Source: Octopus vulgaris (lineage: Eukaryota). From it: a DNA stretch of 64,000 nt. A program made the translations under genes and the position numbers. The notes beneath the pieces were generated by a model that had not been told where the DNA came from, ran no database searches, and was given only the letters and a program-made list of their open reading frames with translations. Location of the stretch: the NCBI GenBank assembly GCA_951406725.2, contig OX597816.1, positions 179,490,001-179,554,000 of the forward strand. The letters are read 5' to 3'. Position 1 is the stretch's first letter. Each line of letters begins with the position of its first letter. Positions 1 through 64,000 of the stretch are shown here, piece by piece.

Positions 1-199
1 TACTCCCATCCTCCTCCTCATCATTTTTATGTTTGCATTTCCATATTTGCATGAGTTGAATGGTTGGATGGCTTCTGAGCACAGCATCTTACCACATGCT
101 GCATTCCACTGCCATTGTCTTTGTGACTCTCAGCTTTTACTGCTTCTACACATACTTCTCTTGTTTTTCTCTCTTACTGTTTCCTTTCACTTGGATCTC

Positions 200-780
200 C
201 TGGCATTTCATTATCATCAATACACATTACAGATCTGTATAAACACAGTTATCTTTCTTGCACACATCAAGTTCCTCTTATACCCTGTTTTTCTCTCATG
301 CACACCAACATTACACCCCCATGTTTGCTTTATTTCTCTCTAGCCTCCACACATTCTCTTCATGCAATGCCCAAATTTCGCTATCATGTAGTATCACATT
401 TTGCATAAAAGTATTGTACAGTTTACACCAAATATGAAGAGAAAAATCTCCTTGTTGCCAACAGAGGTCCTTGAATTTTTTCTAACCAGTTGTTATTCAA
501 GTTACTATGCTTTCAGAGCACCCTCCTCAGCAGGATTAGGGCACCTAGATAACAGACACTATTAAATACTTCCAAGAAGTTTTCCAAATATTAAAAGTAA
601 TTTATTTTACTGTTGCTCTAACGAATAAGTACTCTTAAACATCTACTACACACAAAGTCTTTACTTACTGTCAGCCTAGCTGTAACTTCAGTACATATTT
701 TCTGCATATCAAGTATAGTCGTTTCCCTGATAGCAACAGGGTCCTGTCTTATTTTATACTTACTAAGGCCTCACAATTTT
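200..780 (-). mobile_element. Old RTE LINE remnant
   Basis: Nucleotide similarity to 18650-18780 (YLG...GCSES...LAT region). Confidence 0.5.
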
Positions 781-3212
781 GTTCCTACAGACAGTTGTAA
801 TTGATTTGAGAACTATAATAAATAGGAAAGGGCTGAGAACTGTTTAAGTGCAGACTAAATTCCTCACTGAACTCTTGCCAACTACCACTTTGCTAATAGC
901 ATCTTTATACATGGCTTGCATTGCTCTCACACACAATCTATCTACACCTAGTTTTCATAGAAACCACTGTGGTAATTTCTTACATAAATACAAGACCAAT
1001 AATCTGAGGTGGGCAAGGGACAGTCAATTATATCAACCACAATAATTGATTGGTACTTATTTTATCAATGACAGAAAGACAATAGGCAATATAAAGCCTG
1101 GTGTGATTTGAACTTAGAATGTAAAGAGATGTAACTAAATACCACAGGAAATTTTATCTAATGCTCTAATGATTCAGCCAATCCACCAACCTTCATTCTA
1201 AATAATACTTCTTGTGAATTTTAACTAATTGTATAGAAATAGAGTTGTTGATTAAGCTGATTCCAGTATATTACTTGTGTCCACTTTATTGACTCCACAG
1301 GAATGAAAGACAAAGTTTTGTTTGTTAGTATGGGATATTTTTATATTAAAAGACTGAGAGTTAGAGAGAGAGAAAGGGCTGCATTGACAAACATACTATG
1401 ATACAAAAATCTGACATGAAGTAGCCAATCAAGTAAATTAGTGACTGATGAAACTTTTAATGTAGTTCAACTTTACCACAATATTCACATATCATAAGTA
1501 GTTAAGGATATTGCTAATGTGAAGGACACCAACTTTCTGTGAACTACTCATCAGGCTATTGGTCTCTGACATATAAAGAATGATCAATGGCAGAATGAAC
1601 ACAAGAGAAATTATACTGATAGGCACTGAATTGGGAAAGGGATTTGCAAAAGCAAAGGAGATGATTACTTATGATAATTGATTTATATTAAACTAGCAGT
1701 TGTACTCAACCAAACTCATGTTTGTTAATATCCTAAATAGATACAGTCATGTGAATTTACTATATTTTAGATAAAGTATTTAAAAAAAAAAGATGCTGAC
1801 AATGTTCAGCTAGTCCAGGAATGTTGACTGTTGCGGTCAAGCAATTTAGAAAGGGGTTCAAGGTAAGCTAATAAATAAATACAAATATAGATCCAACGGC
1901 CCCAAAAAGATGCTTCCCTATGCAAAACATCAACTATTTGAATAAGTGTGGCCTACAACTTGGAACATGTACACATACATTCAATATTAAGAATATTAGA
2001 AAGCAATGAGCAAGGGTCAGTTGCCTTTCAAGAGAAAGTTTTCTTAGAGAAATGTACAATTTAGTGACCAAATAGAATACATCAGCTTAGGTACAAGAGT
2101 ACTTCCTGCACTTAAACATCCTCTGACTAACAGCAATTCAAACTGAACCTAAGTTTTGCTAAAGTTACCAAATTATCTCTGTTCTTTAGTCTATGAGAAC
2201 CTGAAATAAGTGTGACATCTACCTCTCTAACTAAGACTAATAATATTAATAAAAACTTTCAACAATAGTTCCAAATTAGACAATATAATTTATAAGATGT
2301 TTTTGTTATATTACAAACTACAGCAATGCTAGTGTGATAGTTGAGCTTATATTTATGTATTAAGTCTGACCTATAATAAGACTAACATTAGCATGATAGT
2401 TAGTTTTGCATCCATCTAAAAATTAGGATTTTCCTGATGAGATTATAAACTGTTACATGATCAAGTGAAAAGATAAAATGATGATCTACATATTAGCAAA
2501 GTAGAGTAAGAGGTGACCTTCAGGTGAATCATGTAAACAATCCAGTTCTAGGTCAACATTATTTCATTGCTAATGCTTTTAAGAATAATATGAAGGTCAA
2601 TTTTCACCCTCATAATATAAATATATGAAAAATATATCCATATATTAACAAAATAACTTTAATATTATTGGGGTTTCATGAAATATAAGTAATTCTATGA
2701 TGGTTATGTGGTTATTTTGAAAATTCTTCAAAGAATGATGACTGTGCTCTGCATAGTTATGAACTGCCCTTTGGCAAGGCATAGCACCCATTCAGCCACT
2801 CTGCCAGGGATACGATAAAGTCATGGGGTTGCACATGGCAGATTGTGAAGACATGGAAGAGCTCAAGTGATCCAATGGTGCTTCTTACATTGATTCTGAG
2901 CAGAGGAATCCGAGATGATCAACAGTCAAGATCACCAAACACTATCAAGAGAGCAACTGCAATGCATCCCTAGGAATGGCATCCATGGTTGTGTAATCAG
3001 CTAATGAAAGATTCATTATGACTCAATCAAGCTCCCAATTCAAATTCATAATAATGAAACTGGATAGTTACAGAAAGTCATGGGAATCCATGAAAGCAGT
3101 GAAAAAAACATTATCAATACAAGATATATTTGACATCATTAATGTGAGAGTGAGAGCTGCAATGAAAAGAAATAAGTAAAGAAACAATTTCCGAAAAGAT
3201 TTATTATTGCTG

Positions 3213-3251
<39 letters not shown>

Positions 3252-3381
3252 CATATATATATATATATACATATACATATACATATATATACATATATAC
3301 ATATATGTATATATATACATACATAAATACATACATATGTAGATATATATATATATATATATATACATACATATATACATA

Positions 3382-3414
<33 letters not shown>

Positions 3415-3445
3415 CAAAAATATAATTGAATTAAAAGTAACTCAC

Positions 3446-3512
3446 GTATGCTGTAACCTTATAGACAGAAGAAACAATTCTAGGTTGTTGAGAATCTGGA
3501 ACTTTTTGAGCA
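3446..3512 (-). CDS. CFAP300: CFAP300 coding exon 6 (C-AQKVPDSQQPRIVSSVYKVTAY); terminal exon probably outside the window
   Basis: ttttAG acceptor, GTGAGT donor, 67 nt; resembles I.SSV.KV.AY. No final exon recognised in 1-3445. Confidence 0.9.
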
Positions 3513-4773
3513 CTAAAAGAAGAGCAGCAGAATTTTATTAAGTGATAAGAAATCATCAGTAAAATAGATATTAATTACATTAGTTTTGTTCCAATTACTT
3601 TCCATTCTCTTTTTGGTGGGCCAGAAAGAGTTAATTATCATCATCATCATCATTTAATGTTTGTTCTCCATGCTGGCATGGATTACATGGTACCCCTGTA
3701 CTGTTCTTTTAAGCCTGGTACTTATTGAATTGGTCCTTTCCTTAACTGCTAAGTTATGGGATGTAACTATGCCAACACTAGTTGTCACATGGATCGGGGA
3801 CAAGCACAGACGCAAAGACACACACACATACACACACATGGCATGCTTCTTTCAGTTTCCGTTTACCAAATCCACTCACAAGGCTTTGGTTGGCCCAAGG
3901 TCATGGTAGAAGACACTTGTCATTTATTTATTTTGTTTTTTTCAGTTAAAGAAAATTAGTTTTAAATGCTTTCATAAAGTGAAATATTTGGTAATTATGC
4001 TGCATGATGTTCTAAATCATTTTATCCAATCCTTTTATTTGATTGCTATTTTTTTTCCTGTTCTGCTCATTTAATACTCAACAGAGTAGCAAGAATGTAA
4101 AGATTTTGCTAATTCACAACAATATATAGTATATGGATACTATAACAGGTTGGGCTTTAGAATAAGTTTCAGAATGAGTCAAGTAAAAGTTTATAATACT
4201 AGAGATAACAATAATGAATTAGGATTGTATTTTGTTGAGTTTCTCATTTCAAATTTTAAATAAAATTTGGAAGCTGGGAGATTAATTAAAATTAGAAGAA
4301 ATATGCGAAAGAAAAAGTTGCATTTTTCATATGAGATATAAATTTATAATAAAATTTGTTCAATTATAATGTTATTTAACAAGATGAGACTCACTCTACA
4401 TATTTTTCATGCACCAAGTCTAGGACAAGTCACCCTGGTAAAGCCTATCTATCTCCAAGTTACTGATGATGGTTAAATTCACAGACAAAGTACTGAAATG
4501 TGATGGCTCCAACCAGAAATCCAATCATCTTACAGAAGGGATATTTGGCTTTAGATATCAAATATATAACTTTACATATAAAAAAATCAGTTTATTAAAA
4601 TAAATGAATGTACAGACTTATTAAACCCTAACAGCTCATTGTTTTGATCAAATGTTTTCCGATTAGAACTGACTATGCTGACTAATCTGTGAAGGACTAT
4701 CAACATTCCATTTGCAAAGTAAGATTCTCAGTTTATGCTGTTGTAAGAGAAATAAAATAGAAAAATAGCTTAC

Positions 4774-4946
4774 CACACTAATTCTTTATATAATTTCTTT
4801 ACCATATCTTCATAAGGTCCAAAATCATCTTCAAACTGGCAAACTTTTCCACCCAAACATAAGTGCTTCAGTAAGCAAAATAAAAATTCTTCTTTTTCAC
4901 TGGGTGAATATAGGTTGTAATTATCACTTTCTTCTAGTAGAAGCAT
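4774..4946 (-). CDS. CFAP300: CFAP300 coding exon 5 (MLLLEESDNYNLYSPSEKEEFLFCLLKHLCLGGKVCQFEDDFGPYEDMVKKLYKELV)
   Basis: acAG acceptor, GTAAG donor, 173 nt; hallmark EEFLFCL.KHLCLGG..CQ.ED motif. Absent from the ORF track; translated by hand. Confidence 0.95.
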
Positions 4947-7616
4947 CTGTTTTTACCAAATAGAAAAAAAGTGTATAATAGTAACAACAAATATATTTAT
5001 TGTAAACATGACTGTGTTTAATTTAATGATTGAAAATAATATGACAGTTGAAAAAGTGAAAATAATAATTACTTTTGTATAAATCATTTTTTTTCTATAA
5101 GGCAACTGGCTACAGAGATTCCTTAGCATATTTCTAGTACTTAATTTATCAACCTCCAGAGACTAGAAATGCAAAATTCTAGCATGAATTTTGAAGCAAG
5201 AAAATTAAAACATCCAGTCAGTGATTCCTTTGTTTTGATGCGTTCTACTGGTTGGTAAAGCATATTTTTAATGATAAATTGTATTAGAAGTAAATGTGTT
5301 AATTTCTTACTGAAGAAAATAGGCTTCAGGTTTTTAGAAGTGAGGAAATGAGATAGCTTAAAGTCCATAACTTTCTCATAGGTATTTATATGAAGCAGCT
5401 ACAGCTAGAAGGAAACTACAGGCACTCCATGAGCTAACTCCATTCTACCAAAATATATCAATTTATTTAAACTAAAGACACAACCAACTTTGGAAGATTC
5501 TGGATGGAGATAATTAAGTCAGTCCTAGTTTGTTATATCTTCTTTAATATATTGACTACCAGAAGAATGAAAAACAAAGTTGATTATTGAGATCAGAGCT
5601 TAGAATAGAGAGAAATGAAACTAAATAGTCAGGTATATCTGTTTCTTGAACAAAACACTCTTCAGAAAAAGAATATATATTAAAATGTTACCAAGAATAT
5701 ATTAACTCTGTAGTGGAATCATGATTAGTAACATTGTAATTTGTTTTGTCTCGTTTTATATTTTTATCTAGATATTTCTGACAAACTTATGTACTAGTTA
5801 TTACTCTTTATATACTGCTCTTAGCATATCTGATTGTGTCAACAACATTTAACTAATGATTAATCCGCCAACTGTGTCACCCAAGTCTGTCATTAACTGA
5901 ATTCCGAAACCTGCCATTTACATTATGTCATTAAATAAACTGCACCATTACAATAAATAGAATATATAAACATGTCTGTAGCATAGAATGCAGCTAAACA
6001 TTTTTTTTAAATGGATTTAGACAGCAAGTAAAATATTGATTTCTTTTGACATATATGCAACACTAAGAAATGCAGAAGGAGAATAGTCAGTAGATTTTTG
6101 CTGTTTTTTTTTTAATATTAACTCTGAAGAATAAAAAGAAAGCCCTACTATGACTTGCACTCAGAACAAAGAACAAATCTGAATTTGACTAAGTATTGTT
6201 GTTGGTTCACCACCCTCAAATGTTAAGAATATATGGCTAGTGGGAAGAGTGGTGTGAAATGGTGGTTAATCATAAGTGTTTACAACCTGGTTTCAATTCC
6301 TTATAACAACAGCTGTTTTGCTAACAGCTTTGTTAATACAACTCATTAAAACAAGCTTCATTTCAACTCATTTGAAGAAATCAATAATTAGCGATTCATT
6401 GATGGTTATCTCTGATAAATCACAATGACTCATTTCTCTGATAGAAATAAGCAAAGTGTGTGTGTGTGTGTGTGTGTATGCATTGGCTAATGAAGGTGAT
6501 GGGCTCTTGGCATTTATCTCACCAATTCAAACTTTGTTTGATAGTTTTGTATCAGCAAATGGATGAGCTGCTTGTTTTTGCAAAGTACATTGATCTTTAA
6601 ATTATCATTATCAGCAGTTTTACATCCTTTTCACTTCACTGGGAAATTTTCATCTCAATCTTGTTTCATCCAATCTGTGATGCATAACATAAGACCAACC
6701 CAATTTGGGCCAGAATGTGAAATGATGATGATGATGATGATGACAGTGATGGTGTTGATAATGAATTAATTTGAAGGGGGATGAGGAAGTGATTACATCT
6801 TTCTTAAGCTATTCAACTTTGTTTTAATGCCTACTTTTCCACTCTTGCATGGATTAGATGGAATTTGATGAAATTTTCTCCTCTGTTTCCAAGTAAGCTA
6901 GTTTCTCCTTTTGACTTGATATGTTTTCTTAGAAGATTGGAAATGAATGACACTGCATGTACAATGGTAAATTTGTTTGCGACCATCATGACAATGAAAC
7001 AGATAAATTAGCACAATTGATGTTCCGTTTGAATTCTGTAGTTTGAAAACATAGAGGCAGAGCTTCCAAAATGTTCACTTTAGAGAAAATATTGGGTAAA
7101 GTAAGCAATATTCCATATGGTGATGAGACAGAGTAATTGCAATGAGAGAAAAATTGATGAGTAATTAAAAATAAACCTAGGTGGTATGAAAATAGTCAGC
7201 AAATTCAGGGAGCAGAGAACATCATAGAAGCTGCAATAGTGATTGTAGAGTATTGGTTAATGAAGACTTACCAATAAAGCAGACAGACCTTTGTGGAGAG
7301 ACACTCAATATCTTGAGTGTATTTTATAATCTTTTACATGATTCAGCAAGTGCCTCATGTATGATACACAGTGTGTGTTACAAACGACATTATATGTGAT
7401 GCATGTGTCTATCTTATGAATGATATACAGTGTTTATCCTATATATATGTACTTCATGTATAGCACAGTGTTATGACTAAATATATTTTATGTGTGACAT
7501 ACAGTGAGTATATTAAATATGAACAGTATGTAATTAATGTAAAACACAAGATGACATGCAGTGTGTATATTATGTATACAAGCCACTTTCATATATTGCA
7601 TTATATTATTATTATT

Positions 7617-7662
<46 letters not shown>

Positions 7663-9486
7663 CCTACAAGTTCTGGCTGAGTGGTTAAGAAACTCACTTC
7701 ATAAATATGAGGTCCTAGATTTGATTCCACTATTTAGAATCTTGGTCAAATATCTTTATCATAACATCAGGATAATCCAAGCATTGTGAGCAAATTTGGG
7801 TAGATGGAAACTGTTTAGAAGCCCATCATATGGATTGTGTCTGTAATTTAAAGGACAATCCTAATCACATATTACACCATTCTCATTTGGCTTGGGAAGT
7901 GTGCTAAGTGTACATGGTTCAGTGGAATACTCAGCCATTTACACGTTAATTTAATGAAGTGAATGTTTAATTGATTGAACAGATTGAATTCTGATCATCA
8001 AAACCTACAGAGCATCAATTAGTTACTTAGCTTGTTGCTTCTCTTTTTGCTAGCCCTCTGTTTATTCTCCCTACATTGTATTACATTGCTAACATAGATA
8101 GTCTGTTTTTTTTATTCGCAGATAACAAAACAGAACTGATAGGGTACTGGACAACCAACTGATAAGTCAACAGTTCATGACTAACCACTGATGCACTGTT
8201 TCCAAGCTGTTGACCTTCAAATGCAAAGTAGACAGATCAGTGTTGAGTACATATCTCTTACATAGTAGACTATCCTTTGAGGAACTGGGAGAGGTTGATC
8301 AATTCAAACAAAAGTAGTATAGAGGCTCACTGCCCTACAGTACTGAGATTCTTTTTTTCTATCAGTGACCGTCTACTGTTTTATCAAAGGGAAGATTTAC
8401 TTGTCACTACAATAACCATAGTGAACACTGGCCTTTGTAGTTTGGAAAAGAGTGACTGTGTAATTATAGATTGAGAAATACTGCAGCACCAAATGACAAA
8501 CTAAACTAACATAAAATCTTCAAAACAATTTTTTTTTTCTTGATTCAACTTTCAACACTGAATCGCACAAATAAAAGTTCCAGTGTGTGGTTCATCTCTC
8601 CTGCAAAATATCAACTGACTTTGGAAGACAGTTAATCCTTCGTCATTTTAGAACAAATTAAGGGATGAGGATGAAAGCAGACCCATGATGGACATGCACT
8701 GTAAATTTTAAACTAGATATATTTCAAATTCTAATCTTACATTTAATTTTTTCTTTACATATATTGTTTTCTACCTTATGGATATTAGATTGTAAAATTT
8801 CCTTAAATGCACCTTTTACATTTCCAACTAAACTACAGAATGTCACTTCTTTCTCTTAGTTAACAAATGTATTAGTAAGATATGTTGTTTATAAACATTT
8901 CTACTGTTATCCTCGTTTTGACAAAATCGACAATTTGAATTGTCTGATTCCAAACCTTCTCTTTTTTTGAGTGTTTTTGAGACCAGCCTGACAATGCCTT
9001 TCACTTTTGGTATTTGTTTTTTTCAGAAACTTGAAATTCAAATTTTGTACCTAACATAGCTATTGTTCCATCTCTACAGCACTCACAGACACTATCCTGC
9101 AATAGCAATGGATTGTGGGTATTGCCATTTTCTGTGTTTGTGGGGTTCCCAGGATCAACAGTGTATCGATCAGGTTTCTCATATGAGGCAATACTACTAC
9201 TGGGTGAAGAATCTGGGGTCAAAAGGGCACTTGGAGGAGTATGCTCTTGATTTGGCTGGCACTCTCCATTCTCAATATTACAACGAATAGGCATTTTGTG
9301 TGTGATCGGGTTTGTATATAATAAGCATTGAATGAATGCTTTTCACAAGAGATTCATTAGGAATATGATAATAGACGTGCCTAAATAATTCCAGTAAAAA
9401 TACAAGCACAGTGGTCGATGAATTTAGAGAAATAGGTTGATAGCTATTGATATTTAGAAATTTCTCAAAAATCGTTTTCCCATGAC

Positions 9487-10150
9487 TGAAAGGAAGATGA
9501 AACCTTTTCCAAAACATGAGGTCAGGGTGGTTGTTTCAAGAGGAGAACAAAAAACAAAAAAACTGCATTTTAAATGAGCCAGAGTGAACACATAACATGC
9601 AAACACAAGTAGCTGGGAACATGATAGCACATCAGTCAATTTACCTAGTTGTATTGAAAATAAACCAAATGTTGCTGAATTGATCTCCTGCACAATTTGA
9701 TCCTTAATGTCAATGTTCCTGATCCTTTTTTGAACAAAACTATTCAATACTGAAATAGCTGCAAGTATTTTTCACTCATTTCCTCCCACATGTTCTGCCA
9801 TTTTAAGAGCACCAGGTTTGATCAAACTTCTCCAATTATGTATGTTTTTTTTCCCTACTTTGCTAACTCCAGTGCTACTACAGAAAAAGCTTCAGTGATT
9901 TTTTGCCCTTGTTTCCAGATTCATCTTTTTTGAGAGCATTTGCCAGCTGTTCAAAAAACTTTCGTCCTTGTTCTCATGTTGAGGACAAACATTCTGTAAA
10001 TTTTGCTTCAGCTTTGTTGGTTTCTGTAATAGGATCTTCTCAGATAGGGAAGATAAGGCAACATCTGACAAGAACCTTGAGGCTCAAGGAACTGAGTTGA
10101 TCATCATATGTATCCAAATATTTACAGTGGGTTGAAAATTGCTACAAAGA
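9487..10150 (-). mobile_element. hAT (Charlie/Buster-like) transposase remnant
   Basis: RI.NIDIKDQIV...GLFSIQL..LTDV.SCSQLLVF..YV...FCSPLETTT and an IIGE..IKP-like segment; stops and frameshifts. Confidence 0.75.
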
Positions 10151-12100
10151 GCTCCTGTGGTTTGTGCACACTCATTGGCTTCTCTGGTGGTTCACTGGCT
10201 TGTTTCAGATACAGATGTTGACAGACTTCACAATGTAAAATAGGTTGATAGCTATTGATATTTAGAAATTTCTCAAAATTTGTTTTCCCATGAATGTATT
10301 TATGTGCTATCCACTTAAGTACTCTTGTGATCGCATTATTAATCTTCATAAGTCTTAACCTTTACAATCCTCTTGGGTATTAACCTTCATTAAAGACTAT
10401 CCAGCAAATTTTCTGATAGACATAAAGATATCTGTTAAATACATAAAATATGGAGAATTTCTTATCTTTCAAAAACAAACTCACCAAATAAAATACTACA
10501 CTATTAAACATTCACATCCAAAAGGCAACTGATCCCTACAAAAGTATATGACTTTCATTGTCCCTATTTGCATATGCATAAATGCATGCATGCAAGCTTG
10601 CATGTGTGTGTGTGTGTGAGCATGCATGTGCATGCATGAATGTATGTAGTATATATGTATATAAGTATGAATGTGTACAAGTTTTTAATCAAGGACACCA
10701 GTATAATAAAGATGTGATTAAAATAAAAAGTTAAAAACAAAAATCCGAGCTATGCTGGTACATAAAACAGTGATGACACTGCCACCACTGCTACTGTCAC
10801 CAATGACAATGATGAAAATAATAATGATTTCAAATTTTGGCCAACAATTTTGGGTGAGGGGCTAAGTCAATTACATCAACCCCAGTATTTAACTAGTATT
10901 TTTATTATTGACCCTGAAGGATGAAAGGCAAAGTCAACCTTGGTAGAATTTGAACTCAGAACATAAACAGAGAAGAAATGTCACTAAGCATTTTACCCAG
11001 CATGCTAATGATTCTGCCAGCTCACTGCCTTAATAATGATGATAATAATAATGATAATAATAATAATGCAGCGGTTATGCTCTGATGCAGTAGCAGGCAC
11101 TGGATCTTATGGCTGTCTTCATATAAAAAGACGGGCTACAGTAAATATTCTGCTCAATACCACAGACTTGCTTGTCAGTTGCTTGACCTTAACCAGCTGA
11201 GCAAGTCCCTTAGTGGCTGATGAAATGTGTTTCTCTGATCATGAGCAGGAGTAGTGGGTAAGCATCATAGCAATGTGTTCATAGGAATTCTTTGGGGTTT
11301 GAATAATTCACCTCTGGAAACAAGGGGACTTAGTTCATCGTCCTTAAACAACTCTCATTTAGGGACCTTTTGAGTGGGGTGGGCTACTCAACATGAAGAA
11401 AATTCTAACAGGGTCCCACCTGCAAGGTCATGGGTTATTTATCTTAATACAAGGCCACTATGTTGTGCACACATGGTTGTGATGCAAGCGCCTGGTGTAC
11501 CCTTATCAGATGAATAGTCATGATGGGTATATTGGGCTTCATATATCTGTACCCTAGTGTCTCTTTGATGGTATGTATTACTTTCTCACTATGATAATAA
11601 TAATCATTCCAGATTTTGGCACAAGGCCAGCAATTTTGGGGAGGGACTAAGTTCATTACATTGACCCCAGCGCTCAAGTGTTACTTATTTTATTGACCCC
11701 AGTAAAATGAAAGACAAAGTCAACCATGACAGAATTTGAACTCAGAATGTAAAGACAGATGGAATGCCGCTATGCATTTTGCTTGGAGTGGCAACTATTC
11801 TGCCAGCTCACCACTCCATTAATAATAATAACTTCCCTCCATATCTATTATTATTGTTGTTGTTATTATCAACAACAACAACAACAATGGTTTCAAATTT
11901 TGCCACAAGGGCAGCGATTTTGGGGGAGGAAATGAATCGATTACATTGACCCCGGTATTCAACTGGTATTTATTTTATTGACTCTAAAAGGATGAAAGGC
12001 AAAGTTGACCTCAGCAGAATTTGAACTCAGAATGTAGTGATGAGCGAATTACAGTTAAGCATTTTATCTAGCACACTAATGATTCTGCCAGCTCACCACC

Positions 12101-12160
<60 letters not shown>

Positions 12161-12881
12161 GTAATAATAATGATAATGATAATAATAATAAATTTGGAGG
12201 GAAGTGATGGTAATGGTTGTCAGAAAGTTGGTCAATTGGCAATAGTCCAAGAGACTAAAAAATCCTGAGGGATTCTGACAAGAACTGAACAATAATAGTA
12301 ACATGAACAACTCCCTCTATCCCTATCTCTCTCTTTCCCTTTGTATATATATATATAAATAATGAAAGATATAACATCATAATTAAAAATTTACGTATGC
12401 TCACTAAAGACCCTAAGATGAACCATATTCTACAAACAGAAATTCATCAAAAGTAAAGAACAACCAAAATCACCACTAAAGAGAATACTGACAGGTGCAA
12501 AATTATACCTAACAATACACACACATACACATGCGTGCGCACACACACATGCGTGTGCGCATGCACCCATATGATAGATCAAGATTCAAGTGAATCAGGT
12601 ACTTAAATGGTGAGGCACCAGGCGAGGTCGAAAAGTGAAATGTGTACCCAACAAAAATAGATGAATATACACAAGGATACCAAAGTACAGGCAGAAAGAC
12701 ATTCAGGTTATGCATACAATTAACTGTAGCCGACAGAGTATATCAATAGCCCTGAGACTAATCAAGAAACAGACATTGCACTAAATGTACAGTCTATAAT
12801 ATACTTTGGATCTATGCAAGGAGCAGGTTCCGAGAGAGGTGGATAATAAATGAAAAAATAACAACAGATGGATATGTGTCA

Positions 12882-12966
12882 ATGCACTACAGCTGTTTCC
12901 AGCAAATTTTTAATTGATTAATGGAGACATTACACCATTAGAAAAAACTGTTTCCATCAGGTGAAT
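12882..12966 (-). ncRNA. Hammerhead motif with long stem II
   Basis: Minus strand ATTCAC-CTGATGG...long imperfect hairpin...GAAAC-AGCT-GTA-GTGCAT; palindromic ACAGCTGT; GUA triplet. Confidence 0.6.
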
Positions 12967-13276
12967 ACACGAACCATAACATTTAAAAACGTTCAAAATC
13001 CAATGGGATGTGCATCTTCATGATTCTATGAGCCTTGCTTGTCATAGAATGAATTTGTTAGTTCAGTTTGGTAGTATTATAGGAGAAAACAAGACGTTAC
13101 GTGCAGGGTAACGAAGATTTATAATGATGAAAGAAGTTGGAGGATGAAGTAAGAGGGGGAGTCGGATAGTGAAGCATCTCACTACTCCTACAACAAAAAG
13201 TTGGTTTCTTTCATCTTTTAATTTTATTCAACAACCAGTTTTAGGGTTAAATAAGTGCAAGGTCACGTAGTTATTT

Positions 13277-13680
13277 ACTCTTTTACTTGTTTCAGTCATT
13301 TGACTGCGGCCATGCTGGAGCACCGCCTTTAGTCGAGCAAATCGACCCCGGGACTTATTCTTTGTAAGCCCAGTACTTATTCGATCGGTCTCTTTTGCCG
13401 AACCGCTAAGTAATGGGGACGTAAACACACCAGCATCGGTTGTCAAGCAATGCTAGGGGACAAACACAGACACACAAACATACACACACACACATACATA
13501 TATATATACATATATACGACAGGCTTCTTTCAGTTTCAGTCTACCAAATCCACTCACAAGGCTTTGGTCGGCCCGAGGCTATAATAGAAGACACTTGCCC
13601 AAGATGCCACACAGTGGGACTGAACCCGGAACCATGTGGTTGATTAGCAAGCTACTTACCACACAGCCACTCCCGCGCCT
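13277..13680 (-). mobile_element. tRNA-derived SINE family A, full-length; other copies at about 3800-3920, 15347, 15755-15913, 21160-21520, 43365, 46795, 48077-48455, 52198
   Basis: Head GGCTGTGTGGTAAG...GGGTTCAGTCCC (A/B boxes), internal (CA/TA)n, ends GCAGTCAAATGACTGAAACAAGTAAAAG. Confidence 0.85.
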
Positions 13681-14206
13681 ATATTATTTATATATTTATT
13701 TATTTGATAGCCTTGTATATATACTCTTTTAAAACCAAATGACTACAAAATCGAGACAATATGACTAAAATTATACGATGGTGGGAAGGGTATGAAACAA
13801 GAAGAGTGGCCAGCATATCAATAATTAGATAAATAAAGGAGTATACAGTAGAAGGCATACCATAAAGAATTATACGAAAGCAAATGGATAATGGTAAAAG
13901 AAGGTTTATAATAAAAAAAGATTATAAGAAAAATTTTGGATAATAATAAAAAATAAAATTATTAGATGGTGAATATGCAAATAATATCGTAAGAATTAAA
14001 AAATAATTAAGAAGTAGTTAAAAAAAACATAAAAGAAAAAAATTAAAGTAAAATAGAATAAAGTAAGGATAAATAAAATAAGGATAAAATAAAGTAGCGA
14101 GCAAAAGGTAAATTAGAGAATAATATTAATAATAAAAATAATAATATAATAATAGAAATATTAAAATTACTAAGTCTCTCTAAAGGAGATTACGGCAGCG
14201 TTACTG

Positions 14207-14580
14207 GATATTAATAGTTATCGCCATACTAATATGGCAGTCTATAAATAAGACTAAAGCTGTCGCTGATTAGCTCCAAGAGGCCACCGCCTCTAGCTAG
14301 CTATATGACACACGAATCTGCATCCATTACAACCTTCGAACAGGGGAGGTCAGCCGCTTCACCTTGCTAGCCAGACATCTGCAGACATGTTTCAGGGTTG
14401 TTGCCCTTTATCAATGCAGCGTAGTCAGAACCAGCAGGTGTCGCTACTGACCGTCTGTAATGGACGCAGGTTCATGTGTCATATAGCTAGCTAGAGGCGA
14501 TGGCCTCTTGGTGCTAATCAGCAACAGCTTTAGTCTTATATTTATAGACTGCCATATTAGTATGGCGATAACTATTAATA
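14207..14580. repeat. Foldback inverted repeat (about 125-bp arms), Penelope-like
   Basis: ATTAATAGTTATCGCCATACTAATATGGCAGTC...CCATTACA is mirrored by TGTAATGG...GACTGCCATATTAGTATGGCGATAACTATTAAT; the spacer holds an HHR. Confidence 0.85.
14379..14419 (-). ncRNA. Minimal hammerhead motif with variant core, in the loop of a foldback repeat
   Basis: Minus strand CTGCA-TTGATAA-AGGG(caacaa)CCCT-GAAAC-AT-GTC-TGCAG; palindromic ACATGT; GUC triplet; core differs from CUGAUGA at two positions. Confidence 0.65.
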
Positions 14581-15933
14581 ATATAATAATAGAACGTATA
14601 ATAACCAAAATTCAATAAATAAGTATAATGTTATGAAATGAATAAAAATATACGAAAATATAAAAATAAGAAAGCAGTATGGTATACATGTGTGTGTGTC
14701 TGTCTGTATGTGGAGGAGGTAGACCCATGAAGACATGGGATGAAGTGGTGAGGCATGGTCTTTGAATACTGGGCCTCATGGAGGCAATGACAAGTTACCA
14801 GGACCTTTGGCAATATGCTGTGTGTGAGAAGTCCCAATAAAGCCCAATGAAACCATAGTCATGGCCAATGCTGGTGTCACATAACAGGCTCCCATGCCAG
14901 TGACATGTAAAAGACACCCTTGGCAATATGCCGTGCTTGAGAAGACTCACCAAAACAAGTGAAATCATAGTTGTGGCTGTTGCTGGTGTCATGTGGATAG
15001 CACCAACGCTGGCGGCATGTAAAAAGCAACCATTACACTCTTGGAGTGGTTGGCATTACGAAGGGCATCTACTTGTATAAACCATGCCAAATCAGATTGG
15101 AATCTGGTGCAGCTCTCCAGCCTAGCAGTTTCAGTCAAAGTATCTAACCCATACCAGCATGGAAAGCAAACACCAAATGAATGACGATGATGTGTATATA
15201 TATATATATATATATATTTATTGGCTAAACTGACAAAATGACCATTCCTAAATACAACAATATCTGTTTCAACACACGATTTCACATCAAAAATCTTGCA
15301 AAACAAATATATAAACGTATATATATATATATATAAATATTTATATATGGCTGTGTGGTAACAAGCTTGCTTCCCAACCGCATGGTTCTGGGTTCAATCC
15401 CACTGCATGGCACCTTGGGCAAGAGTCTTCTACTATATTCTCAGGCTGACCAAACTAGATGGAAGCTGTGAAAAAAAGCTGATTGTATGTATGTATGTAT
15501 GTATGTATGTATGTATGTATGTATGTATGTATGTATGTATGTATGTATGTATGTATGTATGTGTGTGTATGTGTGTGTGTATGTATGTATGTATGTATGT
15601 ATGTATGTATGTATACATACACATATATATTTGTAAATATCTAAGTGTGTATGTCTTTGGGTCTTTGGGTCAAGCAACGGTGGGGGGAAAACACAGACAC
15701 AAAAAACATACACACATAAAAATATATATACATATACATACACATGTATATATGATGGACTTCTTTCAGTTTCCGTTAACCAAATCCACTCACAGTGCTT
15801 TGTTCAGCCCAAGGCTATAGGAGAAGCTGTTTGCCCAATGTGCCATGCAGCAGGACTGAAACTGGAACCATGTGGTTGGGAAGCAAGCTATTTACCACAC
15901 AGCTATGCCCGCGCATATTTATATATACATGTT

Positions 15934-17181
15934 TAGGGAGCGGTGAATAAAATGTCATCTAAATTATGTAAAAATGAAAATAATACTGACAGATATTGAC
16001 AGATATATGTACCAAAATTGAAAAAAAGTATCTTGAGATACTAAAGAGTAGAGTTATTCAATAAAATTGTCATTGGCCTCCAGACAACTTCATAATCTCC
16101 TGCAGCTCTTCTGAATGGTCTCCTTGTTTAAGTTGGTGAATGCTGCCATAATCCTTGTCTTCAGTTCATCTTTGGTGTTAGGAGTTTTGTTAATCTCTTG
16201 CTCAATTGTGCCTCACACATAATTATCAAGTGGGTTGCAGTCTGGGGAGTTAGGTGGCCACAGAAATTGTCTAACAGCCATGACTGGGTTCTCCTGCTTG
16301 TGTGGCATGGTGCAGAGTCTTGTTGCCAGACATAGTCTTCCAGCATCCACTCTCTTGACCCAGGGCAACACTACCTCCTCCAGGCTCTTGATGTAGGCCT
16401 ATGTGTTGAGTATGAGGCTGTGTGGCAAGATGAATAGAGGCATAATGTTGCCATCACTAGTGATCACTCCAAACACCATGATGTTGACTGGATGTTTGAT
16501 TTTTAACACTCTTAGTACATGTTTTGGAGACACGGCAAGCCAATGGTTGTTCTGTGTGTTCACCATCTGATCCTGCCAGAAATTTTTCTTGTCTGAGAAA
16601 AACCAAAGCATGGAGGGCATGCATGAGTTTGTTCAAAAGCTTCGTAGTGCAGTCTTTCCTCTTGTTCTTGATGTCTTGGGATAAAAATTGGCCCTTTCTC
16701 ATCTTGTATGAGGAATACCAAATGTCTTCAAGTACTACCTGCCTGATAAGAAACTCAGACATTCCAATGTCCCTGGCGATGATAGACCTGATTGACTTGG
16801 GGGGGATCATTGTCAATCATGGCCTGGATCTCACCAGCAAATTCAGTAGCTCTTTTCTTATCAGAATGATGAGAATGTTTCGAGCTGCCGTACCATCACC
16901 ATTAGACTCATCCAACTCTTTCTGAATCCTCTGCACTCTCCTCAGATTAACACCCAAACACTCTGAAATGTTTGTATTGGAGCTGCTGGCACAAATGCCA
17001 AGCAGTGCAGCATGTCGTTCCCAAATTTCTGGCAGAGTGAATTGCAACATCATGCTGCTTTTCTCACAGATGGTGCCCAACTGACCCTACTATACTGCGT
17101 TGTTGACAAAATCAAAAACAAACAATGTGCATGCACAAAATTAAAAATACAAAATGGCGATGATTTACCCATTGCAACCTG
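15934..17181 (-). mobile_element. Decayed Tc1/mariner DNA transposon (maT/DD37D-like), frameshifted transposase at about 16060-17063
   Basis: Motifs FFSD, MVFGVITSDG, WQQDSAPCH, PNSPDCNPLD (third catalytic residue D), N-terminal HTH-like segment; degenerate TIRs. Confidence 0.85.
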
Positions 17182-17370
17182 TTATTACATTTATATATAT
17201 TCCAAGAAAGTTAGAAGTTGTGAATTTAACTAAGGGATAATATCTATCCAATATACTGCCGGTAGAATACCCAATTATTAATACACAAGTGTTTTTTATT
17301 GCATTGCAATTACATTACCTAGTGTACTAAATGGGTGAAGGTAAAGAGATATTTTATCATTAATTTATAT

Positions 17371-17723
17371 AGCAATAAGAAAATGGAGGGGATCAATAGG
17401 TGGTTCATCAACTTTTAGACATTATATTATGTTAATTTATTTATTTATATACTAAAATGACAATTACAAGAATATACATACATGTATAACATATTCTGCT
17501 TTACATATAAAATATATAAAGATACCAGTAATTATTACAATATATAACATGCAGTCCTGTATGTTATATATTTTAATAATTACTAGTATCTTTATATATT
17601 TTATATATACATATACACATATTCTTGTAATTGTCATTTTAGTAAATAAATAAATAAGTTGACATAATATAATGTCTTAAAGTTGATGAACCAACTATTG
17701 ATCCCCTCCATTTTCTTATTGCT
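17371..17723. repeat. Long, nearly spacerless inverted repeat (about 170-180-bp arms)
   Basis: AGCAATAAGAAAATGGAGGGGATCAATAG... versus ...CTATTGATCCCCTCCATTTTCTTATTGCT; centre ACATGCAG-TC-CTGTATGT. Confidence 0.85.
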
Positions 17724-17739
17724 CTCTCTCTATATATAT

Positions 17740-18880
17740 ATCATCATCATCATCATCATCATTTAACGTCCATTTTCCATGCTAGCATGGGTTGGACGGT
17801 TCGACCAGGGTCTGGTAAGCCATGGAAGCTGTACCAAGCTCCAGTCTGATTTGGCAGTGTTTCTACAGCTGGATGCCCTTCCTAACGCCAACCACTCTGT
17901 GAGTGTAGTGGGTGTTTTTTATGTGCCACTGGCACAGGAGCCCACACAGGGTGGCAAACGGCCATGATCAGTTGGTGCTTTTACATGTCACCGACACGGA
18001 CGCCAGTCAGGCGATGCTAGTAACTGCTACGCTCGAACGGTGCTTTTACATGTCACCAGCACTGGTGTCTTAACTACAATTACCATTCAAATTTTTGATG
18101 TTGACGAACTTGACTCAACAGGTCTCCTCAAGAACAGCGGGTCACTCTACGATCCAAGGTTAGCACAGCAGGTCGTCCTGCAAGCCATGAACTCACTTCA
18201 TTTGTCGGGTCTTTGAAGTCACAGCATATCTCCAGAGGTCTCGGTCTTTCGTCATAGCTACAGTGAGGCTCAAAGTACGAAGGTCATGCTTGACCACCTC
18301 GTCCCATGTCTTCCTGGGTCTACCTCTACCCCGGGTTCCTTCAACAGTTTGGAAGCGGCACTTCACACATCTCTCCTCGTCCATTCTTAGTACATGACCG
18401 TACCAATGCAATCGTCTCTCCTGCACGCTGCATCCAATGCTTCTCATGCCCAACCAGGACGCTCACACTCTGTCGTGCAGGGACACTGACATTACACATC
18501 CAGCGGATCATGCTAGCTTCATTTCTTTCAAGCCTATGCATGTCCTCTGCAGTCACGGCCCATGTTTCACTGCCATGAAGCATGGCAGTTCGTACACATG
18601 CATCGTACAACCTACCTTTCACTCTGAGCGAGAGACCCTTTGTTGCCAGTAGGGGGAGAAGCTTCCTAAACTTTGTCCAAGCTATTCTTATTCTAGTGGT
18701 AACGCTCTCTGAGCATCCACCACCACTACTAACTTGGTCACCTAGGTAGCAGAAACTATCAACTACTTCTAGTTCCTCCCCAAGGAGTGTAATGGAATCT
18801 GTTTTCTGAGTATCAATGGTGTCAATTGCCCCTGTGCATCTGCCGCACACGAAAGCTATCTTCTCGGTTAATTTTCCTTG
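17740..18880 (-). mobile_element. 5'-truncated RTE-clade LINE with 3' UTR and (GAT)n tail
   Basis: VDSFCYLG...MLHGSETW...RRLHWYGHVLRM...GRGRPRKTW; tail CATCATCAT-TTAACGTCC on the + strand. Confidence 0.9.
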
Positions 18881-19479
18881 GATGTTGCTGCACCTCTTAT
18901 GAGTCCATAGCTTCTGTTATACAGAATTACAAAACTGTTAATATGAAGGAATACCTCTTACAATACACTTATTTAGCAAGATATGTGGCTGTAGGTAATA
19001 GAAAAGGCAGAAAGTACAACAACCTAATGGACTTAGCTTCTTAATCTGAAACAATTTAAGTGCCCCATAATCGAGAAGCTTTTGGTTAATGTTGTATTGA
19101 GCTTTCAATTATGTATTGTCATTTCTTTGTTACACAAATGTCCCTTGCAAAAACAATTTATTGTATATCTATCATATATACAGGTGCAGGTGTGGTTGTG
19201 AGGCAAGAAGTATGCTTCCAAATCATATGGTCTCAGGTTCAGTTCCACTGTGTGGCACCTTGGGCAAGACTTTTTTTTATTTCACATTGCTCCAGTCCAC
19301 TCAACACACACACACACACTTTTCCCCTGCTCTTATCTATCATTATCAATGACACTCATTTACTAATTTTGATCTTGTTGCAATGAAAAGCACCAGCTCT
19401 TTTCATGAAACTAGTTTTCTATGAATATATATTCCTTGCTATAAGTTTATCATTAGTTTTACAGTTGAGTGGCTTAAAG

Positions 19480-19522
<43 letters not shown>

Positions 19523-19585
19523 GGAGTAAACATAAATGTGAAACAAGGTGGAAAAAAGAGTATTCAAATACCAGTGGTAGAGTAA

Positions 19586-19721
19586 TATGCTTTATTTAAA
19601 GCAGCAGAAAATTCAACAAAATCTGTTACTCTGAGTTTCCCGTTGCAAAAACTGTCCGATGAACGGCAACGGGAAACTCAGAGTAACAGGTTTTGTTGAA
19701 TTTTCTGCTGCTTTAAATAAA

Positions 19722-19725
<4 letters not shown>
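19586..19725. repeat. Foldback inverted repeat (about 60-bp arms) between (TA)n tracts
   Basis: TGCTTTATTTAAAGCAGCAGAAAATTCAACAAAA...CCCGTTGC / GCAACGGG...TTTTGTTGAATTTTCTGCTGCTTTAAATAAAGCA. Confidence 0.9.
19652..19689 (+). ncRNA. Minimal hammerhead motif with variant core, spanning the loop and right arm of a foldback repeat
   Basis: CTGT-CCGATGA-ACG(GCAA)CGG-GAAAC-TCAGA-GTA-ACAG; stem I CTGT/ACAG; GNRA loop II. Confidence 0.6.
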
Positions 19726-19781
<56 letters not shown>

Positions 19782-20233
19782 ATGTGTGTGTGTGTGTTAT
19801 GCATAGACACTGCTATGTACATGGAAACAGATAAACAGAAAGACAACTGCAGTTATTGAAAGGCAAATTATGCGACATCGTTTCACTGTGATGACTTTCA
19901 ATAAGTTTAGATGAAGTACCTGCAGTCTAAGTTATGTAATTTGGGAATTATGAAGCAGAGTTACTTCCCTCAAAATTTAGATGTTGGTAATAATAATAAT
20001 CCTATCTACTATAAGCACAAAGCCTGGATTTTTGTGGGGAGGAAGACAATCGATCACATCGGCACCAGTACTTGACTGATACTTAATTTATCGACCCCGA
20101 AAGGCAAAGTCGACCCCGGCAAAATTTGAACTCAGGACGTAGTGACAGACAAAATACCGCTAAGAATTTCGCCTGACATGCTAATGACTCTGCTAGCCTG
20201 CCACCGTAGATGATTGTGGTAGTGGTGGTGATG

Positions 20234-20235
<2 letters not shown>

Positions 20236-20278
<43 letters not shown>

Positions 20279-20790
20279 GAGTGAGAGAGCAGTGCATGCC
20301 ATCAAAATGACACTGGGGTAAAATATACGAAGCCCAGTATACCCATCATGACTACCCGTCTGATAAGGGTACACAAGGCACATGCATCACAACCATATGT
20401 GCGCGACATGGTGATCTCATATCAAGATAAACAGTACATGACCTTGCAGGTGGGGCCCAGTTAGAATTTTGTTCTGGTCGAGTAACCCACCAAGCTCAAA
20501 AGGTCCCTGAATAAGGGTTGTTTAAGGATGTTGAAAGAACCAGCCATGTTTCCAGAGGTGAATTATTCAAACCCCAAAGAATCCCTCTCAACACATGGCT
20601 ATGATGCTCCCCTACTACTTCTGCTCGTGATCAGAGATGCACATATCGTCAGCCACTAAGGGACATGCTCAACTGGTTAAGGTCAAACAACTGACAAGCA
20701 AATCTGTGGTATTGAGCAGAATATTTGCTGTAGCCCATCTTTTATACCAAGACAAAACAATGTACATGATAACACTTCCAATCAGTTAAG

Positions 20791-20792
<2 letters not shown>
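20236..20792 (-). mobile_element. About 530-bp interspersed repeat with (TAA)n tail; opposite-orientation copy at 11068-11605
   Basis: Clear reverse-complement homology (CCACCTGCAAGGTCATG, GAATAATTCACCTCTGGAAAC). Confidence 0.8.
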
Positions 20793-20833
<41 letters not shown>

Positions 20834-22496
20834 TTATTTATTTGTTTTTCAGATTAGAAACATTTGTCTCTAAACTGAAGTAATTGTGAAGATGTTATAC
20901 AGAATTACAAAACTGTTAATATGAAGGAATACCTCTTACAATACACTTATTTAGCAAGATATGTGGCTGTAGGTAATAGCAAAGGCAGAAAGTACAACAA
21001 CCTAATGGACTTAGCTTCTTAATCTGAAACAATTTAAGTGCCCCATAATCGAGAAGCTTTTGGTTAATGTTGTATTGAGCTTTCAATTATGTATTGTCAT
21101 TTCTTTGTTACACAAATGTCCCTTGCAAAAACAATTTATTGTATATCTATCATATATACAGGTGCAGGTGTGGTTGTGAGGCAAGAAGTATGCTTCCCAA
21201 TCATATGGTCTCAGGTTCAGTTCCACTGTGTGGCACCTTGGGCAAGTGTCTGCTACTATAGACCTAAGCTGACCAAAACCTTGAATGGATTTGGTTGACA
21301 GAAAATGAAAGAAGCCCATTATATATAAATATACATATATATCTACAAATATATGTGTGTGTGTGTATATATACACACACACAACAGGCTTCTTTCAGTT
21401 TCTGTCTGCCAAATCCACTCACAAGACACTAACCCAAGGTGTCATGTCATGGTACTGAACACAAAGCCATGTGGTTAGGAAGCAAACTTCTTACCACACA
21501 GTCATACCAGTGCCTATGTATCCATCATATATAAATATATATAGATGTTTGTATGTATGTTTGTGTGCATGCACATGTGTGTGTTACTGTCTCTTTGCCT
21601 TAATTTCATGTGATAGCTGTGTAAGTGTATGTCACAGTCATGCAAGGAATGTGTCGTTTCTAATCTTCCATGAAAACATGTCAGGACGTAGGGAATATTA
21701 CCTTACTAGGAAACGGGAGGCTTGGCAATGAGAGGAGCATCAGGCTGTTGTAAATCTGCCTCAACAAATTACGTCTGGAAAAGTAACTATTAAGCAATGA
21801 TGATGATGGTGATAATGATTGTATAACTTTGTGACGCAAGCTGGAAACAGCACTAATCTCATTTAAGAAACTTAAACTCATGCAGATAAAAATCAAGTCT
21901 AAACTCGAGCAATATGCAACAATTCATGATAGCAATGGCAATGATGATGATGTTGTTTTTGTTGTTGTTGATGGTGGTGGTGTGGTGAAGGTGACAATGA
22001 TGATGATGATGATGACACTTATTGTAGAAAAGTACCTTACCAGTGTTGATGGTGTCATGGAACAAAAGATGAAAGAACAGGATGAAACCCGTAATCAAGG
22101 ATTCCTTAGGAAAATGCTTGGCCTAACTAAAGTATCAAGCTTTTATGCTTCCAGGGAGATATGAAAATGTTATAGAGTACATGTAGCAAGTGAGTACATG
22201 TAGCAAGATATATGATTGGGCAGTTTGTAGCAGATAGTCATGAAGATAGGAAGCATTACAACTTGAAGAGTCAAAGCGTTGCTTAACCTACAGCAGTGAA
22301 AAAGACTTTTGGTATTTGTTATATTGAACATGTATTTATCATTTACATGTCATGTCAATGTTTCTAGTAAAACTATTTATTGTATATCTTTGTGAATTAT
22401 TTACCCCTTAACAGTAACAATGCTTTTGTCCAAGCTACTGATATATAAATAAGATAATACTTGATAAAAGTGGAAACACAGTGCTAATTTAAATAT

Positions 22497-23160
22497 TGAT
22501 TTCAAATTTTAGCAGAAGGCCAGCAATTTCGGGGCAATGGGTAAGTCATTACATTGACCTCTAGTACTCATGTGGAACTTATTTTTATTGACCCTGAAAG
22601 GATGAAAGGCAAAGCTGACCTCAGAAGAATTTGAACTCAAAACGTAAAGACAGACGAAACGCCACTAAGCATTTTGCTCAGCATGTTAACAATTCTGCCA
22701 GTTTATTACCTTAAAAAGGGTAATTACTGGCTTCAAATTTTGGCACAAGACCACAATTTCATGGAAGGAGCTAAGTCAGTTGCAATCGACTGGTGTTCAG
22801 TTGGTGCTTATTTTATCAACCCTGAATAGATAAAAGCAAAGTCAACCTCAGTTGAATTTGAACTCAGAAGATAAAGACAGACAAAATGCCGCTAAGCATT
22901 TTGCCTGGTGTGCTAAGGATTCTGCCAGGTTGCCCACCTTAGTACCAATGTAAATACTGATTTCAGATTTCGGAACAAAGCCAGGAATTTCAAGGGAGGG
23001 GCCAAATCAATTACATCAACCCCAGTGTCCAGTTGGTACTTATTTTCTTGACCCCCAAAAAGATGAAAGCAAAGTCGACCTCAGAGGTATTTGAACTCAG
23101 AACATAAAGACGGACGAAATGCTACTAAGCATTTTGCCTGACATGCTAACGATTCTACCA
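22497..23160 (-). repeat. Tandem trio of family B SINEs
   Basis: Three consecutive diverged copies of about 215 bp. Confidence 0.8.
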
Positions 23161-23456
23161 ATGTAAATATTAAAAAAATGTTTTATCTCTCTGGTAAAGT
23201 TCATATTCTAAAGAATATTCTTATTTTCGTATATCCATTGGATTGTTACCCCAGGAAAGAAACAATAGCCATTTCTACATACTGTTGCTACAACTTACCA
23301 AAATTTCTCAACTCAGGTTATAAAGAATCTTATTTGTGAGTGGGAAGATTTTTCGTTTATTTAGTATCGTGCAGTGGGTCAACAAGTAGGGTAGGTAACT
23401 CTTCTTGCTCCAATTTGCCAGAGTGGTAGATATGGCATTATTAAATTATAAAACAA

Positions 23457-23855
23457 CTAGCAGTATCATCCGGCATTGCTCGGGTTTGTAAGGGAAATAA
23501 CTATATAAGCATTTTTAGAGATGTAAAGTATAATAGCCATCTCAATATGGCTAACCACAAAGGGGGGGTGGGTGTTACTGTAGCTTTTTACGTTCTGAGA
23601 TTTAATAATAATTTTTTAGAGAGTTACTTCCCTTATATATGCCAAAAATGCATTAAAATGGGAAAAATTGATGGTAATTTTTTTTTTAAATCGTAGACTC
23701 ATCGTAGACGCGTGCTAATACCCAGAAGGGCTCGATATGAATCACGACTATAAGATACCCGGTTTTGGTTAAACTGCACCGCAAAATGTGGGAGTAGTTA
23801 GGAATCTAAATCATAGGAGACAGACAGCACACAACCTCACTTTTATATATAAAGA
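23457..23855 (-). mobile_element. Non-autonomous Helitron
   Basis: Minus strand A|TC 5' end, CCCGAGCAATGCCGG hairpin, CTAG|T 3' end; homologous to 38890-39292. Confidence 0.8.
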
Positions 23856-24321
23856 TTATACGAACATACTACCGAGATATGGCTACGATGCAGTCATTCG
23901 ACCTGTTAAAAACAGTAGACAAATCTCATCCAACTCACACCCTACAGCCATTTGCTTATTTATTTATTATCAGAGCAAGAGATTTTAAAGCGAGATGCTC
24001 TTTTAATCACTAATCGCTCACTTTCAACAATGAACTGAGAGCAGCAGTTGCTGGTCAGTCAGGCAGACTAAATCAAACAACACAGTTCCTAGAAAACTCT
24101 CTAGGTCATTCTTTATCTACGAGTTAAAAACTTTAAATTATATACCATTTTTTAAATTTCGCATCTGTGTTGGAGAATATGGTCATAATAGCAGTTCAGT
24201 ATCCCATATATTAATGGACTCCTGTTGCTATTTTAGATCAGTGTTACAATCCAGCTTGGGTTTCCGTTTTTTCTTCTTTTATGCTTTCATTATTGTAATA
24301 GCTGCTATGTTTTTGCTTTGA

Positions 24322-24531
24322 CCCTTTAGCATTCAGATCATTTTGTTAAATGATTATTTATTCATATTGTTTTGGATTAATAATGCACTATCTTGTCACT
24401 TCAAAATTTTGATGATTTTTTATTTTTAGAATGATATTGTAGGATAGGTGTGAGAGGCTAGATCTGGCCAGTTTGATCATAAAATGGGTAGAATATGTGG
24501 GCCAGGTATGGCCAGTTTAAATGCTAAAAGG
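24322..24531. mobile_element. piggyBac-type MITE, second family
   Basis: TTGA|CCCTTTAGCATT...AATGCTAAAAGG|TTAA. Confidence 0.7.
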
Positions 24532-27035
24532 TTAAACATGCATACTGCATTATTTTTGTCACAATGAATATAAATCGTAGTGAATATTACACACCATCTA
24601 GAAACTTTGGAAATATTAGTAGAACGTAATTTAAATGAGAGGGGGCGAGATAGTACTTGTAAGAAGTCATTTGGAATGGAATAACACGAAGGGGCCTGAA
24701 AACAGAACAGACAAGAAGCCGAGTTGGCAATGGCGATATAGATAAAGATAGTAGAGAAACGGGATTAGGTTTACGATCAACGCTTAAAAAATATGAATGA
24801 ATAACAGGTTAAAAAGTGAAGAACGCTTATCTGGGCATATTTCTGAGATCCGTGTTGTCATCAAGTAGCTCGAGAAATGGGACGAAATAAAATCGTACAC
24901 TGGTTTATAAGGAGTTAGGGATTGGGGTGGGGTGGGGGGTGGGTAAAACATAATTTAAATGAGAGGTAGCGGGGATAGTACTTTGTAAGGAATCCTGAGG
25001 GTGGCCTTGAAAGCAAAGAGGGAATCGAGAGGACAGGAAGCCATGCTGACAATGGCGATAAGATAATAGAGAAACAGGATTTGGTTTATGACCAACGCTT
25101 AAAATATGGGGTTGAAATGAAGGAGCAGCGAGAATGAATATAAATCGTAGGGAATATTACACACCATCTAGCGAGAATGAATATAAATCGTAGTGAATAT
25201 TACACACCATCTAGAAACTTTGGAAATATTAGTAGAACGTAATTTAAATGAGAGGAAGTCTACTGTCCCCAATCAAAATCTCGCAGCCCGCCATTCGCTA
25301 ACCTGCGTGTTCTTTCCTCCTCAAAATTCTTAAATTTTTTTAAAATGCCTCGGTATGAAGATATTTCGTTCGTCCTCCGCCATTACTTTCAATCAAAACT
25401 TCCGTCTTTCCAACCCACTTCCGGTGAACCTATATAAATAATCACCTCGTGTGCTTCTCTTCCATTCACCCCTTCTTGACCACACAGCGATGATCATAGC
25501 AAGCAAGCTAAGAATTCTCATTTCATTTCTTCCGACTCTTGTACTACACACATACATTTGCCGCTAACCCTTAAATGTTTGAATCTATTCACTAATTCTG
25601 CTTGTTCTTAAAATATGACCCTTTAATTTGTTTAACCCCTCGGTACCAAGTTAATTTGTTCGTTACTCTGTTCATTTCTTCAAACCCCGATTGTTTTAAG
25701 TCTACTGTCCCCAATCAAAATCTTCGCAGCCCGCCATTCGTTCGCGGTTCGCCCGCCCTCCCACCCCCACCACCCGTACCGCAGAACACTCTGTTTACAC
25801 CATCCTCACCGGATATCCCCTCTACCACCACCACCACTACGTGTGTCTGTTCCTCCTACCCCTCCTCCTCAATATACTTTCTCACTATGTATTTTACCCC
25901 TGCCTCTCTCCCCTGGACAGAAGCAGCTAGCGCTGCAGCTCATCAAACGTCCCACTTAACCTGTTATCTTATGTTCCTCCTGTTTTGAAATGTGTCACTG
26001 CCTCAACCGGCTATCTCCTTCCAGCCCCCTCCCCCACTCGTGATATCCTACGTTTTAGTTCCTACTTTTCATTCTGTCTAGAACCTGCCACCAACCCTAC
26101 CTGTCATCGTTTCTCTTTACCCCAAACCTTCCCCACTGGTGCTCCCCTATATTACATGCACCCCCCCACTCTCTCTCCCTCTCTCCTCTCTGCCGGAACC
26201 CTCCCCCCTGCCGCAATGCAACGTAAAAAGGCAATAACCGATCGTGGCCGATGCCAGACCCCTCTGGCACCTGTGCAGGTAGCACGTAAAAAGCACCCAC
26301 TACACTCGCGGAGTGGTTGGCGTTAGGAAGGGCATCCAGCTGTAGAAACACTGCCAGATCAGACTGGAGCCTGGGGCAGTCCCTGCTCCCCAGACCCTGG
26401 TCAAACCGTCCAACCCGTGCTAGCGCGGAAAACGGACGTTAAACGATGATGATGATGATGATGATGATTCCCACTTTTCACACATATCCATATCATCTTC
26501 AATGAAAATGATTGTTTTCATAGATATCTCTTAATTGAAATGCGGTATAGAGGTGTCACTTAATTACTAAAACTCGTTTCTTTATTCTCATACAATCTGG
26601 ATTGCACCACCACTAAGAAATATATACAACAATGTTTCAGTATTTAGTAATAGAATAATAAAAAATAAAAATATTATAATAAAATTATAAAGAATAATAA
26701 AAAATAGAAATATAATAAAATTAAAAAATTAAAATATAATAAAATTATAAAAATAATAAAAAAATAAAAATGTGTAGTGCAAGATATTTTACAGTACACA
26801 TTTTTCACTTCACTGCCATAAAGAATAAGATAATGAATTCACAAATGAAGAAATAATTTGATGATTCGTTCTGTCATCTTGCTTTTTTCTTCTAATTTTG
26901 TTTAAGAACTTTTTTTTTCATTCAAAAGAAAATTATATATTGAAATTTTTCAGAAAGATCATGGTAAAAGGAAAATATCATCATTTGCAGAAATAATTAT
27001 AGAAATAAGTTTATTAGTGATAGAGTTACATTTAC

Positions 27036-27202
27036 CTTCCTAAGTTCATCAGATATAGCAAAATTTTCATAATACTCATCAAAACATTTGTATAATCTTC
27101 CACTCTCATAGATAACTCCATTCTCTTTCAATCGATCAAAAAATTCCATAGAAAGCAGAGTACAGGGTACAATCTCTATGTCAACTTTGGATGCCTTTTG
27201 GC
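27036..27202 (-). CDS. CFAP300: CFAP300 coding exon 4 (QKASKVDIEIVPCTLLSMEFFDRL...ISDELRK)
   Basis: tacAG acceptor, GTAAA donor, 167 nt; VPCT.LSM.FF.RL and ISDELR motifs. Confidence 0.95.
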
Positions 27203-27474
27203 CTGTAATAATATAAAACAAGTTTTATAATTGTGGATAAATATTTCATTCCTTCAAATTTAATGAATGTTTACACCAACAGTAATAATCATTAATGATT
27301 ATAAGTATGAATTTGAAACCAAAACAGATATCCTTTACATTAAAATCCTAGCTGTTAGTTTATACATAATAATGATTTCCAACATAGAAATCAACATCTA
27401 AAAATTATTTCTAATATTTTGTCAGAATAATGGACACAATTAAAATGTGTATTTTATATTTGCAATATTTAAGA

Positions 27475-28171
27475 CTAGCACTATGACCCGGTGCTGTTGG
27501 GTCTAGTGCTAGTCAAGCATATTTGGTCTTTCATGAAAATCCCGCTCCCTTGTCATTCACTTGGTCTAACTCGTTAATTATTCCCTGCATTTCTCAAATC
27601 AAAAAAGCTTGCACGTCTGAAAGCCAAAACACAAAAATGCACAGTCATACAGACTGTCTGCAAATGCACATGCGCATCCAACTGTCAGGTGTAAAATTAT
27701 CTCCATCCAATCAAAAAACAGACATTTTGCCATTTATAGATATAGAGATTTTAAGCAAACGTTCAGAAATTCTCTGGGAAACTGGAAAATCCAGAAATCC
27801 GGGACATTTCCAGATCTAAATTGGATAAATTGGTCTGGTACAGTATTGAGGAGTGATACATAACAAAGGGAGGGAAATGCAAAGTTTTAAAGAGTTATTT
27901 CCCTTGCTATGGTTTTATATCTTTAGATTAAACTCCTGGATTAAGTGAGTTACGTCCCTTGTATTAAAGACTTTTGTTACATGAAACATAAGGGGTCGGT
28001 TTATCGATTTTTTTAAATGGCTTTCAGGGGTAACTGGGAAATGAAAAGATCTTCACAACCACCCTTGGACAGTTTTGAATGACCATAGAAAGTGCAAGCC
28101 CTCTAACTGAAAAATTGTGGATTTGTATAAAGGACACACACACAGACATTTTGACGTTTATATATAGAGAG
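27475..28171 (-). mobile_element. Helitron-like element, possibly compound
   Basis: CTAG end with hairpin; two TCTCT..TATAAA 5'-like ends (about 27748 and 28171). Confidence 0.55.
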
Positions 28172-29359
28172 ATTATTTTAGGTGGTGAGCTGGCAGAATC
28201 ATTACCTTGCCAGGCAAAATGCTTAGCAGTATTTCATATGTTTTTACATTCCAAGTTCAAATTCCACCAAGGTCGGCTTCACTTTTCATCCTTTTGGAAT
28301 TAATAAAGTAAGTTAACAGTTGAGCACTGGGATCAATGTAATCAACTTACTCACTTCCTCAAAATTGCTGGCTTTGTGCCAAAATTTGAAATCAATATTT
28401 AAGTTTCTTTTCATTTTATAGTAAGAAAAATTATCTATAAGCTAGAAAAATGACTTTTATTCATTATATGATAAATAATTTAATGGCATTTGAAGAAATC
28501 AACGTTGTGACTTCTGCAGCATGGATTCAAACTTGCATTGCCATATTAGGAATTTCAAGTCATGACTTAACAATGGTTTGGTCATTTGTGCAACTGAGTT
28601 ACTGTCCAGTCAGCAGCTGGTGTTCATGTGATAGTTTCTCCAGATCGCCTGGAAGCTTCTACAAACACAGCCTATAAATAGAGTCCTTTTCACACCAGTT
28701 TCGGTATATTTTTGGGAGCAATATGAAATGCGGATTCTGCTGTAGTCATTCTAGTGACTACATATTTAACCGATATGTGATGATAGTAGAAGACAATGAA
28801 ACACTAATGTATATATGGTCCAATGTTAATTCAGTCTTCGTGCCTAGCTTTGATATCCATTTTACATGTTGAAAGTGCTCCATCTTGCTTACTCTACATG
28901 TAGATTTGTAATGCATAAACATCTTTTCACAACCAGTATGACATCACAAATCATGTTTAAATGTTTGCTTTGTGTAGTTTAGTTATTATATGTAGCTTTT
29001 CCATGAACTAACCACAACTCATTCCAGTGACATTGGTACAACAGGAAACACTTCCAGAGGGTAATTTCAGTTAATATTAAGAAATATGGAAAAAAATAAT
29101 GTATTTGAATTTGACATTAACTATGTTTAGCATGTCAATTCTCAAGATAAACTATTTGCCCATGGCTTCCAGTCAGTCTCTTGGAGAAGATTTTTGTTTT
29201 GTCAGCTATCACAGCTTTTAGCACTCATCTTGACTCACAATTTTCCTGTACCCCAAAATGTTATTTTAAACCATCCCCACCATACATACACTCTTCATCT
29301 CATATGTCAATCAACTACATACCATCACCTCTAGCGATGTCCACTTATATGCAGCTGAT

Positions 29360-30120
29360 ACTATCCTTCATCCCATTCTAGCATTCATCCATATGAAAAC
29401 AACTTTATGAAGAGAGACCTCGCTATTGTGGATAGGAAAATCTTATCTTCTTTAACAGTAAAAAGACAATCACTACACATATTAAGCAAAAATATTATAT
29501 TTCACTCCAACCTAAACATAACAACAAGTCACTACAAATGCTAGATCACAAGAGCACTAATGATCTCTTCTGGAAATGTCATACTGTCGACTAGCAAAGA
29601 CTACATCAGAAAATAACTGGCCTTCCTCTACAGGATCAGAAAATATATCAGTTTCTTAACAATTTCCAACATTATACAAAACTAAAGTGAAACCCACAAA
29701 GGAACTGTAAGATATTTTAAGCTACTTCCCAAAAGAACCACTTGAGACTTGCAGATCATCACTGCTAACGCACAGACAGGCTGTCACTTCACACGGCCTT
29801 TTATTCTACAATTACAGTGGCCTCTTTCTCTTGGAGTTAGTCACTCTAGTGCCACCTCATTAGAGGCCCTGCTGACTCTTTCATCATGCATATTGTATCA
29901 ACACTTTCACGCACTGCAGTAATCACTACAGAGATTAGTTCTTCCTCCTCAGAACATCAGTTCCCCTCCCTTCCTGCTCATGGTTTTCTGGTAGCCATCG
30001 GGTTACAGCTGTTCAAGAGAAACATCAACCATATCAAACTCACCAATTAAAAGGTTCTGTGAAGGCCATGGGCACACCCACTCTTCTAGGCCAAATAATT
30101 AAAAATAAATAAATAAAACT
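29360..30120 (+). mobile_element. Decayed CR1/L2-like LINE 3' end
   Basis: LFY.YSGL...EL..LVP-like segment followed by an (AAAT)n tail. Confidence 0.4.
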
Positions 30121-30730
30121 TGTGAGAGGTGATCATAATTATTATCATTTTATGTTTGCTTTACATTCTGATATGAATTGGACAGTTGCCACTCTCTGAG
30201 TTCATATTTGGAATTACTCCTTCCTACATAGGTTGGAGGATACGTCTTGCTCATATACTCCATTTTTGATTTGTTTTTTTTTTTAGTTGAATGCTATTAC
30301 TAACACCACCATCTTAATAGAATGTACCGGGTGAATTTTATTATGGCACCAACACTAGAGTCATGTCCTCAACAAAATAAGACTAAACTTTTCTCTGCTT
30401 TACAACATGTAATGTGTACATTTTATAATGACACCAGCTCAATGTTGTTCCAAACAATGTGACCAATAGAGAAATAGAAAAGAAGGCAATAATAGATGAA
30501 TAAGAGTAAGATGGAGAATATATAGTGCATATTCGCAAAACTATTAAATATGTTCCTATTAACATTCTATCTCAAACTGGTGTATATGTATTTTAGTAAT
30601 CTTAGAGGTATGAAAGGTCATGTTTAGTGAATTTTCATGCTTCTAATCATACAATCAGTAAAGTGTCTTTTGGTATGATAAATAAAGAAAAAAATTAATT
30701 ACATCACCAAAATAGCAAAATAAAACATAC

Positions 30731-30800
30731 CAAGTCTGCTCCAGCCATTAGCTGAGCAAATTTCCAAGTTGCTAATTATTGTTGGATTATTAAAAAAGCT
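30731..30800 (-). CDS. CFAP300: CFAP300 coding exon 3 (SFFNNPTIISNLEICSANGWSRLG)
   Basis: tttcAG acceptor, GTATG donor, 70 nt, phase 0 to 1; resembles AFFKDPNVIPNL...W..LG. Confidence 0.9.
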
Positions 30801-31734
30801 CTGAAATAAATAAAAAATGTACATAGAAGTTATACTATCATTTTATTCTTGGTTAAAGTGAGACTCTCACAAAAACTAGATGACAAATAATTCAACCTTG
30901 AATATATTGACCGTCAGATGGCAGTTGACATAATTTTACACTTGAAAAGCTGTTTAGCAAAAAAGAAATCTATGTATCAATGAATGGTTTGTCATAGTCT
31001 TCTTTTTCTTTTTATGTCTTCAGTTCTATTAAAGACATTCAAGAATTATGTTATTGAGGAAATAATTATTTAAATGATCTTGAAAATGTTATCCTTTACA
31101 AGCTTCTTTGCACAGTTTTTTTTTTTTGATTTTCAAAGAAGTAACTACAGAGGTTTGAATGCACTTGAGTCAAAAGACATTAAAAACATTCTGGATAACG
31201 ATCCAAAGAATTCATAAATTTCAGCTTTTTATTGTTGTTGGAAGTATGAGTGAGTGTATGTGAAGTTTTCAAAAGTATTTGATCACTCATCATTGGCCAT
31301 GTCTGTAGCATATCCATTGCATTGATAACAATACTAATGCATTTACTCACAAACTCTTACATAATGATGTGGCCATTACTAATACTTTAGTGGCATGTGC
31401 TACTTTGAAAACATCTGTTGGAAACTAGTAGTGACTAAACTAGAAGGAATAGATGGCTACAAAAAAGAGATGTTAACCTCAACAAACTAGATAGGCATGA
31501 AATATTTACAACTCTGACATCAACAAACAACATCAGTATACATCACTTCAATTGCACACAACCACAATAAGAAACCTTTTGAATATTTCTGAAAGGTGCA
31601 GTAAATCCTGTTATTAAGTGGGTCTAGATATTAGAGGAAGGAAATGGGTAGAATATAAGGAGGTGCTGAAAAGTTCCTGGCTTTGGGTAAAAGAAGATAC
31701 AAGAGGATCAGTTAATTATGATTTTATTCAACTG

Positions 31735-32277
31735 CAAAGACCTGTTGAGGCAAGTGAAATCAAAATCAAAATCAAAATCAATTCGATGACCGGCATCTGG
31801 CTAGTGGGGTGCAAAGAGCATAACAAGAATGTGATCGTTGACAGAGCAGCTATTCGAGTATGATCATTACCAGCGTTGCCTTACTGGCACTTATGCCTGT
31901 GCTAGTAGGGTGCCAAGAGCACCATCCGAGCGTGATCGTTGCCAGAGTAGCCAACCGTACCCGTGGCACGTAAAAGGGCACCATTCGAGTGTGAGCGTTA
32001 CCAATGTCGCTTCACTGGCACCTGTGCCGGTGGCATGTGTAAAAAGATTCGAGCGAACGCATTACCAGTACCGCCTGACTGGCCCCCGTGCCGGTGGCAC
32101 GTAAAAAGCACCCACTACACTCTCGGAGTGGTTGGCATTAGGAAGGGCATCCAGCTATAGAAACTCTGCCAGATCAAGACTGGAGCCTGGTGCAGCCATC
32201 TGGTTTGCCAGCCCTCAGTCAAAATCGTCCAACCCATGCTAGTATGGAAAGCGGATGTTAAACGATGATGATGATGA
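31735..32277 (+). mobile_element. RTE 3'-UTR fragment; related pieces at about 14700-15192, 26215-26467 and 55292-55545
   Basis: GGCACGTAAAAAGCACCCACTACACTC...AGGAAGGGCATCCAGCT...GTTAAACGATGATG. Confidence 0.8.
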
Positions 32278-32557
32278 CTTGCCTCTCAGATTCACAGTGG
32301 TCCTTCAGTTTTTCTAAACCCTGTAAAAGAATTCAGAATGTTGGGCCTCCAACCAAGCCAATTGAGATATATTTGAGATATCCAGGAACTTTGAAGCACC
32401 ACCCATACAAGTAATTGAAGCTGTAAGACTGAGGCAGAATAGGTATGATAAGAGATGAAGATTAATGATAATACTTATGATAAATACCATGATTATACTA
32501 TTCAACAATATCGAAAAAGTGTTTTATAGTTAAGAAATAGATAAAACTAATACATAC

Positions 32558-32639
32558 ATTAATCAGAGTCTTGTACTGATAAGATTGAAATGCTTGATCA
32601 AAAGAAAATAGTTGAATTTTCAAAGTATCCTTCATACCC
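32558..32639 (-). CDS. CFAP300: CFAP300 coding exon 2 (GMKDTLKIQLFSFDQAFQSYQYKTLIN)
   Basis: cacAG acceptor, GTATGT donor, 82 nt, frame continues from exon 1; F.FDQ.FQSY motif of CFAP300. Confidence 0.93.
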
Positions 32640-33837
32640 CTGTGTATATAAAAAGGAAGGTAAAAAAGTAAAAAAGGCATCAAAGTTGACCATAATTAAA
32701 TGTAATTAATTATTTACCATGTCTCTGAGTCCCGGTCATAAAACCAGGAAAGCTCTCTTTAGTGATGCTGTAGCTGTAATAAAATTCTCCTGGAGTTGGA
32801 GTCTTCTCTAAGTAACTGGGATACATTCTTCCTTCATGGAAAGGATATAAGTCTATTGGAATGATTTCATAATTAATAAAGTAATTATTAGTTGTGGTTT
32901 TGCATCTTACATAGAAAAACGCTGTTGCTTTTTGGGTCCTATTTCCAATTAAGCAGACTTAACTGTTGAAAATTAAGAGGCTTTACCAGTAGCAGTTGTA
33001 TGTTTGATATTGTTAATATTAAAGCCAAGATGTCTGTAGTGGGGCTGCATGCCCAACATCCCCACTGGAAATTATTAACTGGATAAAAATATTTATTTAA
33101 ACTGCAAAGGAGACATTATATTATATTACAATTTTTCTACCCTGTATATCATATTGTTTTCAAATTGAAGCACAAGTAATTTCAGGGGAGGGGGTAAGTC
33201 AATTATATCGATCTTAGTTTTCTACTGGTATTTATTTTATCACCCACAAAAGGATGAAAGGCAAAGTCAACCTCAGCAGAATTCTCAAATTTCAATGGGT
33301 AATTCAGGACAAACTGAAAGTGATTTGCTGAACACAAATTCAAACCTACCCTTGTAACATTTTAAACTTTTTTATTTTTTGTCCCAGATCACCCCATTAT
33401 ATTCTTTTCAAGTTTGTCCTAAATTACCCTATTTTGTTTATCTAATTTTATTTGTTCCTAATTAATTACCTGCACCTTCTTTTTTTAAGTTAATCCTAAA
33501 TAATTATTTTGTTTATCCAAAAAATACCTAATATCAAATGATCGTTTTTCTAGTTTGTCCTCAGTTTTCCCATTTTGTTTATCTGAATGATGCTCTATTT
33601 TTTTTTGTTCCTAACTAATTATAATTCTTTTTTTTATTTAACCCAAATTTAGTCCTTGGAATTTGAGAACTTCAGGGCAGGTTGGTGGATTGAAAGGTGC
33701 AGCTGTGAGATAAGAAGCATGCTTCCCAACTACATAGTTCCTGGTTCAGTTTTCTACAATAAATTTAGGCCGACCAAAGCCTTGTGAGTCTATTTAGTAG
33801 ATGGAAATTGAAAGAAGCCGGTTATATGTATGCATAT

Positions 33838-34781
33838 GGGCCGTGACTGCTGAGGACATGCGTAAGCTCACAAGGAATGAAGCCAGTGCTCCGATGGATG
33901 TGTAATGTCAGTGTACATACTCGACAGAGTGTAAGTACCTTGAGAGAAAAGTTGGACCTAAGAAGTATCAGCTGTGGTGTGCAAGAGAGACGATTGTGCT
34001 GGTATGGTCATGTGGCAAGAATGGATGAAGATAGGTGTGTGGGTTGAGGGAACCTGTGGAAGAGGTAGACCCAGGAAAACCTGGGACGAGATGGTGAAGC
34101 ACGACCTTCGAACATTAGGCCTCACTGAGGCAATGACTAGTGACCGAGACCTTTGGAAATATGCTGTGCTTGAGAAGACCCGGCAGGACAAGTGAGTCCA
34201 TAACCCATGGCCTTAGCTAAGGATGTAGCCAGCCCACTTATGCATATCATTCCTTCTTTGGACATAAAACTCTGCTTGCGAAGACCTGTTGAGGCAAGTG
34301 AAATCGAAATTGAACCAAATTCTATGACTGGCACCCGGCCATTGCCAGTGCCACTGGACTGACTCCTCTGCAGGTGGCAAGTAAATAAACACCGTTTCGA
34401 CCCTGTGCTTGAGGAGACCTATTGAGTCAAGTACATCAACTTCAATGGAAATTGTAGTTGTGATCCCTGTGCCGGTGGCACATAAAAAGCACCATCCGAA
34501 TGTGACTGATGCCAGCTCCGCCTTGACTGGCTTCCATGCCGGTGGCATATAAAAAGCACCAACCAATCATGGCCATTGCCAGCCTCACCTGGCACCTGTG
34601 CTGGTGGCACGTAAAAAGCACCCACTACACTCACAGAGTGGTTGGCATTAGGAAGGGCATCCAGCTGTAGAAACACTGCCAGATCAGACTGGAGCCTGAT
34701 GCAGCCTTCTGGCTTCCCAGACCCTAGTCGAACTGTCCAACCCATGCTAACATGGGAAATGGACGTTAAACAATGATGATG
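33838..34781 (+). mobile_element. RTE LINE 3' fragment, same family as 17740-18880
   Basis: GRGRPRKTWDEMVKHDLRTLGL, shared 3' UTR, GGACGTTAAAC..GATGATG tail. Confidence 0.9.
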
Positions 34782-35708
34782 AACTCCAAGAAAGTTAGAA
34801 GTTGTGAATCCAACCCACTAAGGGATAATATCTATCCAATATACTGCTGGTAGAATACCCAATTATTAATACACAAGTGTTTTTTTTTTTTTTTGCTTCA
34901 TCGTATGTGATAGAGTTTATCGTTTATTATTATTCTTTTAAAAGTTACGACTGGTGAAATGGTTTGCTTCAATCAGAACTTAGCCCCGATTATATGGGAA
35001 TTGGTTGTGAAAAACTTTTTGGAAGGAGGGCGGGGGTAGTTTTGGATGATTCATACGAATTGACTTTGTCTCTTCATAACTTTCAGAAAGATGGAAATAT
35101 TTTAATGAAAGTTTCTTCAGATATGTTTCAAATAGTGTAAATTACGATTATGTCCGAGTTTAATGTGAAAATAAATAAATAACGAAAACAAAAAAAGAAA
35201 AACCTAGCTTACAAGATGTAAAAAATCTTTTTTTTTTTTTTGTTTAGAAGATATAAACAAAGTGAACATCTGTGAATTATCCGAAACTCCTTTCAATCTC
35301 CCTCCGAAAAAATTCCCACGAATCCCATACAATCGTAAACTCCTCTTGTAGAAAATTTCTTTAAATTCTCTGCATCTTCCTGAGAGTTACGAGGAAAGAA
35401 ATTCAGAGAGTGGGGCACACATGTGTATGTATGATCGATAAAGAAGCCCTAATTTCGATTTCTCAGATTCGAGAACATTTTTGAAAACACTGAAGATTTA
35501 ACATTGGCTTCCGATGAAGTTTCGAGAACATTTTGTAGGAAATACAGATACATTATCAATGTTTTTATCCAAGTGCTATAAAGAGGATTCCAAAATAGAA
35601 TGAAAAATAAAAGAACATTATAATCCAAAATGGATCTTTTAAAGAAAATTACTAAAGAATTATTGCATAAATTAATGCAAGGAGCATGAATTTAATGTTT
35701 TAATGCCG

Positions 35709-35742
35709 GTTGCTAAGGGAGATTGGAGGTCGTTATGGCGAC
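35709..35742. promoter_or_regulatory. Two adjacent X-box-like motifs in CFAP300 intron 1 (GTTGCTAAGGGAGA, GTCGTTATGGCGAC)
   Basis: Imperfect RFX motifs in a GC-richer patch about 0.4 kb into the first intron of a ciliary gene. Confidence 0.45.
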
Positions 35743-36113
35743 TGGCAAATGATCGTCTGCTTTTGGAGAGATGCTTACAGATGCAGGTTTTTTCGGATTT
35801 CTTTTTAAAATGAATGTATTCAATAATAAATTTGATCGAGGAATACATATGGCATTACTATAAATCACTTCATCTTAAATATGTATTATTATCAATAAAA
35901 ATATACATAAAACCGAAAGAAGTAAACCGTTATATTGATTTTTCTATATACTTACGATATATCGGTTTTAAAAAGATGGATTTAGCACATAATCAAAGTG
36001 AAATGGTTTAAAGTGAGGATTAATACTGAAAGAAAGGTTATAATGTAATATCAGTAGAAAGATTTTTCGAACGTGTGAGTCCATATGCAGAAACGGAGAA
36101 ATAGAAAACTTAC

Positions 36114-36217
36114 CATTTCATAAGAAAGTCGCAGTTGTCCTTATTTTCTGTGAATGAAAATGTTTTGCCAGGCACATGGCGGAAAGTGAAACAAGTGATT
36201 TCTCCTGAATTAGTCAT
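36114..36217 (-). CDS. CFAP300: CFAP300/C11orf70 ortholog, coding exon 1 (MTNSGEITCFTFRHVPGKTFSFTENKDNCDFLMKW)
   Basis: ATG at 36217; 104 nt ending TG|GTAAG (phase 2). Resembles the N-terminus of human CFAP300 (recalled as YFRFLPQKTF...RQW). Confidence 0.88.
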
Positions 36218-37631
36218 TTCTTTGATTCTTGTTTGTATCTTAAAAGAGAAAAGTCTTCCCAAATGTTTGGGTTAGCTTATTGCCCTAAGGTTCTGCTGAG
36301 GTCAAGGACCTTGTGATGGTGGTTGTGGATGGTTGATGGTGAGGGACTTTGTGGTGGTAACACAGAAGCTTCGAAGGACCTTATGGATAGTGGTAGTTGC
36401 TATTTTAGAAAAGGTTGTTGACAAATGACTCTGAGGTTGGTGCTTCAAGGTTATAAATTCAAAGCAAACTGAGTCAATTTCATTTTAATCTATCCAGGAA
36501 TATATAAAAGAAGTACCTGTCAAATTGTGAGCACGTATTCGGTTAACGACGAATATTCAAAAATAAAACTATAACGAGTCGTTAAGCATCACTTAGAATA
36601 AAACTAACCACAATGTAGCAATTAGAACTGGAGACTAGCTGCTTCTCCTCTGATCTATCCACCACAAAAGCAGAGCTGCTCTGGTGGTGACCTGTACTGG
36701 TAAGGTATCAGAAGTCTGTTTGGTTACTCTTCTAGAAATTGTACAACATCTCCCTCAAATAACACACTACCTTAAAAAGAAAAAAAAAGACATTTAAGGG
36801 TTGTCATTGATATATAAAAGACGGATAGTTATGACCCTGGGTCTACTCGGTCAAGACTAACTTGAGGTTAAACAGCAATAGCAACAATTACCCGCAAATG
36901 CGACAAAATAATGGGAGAAATTTAACACTTCACATCTGACATGCTGCCCTATATACGTGTATGGAATGTCACACAAAAGCCCACATAAGCCCAAACTGTG
37001 TGTAAGACTGTAGTCTGGAATAACAAACTTTCTATGTGACATATATACTGAATAACTTCTTCGATCAACTAAAATCATCCAAGCAATTAGTCAGAACTAG
37101 GGTTGGGAGGGGGGAGCTTCCTCTATGGACGTTTAAATTAAGCTCGCAAAACAACTCTAATATTAGTTGATTGAAATATTTTAACAATATGAATAATGTA
37201 GGTTGGTAAAATAAGTCAGCCTTTTGGAATAAAAAGTTATCGAGCTATCGAATAATGGTTCCAAGGTTCCTTCCTCCCAGCATAGTTCTAGCATTTGTAT
37301 CGAAGGTCCAAAAGGGCGTAACTAAATACCACAAGGGCTGTTATCCGGTGATCTATCATCTGTCAGTAACCTGCAAGTATTTAGTTGCATGGATTTATAG
37401 TTTAAGTTCAAATCCCGCCGTAATCAATCTTGCCTTTCATCCTTCAAGGATCGATGAAATATGTACTCATTGAGAACTAGATAAATCTAATCGTCTATAT
37501 GTATCTCTTAAATAAGGTCGTGTCGTTATGCAAAGAATAATTAAAGGGCAAGCGGTATATCACACCCCGATCAAGGTAACTAAAGCCGGCAAATGATGAC
37601 ACAAGGGAAGTAACTTTCGTTTAGTGTACAT

Positions 37632-37645
37632 GTTTCTATGGAAAC
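37632..37645. promoter_or_regulatory. RFX X-box GTTTCTATGGAAAC
   Basis: Fits the RFX consensus GTYNCYATRGNAAC; lies within the near-palindrome ACATGTTTCTATGGAAACATGT between two divergent genes, one of them ciliary. Confidence 0.7.
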
Positions 37646-38308
37646 ATGTCACAAAGCTTGAGCGTAGCTTCTGGTTCTGTTTTAAAGAAACAAACACCTT
37701 TTGAACTTCAGCAAATGGTCAACGATTTGCAAGAGGAAGTTGCATGTCTGAAGAAAAAGTTGGATCAACTTAGACGAGCTAAAAGTACGACGATCGTGAA
37801 ACGTGAGAGAGAAATACTTCGTATTGGTCACCCATTCGTTGCTAGAAATGCAAAAGTAGAAAACCCTAATGATGCTTCTCCAAAGACACAACCAGAGGAT
37901 AATGTTTGTGATAAAGAAACGGAAGAGAATCTGGTAAAATGTCCCGAGGCACTGCAAACAGAACTGGTAGATAAAGAAGATACTTCCCCGGTGGATCTCG
38001 ATTCTATATCGTTAGAGGCTGAAGAACAGGAGGGAAACACAGAATATATAAACTTTCTACTCGAAAGGATCGACCAGTTGCGTGGCGAAAATATGGCACT
38101 TACCATTCAAAATAAAACCCTAGAAGGTGATGTAGCAGATTTAAAGATGGAACTCAATAAAAAAGAAATGGAATGGTGTAAAAAGGAGGAACAATTAAAG
38201 AGTGAGTTTCAAACAAAGTGGAGGAGACAGTATGAAGAATGGATGAAAGATATGGAATCAAAAATGGCTGAACTACAAGCAAAGGCGCACAAATCTAAAG
38301 AGAATTAA
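37646..38308 (+). CDS. Intronless 220-aa coiled-coil protein of unknown function, divergent from CFAP300
   Basis: 663-nt repeat-free ORF in AT-rich DNA; heptad-like N-terminal ([22 protein letters not shown]) and C-terminal segments around an acidic linker; ATTAAA overlaps the stop codon. Confidence 0.75.
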
Positions 38309-38340
38309 AGACAGTTAAACTCTTCTTTACAAACGCATAT

Positions 38341-38405
<65 letters not shown>

Positions 38406-38598
38406 GTGTATATATATATGTAAATATATTATATGTATATTATATGTTATATATATATTATATATTAATATTTATATATATATGTATGTAAATATATGTA
38501 TATATATGTTATATATATATATATATATATTTCGTTTTGGGATTTGGTTTGCAAGATTTTTTATATGAGTTCGTGTGTTGAAGCATATTTTGATGTGG

Positions 38599-38842
38599 CT
38601 GGGGAGAGTCATTCTCTTTTAGTGCCTTATTATTTAACACACTCACCAGTAAAATTTCCACTTGTCGCTTATTTTTATTTTCGTTGCATCTTGCAACCTT
38701 TTCAATAGAAAGTCAAAAGTATTGAAAAGGTTGCAAGATGCAACGAAAATTTTAGGAAAATAAAAAAAATAAGAAATAAGTGGAAATTTTACCGGTGAGT
38801 ATGTTACATTATAAGGCACAAAAAGAAAATGACTCTCCCCAG
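38599..38842. repeat. Foldback inverted repeat (about 110-bp arms) with a degenerate HHR-like centre
   Basis: CTGGGGAGAGTCATT...TTTTCAATA / TATTGAAAAGG...AATGACTCTCCCCAG; TTGAAAA-G-GTTGCA(aga)TGCAAC-GAAA near the centre. Confidence 0.8.
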
Positions 38843-38889
38843 ACACAATAGTATATATATATATAATATTTATATGTATATATATAATA

Positions 38890-39292
38890 CTAGCAGTATC
38901 GCCCGGCGTTGCTCGGGTTTGTAAGGGAAATAACTATATAAGCATTTTTATAGAGTTATAGCCAAAAAATAGCAAAAAAATACATTAAAAATGGAAAAAA
39001 AATTATGGTAAATTTTTTTTTAAATCGTTGACTCATCGTAAACATTTTTAGAGAGTTACTTCCCTTATATAATAGCGAAAAAATGCATTAAAATGGAAAA
39101 AAAATGATGTTGAATTTTTTTTTAAATCATAGACTCATCGTAGACGCGCGCTAATACCCAGAAGGGCGCGCTAATACCCAAAGGGGACTACAAGATACCC
39201 GGTTTTGGTTAAACTGCACCACAAAATGTGGGAGTAGTTAGGAATCTAAATCGTAGGAGACAGACACACAACTTCACTTTTATATATAAAGA
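38890..39292 (-). mobile_element. Non-autonomous Helitron, same family
   Basis: 5'-TC, CCCGAGCAACGCCGGG hairpin, CTAG-3', inserted in an AT dinucleotide. Confidence 0.8.
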
Positions 39293-40799
39293 TATGTATA
39301 TATATCTTTATATAATATACATATATCATTATTATTATTATCATTATTTTTTATTTATATATATATATAAATAAAATATATGTATATATATAATATAACT
39401 ATATATGATATATATCTTTATATAGTGTACATATATCATCATCATTATTATTATTATATATATTTCTATGTGTGTGTGTTTGTGTGTAAGTTTGTATGTA
39501 TGTATGTGCATGTCTGTGTATTTCTTTGAGTTTTTTTTTTTCCGAAATCTTTTACTCATTTCAGCCTGAAAACATTGGCTATAATGAGGTAGCACCATCA
39601 TCAGTCATGCTACAACTTAGTTTCTGTTGGTAGTATCTGGTGTGTCAATGAATTCTCTTTCTTTTATATGTACTTTTTTCACGGATCTTGGGCAGTTAAA
39701 CTCTTAGTATTGCTTCAATATGTCGTAATACACATCCATGGTGCTCCCAAAAGTATTTTGGCAAGATATAGAAAACTTGTAGACTTTTATAAACTAATCC
39801 TTTAGCAGAACCTGGTCTTAACTCTAGGTGAAGAACTTTGGTACTATGCAGCAAAACATACTTTGTGGATTGAAATAGATCTGAACAAAGTTTGATGTCA
39901 CTTCTTTCAGTATCTTACACACACACACACGCATATAGTGTGTGTGTGTGTGTATATATATATATATGTAGACATGTGTATGTGAATATTATATATATAT
40001 ATATATATTGTTGTTGTGACCCCTTTTGGTCATGAATGACCATGGGATTGCACCTAGAAAGTCACCCTCCGAGGCACAAGTCCAGATATATACACATATA
40101 TCTTATACATATACATTTATATATATACACATACACACAAACATGCATACATATTGTACACTCATATGGTGGCTGCCCCCTCGTTATCGAGTATGGCCAT
40201 TGCACAAAGCTTAATCAATGTTGTTATCATGCAATGCCTGTGCAAGATTTTTTTTTTAAGTGAGGAAAGGCTGTGCACTGAGTCAATCCCACTCACTAAG
40301 CAACAGGCAGCCATAATCCGAAAAGAAGAACAAGTCAACATCATCGGTAACCACTGAGTTGCAGGTTTTATGTTGGAGTTATCCCAGTTACCTGAGTTAC
40401 CTTCTCCTAGAAGGATGCCCTAACAAGGGCTAGGGGTCTTTCACTCCCAATGGTTTAACCCCGCGATCGGGTATTCAGTTCGATTATTTCTATGTCCCCA
40501 CGCATGATACAGCCTTAAGACATTTATTGGATGGCTGTTGACTCTCAAGAGTTCCTCTGCCCTTTGACGGGTTTTGTTTTTCATCCCACAGAGTGTCCAA
40601 TAAACACCCTCCTCACCAAGCAAGCTTGGTGGGGTTGCCGGTTTAGTCGCCGACGACCCGACCATGCAACAGGTTGTACCGGGTTACATGTTACCAGTTG
40701 CACTCATATACATACATACACACACATCATTATTTAAAACTCACCTTTCTAAGCTTTCTCTTCCAATATTTCATATTATGAATTGAGTGAGTCTTTCTG

Positions 40800-41320
40800 A
40801 ATTTGGGTTTTACAGTCAGTTTGATATCATAGGTAATGATAGCTGGGAGAAATAACTGAGGTGACAGAACAAATGTCTTCCATGAGATTAACAGGGTTTT
40901 CTGGTTCTGTTGTAAATATTTTCAGAGCCCACCCTGCCAATCATCTGAGTATAATGTATCACAGACTGTGACTTTGGAATTGCAAACAGTATTGGTCCTG
41001 TGTGTCCTGGCTGCAGTATAATAAAAGGCTGATAGCAAAGTGCTTCAAAATTTCCAGCATTAAGCTGCATATTTCCCCCAGCTGACTTGGATATTGCACT
41101 GAGACCTATCTGGAGGTTTTTTTTAATATCATTGAGACTTTTGCTTGCCATTGATATTTTTGTATCACCATAATAGCTAGAATGAGTAGATAACTGAAAG
41201 AATATTTGAGAGAATGCAATAATCGTTCTTCTCTGAGCTACTCTATGTAAAATTATTGTATCTTTTGAAACGGAATTGTTGTTTGCAATAGATTGACTTC
41301 TGTCTCTCAAATAGCAGTCA
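40800..41320 (-). mobile_element. CR1-like LINE reverse transcriptase remnant
   Basis: YYGDTKI...LQ.GL..I....NMQLN, a degenerate YADDTK motif. Confidence 0.6.
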
Positions 41321-41607
41321 TGCAGTCTCCATCTTTTATTTTAACATCCACTTTTCCATGGGTCGAACTGAATTTATTGTGGTGGATTTTCCATCACTTG
41401 ATGCTCTTCCTGTTGCCAACCATCACCTTTTAGTAAGGTAATATTTCCCCTGGCATATTTCAGAGAATATTGGGAATGAAGGTCACTATTTGCACTATGG
41501 TGATACATGTTTACTACATATCCATGTGTGTGTTACTCTCTCCTTACTATGATAGTGTGCAATCGTAGTAAATATATATGTAGTATATATATATATGAGG
41601 GTGCAAA

Positions 41608-41820
41608 GGCGGCGAGCTGGCAGAAACGTTAGCATGCCGGGCGAAATGCGTAGCCATATTTCGTCAGCCGTTACATTCTGAGTTCAAATTCCGCAGAGGT
41701 CGACTTTGCCTTTCATCCTTTCGGGGTCGATAAATAAAGTACCAGTTTCGCACTGGGGTCTATGTAATTGACTTAATCCCTTTGTCTGTCCTTGTTTGGC
41801 CCCTTGTGGGTAGTAAAGAA
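41608..41820 (+). mobile_element. tRNA-derived SINE family B; other copies at about 10830-11030, 11605-11815, 11890-12100, 20000-20205, 28181-28395, 46217, 48893, 49546
   Basis: GGCGAGCTGGCAGAA...GAGTTCAAATTCC...GTCGACTTTGCCTTTCATCC. Confidence 0.85.
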
Positions 41821-42861
41821 ATATATATGAGGGTGCATGACCTAGTGGTTACAGTGTTGCACTCATGATTGTGAGATCATGATTTCATTTCCTGGACTGG
41901 GTAGCATGTTGTGTTCTTCAGGAAAACAACTTCATCTCACTTCGCTCTCTGATCATTTCTACTCCTGATGTATGGTATACTATACACCTGTTTAGAGAAT
42001 GTTGATTTGATGGAGAGAGTGAAATAATGCACAGCGCAAACATGTAAACATATAATTTCTGCAGTTTTGTTCAGCAAGAAATTGCTAAACTGTCTTAGTC
42101 ATCATATGAATATATTCATGGTAAGATCTATATATGCATGTGCTTGTTTGTACTTGCGTGTATCTAAATGTATATTGATATACATTTATTTGTGTGTATG
42201 CATTTTCATATATGTATATGTATATTTATGTATTTATATGTATATCTGCATGTAATCAAACATTTGTGTGTATATAAATATAAATGTATATTTATATACA
42301 CATACATGCATGTATAAATACACACAGACATACATATAAATACACACATATATATATATAAATATACACCAGAAAACTTCAAGTATGATATCCATTTTTT
42401 CATCAAACTTAGGAGTAAATCTGGGGCGTGTATGATATATACCATTACACTGGAAAGTTTTTCTTCTGCTATTTTCATTTAGAAAAATCTGTAAATGAAA
42501 TAAAATTTCATTAATTTTTAGATAAATTTTTCATTGTAAATGTGTCAATATTTTATAGTTTGCAATTGGTTTAGAGGATTCTTAATGTGAAGTTATAATA
42601 TTTTTTTTATATAAAAAGAAATAAGAAATAATATATCGGATTATGTGGAGGCGCAATGGCCCAGTGGTTAGGGCAGCGGACTTGCGGTCGGAGGATCTCG
42701 GTTTCGATTCCCAGACCGGGCGTTGTGTGTGTTTATTGAGCGAAAACACCTAAAAGCTCCACGAGGCTCCGGCAGGGGATGGTGGTGATCCCTGCTGTAC
42801 CCTTTCACCACTCTAAAGGCGGTGCTCCAGTATGGCCGCAGTCAAATGACTGAAACAAGTA

Positions 42862-42896
<35 letters not shown>

Positions 42897-43019
42897 AGGA
42901 ATAGCAGTTGTGCAACACTGTGTATCACATTTATTACAGTAATAAACACACACCCTCACATGTGCGCAGACACACAGGTGCACACTCACGTACACACACA
43001 CACACACAAACATGCATAT

Positions 43020-43365
43020 GTGTGCACACACGTGTATATATATATGTGTGTGTGTGTGTGTGTATTTATATGTATTTGTTTTATGTGTATATATATATAT
43101 ATATATATGTGTGTGTATATATATGTGTGTGTGTGTATATATTTATATATATATATTTGTTTTCTGTATATATATTTATGTAAGTGTGTGTATGTATATA
43201 TATATGCGTGTGTGTATATATATATGTATGTGTGTATATATATATATGTGTGTGTGTATATATTTATATATATATTTGTTTTCTGTATATATATTTATGT
43301 AAGTGTGTGTATGTATATATATATGCGTGTGTGTATATATATATGTATGTGTGTGTGTGTGTGTG
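43020..43365. repeat. Compound (TA)/(TG) microsatellite with an internal duplication of about 120 bp; other microsatellites at 3213-3414, 12102-12190, 15485-15612, 38348-38530, 55131-55190, 59645-59708
   Basis: Seen directly in the sequence. Confidence 0.9.
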
Positions 43366-45658
43366 TGGCTCTGTGGTAAGTAGCTTGCTCACCAACCGAA
43401 TGGTTCTGGGTTCAGTCCCACTGCATGACACTTTGGGCAAGTGTCTTCTACTGTAGCCTCGGGCTGACCAAAGCCTTGTGAGTGGATTTGCTAGACGGAA
43501 ACTGAAAGAAGCCTGTTGTATATGTTTGTGTGTCTGTGATTGTCCCTCCTACTATTGCTTGACAATTGATGGTGGTGTATTTATTATCCAACAACTACCA
43601 ATCAATTTTGCTAAAACATTCTGTAACAAATATTTACTTTCTGTGTGGGAATATAATTTTCCATCAGAAGTATATTCGTGTATGTAGAATGAATGAGATG
43701 TGTGTGTTTTATTAGGAATAAATAGCCAAACAACTTCCTTTGTCATTTTTGAATAAGACAAATATATATAAATTAGTGACGGTTTTGTAATTGGACATTT
43801 TATACATGTAAAAGCTAATTCTCCTCAGTCAGAGATCGACTGAATCTGAGTATTGATTATATTTTTGAAATACATTGATTTTTATATATATAAATGTCTT
43901 CCTAATTGAAATTATATTGTCACTGTTTTTATTGCTTATATACTTAAACCTTCAATATCGATTTCTTACATAGGCACAAGGTCACACATATTTTGTGGGG
44001 AGGGAACACTCAATTACATTGATCCAGTACTTGACTGGCATTTATTTTTTCGACCCCGGAAGAATGAAAGCCAAAGCCAATCAGAGATTTGAATTCAGAA
44101 TCTAAAGGGACACAGCTAGACTACAAAGCGTATCGGTCCCATACTCTTACTATTCTACCAATCCAGAGCCTTTTAAATTTTTTTTGATATCAGTCAATCA
44201 ATGAATCAATAAATCAATCAATATATAAAATCTGTTTACGATACTTTTTCCAGCCTTCAGTGGAATCTGTGAAGTATGTCTCTGGCAACTCAGCCTCTAT
44301 TTACCAACTTGGTATTGATATGTCCTCTCTGGCAATGCTGTCACAGTCATTCCTGTGGAGCACCCCACTTGTTCTGGAAAATGTGGCCCATCGCCCCACT
44401 CTATATTCCGCTGCTTACCTCCCCCCACCACCATTTTTTCCCTTTTCTTTCTCTTCTTTCTTTTTGTATGTGTGAATCTTCCAAATTTAACACTTCCAAT
44501 ATACCTCAGAACCTAACGTGAAAAGGCACAAAAGAAGGGAAACAACTCTGTATCAACCCTCACACAGAAAAGGAATAACTTTATATCATTAAATTTTCAA
44601 AATAAGTTTACCACTCACTTCACACATAACCGATTGTATCTCTTTCAAATAATTAACCCTTTCAATGACAAATTCAGAATCAATTGAAAATTACTTTTGA
44701 ATAGTTCTAGCATGATATAAGCCTTTTCAGTGCTGACTTGAAGTGAATGTATGTTTTGGCAATGTTTTGCTAGCCTAGTCTAATCTTCAACACAAAGGTA
44801 CTCAATCAATGACTAAAAACAGCTCATCAAAATTCAAAGTGTTTGGCATGTCTGTATAGCGGCGGCTGTCGTTGGCTGTTCAAGTGCCTGTTGTTAAATG
44901 GAAAAACTGTATGAATCACAATAAGACATTTTTGTGTATAAATATATTGTTTATTCTGTGTTCACCTTTTGTGGTGGAAGCATGGAGGATGATACAAAAA
45001 CATGTGTGTTTGCATACAAAGAAAGTTTTGATTTTTGCTTTTGCACTGAATAAGTTACATATAATATTTGTATTACAGTATGTAATGAAAACAGTCATTA
45101 TGAGAATGTGTGTGTGATAAAATATCTTCATTTACAAACCATATATCTTGTGTCAAGGGGAATAGACATGTGAGTTGCGCGTGGAGCTGCAGAGAAGACA
45201 TGTGTCTCTGACTAAAGCCTGGCAAGAACTGAGAGTTTCGAATGTGTAGCTCAGAACGAGGCTACTGTATCAAAGTGAGGCTGTGCAGGTTGACTCACAT
45301 ATTACTATGTAATATGTAGCTCTGCTACATCAGTTATAGTCAAGTATTAGCATATCAGTGTTTTTTGATGACCATCCCATCCTTTTGGTCACCATGCTGT
45401 CCTAAGATTTACGTCTTACAACATATGATGTGAAGATAAATATCATGGGTCTTCCAGCAATGATGTTAAATATCTGCCAAAAATAAAATTGTCTTTTTCC
45501 TTCTGCAAGTCACATGACCTCAATATCTGATGAAAAATAATTTGAAACATGACTTCCTCAACAAAAGATAAATGAGTATATAAATAAAGCTATTTGCAGT
45601 TAAGGACAATGAAATTTTGAGTGGATATATCTGATTTCTGCAGTAAAAGATGAGTTAA

Positions 45659-45878
45659 CCCTTTCGTTACTGTATTTATTTTGAGATGATCTGTGTTTCT
45701 TTCAATTATTTTAAATATAACAAAGAATTTAGTAAAATAACTTAGTTATCATTCAGTTAGTGTTAGGAACGTAAATTTTGACTAAGGATTGGTGGAATAT
45801 TTTAATTTAAAACTTATGAAAACAAGACATTTTACCACAGAGCAAGAGCCGGTTTTGGCCGGGTTAGTAACAAAAGGG
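45659..45878. mobile_element. piggyBac-type MITE
   Basis: TTAA|CCCTTTCGTTAC...GTAACAAAAGGG|TTAA. Confidence 0.8.
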
Positions 45879-45971
45879 TTAAAGAAGGCTGGAAGTTTGC
45901 TAAAGGAGATGCAGTTGTTACATTTAATGTAATGTTGGCTATGTAGAGTTTGTGGGAGTCCCTTGAGAAAA

Positions 45972-46078
45972 TGACAATGGGGGTTAGGCTTAACAACATA
46001 AGAACTCATCACCATCATCGTTTAACATCCGTTGATGGTTATGAGTTCTTATGTTGTTAAGCCTAACCCCCATTGTCA
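45972..46078. repeat. Perfect 38-bp inverted repeat with an RTE tail sequence in the loop
   Basis: TGACAATGGGGGTTAGGCTTAACAACATAAGAACTCAT / ATGAGTTCTTATGTTGTTAAGCCTAACCCCCATTGTCA. Confidence 0.9.
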
Positions 46079-47155
46079 GTTTCTACTGTGTATTCATTTT
46101 GATTAGAGGAAAAGTAGTTACATAAATTTGGTTCTTTGAGATTACTGATTGAGACTGAAGTGATTGGAATTAGACTCAAATGGTGTGGTTGTTTTATCAA
46201 TATCAAGACATGCTTTAAGGTGGTGAGCTGGCAGAATCGTTAGTATGCTGGGATCGACTTTTGTCCTTTCAGGGTTGATAAGGTAAGTACCTGTTGAGCA
46301 CTGGGGTCAATGTCTTAGATTTATCCATCCCCCCAAATTGCTGTCCTTGTGTCAAAATTGGAAAGCAATACAAAGACACACTTAAATTTATTATTTATTA
46401 GAAGAAGTGCAATAGAATGGAGATAGTAGTGATTGTCAATTGAAGAATTATACTGCTATAAAAGCAATATAGTGAATTTTTTATTTGAAAAATAGTTTAT
46501 TTTGCTAGCTTGTTTAAAAATAATCTTCTTTACTTTCCTACATTTTTATTACAGTAAATTCCAACATACAAATCAATGTAGTTTATAGTGTAAACATTTA
46601 AACATCATCACTATCTTTCCAAATCCTGTTGTATTTTACATAGAAATTTTGGTTCTCCAAAGTGGTCTTGGTGTAAGTTGACCACCTGCCTTATTTTGGT
46701 TGTAAATTTTGGTTGGGAGAATTTGTCTTGTATGCTGGAGAATATGGTAGTTAAATTTTTTTTCATGACTTTAGATGAATTTTTTTATAGCTAGGGCTGT
46801 GTGGTTAAGAAGCATCCTTTGAAGCTATGTGGTTTGGGGTTCAGTCCCACTGCATGGCCTCTTGAATAAGTATCTTGTACTATATCTCTATGCTGACCAA
46901 TGTGTTGTGAGTGAACTTCATAGACAGAAACTCTGAGGAAGTCCTTTGTGTGTGTGCGTGTGTATTGAACTACTGTTCTCTCTCTAGGAATTTGTTGCTC
47001 TATAACTCATGTGGGTGGAAGGGGAAGAATGCAAAGCCTCATTTGTACTTTTTGAATTTGTTAGTACTATCGGTCGAAGATGGTTTGTCTGGGATTACTC
47101 ATATCAGACGGGTATGTTCGATTTTTAGTGCTCTCAAATTTAAACCTAACAAAAT

Positions 47156-47239
47156 CTTGGGCTGATGACGGAAATGTTGATAGGAGTATGTATTTCTAGC
47201 ATCTCTTTATCCAACTAATCCAGAAACGGTGTTCTCAGG
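47156..47239 (+). ncRNA. Hammerhead motif with long stem II
   Basis: CTTGGG-CTGATGA-c-GGA..GTTGATAGGAG..CTCTTTATCCAAC..TCC-a-GAAAC-GGT-GTT-CTCAGG; intact core. Confidence 0.55.
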
Positions 47240-47450
47240 TAATCTTATATACATGTGATCTTTCGTTATTTTTCCCTCTATACCTACGTGAATTATTTTT
47301 GAGTATACATTGTCTGGGAGACTTTTCTTATAGTAGAAGAAATAGCTAAAATTTTTTGGCTGTTATTTCTAAAAGTTCGGTGTGTGGTAAAGTTTTTTTT
47401 TTTACTGAACCCTAATTATATAATGTAATATGTATATATAAATATATATA

Positions 47451-48037
47451 CTAGCAGCTAAGCGCGTTTTCACCTGGTCGGTTTGGATGATGTAGCTATA
47501 AAACCTGCTCTGTGTAAGCATTCAACTTGTTTGGACATGCTTACATTAAAAAACAATTTTAGAATGACTTTTTTTCTGTCAAAATGCTAAAAATAATTGA
47601 CCAACAACAAAAAAAAAGCAACCAAGATTCAACCAAATCAAAAAATAAACCGAAATACTAAGTGAACAAAGATGAACCATCCCACTTCCATTGCATATGC
47701 GCACACATTCACATAACCCCCCTTTTACATACACATATATTCACACAAAGTTGAAACATTGTTTGATTTATTTTTTTCAGTGTGCACCACCAAGCATGAC
47801 ATCACTCCTTCCTCCCTTATTCGGCTATCACTCCTTCCTTTCTCATTCATAAACACAAGAGTATTATTATAGTAGATTATCTCGGTAACCATGGAAACTA
47901 TGAAAAAATACAAAGCCCAGCATCAACACTGGATCATTCTACACATCTGTGTAATTTTTTGCGCAATTCCACCCAGCCATTTGACCGTGAATCCCAAGAC
48001 AAGAAAGAATCACCCATGTCAAATTTATATGTATATA

Positions 48038-48040
<3 letters not shown>
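47451..48040 (-). mobile_element. Helitron-like element; related fragment at about 58125-58195
   Basis: A|CTAGCAG terminus; shares TATAGTAGATTATCTCGG.AACCAT with 58131. Confidence 0.5.
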
Positions 48041-48069
<29 letters not shown>

Positions 48070-49949
48070 GGTGAAGGTGCAGGCATAGCTGTGTGGTAAG
48101 AAGCATACATCCCAACCACATGGTTCTGGGTTCAGTCCCACTGTGCACCACCTTGGGCAAGTGTCTTCTACTACGGCCTTGGGCCGGCCAAAGCCTTATG
48201 AGTGGATTTGGCAGATGGAAACTGAAAGAAGCCCGTCATATATATGTATATGTATACATCTATGTATCTGTGTTTGTCATCCCATCACTGCTCGATAACC
48301 AGTGTTGGTGTGTGTGTCTCCTGTAACTTAGTGGTTTGGCAAAAGAGACTGATAGAATAAGTACTAGGTCTTAATAAACAAGACCTGGGGTTGATCTATT
48401 TCGGCTAAAACCCTTCAAGGCCATGCTCCAGCATGGCTACAGTCAAATGACTGAATATATAAATGTACATGCATGTGTGGTGTGTTTTGTATTTATATTT
48501 GCATGTCTTTGTGCTATGTTTATCTCAACCACCAACCCACCACCACCATTGCTTGACAACAGGTGTTGATTTGTTTATGTCCCTGTGGTTCGGTAAAAGT
48601 AACTAATACTATAAGTATCAGAAATAAAAAATAAGTACCAACTCAATTTGGTTCAGTCCCACTGCATGGCCTCTTGAGTAAGTATCTTGTACTATATCTC
48701 TATACTGACCAATGTGTTGTGAGTGAACTTCATAGACAGAAACTCTGAGGAAGTCCTTTGTGTATGTGTGTGCATGTGTATACATATGCCCTTCAAGGCA
48801 ATGTCCTAGCATGGCTGCAGTCCAATGACTGAAACAAGTAAAAGATAAAAGATGCTTCATTTTTCTATTAACACATCTCTCCATACAGAAGCTGGTGAGC
48901 TGACAGAATCATTAGCAAGCCGGGCAAAATGTTTAGCTGCATTTCGTCCTTCTTTATGTTTTGAGTTGAAATTCCTCCAAGGTTGACTTTGGCTTTCATT
49001 CTTTTGGGGTCAATAAAATAAGCATCAGTTGAGAACTGGGGATGATGGCCAAAATTTGAAACCAATATATTTCGCTATAGGATTTACTTTCATGTATATT
49101 TTTACTTCTATATTCATTTTCATTCACTTTCAGTTGTTCGTTTTCAACTTTAATTTCATTTGTCGTAACCAACTGATTCTCCAAACTGATTCCCTTACCT
49201 TGCTGTAACAAGCAATGGATTCCAAAAACTCAGTTTCCTTTTCTTATCTCATTGCTTGCACCTGTTCTTAATCAGTCTGATTAAGAATCTGTCTTACATA
49301 TACAAACTTGAAATAATGATCAATGGAATCACATATCACTTTGACAACAACATAGATTACAGGGTAGTCAGAGCGGTGTGTGAGGTGTTTGTAAAATGGA
49401 TTAGGTCAGTATATTCAAGAAGAGTGAACTTAATGCTGAGGCTTTTTACATTCGTTGTTTTTAATATATTCTTTTTGGCTTCTTGAATAGATTGTAGTTT
49501 AAGGATGGTTTAGTGTAAATGATAATAATATGAAATATTAACTAAGGTGGTGAGCTAGTAGAATTGTTAACATGCCAGGCAAAATGCTTGGTGGCATTTC
49601 GCCCATCTTCATGTTGTTCTAAGTTCAGATTCTGCCAAGTTCAGCTTTGTCTTTCATCCCTTTGGGGTCAATAAAATATGCACCAGTTAAGCATTGAATC
49701 AATTTAATTGACTTAATCCCTCCCCAAATTTGCTGGCAAAATTTGAAACCAATAAAATATGTTAACTCAACTGATATGGACCAGTGCATTAGAAGAACTT
49801 ATTTTATGAAGCCTGGAGTAATATGAGATAATTTCAACAACTTCTGAACATATTTGTAGGTAGAAACTTGAGGAATATACAAAAATACATCTAGTCTACT
49901 TCTTTATCATGTTGTTTTTTTTGTTATTATGGCTGGGTTTCAACCTGAG

Positions 49950-50580
49950 CCACAGCAACAAAGTCTACCTGCCCCACTTGTCAGTCCATTATTACTGCCT
50001 TGAGATCCTAGATACATTCCAGGCCAATGTTTGCAATCAAGTTGTCAATGTAAGTGGGACGACCTTTTCTTTTTACATCACCATGAAGTGGGTTCCCCAG
50101 CACTAATTTGGATGTTAACAATTCAGGGCAGTGCATGCAGTGATCCAGATAGTCGCAGTAGTCTTTGCCTGATCTTCTCACAAGCTTTCACAGGCCTCCA
50201 TAAAGGCATTCATTTATATCTTGCTGCCATTTCACATTTAGCACCATTCATAGCATCCTTATGTAACATCCATTTAGCACATTTGATCATTTCTTTGTCG
50301 GTGTCCATATTTCACTGCCATATAATAGCACTGATCTGACAGTTATAATGAACAGATTGATTTTGATTTGCCTGGGACATTTGGAGTTCCAGACCTTCTT
50401 TAGTTTGTGATAGGTTGTCCTTGCCTTCCTGATCTTGATGTCTGCTTCCAAAATGCTCACCCAAACATTTAAGTGCTTGAAGTTTTCAGCAACATACAAA
50501 TTGGAACCACTCAGCAAAAACAGTTCAGCATCACTTGATTGGCTGAAAGGCATGCATTCTGTTTTCTTAACATTTGCAAA
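49950..50580 (-). mobile_element. Decayed RTE-like LINE fragment
   Basis: FKHL...DIKIRKA...KINLF...VRSVLLYGSEIWT. Confidence 0.7.
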
Positions 50581-51299
50581 GGATCATTCAGTTTATGACT
50601 TTGAGTGAAATATTGGACAATGCGGTGAGGTTTCCTGACTTTGGGATTGGTATGAAGTCAATCTCAGACCATCTCCGAATCCTCATGAAGCAGCGGAATA
50701 TATCCCAGATCCGACAGCTAATGCAACAGATGAGATCATAATAAAACTGAAATATGTCTACTCCTGATATTGCTGAAGAATCAAAATATCTTTGTAGTTT
50801 AGGAGATTATTATAAAGTCTGTATTGCAATTGTTTTCAAACACACACACACACGTATTGATATTTATATATAATAATTACTACATGAAATTGCTTATTGT
50901 TGAAATATAATGCTCCTATGTTAGACAAAGACCTCTAGAAAAACAAAAAATATAAAAAATAGAGCTCTTTCAAGATTTATGATAATATTAAAGCTTTAAA
51001 GTTTGTATAATAGCACTCACCTCTTTTATAATTCTCTAGTTTCCTATGATTTTCACTGCTCGTTCAATAGCTTAATTGTGCCAGCCATGAAAATAAGCTG
51101 TACCAAACAAGAAATTCATTTTTCAGGTTACAATTGTCATCTTAGAGAGTTGTTTCATGAATGCTGCACAATGGACCACTCAGCTACTATAACACACCAC
51201 ATGTTATCATCTCATCTTTTCAAAAGTCATTTTCAGTATTATCATTAATGGATATTCTGGAGTTTCAAACACTTTGTCAATGCAATATATGTACGAAGT

Positions 51300-51720
51300 C
51301 ATAAACTAATCTATTGGAATGAGGAAGGGAGTGTCACTGAAACTGAAGGGAGGTGTATGATGCATGCATGAAAATATTATTACTATGGTTAATGGGGTTG
51401 AGACATGGGTAATGAAATTGGAATGGTTCAATGGATGAGTGGAGTAAGATTGAGGTGAGGTGGAGGTAAGATAACTAATTGCAGAAAATGATGGGAACAC
51501 AGTGATGAATATTGTGAAGAGAAATGGGATGAAGTGGTTGGGTCATGTGCTGAGAAAGGATGAAAGTGACTGGGTAAGAAGAGAGATGGTAACAAATGTG
51601 GAAGGAAGAAGGGGAAAACCAAGAATGATAGAAGAGAAGATGAAGGTAAGAGGATTGAGAGAAAAATTATGTTGAGGACAGGTCAAACTATATATGTCAC
51701 AGGGATCCACAAGGCTAAGC
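51300..51720 (+). mobile_element. Decayed RTE-like LINE 3' fragment
   Basis: Translates as MKWLGHVLRKDESDWVRR...VEGRRGKPR. Confidence 0.65.
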
Positions 51721-52384
51721 AAGGAAAAGGGCCTTAAAATGCTTGTATTGTATTGAATTAATATAGCTTTTTCATCTGCAATAGTTGGTTCAATCTCTGT
51801 AAATAAGCATGGTAACCAGAACAATTAATTATATCAGAATATGTCTGAAACCAAGTCATTATGTGGTCGACACATGTTGGGTCTATGTTCTAAGAGAACA
51901 TAGAATCTGAAGTAGACTTCAAAGGTGAAAAAAAAATTATGAACATTTGCTGTTGCAATTATGAAAATTATTTTAATTATATTGATTGACAATTACAGTC
52001 AAACAATAACTTTACTTTTATAGATGGCTGTTGCTAAGAAATAACATAATGGTTGAGAAAATATAGCAATTCTTTAAACCTGTGATTATCTTTCCATTTC
52101 ATTTCTATCAAAGTGTGAAAATATATTGCATTTAAAAACATATAATTATCACCAAATTGCCTTTTGGCATAATTTCAGATTATTTGTAAAACTGTATTAG
52201 GTGCAGGTTTGATTTTGTGGTGAGAAGCTTGCTTTTCAACTATATGGTTCTGGCTCCAGTTCTACAGTGTATCACCTCAGGCAAGTGTCTTCTATTATAG
52301 CCCTGGGCCAATCATAACCTTGTGAGTGGATTTGCAAGATGGAAACTGAAAGAGCCCTGTTGTGTGTGCAATGTGTGTGTGACC

Positions 52385-53420
52385 ATGCTACCACAAACAT
52401 TGACCCAAGCTTCCATCCCATCATGAAATGATTTGATTATTGTTACAAACTGATACGGGGCATCCAAGTTTGCCAAATATTTTCCATAGGGAGGCCCTAT
52501 TCACAGTATCAAAGACCTTGGTTAAATCAACGAATACCTGGACAAGATCCATATTCTGCTCATATCACTTCTTCTGCATCTGTCTCAGTGTGAAAATCAT
52601 ATCCATCGTTCCTCTTCCAGGTTGGAAACCACATTGAGATTCAGATAGGACATCATTTACAAGATACCTATTCAGGCAAGTAAGAAGAATACTTGCCACA
52701 ACCTTGCCAGCAGCTGATAGTAGCGCAATACCTCTGTAGTTGCCACACTCTACTCTGGCTCTGTTTCCTTTATAAAGAGGAAAAATAATTGCATCCTTCC
52801 AATTCTTAGGCATTGCACTATCCCCCAGATTACACTAATAAGTTCATGAAGGGATTGTGTGATGTGATCACCACCAAATCACAGGACCTTTACTCATGTG
52901 AGTCATGGACCCTTTACAAACGTCACGTAAAGGTCCTTGAATGCTTCCATCAAAGATGTCTGAGACACATTCTGAATGTTGGCTGGACCTTAAAAACTCC
53001 AGAATGAATGATAACAGAATCCCTCAACAGATACTATATGGGGAACTTGTTGGTGGAAAGCAACACCGGCAGAAACCAAGACTGTGACTTAAGGGCTGTG
53101 TAAAGTCCTCATTAAAGGCCTGTAAAATGTGGGAGGCTAACTGGGAGAGCATCGCCATGAATGGAGGGAATAGGTAAAGGGGGAAGTCGATACTTTTGAA
53201 AGAGCATGTATTCTTCATGAAGAATTTAAGTGTGCTGCTCGAAAATGCACTGCTAATGTAATGAATGGGAAAAGCTTAGTCTGCAATCATATATGTTTGT
53301 CAAGAGCAGGACTCACTAGTCACCAACGGAGCTGCAAGTATAAAGTATAAGGTAGCCTTGAGTGCACTATGTTCCTAAAGGTCAGTAATGGTTTTTCTCA
53401 GTCACAAGTGGACAGCCATT
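52385..53420. mobile_element. RTE LINE insertion with an inverted 5' part, nested inside a SINE
   Basis: Minus-strand RT segment (NYRGIALLSAAGK, ESQCGF.PGRGT.DMIF) abuts a plus-strand C-terminal segment (LYSCESWTLY...FHQRCLRHIL); SINE halves at 52198-52380 and 53440-53650. Confidence 0.85.
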
Positions 53421-53904
53421 AAGTATGTATGAATGAATGCATGTGAGTGTATTTGTGTCTTTGTGTTTGTTCCCAAACACTGACAACCAGTGTTAGTTTG
53501 TTTATATCCCCATAGCTTAGCTGTTCAGTAGAAAGATACTGATAGAATACATACCAAGCTTAAAAATAAGTCCTGGAGGCGATTTGTTAAACTAAATCCT
53601 TCAAGTCAGTGGCCCTGTATGGTCATAGTCCAAAGAATGAAATAAGCGAAAGACAGAAATATAAAGACCATTCGATGTGGTTTAGATTTGATAACAAGAG
53701 TTAAGGTGAAAAATGCAATTGTGTTGGAAAACAGAAATACCAAATATAATTTAGAACACTCACTGGAAAATTTGGCTTTGGAGAGTCTGAGTCAAAGGAT
53801 ATGAAGCTAATAATCACCAGAAATGTCTGTTCCAGAGAACAGGAAACATCAGAGCAATGACAAGTTGGAATTTTTTTATTGAGGAGTGGTGACTTGTTGT
53901 TGTT

Positions 53905-54402
53905 GTTGTGACCCTCTTTGGTCATGAATGACCATGGGATTGCACCTAGAAAGTTACCCTCCGAGGCACAAGTCTAGGTAAGGTTGTTTATGGAAGACCA
54001 GCAGTCGCCCATGCATACCGGCCTCTCCTCTCCATGCCACTGATGATATACAAGGGAAAGGAAAAGGAGCCGATACAGCTTGGTACCAGTGACATCGCAG
54101 CTCCTTTATTAATGTGCAAGTGGCTGGCACTCCACAGACACGTGTACCCTTAACGTAGTTCTCGAGGAGATTCAGTATGACACAGAGTGTGACAAGGCTG
54201 ACCCTTTGAAATACAGGTACAACAGAAACAGGAAGTAAGAGTGAGAGAAAGTCGTGGTGAAAGAGTACAGCAGGGTTCACCACCACCCCCTGCTGGAGCC
54301 TCGTGGAGCTTTAGGTGTTTCCACTCAATAAACACTCACAATGCCCAGTCTTGGAATCGAAACCACGATCCTATGACTGGGAGTCTGCTGCCCTAACCAC
54401 TG
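53905..54402 (-). mobile_element. tRNA-derived SINE family C; head also at 42647-42814 (+), tail fragment at about 40010-40085
   Basis: Head TGGCCCAGTGGTTAGGGCAGC...GGTTTCGATTCC in the 42647 copy; (CAA)n tail. Confidence 0.8.
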
Positions 54403-55129
54403 AAATTGTGATCTGATACATAGATATTACAATAGATGCCTTATGAATACAGTTGAGTATCTTGCAGACCAGAACAAAAACCAGGTAACTGTTAGTAATC
54501 ATTGTGAAATATCTTTATATATCTTTGCATCATTATAGAAGCGTAATCAGTCATAATGTGGATAGATTTAGCAAGATTCATCAGTAATTTCTGCATTTTG
54601 TTTTGCTTGAACAAGGTCAGAAATTTGGGTGTAAAGGAATAGTCAATTATATTATATACCCAAGAAATTGTCTGGTACTTTATTTTTATCAATCCTGAAA
54701 GCATAAAGGGCAAAGTTAACCTTGTAGCATTTGGAGTTTAAACTTAGAGTGATCCTAATAATTGTGCCAAACCAACTGCCTTCCACTTTAATGAGCAATA
54801 AAGACTATTTGATTACCTAGATTTTGAAATGAATAAGTTTGAAATGAATAAGTGAAAATGCAGAGGTTATAGAAGTTAGTTGTAACGAAGTGTGTGGAGA
54901 GACGACGAACGATAAATTCATCTAAAAAAAAAAGAAACACATTAGAGTTTTTGCATGTGTGTGTGTGAAACGAAGTAAAAATATAATATTAAAACAAAAT
55001 ATCTTTTTCCTACCCCTTAAAATCACTGGATATAATATATATAATAATCCCAGATTGTAGAATAGATTTGAAAAACTAAAGCATTTTCCCTTTGCGATTT
55101 TTGGCGCCGAAATGAATTTCATGTTTGTG

Positions 55130-55197
<68 letters not shown>

Positions 55198-55762
55198 AGG
55201 AGGGGAGATAGAGGGGGAGTGAGAGAGTGAGTGACGAAGTTTTCCTAAACTTTGAATGGTGTAACAAATAGCATAATTATGTATATCCTGATCATCATCA
55301 TTTAACGTCTGCTTTCCATGCTGGCATGGGTTGGATGGTTTGACTGAGGACTGGTAAGCCAGGAGGCTGCAATGAGGTTCCAGTCTGTTTTGGCAAGGTT
55401 TCTACAGCTGGATGCTCTTCCTAACACCAACCACTCCGAGAGTATACTGGGTGCTTTTCAAGTTCCACTGGTTCAGGGACCAGTCAGATGGTACTGGCAT
55501 CGATCACGCTCGAATGGTACTCTTTACGTGCCGCAGGCACTGGCATCGAATTTTGAAAACGTGTTTTATGCATATTCGGAATCTCCGTCATCGAAAACAT
55601 AGGATTCCGGTGAAAAAAAATCGGAAAGGTCAGTTTAGGGGGTTGGGGTGGGGGTTGACTGTCTCCAGTTCCATCTCTAAAATAATGGGTAACGAAAGAA
55701 ATAGCAAAAAAATTTGCACCCCACCTCGTTATCCGAACCCAAAACGGGTTTTGTAACATATT

Positions 55763-56211
55763 AGGTCACCGGAATTCATTCAAAAAAAAAAAAAAAAATT
55801 CAATGATTCCGAGATAGGGGGAAGGTCCGGTTTTCCACCCCCCCTTTTTTTCGAACAAAAATAAGGGGTTTGCAGCATATTCAGAGGTGAGTCTACTTGA
55901 TTCCACGCAAAAAATCCGAGTTTTTTCTCTTAGTGAAAATCGTGCGGGTGTAAAGATCAATGGGTGTAGGGGTGAAATTTCCGAGGCTTCCCTCTCACCC
56001 CACCCCGTTTTCCGGACCCAAAAAGGATTTTGTAGCATATTATGAGGTCACCGGAATTCATTCAACGAACAAAAAATTCAATGATTCCATGATGGGGAGG
56101 GGATCCGGTCCACCCCCTTTTTTCCGAACAAAAATAAGGGGTTTGCAGCATATTATGAGGTCAGGGTACTTGATTCCCCGCAAAAAATCCGAGTTTTTAT
56201 TTCTTAGTGAA
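55763..56211. repeat. Tandemly duplicated unit of about 170 bp (55763-55938 and 56046-56211) in a transposon-like repeat
   Basis: AGGTCACCGGAATTCATTCAA...CGAACAAAAATAAGGGGTTTGCAGCATATT...GCAAAAAATCCGAGTTTT occurs twice. Confidence 0.75.
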
Positions 56212-56255
56212 AGAATCAAATAATACCCGGGTATGACCTCACAGTCCACATTCCA

Positions 56256-56680
56256 CTACTGAACCCTTATGCCTCCCCTTAAGATGGCACATCCACTCTC
56301 AACATATATGTCACTTTCTTCCATCTTTTCTCGTATATACTTAGTGGCAAGTACCACCTCTCTTGCCTTATTTTTCTCTTGAGTTGGGAAACTAAGAAGC
56401 TTACCGACCCTGGAGATGAAGTCGCCTGTCACTTCTTTCATGCGAGACTTCCGTACAACCTCTTTTGCAATCGCAGCTACAGCGAGAAAACAGACCTTCC
56501 TTTCCCTTTTCAGAGAGGGTGGTGGAACAATCTTTATAATTGACTCGGAAGACAGCAACTGTTCAACATAAACACACAACTCCGATAGTTTCGGACATTG
56601 CACAATAGCGTGCAGAACAGTTTTACTGCTCTGCTCGCATTTTTGGGCAAGTGAGTTAGCATGAAGAGCCATGCTTGGTG
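56256..56680 (-). mobile_element. Tx1/L1-clade LINE C-terminal (zf-RVT) fragment
   Basis: C...KTVLHAIVQCP....L..YVE zinc-knuckle-like motif. Confidence 0.65.
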
Positions 56681-57900
56681 AGTTTATCTCGAACTGATAA
56701 GGCTCCTCGGTAACGTTGCTAAGCCAGAGACTTTTAGAAGTTATCCAAAAGCCCCGGCCCGAATGTCCTTCGGAACAAACCAGCAAGCTGACCTTCGTCG
56801 AAGCAAGCAAGGAATGTGTATTTACATTGATTGCGTCGTTTTATTTTAAACTGCTCGACGTTTGAGTTAGCAGTGGCAGCAACCTCCAACTATAAGTCGT
56901 GGTCGCTGCGACGTATTTCGGTTAAACACCACGGACGAGGGTAAAGTTGACAAGGTGTTCTATCGAACATCGGCTTGCCGGGACCTCTTCGTCCTTTACA
57001 AGTCGGTCTTCCCCATTGGGGCTAAGATAAGCTACGTATATAACAAGATCGTCCGGATACACAAGAGATACAGTGACAACAGCCAACCCTGTACACTGGC
57101 GAACTGCCCTATTCGCAATACTAACATGTGCCTACGTACCTAAGTAGTATACCAGATAGGTTGCTCCGAGTGCACAGCTATCACATCAGTAGCTTGTAAT
57201 AGTATTTGTAAGACAACTAGAAACAAATACAAAAAAGAAGTCAGTATTTCGTTTGTGAGCAATAGATGGAAGGCTGCTTCATTAGTTCATTGAAAAAGTT
57301 ATACCTAGTGTGTTTACATACGTTGTAAATAACCTAAGCAACTTAACAAATCGTTTATCACAGCAATAAATAAAGTCAAGGCTTATGCTCTCCATCCCCC
57401 ACTGTTTCAACAGTTCTGCATTGGGTTAATGTTGACATTATTATCCGGAAACGAAATCCAGAAAAAAAAAAGTGCAACGGTTGTAAAAAAAAAAAGGTGT
57501 AGAAACCGAATCTGAAAACAAAAATGTGCGGAGAGTAATAAGGGAGTGGGGAGAGGCCTTCGGAAAATTCACAAGATCCGATGTTTTTCCCTCATAACTT
57601 TTAGGAAAATAGGTTTCTTTCAATGAAATTCTATATAAATACCTTTCAAACGGTATAGATTACGATTATAAAGAAATCTGTGGGGAAAAATCTTTTTCGA
57701 TAGGTTGGGGAGAGGACTTCGGAAAACTCACAAGATTCACAAGATCAGAATTTTCCCCTCGTAACTTTGAGGAAAATATAAACCTTTTGAAATCACAAAT
57801 TAGGCTTTTCCTCAGGAACTTGGATGCTAAACATCCCTTTGAAGGCTTCGGGTCGTTACTTCTTCTACTACTACTACTACTACTACTACTACACACACAC

Positions 57901-58120
57901 ACCACTACGCCATATGCCTACGGGCATATGGCGTAGTGGTTAAGAGCGCGAGTTCGATTCCAGGCAGTGACTTTAATAAAAAATAACATCAAAAAATACC
58001 TTTGGAATGATAATTCAAGACACCTGATGAAGGCTGGAAGGTATATCAGCCGAAACGTTGTGTTAACAACAAACAAGATGAGGACAAATATTCGTCAAAT
58101 ATAAATAATATAAATAATGT
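57901..58120 (+). mobile_element. Putative tRNA-headed, hammerhead-containing SINE with an inverted 5' duplication
   Basis: A box TGGCGTAGTGG (57929), B box GAGTTCGATTCC (57950), HHR at 58019-58064, AT-rich tail, 18-bp 5' foldback. Confidence 0.6.
58019..58064 (+). ncRNA. Minimal type I hammerhead ribozyme motif (Penelope-like)
   Basis: GACAC-CTGATGA-A-GGCTG(gaaggtatat)CAGCC-GAAAC-GTT-GTGTT: intact core, stems I and II, palindromic AACGTT stem III. Confidence 0.8.
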
Positions 58121-58329
58121 AAGAATGTTATTATAGTAGATTATCTCGGCAACCATAGGAGCTATGAAAATATATGACATCACCTCTTCCTTCCTTATTC
58201 ATCTATCACCCCTTCTTTTCTTTTTTCTGGCATGGAATAAAAACCAACAATTGTCTGTTATGTTTCTGAAAAACTGTATGTTTATGAAAATTTTCTCGGC
58301 TTTTATATTCCCATCTCATCCCCGATTGC

Positions 58330-59560
58330 TCTTCTGGATGTCCTTTTGCCGCCTAAACATTTCGTTGGACTCAAAGTTATGCTGCATTTCCTTTGATAGT
58401 GCAAGTACCATGAGCAGGAACATTTCAGGTGTACAAAAGAGATTAAATGGCTTGTTTCCTGGTACATATTTTGTATACTGCAGAAACCTTCCTCGCGACC
58501 TTGCCCTCCAAGAAGCTAGCTCTGCAATTGCCATTGTTGTTGATGCACTGAACTTTGTTCACCAATGTGCCGTTCTTCTAAAAAAATCATAAAATGGAAA
58601 AGCGTCATGGGCAAGCCTTAGTGGTGAGAATGTCGCCATGCTGCAAACTGAGGGTCCAATTCGTTGGCGCATTAGAACAATAGCACTGATACGGGCTGAA
58701 AGCAACTATAAAAAGATTCAGGATTTCTTGCTGAAGCTTCTGAATGACGGAACAACAACAAAGGTCACTGTCACAGTGAAACAATTTGGCAAAGCTTCCA
58801 CTTTGTTCGGTAATAAGATTGCTGGGGAAGTATTTGGAGTGTGTGAATTAGTGGCACAAAGCTGACAGCATCCAGGCACAACAGCCGGTGACTGCTTGAA
58901 GCTGATGGAAAAATTGAAGAACTCTCTTTCAAAAATGAGAAACGAGGAAGTTTTCGAAAACTACTTCGTCGAAGTATCCTCTGCTGACCTATTGAAAATG
59001 CCCGACTCTTCTCGTTCTAAGAATATACCACTGCATTCAAACATGTAACAACCGCCGAAAAAGGTGTTCTGTCTTTCGGCATTATTGATGTCGTCAAAGG
59101 TGAACTGATCGCCGTTTTCAGCGAGAGGGAATGCACATGTGCATTTAACGAGAGGATTTTGCTGTTATCAGAAGTGAATTCTGGCACGTTTGAGTTCGCA
59201 AATGCATACCTGTCTCCTTCTTTTGCCATGCCTCTCTGTCATCATAATTGAAACACCTTGCCGGCCTGTGGATGGAAAAGGAAACTTTGCCTAAATCATT
59301 GGATGACGTTGTTAGAAAATGGAGAGTTTCTGATGCTGTTATTCATTCTAGCATGACACAAACGTTGATGCCAATGCAACTTATTCTGTCTTCATCTGTG
59401 GCTGCTGCATCAAAGAAGAGAATGTTCGGCGTACTTGGCCGTTTGAAGACCGTGTTCCGTAAAACAATGACGCATTGCACGGTAATGCATTGACATAAAA
59501 ACTTGTACAACGAAAGCGACCTTGAATATTCTCCTAGAAAACTTCATCCCGAAATCGAAC
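58330..59560 (+). mobile_element. hAT (ZMYM1/Tip100-like) transposase pseudogene
   Basis: SFDSASTMS..SGVQ.RL...YC.N...DLALQE and the C-terminal dimerisation-like AAS..RMF..L.RLKT..R.TMT; disrupted frames. Confidence 0.8.
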
Positions 59561-59654
59561 GTGCGTAAAATAATCTTTGGACTGATTTAAAACATTACTT
59601 TTCCATTATTAGATGTATTTGATTTGATTTGATTGATGTAAAGCTATAATAATG

Positions 59655-59704
<50 letters not shown>

Positions 59705-62689
59705 AATAGAATGACCACAAAGTGTTTACATCAAGGAAAACATTATGGACGGTACCTTCTTGGTAAAAGTTTTGGACCCGAGTTTGCACCCAGAAAGCAA
59801 ATTTCATTCCCGAGCCACTGTATAACTTATATTTTTGATGCCAGCAAAAGGCATTTTATAGGAAAGAGAAAGTGGAAATACAGTTGTATAATTTCTGAGA
59901 TGAATAATTTATATCAGTCTTGTAAACTGCATATCAACCTCGCAGTATACACAATAAAAATGGTAAATGGAGCAACATGGAGTGAAAAAGTTTCAGTCGA
60001 GAATCGAAACTTGCACTCAACCTCGATTCGCCGATACGTACAAATTTATCTCGAGCCCTAAAACGATTAATAGATTAAATTGTTTGACCTTTCACAATGA
60101 AAAGCATTTATCAATTGAAGGCTATATATTGACACAGGGGAATAAAGAATTGGGGAGTAGCTTGCATTCTTTGCTGTGGAATGGTTTCAGCTAATTAATC
60201 TAATGCTCATCTAAGAAAAACTTCCACTGAACAAATGCTTGTCTATTCAACTTTTCTAGCAGTATTGGTGCAGAACAGATTTCGCAGCATATAGAATAAA
60301 ATTCCAAAGAAACACATGCAGAGTATTTGAACTTCTGACCCATTACATGAAAGACTGGAAACCTAGTTGTAGAAGTGTAAAAAAATAAATCAAGCCGGGA
60401 GAATTGTTGTCGGTGTGAGTAGTTTCCCTTGAGTAATGAGGCACTACTTTGGCGCGGAGCCATCAATGCGAAGGCAGGTGCGCGACAGAAGCAGAATTCG
60501 CATATAATGGAGCAGTATCACACTACGTTTCAGTGGCTCAGCCATCGCTTAACACTTCGTTCTGGTTCGTACTCGTTCACCTTAATGTAACAAATGAATA
60601 AGCTTCTTGGCGTTTTCGTTTTTCTTTTCTGGTTGTAATAGTTTCTCCGTGTAATTTAAATGAAAGCCGCGATGACGTTCGCCCTGTCCTATTGCTACCA
60701 TTAATTTCCACGTACAAGGTTCGCGTCGTTCGCTGTTTTAAACACGGTAAGTTGCAATCACACATTTGATAATTCATTTCATTCATCGTCATTATAATAA
60801 TTTTCTACCCACCTTTTTAGTGTTTCACTTTAATTTCCCCCACTTTCCCCTTTTGTTTTCCGCGTGGATTCGTTCGAAGAGCCGAACGTGTGGAAAATGT
60901 ATTCTCCGAAGAGTCACTTATTGTTGTCGGGTCCTCTTTTCCCCCTGTTTATGCTTTTGAGGAAAGGCATGAACACCACGGATTTGTTAAGCTGAAACCT
61001 TGTGCTACTATAAGAAATCAGTGCTATAAAAAACCTGTTAGTTTATTAAGCTTCTTCCTTTTGTCAATAAGATTTTATTTAGAAAGGTATATTACATTCT
61101 GTTTTGGTTCTGTCTGCTGTTTATATATTTTAATTTGCTGTTCTATTCGGTTATTTCTCTTTCGAACCATTTCTCTTTGCTTGCAGATCATATATCCTTG
61201 GTAAAGGCATGAAAGCTACACATTTCAATTTCTTGCGTAAGAATTTCCGATTTTTTACCTGTGTAAGTAAAAGAAAAAAATTGCTCTGCCTTCAAGGGTT
61301 CACAATTTATTCGATATTTTGTGCTGCTCATTTATTGTTTATAGACGAGTTTAGGAAGTCAGCATTCTTGCCATTCATTAAGTTGCTGTGTTGTATTCGG
61401 AAAATTGCAAGTTCTTTTTGTTTCGCCTCTTTATTGTTATCTGCACACCGAATGTTTTATGTAGAAACTACATTTTAAAGTCTCTCGAAAATAAACTATG
61501 AATATTGGAAATAGTCTTTCTTTCACATGTCTCCCGGTATTTAGCTAAGTAGTGTTTATGTATGTGTATTCTACTGTTTTTTCTTGAAATTTCCTTGGTT
61601 CAAATTTAATTACAGAGATCAATTATATCTGTGACACAACAATAAATTATACTTTTTAATTGAGAATGTATGCAACCATTTGCATTCTTTGGTGACTCGT
61701 AGCCAATGTAAATATGAATATATTTACGCAGATTCTTGGTGTTAATAAATCTTCCCCTTTCTTTCTTTCCATATATTTCTGCTTTAATTATTATTTTAGA
61801 GTCTCAAATGTGGAATCTCCCTTTTAAAGACACTCGCTATTTGTCTTCATCTTTCTTCCTGTTTATTTTCCCATTAATATGTTTATGCTGTCATAACCCT
61901 TCCTCCAGTTTCCCGTCTAATTTCCTTGTTTTTATGTCTTCCATTGTCCGCCCTGGAACTAAAACTAAGTTCTTAATTTCGATACATCTATTGTATACTG
62001 TGTAGGGAATTAGACGGTGAATTGTTAGATTTTCAGTGTTAAAAGAAGACGGAAATAGAGAGATGACTTGGTGCTTATTTTCCTAATATATTCTGTTTTA
62101 ACTCGTCGACGCATACTATAGAATACAGTTCCCGGTAAGTTGAATTCTCGACCCGGTTTCGATTTTTTGTCGTAGCCATCTCGATTCATTTACATTCCTA
62201 ATATCTTACAGGAAGAAATGACCGTCGCACAGACTCCTGATGCAAACGAATTGTTTCATACGGTCGAATATTCCGTGTGTATTTACCCCTCCAAAACAGC
62301 TTAAAGATTCAATTTGTGGAAATTCTTTTTTGGAAAACTATTTCAAATCATTTATGACTTAACTCTCACCATACACCAAAGAATGAAATCAAATTCTTTT
62401 ATAAACATTTTCAAATTTATAACTTTATATTACAAAGATTTTATTTATTTTGTTTAGAAATTCATAGAATAGAAATATGCAAAATTTTATTCATTCTATC
62501 TTTATGGGATGTTAGACCAATTTACATTAATACACACCTGACATTGTCTTCTCATAGCTACACTTTGTATATTACATAGTTTATAATACTGACCTTTCAA
62601 CCCTATGTCATCAGCTGGCATTTAGTATCACTATAGAGCGCCGTACAATGGAATACCAGCACAATTTGAACACGAAAAAACAATGTTTT

Positions 62690-64000
62690 GCTTTATCATT
62701 TTCATGTCAAACTTTTTTCCATGGAAAATTATATATCATTTGAAAGCTTTAGATGAGAACTTTCTTTTCATATAGTTCTAATTAAAACCCGACTGCTACA
62801 TATCACGTCAGGGTCCTTTAAACACCCTGATATTTTCATGCATTTTCAAAGTTTGTCCCAGTTTATTTTTGTTTTTTCTTTCTTGTCTGTTGAACGGTAG
62901 CACTTGTTCTAGATCAATACACTCGAGCGCCATAATGTGTTAAAAATCATATATGCATGTAGAGGAATTCTTTAGCTTTATTTTGATATAAAACTTGATG
63001 AGGGTAGGTCAGATAATCGTTACGAAATAGAAAAGTGAAAATTTTATCGTTAATTTTCACTTCGAAAAAAAAAATAAACAAAACATTTCTTCAAGATAAG
63101 AAAAATTTATTGCTAACTCCTGGTCATCGCCGATTCTGGCCACGACTTGGCAAAAACAGTGCAAAATTCAAAAAGTGGGTGGTATACTGACACTTTTTGT
63201 ATGCGAACACATTGACTCTACTCGTCAAACTGATGTATTGGCGAGAGATCATACAGAAGACCACTTCAAGGCTTCAGATATCGATTTTGATCCAGAATTT
63301 CAAGAAATGGACAAATTGATTGGTAAGCAAACATGTTTCTACGAGAATTCATACTAGACTGACTTAAACAGGGTCGCCAGAAGCCAAAAACTAGCATGGA
63401 ATCATATTAATAATGTTTATTCTCTCATTCATACCGAGCGACGTACGAATTTTACCTCGCACATATTCTTGTACAAATGAATTTCGTGTTTCCTTGAGAA
63501 ATATTGGTCTGTTTTTGTCAATGAAAATTATGTGCAATGAATATTAATTTGTTGGCTATTAAAGTCCGATGTGATGTTTTTTCTTTTTTTTTAAATTTTT
63601 TTTTCTCTCGATTTTGAATACAGTCGCGTAATGTTTACATTTTCACAAGTGCTGATTTTCACTCTTATATTTCGTAACGATTGTCTGATCTATCACCATC
63701 GAGATTTATATCAAAATTCATCTAAAAAAATTCATTCATGCTTGTATGATTATCAGCACTACTGGAGTTATAACGCTCAAGCGCATTGAACTAGATCGAG
63801 GGCCACCGTTCAAGCAGTCGAAAGGGGTGGGTGGGAAAGAGGTATAGATTTTTAGAAATACCAGGTTGTTTGAGAGACACTGTCAACATAGGTGTCAGAT
63901 TTTGATTAAAACTATGCGAGAACAAAGTTCTCATCCAGAACTTTCAATGAAAACAGTTATTTTGTGATGAAAATGATGTACCAGAAAATGTTTCTGCATG
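62690..64000. mobile_element. Foldback-type element with diverged TIRs of about 350 bp or more
   Basis: 62690-63045 is the reverse complement of 63652-63990 (e.g. GATGAGAACTTT/AAAGTTCTCATC, AATCGTTACGAAATA/TATTTCGTAACGATT). Confidence 0.7.

Follow-up and report, generated by a model that had tools for sequence, protein, structure and literature searches.

How did six hammerhead ribozyme motifs come to lie within one 64-kb stretch of Octopus vulgaris DNA (contig OX597816.1, positions 179,490,001 to 179,554,000; all 64,000 nt are here called the window), and what elements carried them there? A preliminary description placed the motifs at 12882(−), 14379(−), 19652(+), 38719(+), 47156(+) and 58019(+), here H1 to H6, and ascribed them to several retrozyme-like, non-autonomous families derived from Penelope elements (PLEs). 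The motifs are real, and most likely they are mostly dead tail ends of PLEs, a known kind of debris; the finding as first noted extends a known phenomenon to a new host. The preliminary description missed that H6 belongs to a very abundant repeat in which a tRNA-like start is joined to the ribozyme, a pairing that we did not find in print. We consider it probable that the motifs are minimal hammerheads likely derived from the pLTRs of at least five to six unrelated octopus PLE families, now short stubs that are probably inactive, and that H6 lies in a ~200-nt tRNA-headed repeat probably mobilised in trans by Penelope proteins.

Hammerhead motifs in the window

A recognisable motif is present at each of the six coordinates, but the quality is uneven: two are intact (H6 and H2), two near-intact (H5 and H3) and two decayed (H1 and H4). 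The core CUGANGA / GAAA / UH, or the accepted U3:A8 covariant seen in H2 and H4, is found in H6, H5, H2 and the arms of H4; H3 carries U4C and H1 carries A9G. Stem III (15.2–16.2) is palindromic in five of the six (H1, H2, H3, H4 and H6), not in H5. H6 and H4 have in common a single extra base between 9 and 10.1, i.e. before stem II, as well as G10.1–C11.1. The stems had been said to differ and yet still pair, which holds for H6 and H2, where they pair beside the core, whereas the first stem II pair is faulty in H5 and H3 and pairing fails in H1 and H4. The divergence of the sequences was borne out. None of the 15 element pairs beat the best of 100 shuffles, indicating that the six elements are unrelated in sequence.

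H1 (nt 12882–12966, minus strand) is a decayed hammerhead-like motif with the core CUGAUGG, extra bases, a weak 3-bp stem II, an 8-nt palindromic stem III and a GUA triplet. Its stem I register is absent from the predicted fold, and its pattern, defined post hoc, is present in 4 of 300 shuffles. H5 (nt 47156–47239, plus strand) is a near-intact hammerhead with a canonical core, a long stem II and a 3-nt loop III, predicted to be cut after nt 47233. The first pair of its stem II is C·A, likely the result of CpG decay. No foldback was found near H1 or H5.

The motif counts exceed those of shuffled sequence when the comparison is run on the window. The strict descriptor gave 2 matches against a mean of 0.03 in 60 block-wise dinucleotide shuffles, none reaching the observed number. 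A descriptor with known core variants gave 3 matches (shuffle mean 0.23), and the loose core of the preliminary description gave 4 (shuffle mean 0.40), namely three of the six motifs and an extra one at 44648; both counts were reached by 0 of 60 shuffles. The reversed/complement controls yielded 0, 1 and 2 matches for the strict, known-variant and loose descriptors, respectively. In a relaxed scored scan the motifs at 14379, 58019, 19652 and 47156 rank top, with 4 at a score of at least 20 against a mean of 0.10 and a maximum of 1 in 40 shuffles; this score was designed after the motifs had been seen, and those at 12882 and 38719 were not recovered by it. Candidates at 51280(−) and 44648(−) were dropped, their scores being within the shuffle range. 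An Rfam search of the window returned no hammerhead family, only hairpin and microsatellite noise.

A chance origin of the motifs in AT-rich repeat DNA finds some footing in the yield of the loose core from shuffled and reversed/complement sequence, in the failure of the scans to recover H1 and H4, and in the silence of Rfam. Such an origin is nevertheless scarcely credible for the set as a whole, given that no shuffle reached the strict counts, that the four best motifs far exceed their shuffle mean, that features outside the descriptor recur, and that the H6 family is canonical in its majority. Chance is refuted for H6, H2, H5 and H3, and could apply to H1 alone.

The earlier statement that no RT ORF lies nearby agrees with our scans, which found no PLE reading frame in the window. 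Pfam, applied to 16 of the 119 ORFs, gave no GIY-YIG and a single weak RVT_1 match at nt 52565–52831, and a six-frame scan with PLE motifs gave nothing coherent. A protein search with the host ORF returned no match.

Foldback insertions

Three of the motifs were described as lying at the centre of long inverted repeats, and H2, H3 and H4 do lie at or in such a centre, the arms being identical at 117/123, 61/62 and 109/123 positions (61/62 in H3). The H2 hammerhead (nt 14379–14419, minus strand) is an intact minimal type I motif of the U3:A8 variant, with a 5-bp stem I, a 4-bp stem II and a 6-nt palindrome, predicted to be cut after nt 14384. It occupies the 124-nt loop of the foldback, and its stems I and II are predicted to pair with p 0.78–1.0 in the whole element. 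The insertion of 418 nt (nt 14158–14575, minus strand) is a head-to-head foldback with arms at nt 14209–14331 and 14456–14580 and a one-sided extension of 51 nt (nt 14158–14208). It is flanked by an exact 19-bp target-site duplication (left, nt 14139–14157; right, nt 14576–14594), a 19-mer with 2 occurrences in the window; seven A-rich control stretches share 7–13 nt. For H1, H5 and H6 no convincing target duplication was found.

The H3 hammerhead (nt 19647–19695, plus strand; first placed at 19652) is a near-intact U4C variant predicted to be cut after nt 19685 and buried in its foldback. Its stem II has A·G as the first pair, followed by only 2 bp, and its stem pairs are predicted with p 0.00 in the whole element and 0.00–0.26 alone. 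The insertion (nt 19521–19724, plus strand) lies in (TA)n, with arms at nt 19585–19646 and 19666–19727, a one-sided extension of 64 nt (nt 19521–19584) and the 5′ half of the hammerhead at its centre. The H4 insertion (nt 38530–38847, plus strand) likewise lies in (TA)n, with arms at about nt 38594–38707 and 38720–38847 and a one-sided extension at about nt 38530–38593. Each arm holds a part-deleted U3:A8 hammerhead, with cores at nt 38722–38728 (+) and 38705–38699 (−). The decayed plus-strand motif (nt 38722–38758; first placed at 38719) had been called degenerate, and correctly so: its stem I is incomplete within either single arm and becomes complete only if its 5′ strand is taken from the left arm and its 3′ strand from the right. 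In both H3 and H4 the predicted hammerhead fold is destroyed by the foldback.

All three foldbacks consist of very short copies set head to head, with an extra 51–64 nt (about 50–65) on one arm only, and 4 of the 6 arm starts fall inside the hammerhead or no more than 9 nt ahead of the core. Insertion of EN+ PLEs leaves an inverted 5′-truncated copy head to head with a one-sided tail (PMC8557442, Craig 2021; PMC3846280, Arkhipova 2013), and two RT start sites explain the one-sided extension (PMC11167929, Frangieh 2024). These papers also describe AT-rich or (TA)n targets, occasional target duplication, a 5′ palindrome and trans mobilisation by pLTR sequences. The elements of the window resemble this scar in the head-to-head arms, the extension of one arm, the AT-rich or (TA)n target, the duplication (H2) and the 18-bp 5′ palindrome (H6). 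As to targets, H3 and H4 sit in (TA)n, H2 is within its 19-bp duplication, and H6 adjoins a microsatellite. They differ in that both copies are extremely short, that the extensions of 51–64 nt exceed the reported 30–40 bp, a point against our explanation, and that no parent ORF is linked. By analogy, the foldbacks are the known PLE insertion scar and not a retrozyme: the window has no tandems, and two of the hammerheads are buried in a hairpin.

As a separate observation, none of the families could be matched to an autonomous partner, and H2–H4 might be foldback families with fixed junctions, the sampling of copies having covered the H6 family; both points tell against the explanation we prefer.

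The repeat carrying H6

The H6 hammerhead (nt 58019–58064, plus strand) is an intact minimal type I motif with a canonical core, 5-bp stems I and II, a 4-nt palindromic stem III, an extra A before stem II and G10.1–C11.1, predicted to be cut after nt 58059. It lies in a repeat of ~200 nt that has no reading frame and opens with Pol III A and B boxes. In this tRNA-like head (nt 57923–57975, plus strand), box A (nt 57929–57939) has 0 mismatches to the consensus, and box B, at nt 57952–57960, likewise fits its consensus. The window copy lacks 21 nt between the boxes that other copies contain (42, 46 and 9 contigs at nt 57950); its A–B spacer is 12 nt, and with these 21 nt it would be 33 nt, which equals the spacer of another SINE in the window. 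ARAGORN and Rfam called no tRNA in the head, the query being the deleted window copy, a result that counts against the explanation we prefer. The 3′ part (nt 58065–58121, plus strand) ends in 9-nt AT-rich repeats, and other copies continue for roughly 10–30 nt.

A 5′ palindrome (nt 57901–57940; 18-bp arms, 4-nt loop) overlaps the head, and its inner 4-bp hairpin (nt 57915–57926) is common to other copies. Such a palindrome is a known pLTR trait (PMC3846280), which speaks for a PLE origin of H6. Thirty-seven X17 contigs match H6 up to nt 57915 and then diverge from the window letters; upstream of the head they share letters, with a TATA-like word about 30–37 nt before it. These shared letters lie outside any plain Pol III transcript and count against a passenger of PLEs. 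The X16 loose ends listed before nt 57901 are diverse (55 contigs, agreement 0.44).

In three runs, of three related organisms, 22,256, 9,758 and 12,082 contigs map to a 408-nt stretch around H6, and the copy number is crudely estimated at roughly 10^5. In the consensus of this family, the one family so examined, no other letter reaches 8% in the core or GAAA, and the majority is canonical. The 3′ flanks are diverse (agreement 0.42–0.48), indicating that the copies are dispersed; they are short, non-coding and of high copy number. The summed depth over the head is 8–16 times lower than over the hammerhead, a ratio biased by the two deletions of the window copy, so that most hammerhead copies of the family are not shown with the head.

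Eight of the 15 listed joints connect the hammerhead region, in the right order, with the head or body. Four of the 15 are opposite-strand joints, all at different places (57911/58058, 57913/58076, 57920/58017 and 58019/58064), each supported by 1–2 contigs; the joints number 34 in total, compared with tens of thousands of contigs. Two of those listed go back across part of the hammerhead or tail (58088 to 58028 and 58098 to 58061). LINE-dependent SINEs have a 3′ end with short tandem repeats; the presence of such repeats in H6, the small number of opposite-strand joints and the lack of a target duplication weigh against its being a passenger of PLEs.

Several further readings of the H6 data were dropped. 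X1 was only guessed to be RNA, and its hammerhead/head depth ratio of 15 is like the 8–16 of the others, so nothing was concluded about expression. Depth rises at the predicted cut (58059/60), but the profile is one that edge effects would give on a 105-nt matching segment; the apparent 3′ ends at 58109, 58118 and 58121 follow the 9-nt repeat and were not taken as proof of a two-step tail; and the invariance of the core was not read as selection, because non-core positions also show few variants. No relatives of the elements turned up in metagenome, genome and viral contig collections: the H6 3′ pattern gave 0 loci, while a single viral locus matched the H6 5′ pattern and four metagenome loci matched the H3 pattern, all with dissimilar flanks and set aside as chance.

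Comparison with known systems

In the accessible part of PMC4209133 (Cervera and De la Pena 2014), metazoan PLE hammerheads are minimal type I motifs with a short stem I, an extra base before stem II, a palindromic or absent stem III (15.2–16.2) and the U3:A8 variant. They form many divergent families per genome, with thousands of motifs, mostly single ones tied to truncated PLEs, and include opposite-strand pairs 100–700 bp apart. The window motifs share the layout, the core variants, the unrelated families, the single motifs and the opposite-strand pairs. These traits, together with foldbacks that match the published scar, support the Penelope link first suggested. The systems differ in that one family here appears to reach a rough 10^5 copies against thousands per genome, and that part of the paper describes no tRNA head and has no mention of octopus that we found.

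The closest precedent for H6 is the SINE-like Sm-alpha / Sj-alpha of Schistosoma (PMC6765202, PMC8490949), which is non-coding and likewise has a type I hammerhead downstream of a Pol III promoter. Sm-alpha is often tandem and cleaves in vitro, whereas H6 has a PLE-type minimal motif, appears mostly dispersed and shows PLE-type inverted junctions; the accessible parts of these papers state no PLE partner for Sm-alpha. Animal non-LTR retrozymes (PMC7229834, Cervera and De la Pena 2020; Li, Clavereau and Pollet 2026, bioRxiv 10.64898/2026.07.22.740005) resemble the window motifs in being non-coding and type I, with a proposed PLE origin and many monomers. As far as these sources could be consulted, retrozymes have tandem units, mostly canonical hammerheads, circular RNAs and no described tRNA head, and the window motifs are minimal and non-tandem, although Li 2026 also admits minimal motifs among retrozymes. 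Helenus (Kojima 2024, PMC10886601) is, like H6 in our reading, a non-autonomous retroelement independent of LINEs with a captured tRNA-type promoter; it uses LTR machinery and has no hammerhead, and H6 would be its PLE counterpart.

The literature searched, with subscription journals, Repbase, Dfam and supplements outside the search, gave no report of octopus hammerheads or of a tRNA-headed PLE-dependent SINE; the supplementary alignments of PMC4209133 may include cephalopod motifs.

Alternative explanations

The best reading of H6 is that it is probably a tRNA-headed, SINE-like passenger of PLEs. H6 might instead be no passenger: a longer, autonomous PLE may have captured the tRNA-like head as an internal promoter in its pLTR or 3′ UTR, and its ordinary 5′-truncated ends would make up the ~10^5 copies. 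The fall in depth from hammerhead to head is what 5′ truncation predicts, the common upstream letters and TATA-like word of the 37 X17 contigs fit, and a short frame begins at the AUG of the H6 core, a feature also of Poseidon pLTRs. Yet the listed X16 ends before nt 57901 are diverse, the depth ratio is biased by the two deletions, the 5′ palindrome marks the end of the insertion at the head, and no coding sequence was seen upstream; we regard this origin as unlikely. A conventional LINE-dependent tRNA SINE, with a captured PLE pLTR fragment as its body and the hammerhead as an inert relic, would account for the anatomy (box A/B head, AT-rich linker, short tandem-repeat tail), for the rarity of head-to-head joints and for the dominance of SINEs among octopus repeats (PMC8967140). 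It sits poorly with the four opposite-strand joints, in which an inverted 3′-end copy abuts the head or the edge of the hammerhead, with the partial tandems of the two go-back joints, with the 5′ palindrome, and with a cut site 60–90 nt from the end, like that of the PLE stubs H3 and H4. We judge it distinctly improbable.

Less probable again is the original proposal that several families are retrozyme-like, among them palindromic units propagated as such through self-cleaved circular RNA. The motifs are indeed real and dense, partial tandems exist at two H6 joints, and non-LTR retrozymes have been proposed as PLE derivatives with many monomers. But the class is defined by tandem units and canonical hammerheads, and the window has no tandem and no second copy of a motif apart from those in its own inverted arms. 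In addition, the H3 and H4 folds are destroyed, junctions vary among copies of the H6 family, and minimal motifs on their own showed no cleavage in vitro (PMC4209133). The term retrozyme-like is therefore not supported for the window, no motif being in tandem and the go-back joints being partial and two among those listed for H6. Of the several non-autonomous families proposed, one is shown, that of H6 with its tRNA-like head; H1–H5 may equally be 5′-truncated stubs of ordinary autonomous PLEs.

Proposed mechanism and implications

According to the literature, the PLE protein nicks AT-rich DNA, and RT begins within the RNA at two positions, both downstream of the hammerhead. Priming may then occur on both target strands from separate start sites, or the cDNA may fold back; synthesis would end early, in most cases at the hammerhead or just short of it. 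Either route would leave what the sequence shows, two short copies head to head, one with an extra 50–65 nt, and the foldback would be made at insertion rather than being a self-spreading unit. The H6 family joins A and B boxes to a canonical minimal hammerhead without a reading frame. Pol III would transcribe it from the head, the 3′ part would act as the recognition and priming signal for PLEs, and the hammerhead would ride along. Cleavage of H6, expected to be poor in the monomer, would depend on dimerisation via the palindromic stem III or on assistance from the PLE protein.

A bolder version is offered tentatively, as a possibility somewhat short of probable: an octopus tRNA-headed SINE parasitises PLEs and not LINEs, uniting a Pol III head with a PLE pLTR end that bears a canonical minimal hammerhead, in ~10^5 copies which with the other stubs give one hammerhead motif per 10–15 kb. 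Its 5′ palindrome would be self-primed from the native 4-bp hairpin and would record how PLE inverted junctions form.

SINEs are by definition parasites of LINEs. If true, a tRNA-headed Penelope parasite would broaden this definition in the way that Helenus has done for LTR elements, and the Sm-alpha type of Schistosoma, long without a place, might be explained by it. A natural substrate of ~250 nt with very many genomic copies would map the cis needs of the PLE protein. H6 copies would also show at which points RT begins and ends with respect to the hammerhead. Catalytic hammerhead mutants had no effect on insertion in vitro (PMC11167929).

The six hammerhead motifs

A hammerhead-like layout is present at all six sites of the preliminary description, here called, with their host elements, H1 (12882, minus strand), H2 (14379, minus), H3 (19652, plus), H4 (38719, plus), H5 (47156, plus) and H6 (58019, plus), though intact minimal type I motifs are found only in H6 and H2. 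Stems I and II of these two are predicted to form, with pair probabilities of 0.83–1.0 for the motif folded alone. H5 has a canonical core with a C.A pair at the base of stem II, and H1 an A9G change and a stem II of only 3 bp. H3 combines a weak stem II with a U4C change, a variant for which lower hammerhead activity was reported (PMC3088659, in excerpt). H4 displays a U3:A8 core, one extra G and a stem II of 5 bp. Its right arm has no 5′ stem I strand; its left arm is short of 14 nt, including stem III and the 3′ strand. Because each arm misses parts, the whole motif exists only across the two arms.

The strict descriptor gave 2 matches in the window versus a shuffle mean of 0.03, and the variant descriptor 3 versus 0.23; neither observed count was reached in any of 60 shuffles, so the shuffled-sequence control proposed for the motifs came out in their favor at window scale. 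A relaxed score, devised after the motifs were known, ranked H2, H6, H3 and H5 first, with 4 matches of at least 20 versus an average of 0.10 across 40 shuffles; its scan of the window missed H1 and H4. An Rfam search of the window reported no hammerhead. Kinship among the six elements exceeded the shuffle maximum in 0 of 15 pairs, and within the window none had a second copy except its own inverted arm.

Minimal hammerheads are described as occurring massively and widely across metazoan genomes, where most are single and probably linked to truncated Penelope-like elements (PLEs), some form opposite-strand pairs 100–700 bp apart, and variation inside one genome is high (Cervera and De la Pena 2014, PMC4209133, in excerpt). 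The excerpt lists an extra base before stem II, G10.1–C11.1, a palindromic 15.2–16.2 and the U3:A8 variant, and gives no cleavage for a single minimal motif in the published assay. The motifs of the window share traits on this list; therefore the core observation of the preliminary description is a known phenomenon. Our literature search found no report of octopus hammerheads, the giant squid genome paper gives 235 Rfam hammerhead matches, and Penelope elements and SINEs are abundant in octopuses (PMC8967140). As first written, the hammerhead finding extends a known kind to a new host.

Foldbacks of H2, H3 and H4

As originally noted, three motifs lie in long inverted repeats. In H2, H3 and H4 two copies stand head to head, with arm identities of 117/123, 61/62 and 109/123 and one-sided arm extensions of 51 nt, 64 nt and about 55–64 nt, respectively; H3 and H4 are surrounded by (TA)n. 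An exact 19-bp duplication, with two occurrences in the window, borders H2 (14158–14575), indicating that H2 is one insertion event. The copies begin 41 nt ahead of the core and 53 nt past the predicted cut in H2, at the first base of stem I (direct) and in loop II (inverted) in H3, and about 7–9 nt and 2 nt ahead of the core in H4. The long hairpin is predicted to abolish the hammerhead fold in H3 and H4.

Insertions of PLEs with a GIY-YIG endonuclease carry an inverted 5′-truncated copy and a one-sided tail of 30–40 bp (PMC8557442; PMC3846280, both in excerpt), and in the anole PLE two internal RT start sites lie as far apart as the tail is long (PMC11167929, in excerpt). The three foldbacks resemble such insertions as excerpted, with extensions of 51–64 rather than 30–40 bp. 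The scans agree with the noted absence of a nearby RT frame: 16 of the 119 ORFs and a PLE motif scan yielded no PLE reading frame near the foldbacks, and the RT-like fragment at 52565–52831 resembles a LINE. The proposed Penelope link is supported by traits and scars, which match published PLE ones; PLE parentage is probable.

Anatomy and abundance of the H6 element

Upstream of the H6 hammerhead is a tRNA-like head (57923–57975) with a perfect box A (57929–57939) and a box B (57952–57960), as judged against consensus words. The family was sampled with assembled contigs matched to 57893–58300 only, from four runs: three large ones, of organisms A, D and E, taken as genomic, and one guessed to be RNA. 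They gave 22,256, 9,758, 12,082 and 2,673 contigs, mostly of hammerhead and tail, the part 3′ of it. Summed depth was 1.3–2.3 × 10^5 times the unique flank for the hammerhead and 0.8–1.8 × 10^4 times for the head, as orders of magnitude and not copy numbers. The head is undercounted because the window copy has two deletions.

No alternative letter reached 8% among contigs in the first core box or GAAA. The differences within the motif are all CpG-type, at 58051 (7–10%), 58056 (12–31%) and 58057 (11–28%). Lack of a canonical core at family level, which would speak against the motifs, was not seen for H6, the one family sampled. Between the two boxes, other copies have 21 extra bases (42, 46 and 9 contigs, by loose ends), giving an A–B spacer of 33 nt and an anticodon-like loop of 7 nt. 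About 20 extra bases precede the hammerhead (381, 170, 208 and 69 contigs; agreement 0.68–0.82), beginning with letters also found in the body of the window copy. This linker (loose ends 58016 and 58020) holds a second box-B-like word. In run X1, 6 contigs have a different upstream sequence with this word in it, perhaps from a sister family.

Among the 15 listed of 34 joints, 8 connect the hammerhead region, in order, with head or body and 4 join opposite strands, at four different position pairs with 1–2 contigs each. Others listed are a tail deletion, a flanking-repeat joint and a short skip on the head side that belongs to neither group. Two go-back joints form partial tandems. The listed joints and loose ends therefore place head and hammerhead in one family, and the differing opposite-strand joints, few as they are, show that it makes varying PLE-type inverted junctions.

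In 37 contigs of run X17 the match runs to 57915, upstream of which they share different letters that include a TATA-like word. Thus some copies extend upstream of the head, and the 4-bp hairpin at its 5′ edge (57915–57926) is native. In the window copy an 18-bp palindrome (57901–57940) is centred on this hairpin, whose native state suggests that the palindrome grew from it by self-priming. In two other copies the palindrome has shorter arms, after which the sequence jumps to the predicted hammerhead cut region.

Origin of the elements

We consider it probable that H1–H5 are PLE scars and that H6 is a tRNA-headed passenger, which would be transcribed by Pol III and mobilized in trans. In the main rival reading, H6 is a tRNA promoter that an autonomous PLE captured within its end; the copies reaching upstream of the head agree with this, but we regard it as rather unlikely. 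That H6 is a SINE dependent on LINEs, its hammerhead being a relic, is improbable, since its family shows PLE-type inverted junctions, though few. The preliminary description had proposed several retrozyme-like families from the six motifs. The partial tandems of the H6 family lean that way, yet no motif has tandem units within the window; the label is not sustained, and we hold such an origin very improbable.

For the passenger reading of H6, the excerpted Schistosoma Sm-alpha literature offers a parallel, a hammerhead behind a Pol III promoter (PMC6765202; PMC8490949). Helenus elements captured a tRNA promoter (PMC10886601, in excerpt) and resemble H6 in promoter type, but are LTR elements. 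The literature searched contained no report of a tRNA-headed PLE-dependent SINE; repeat libraries may already list the H6 family, but not under the reading given here. This family is what is new here, and it merits a genome-wide look.

Other repeats and sequence setting

The window has 36% G+C and many microsatellites and interspersed repeats. LINE-like frame fragments on the minus strand (52565–52831, 18193–18913, 50287–50580 and 56256–56837; weak RVT_1 and DUF6451 matches, others by eye) have no link to any hammerhead. Two further SINE-like families, at 10812–11067, 11591–12138, 22480–23160, 28162–28405, 41606–41782 and 48889–49760, and at 13291–13724, 15295–15935, 43310–43583, 48028–48455 and 52198–52381, are abundant, with copy-to-copy likeness of 70–80%; in one of the copies, A/B boxes lie at 15348/15392.

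A 354-nt direct repeat (18915–19268 and 20893–21246, 99.4% identity) brackets a 2-kb stretch with H3 and is either a recent local duplication or an assembly artefact. A fourth long foldback, 17371–17723, is AT-rich, with arms about 87–92% identical and extra sequence on the left side, and ends near (CT)n(TA)n. The motif scans found no hammerhead in it, and it could be a MITE or the scar left by a PLE that lacks a hammerhead, for example a Naiad.

The ORF at 37646–38305 matches a protein named from Octopus bimaculoides with 87% identity across 85% of the ORF. Taken as 37646–38308 (plus strand), it is an intact coiled-coil frame of 220 aa with relatives in O. bimaculoides and Macrostomum. The H4 foldback (38530–38847) begins about 220 nt after its end; if H4 lies within the 3′ UTR, its long hairpin would make a candidate A-to-I editing substrate.
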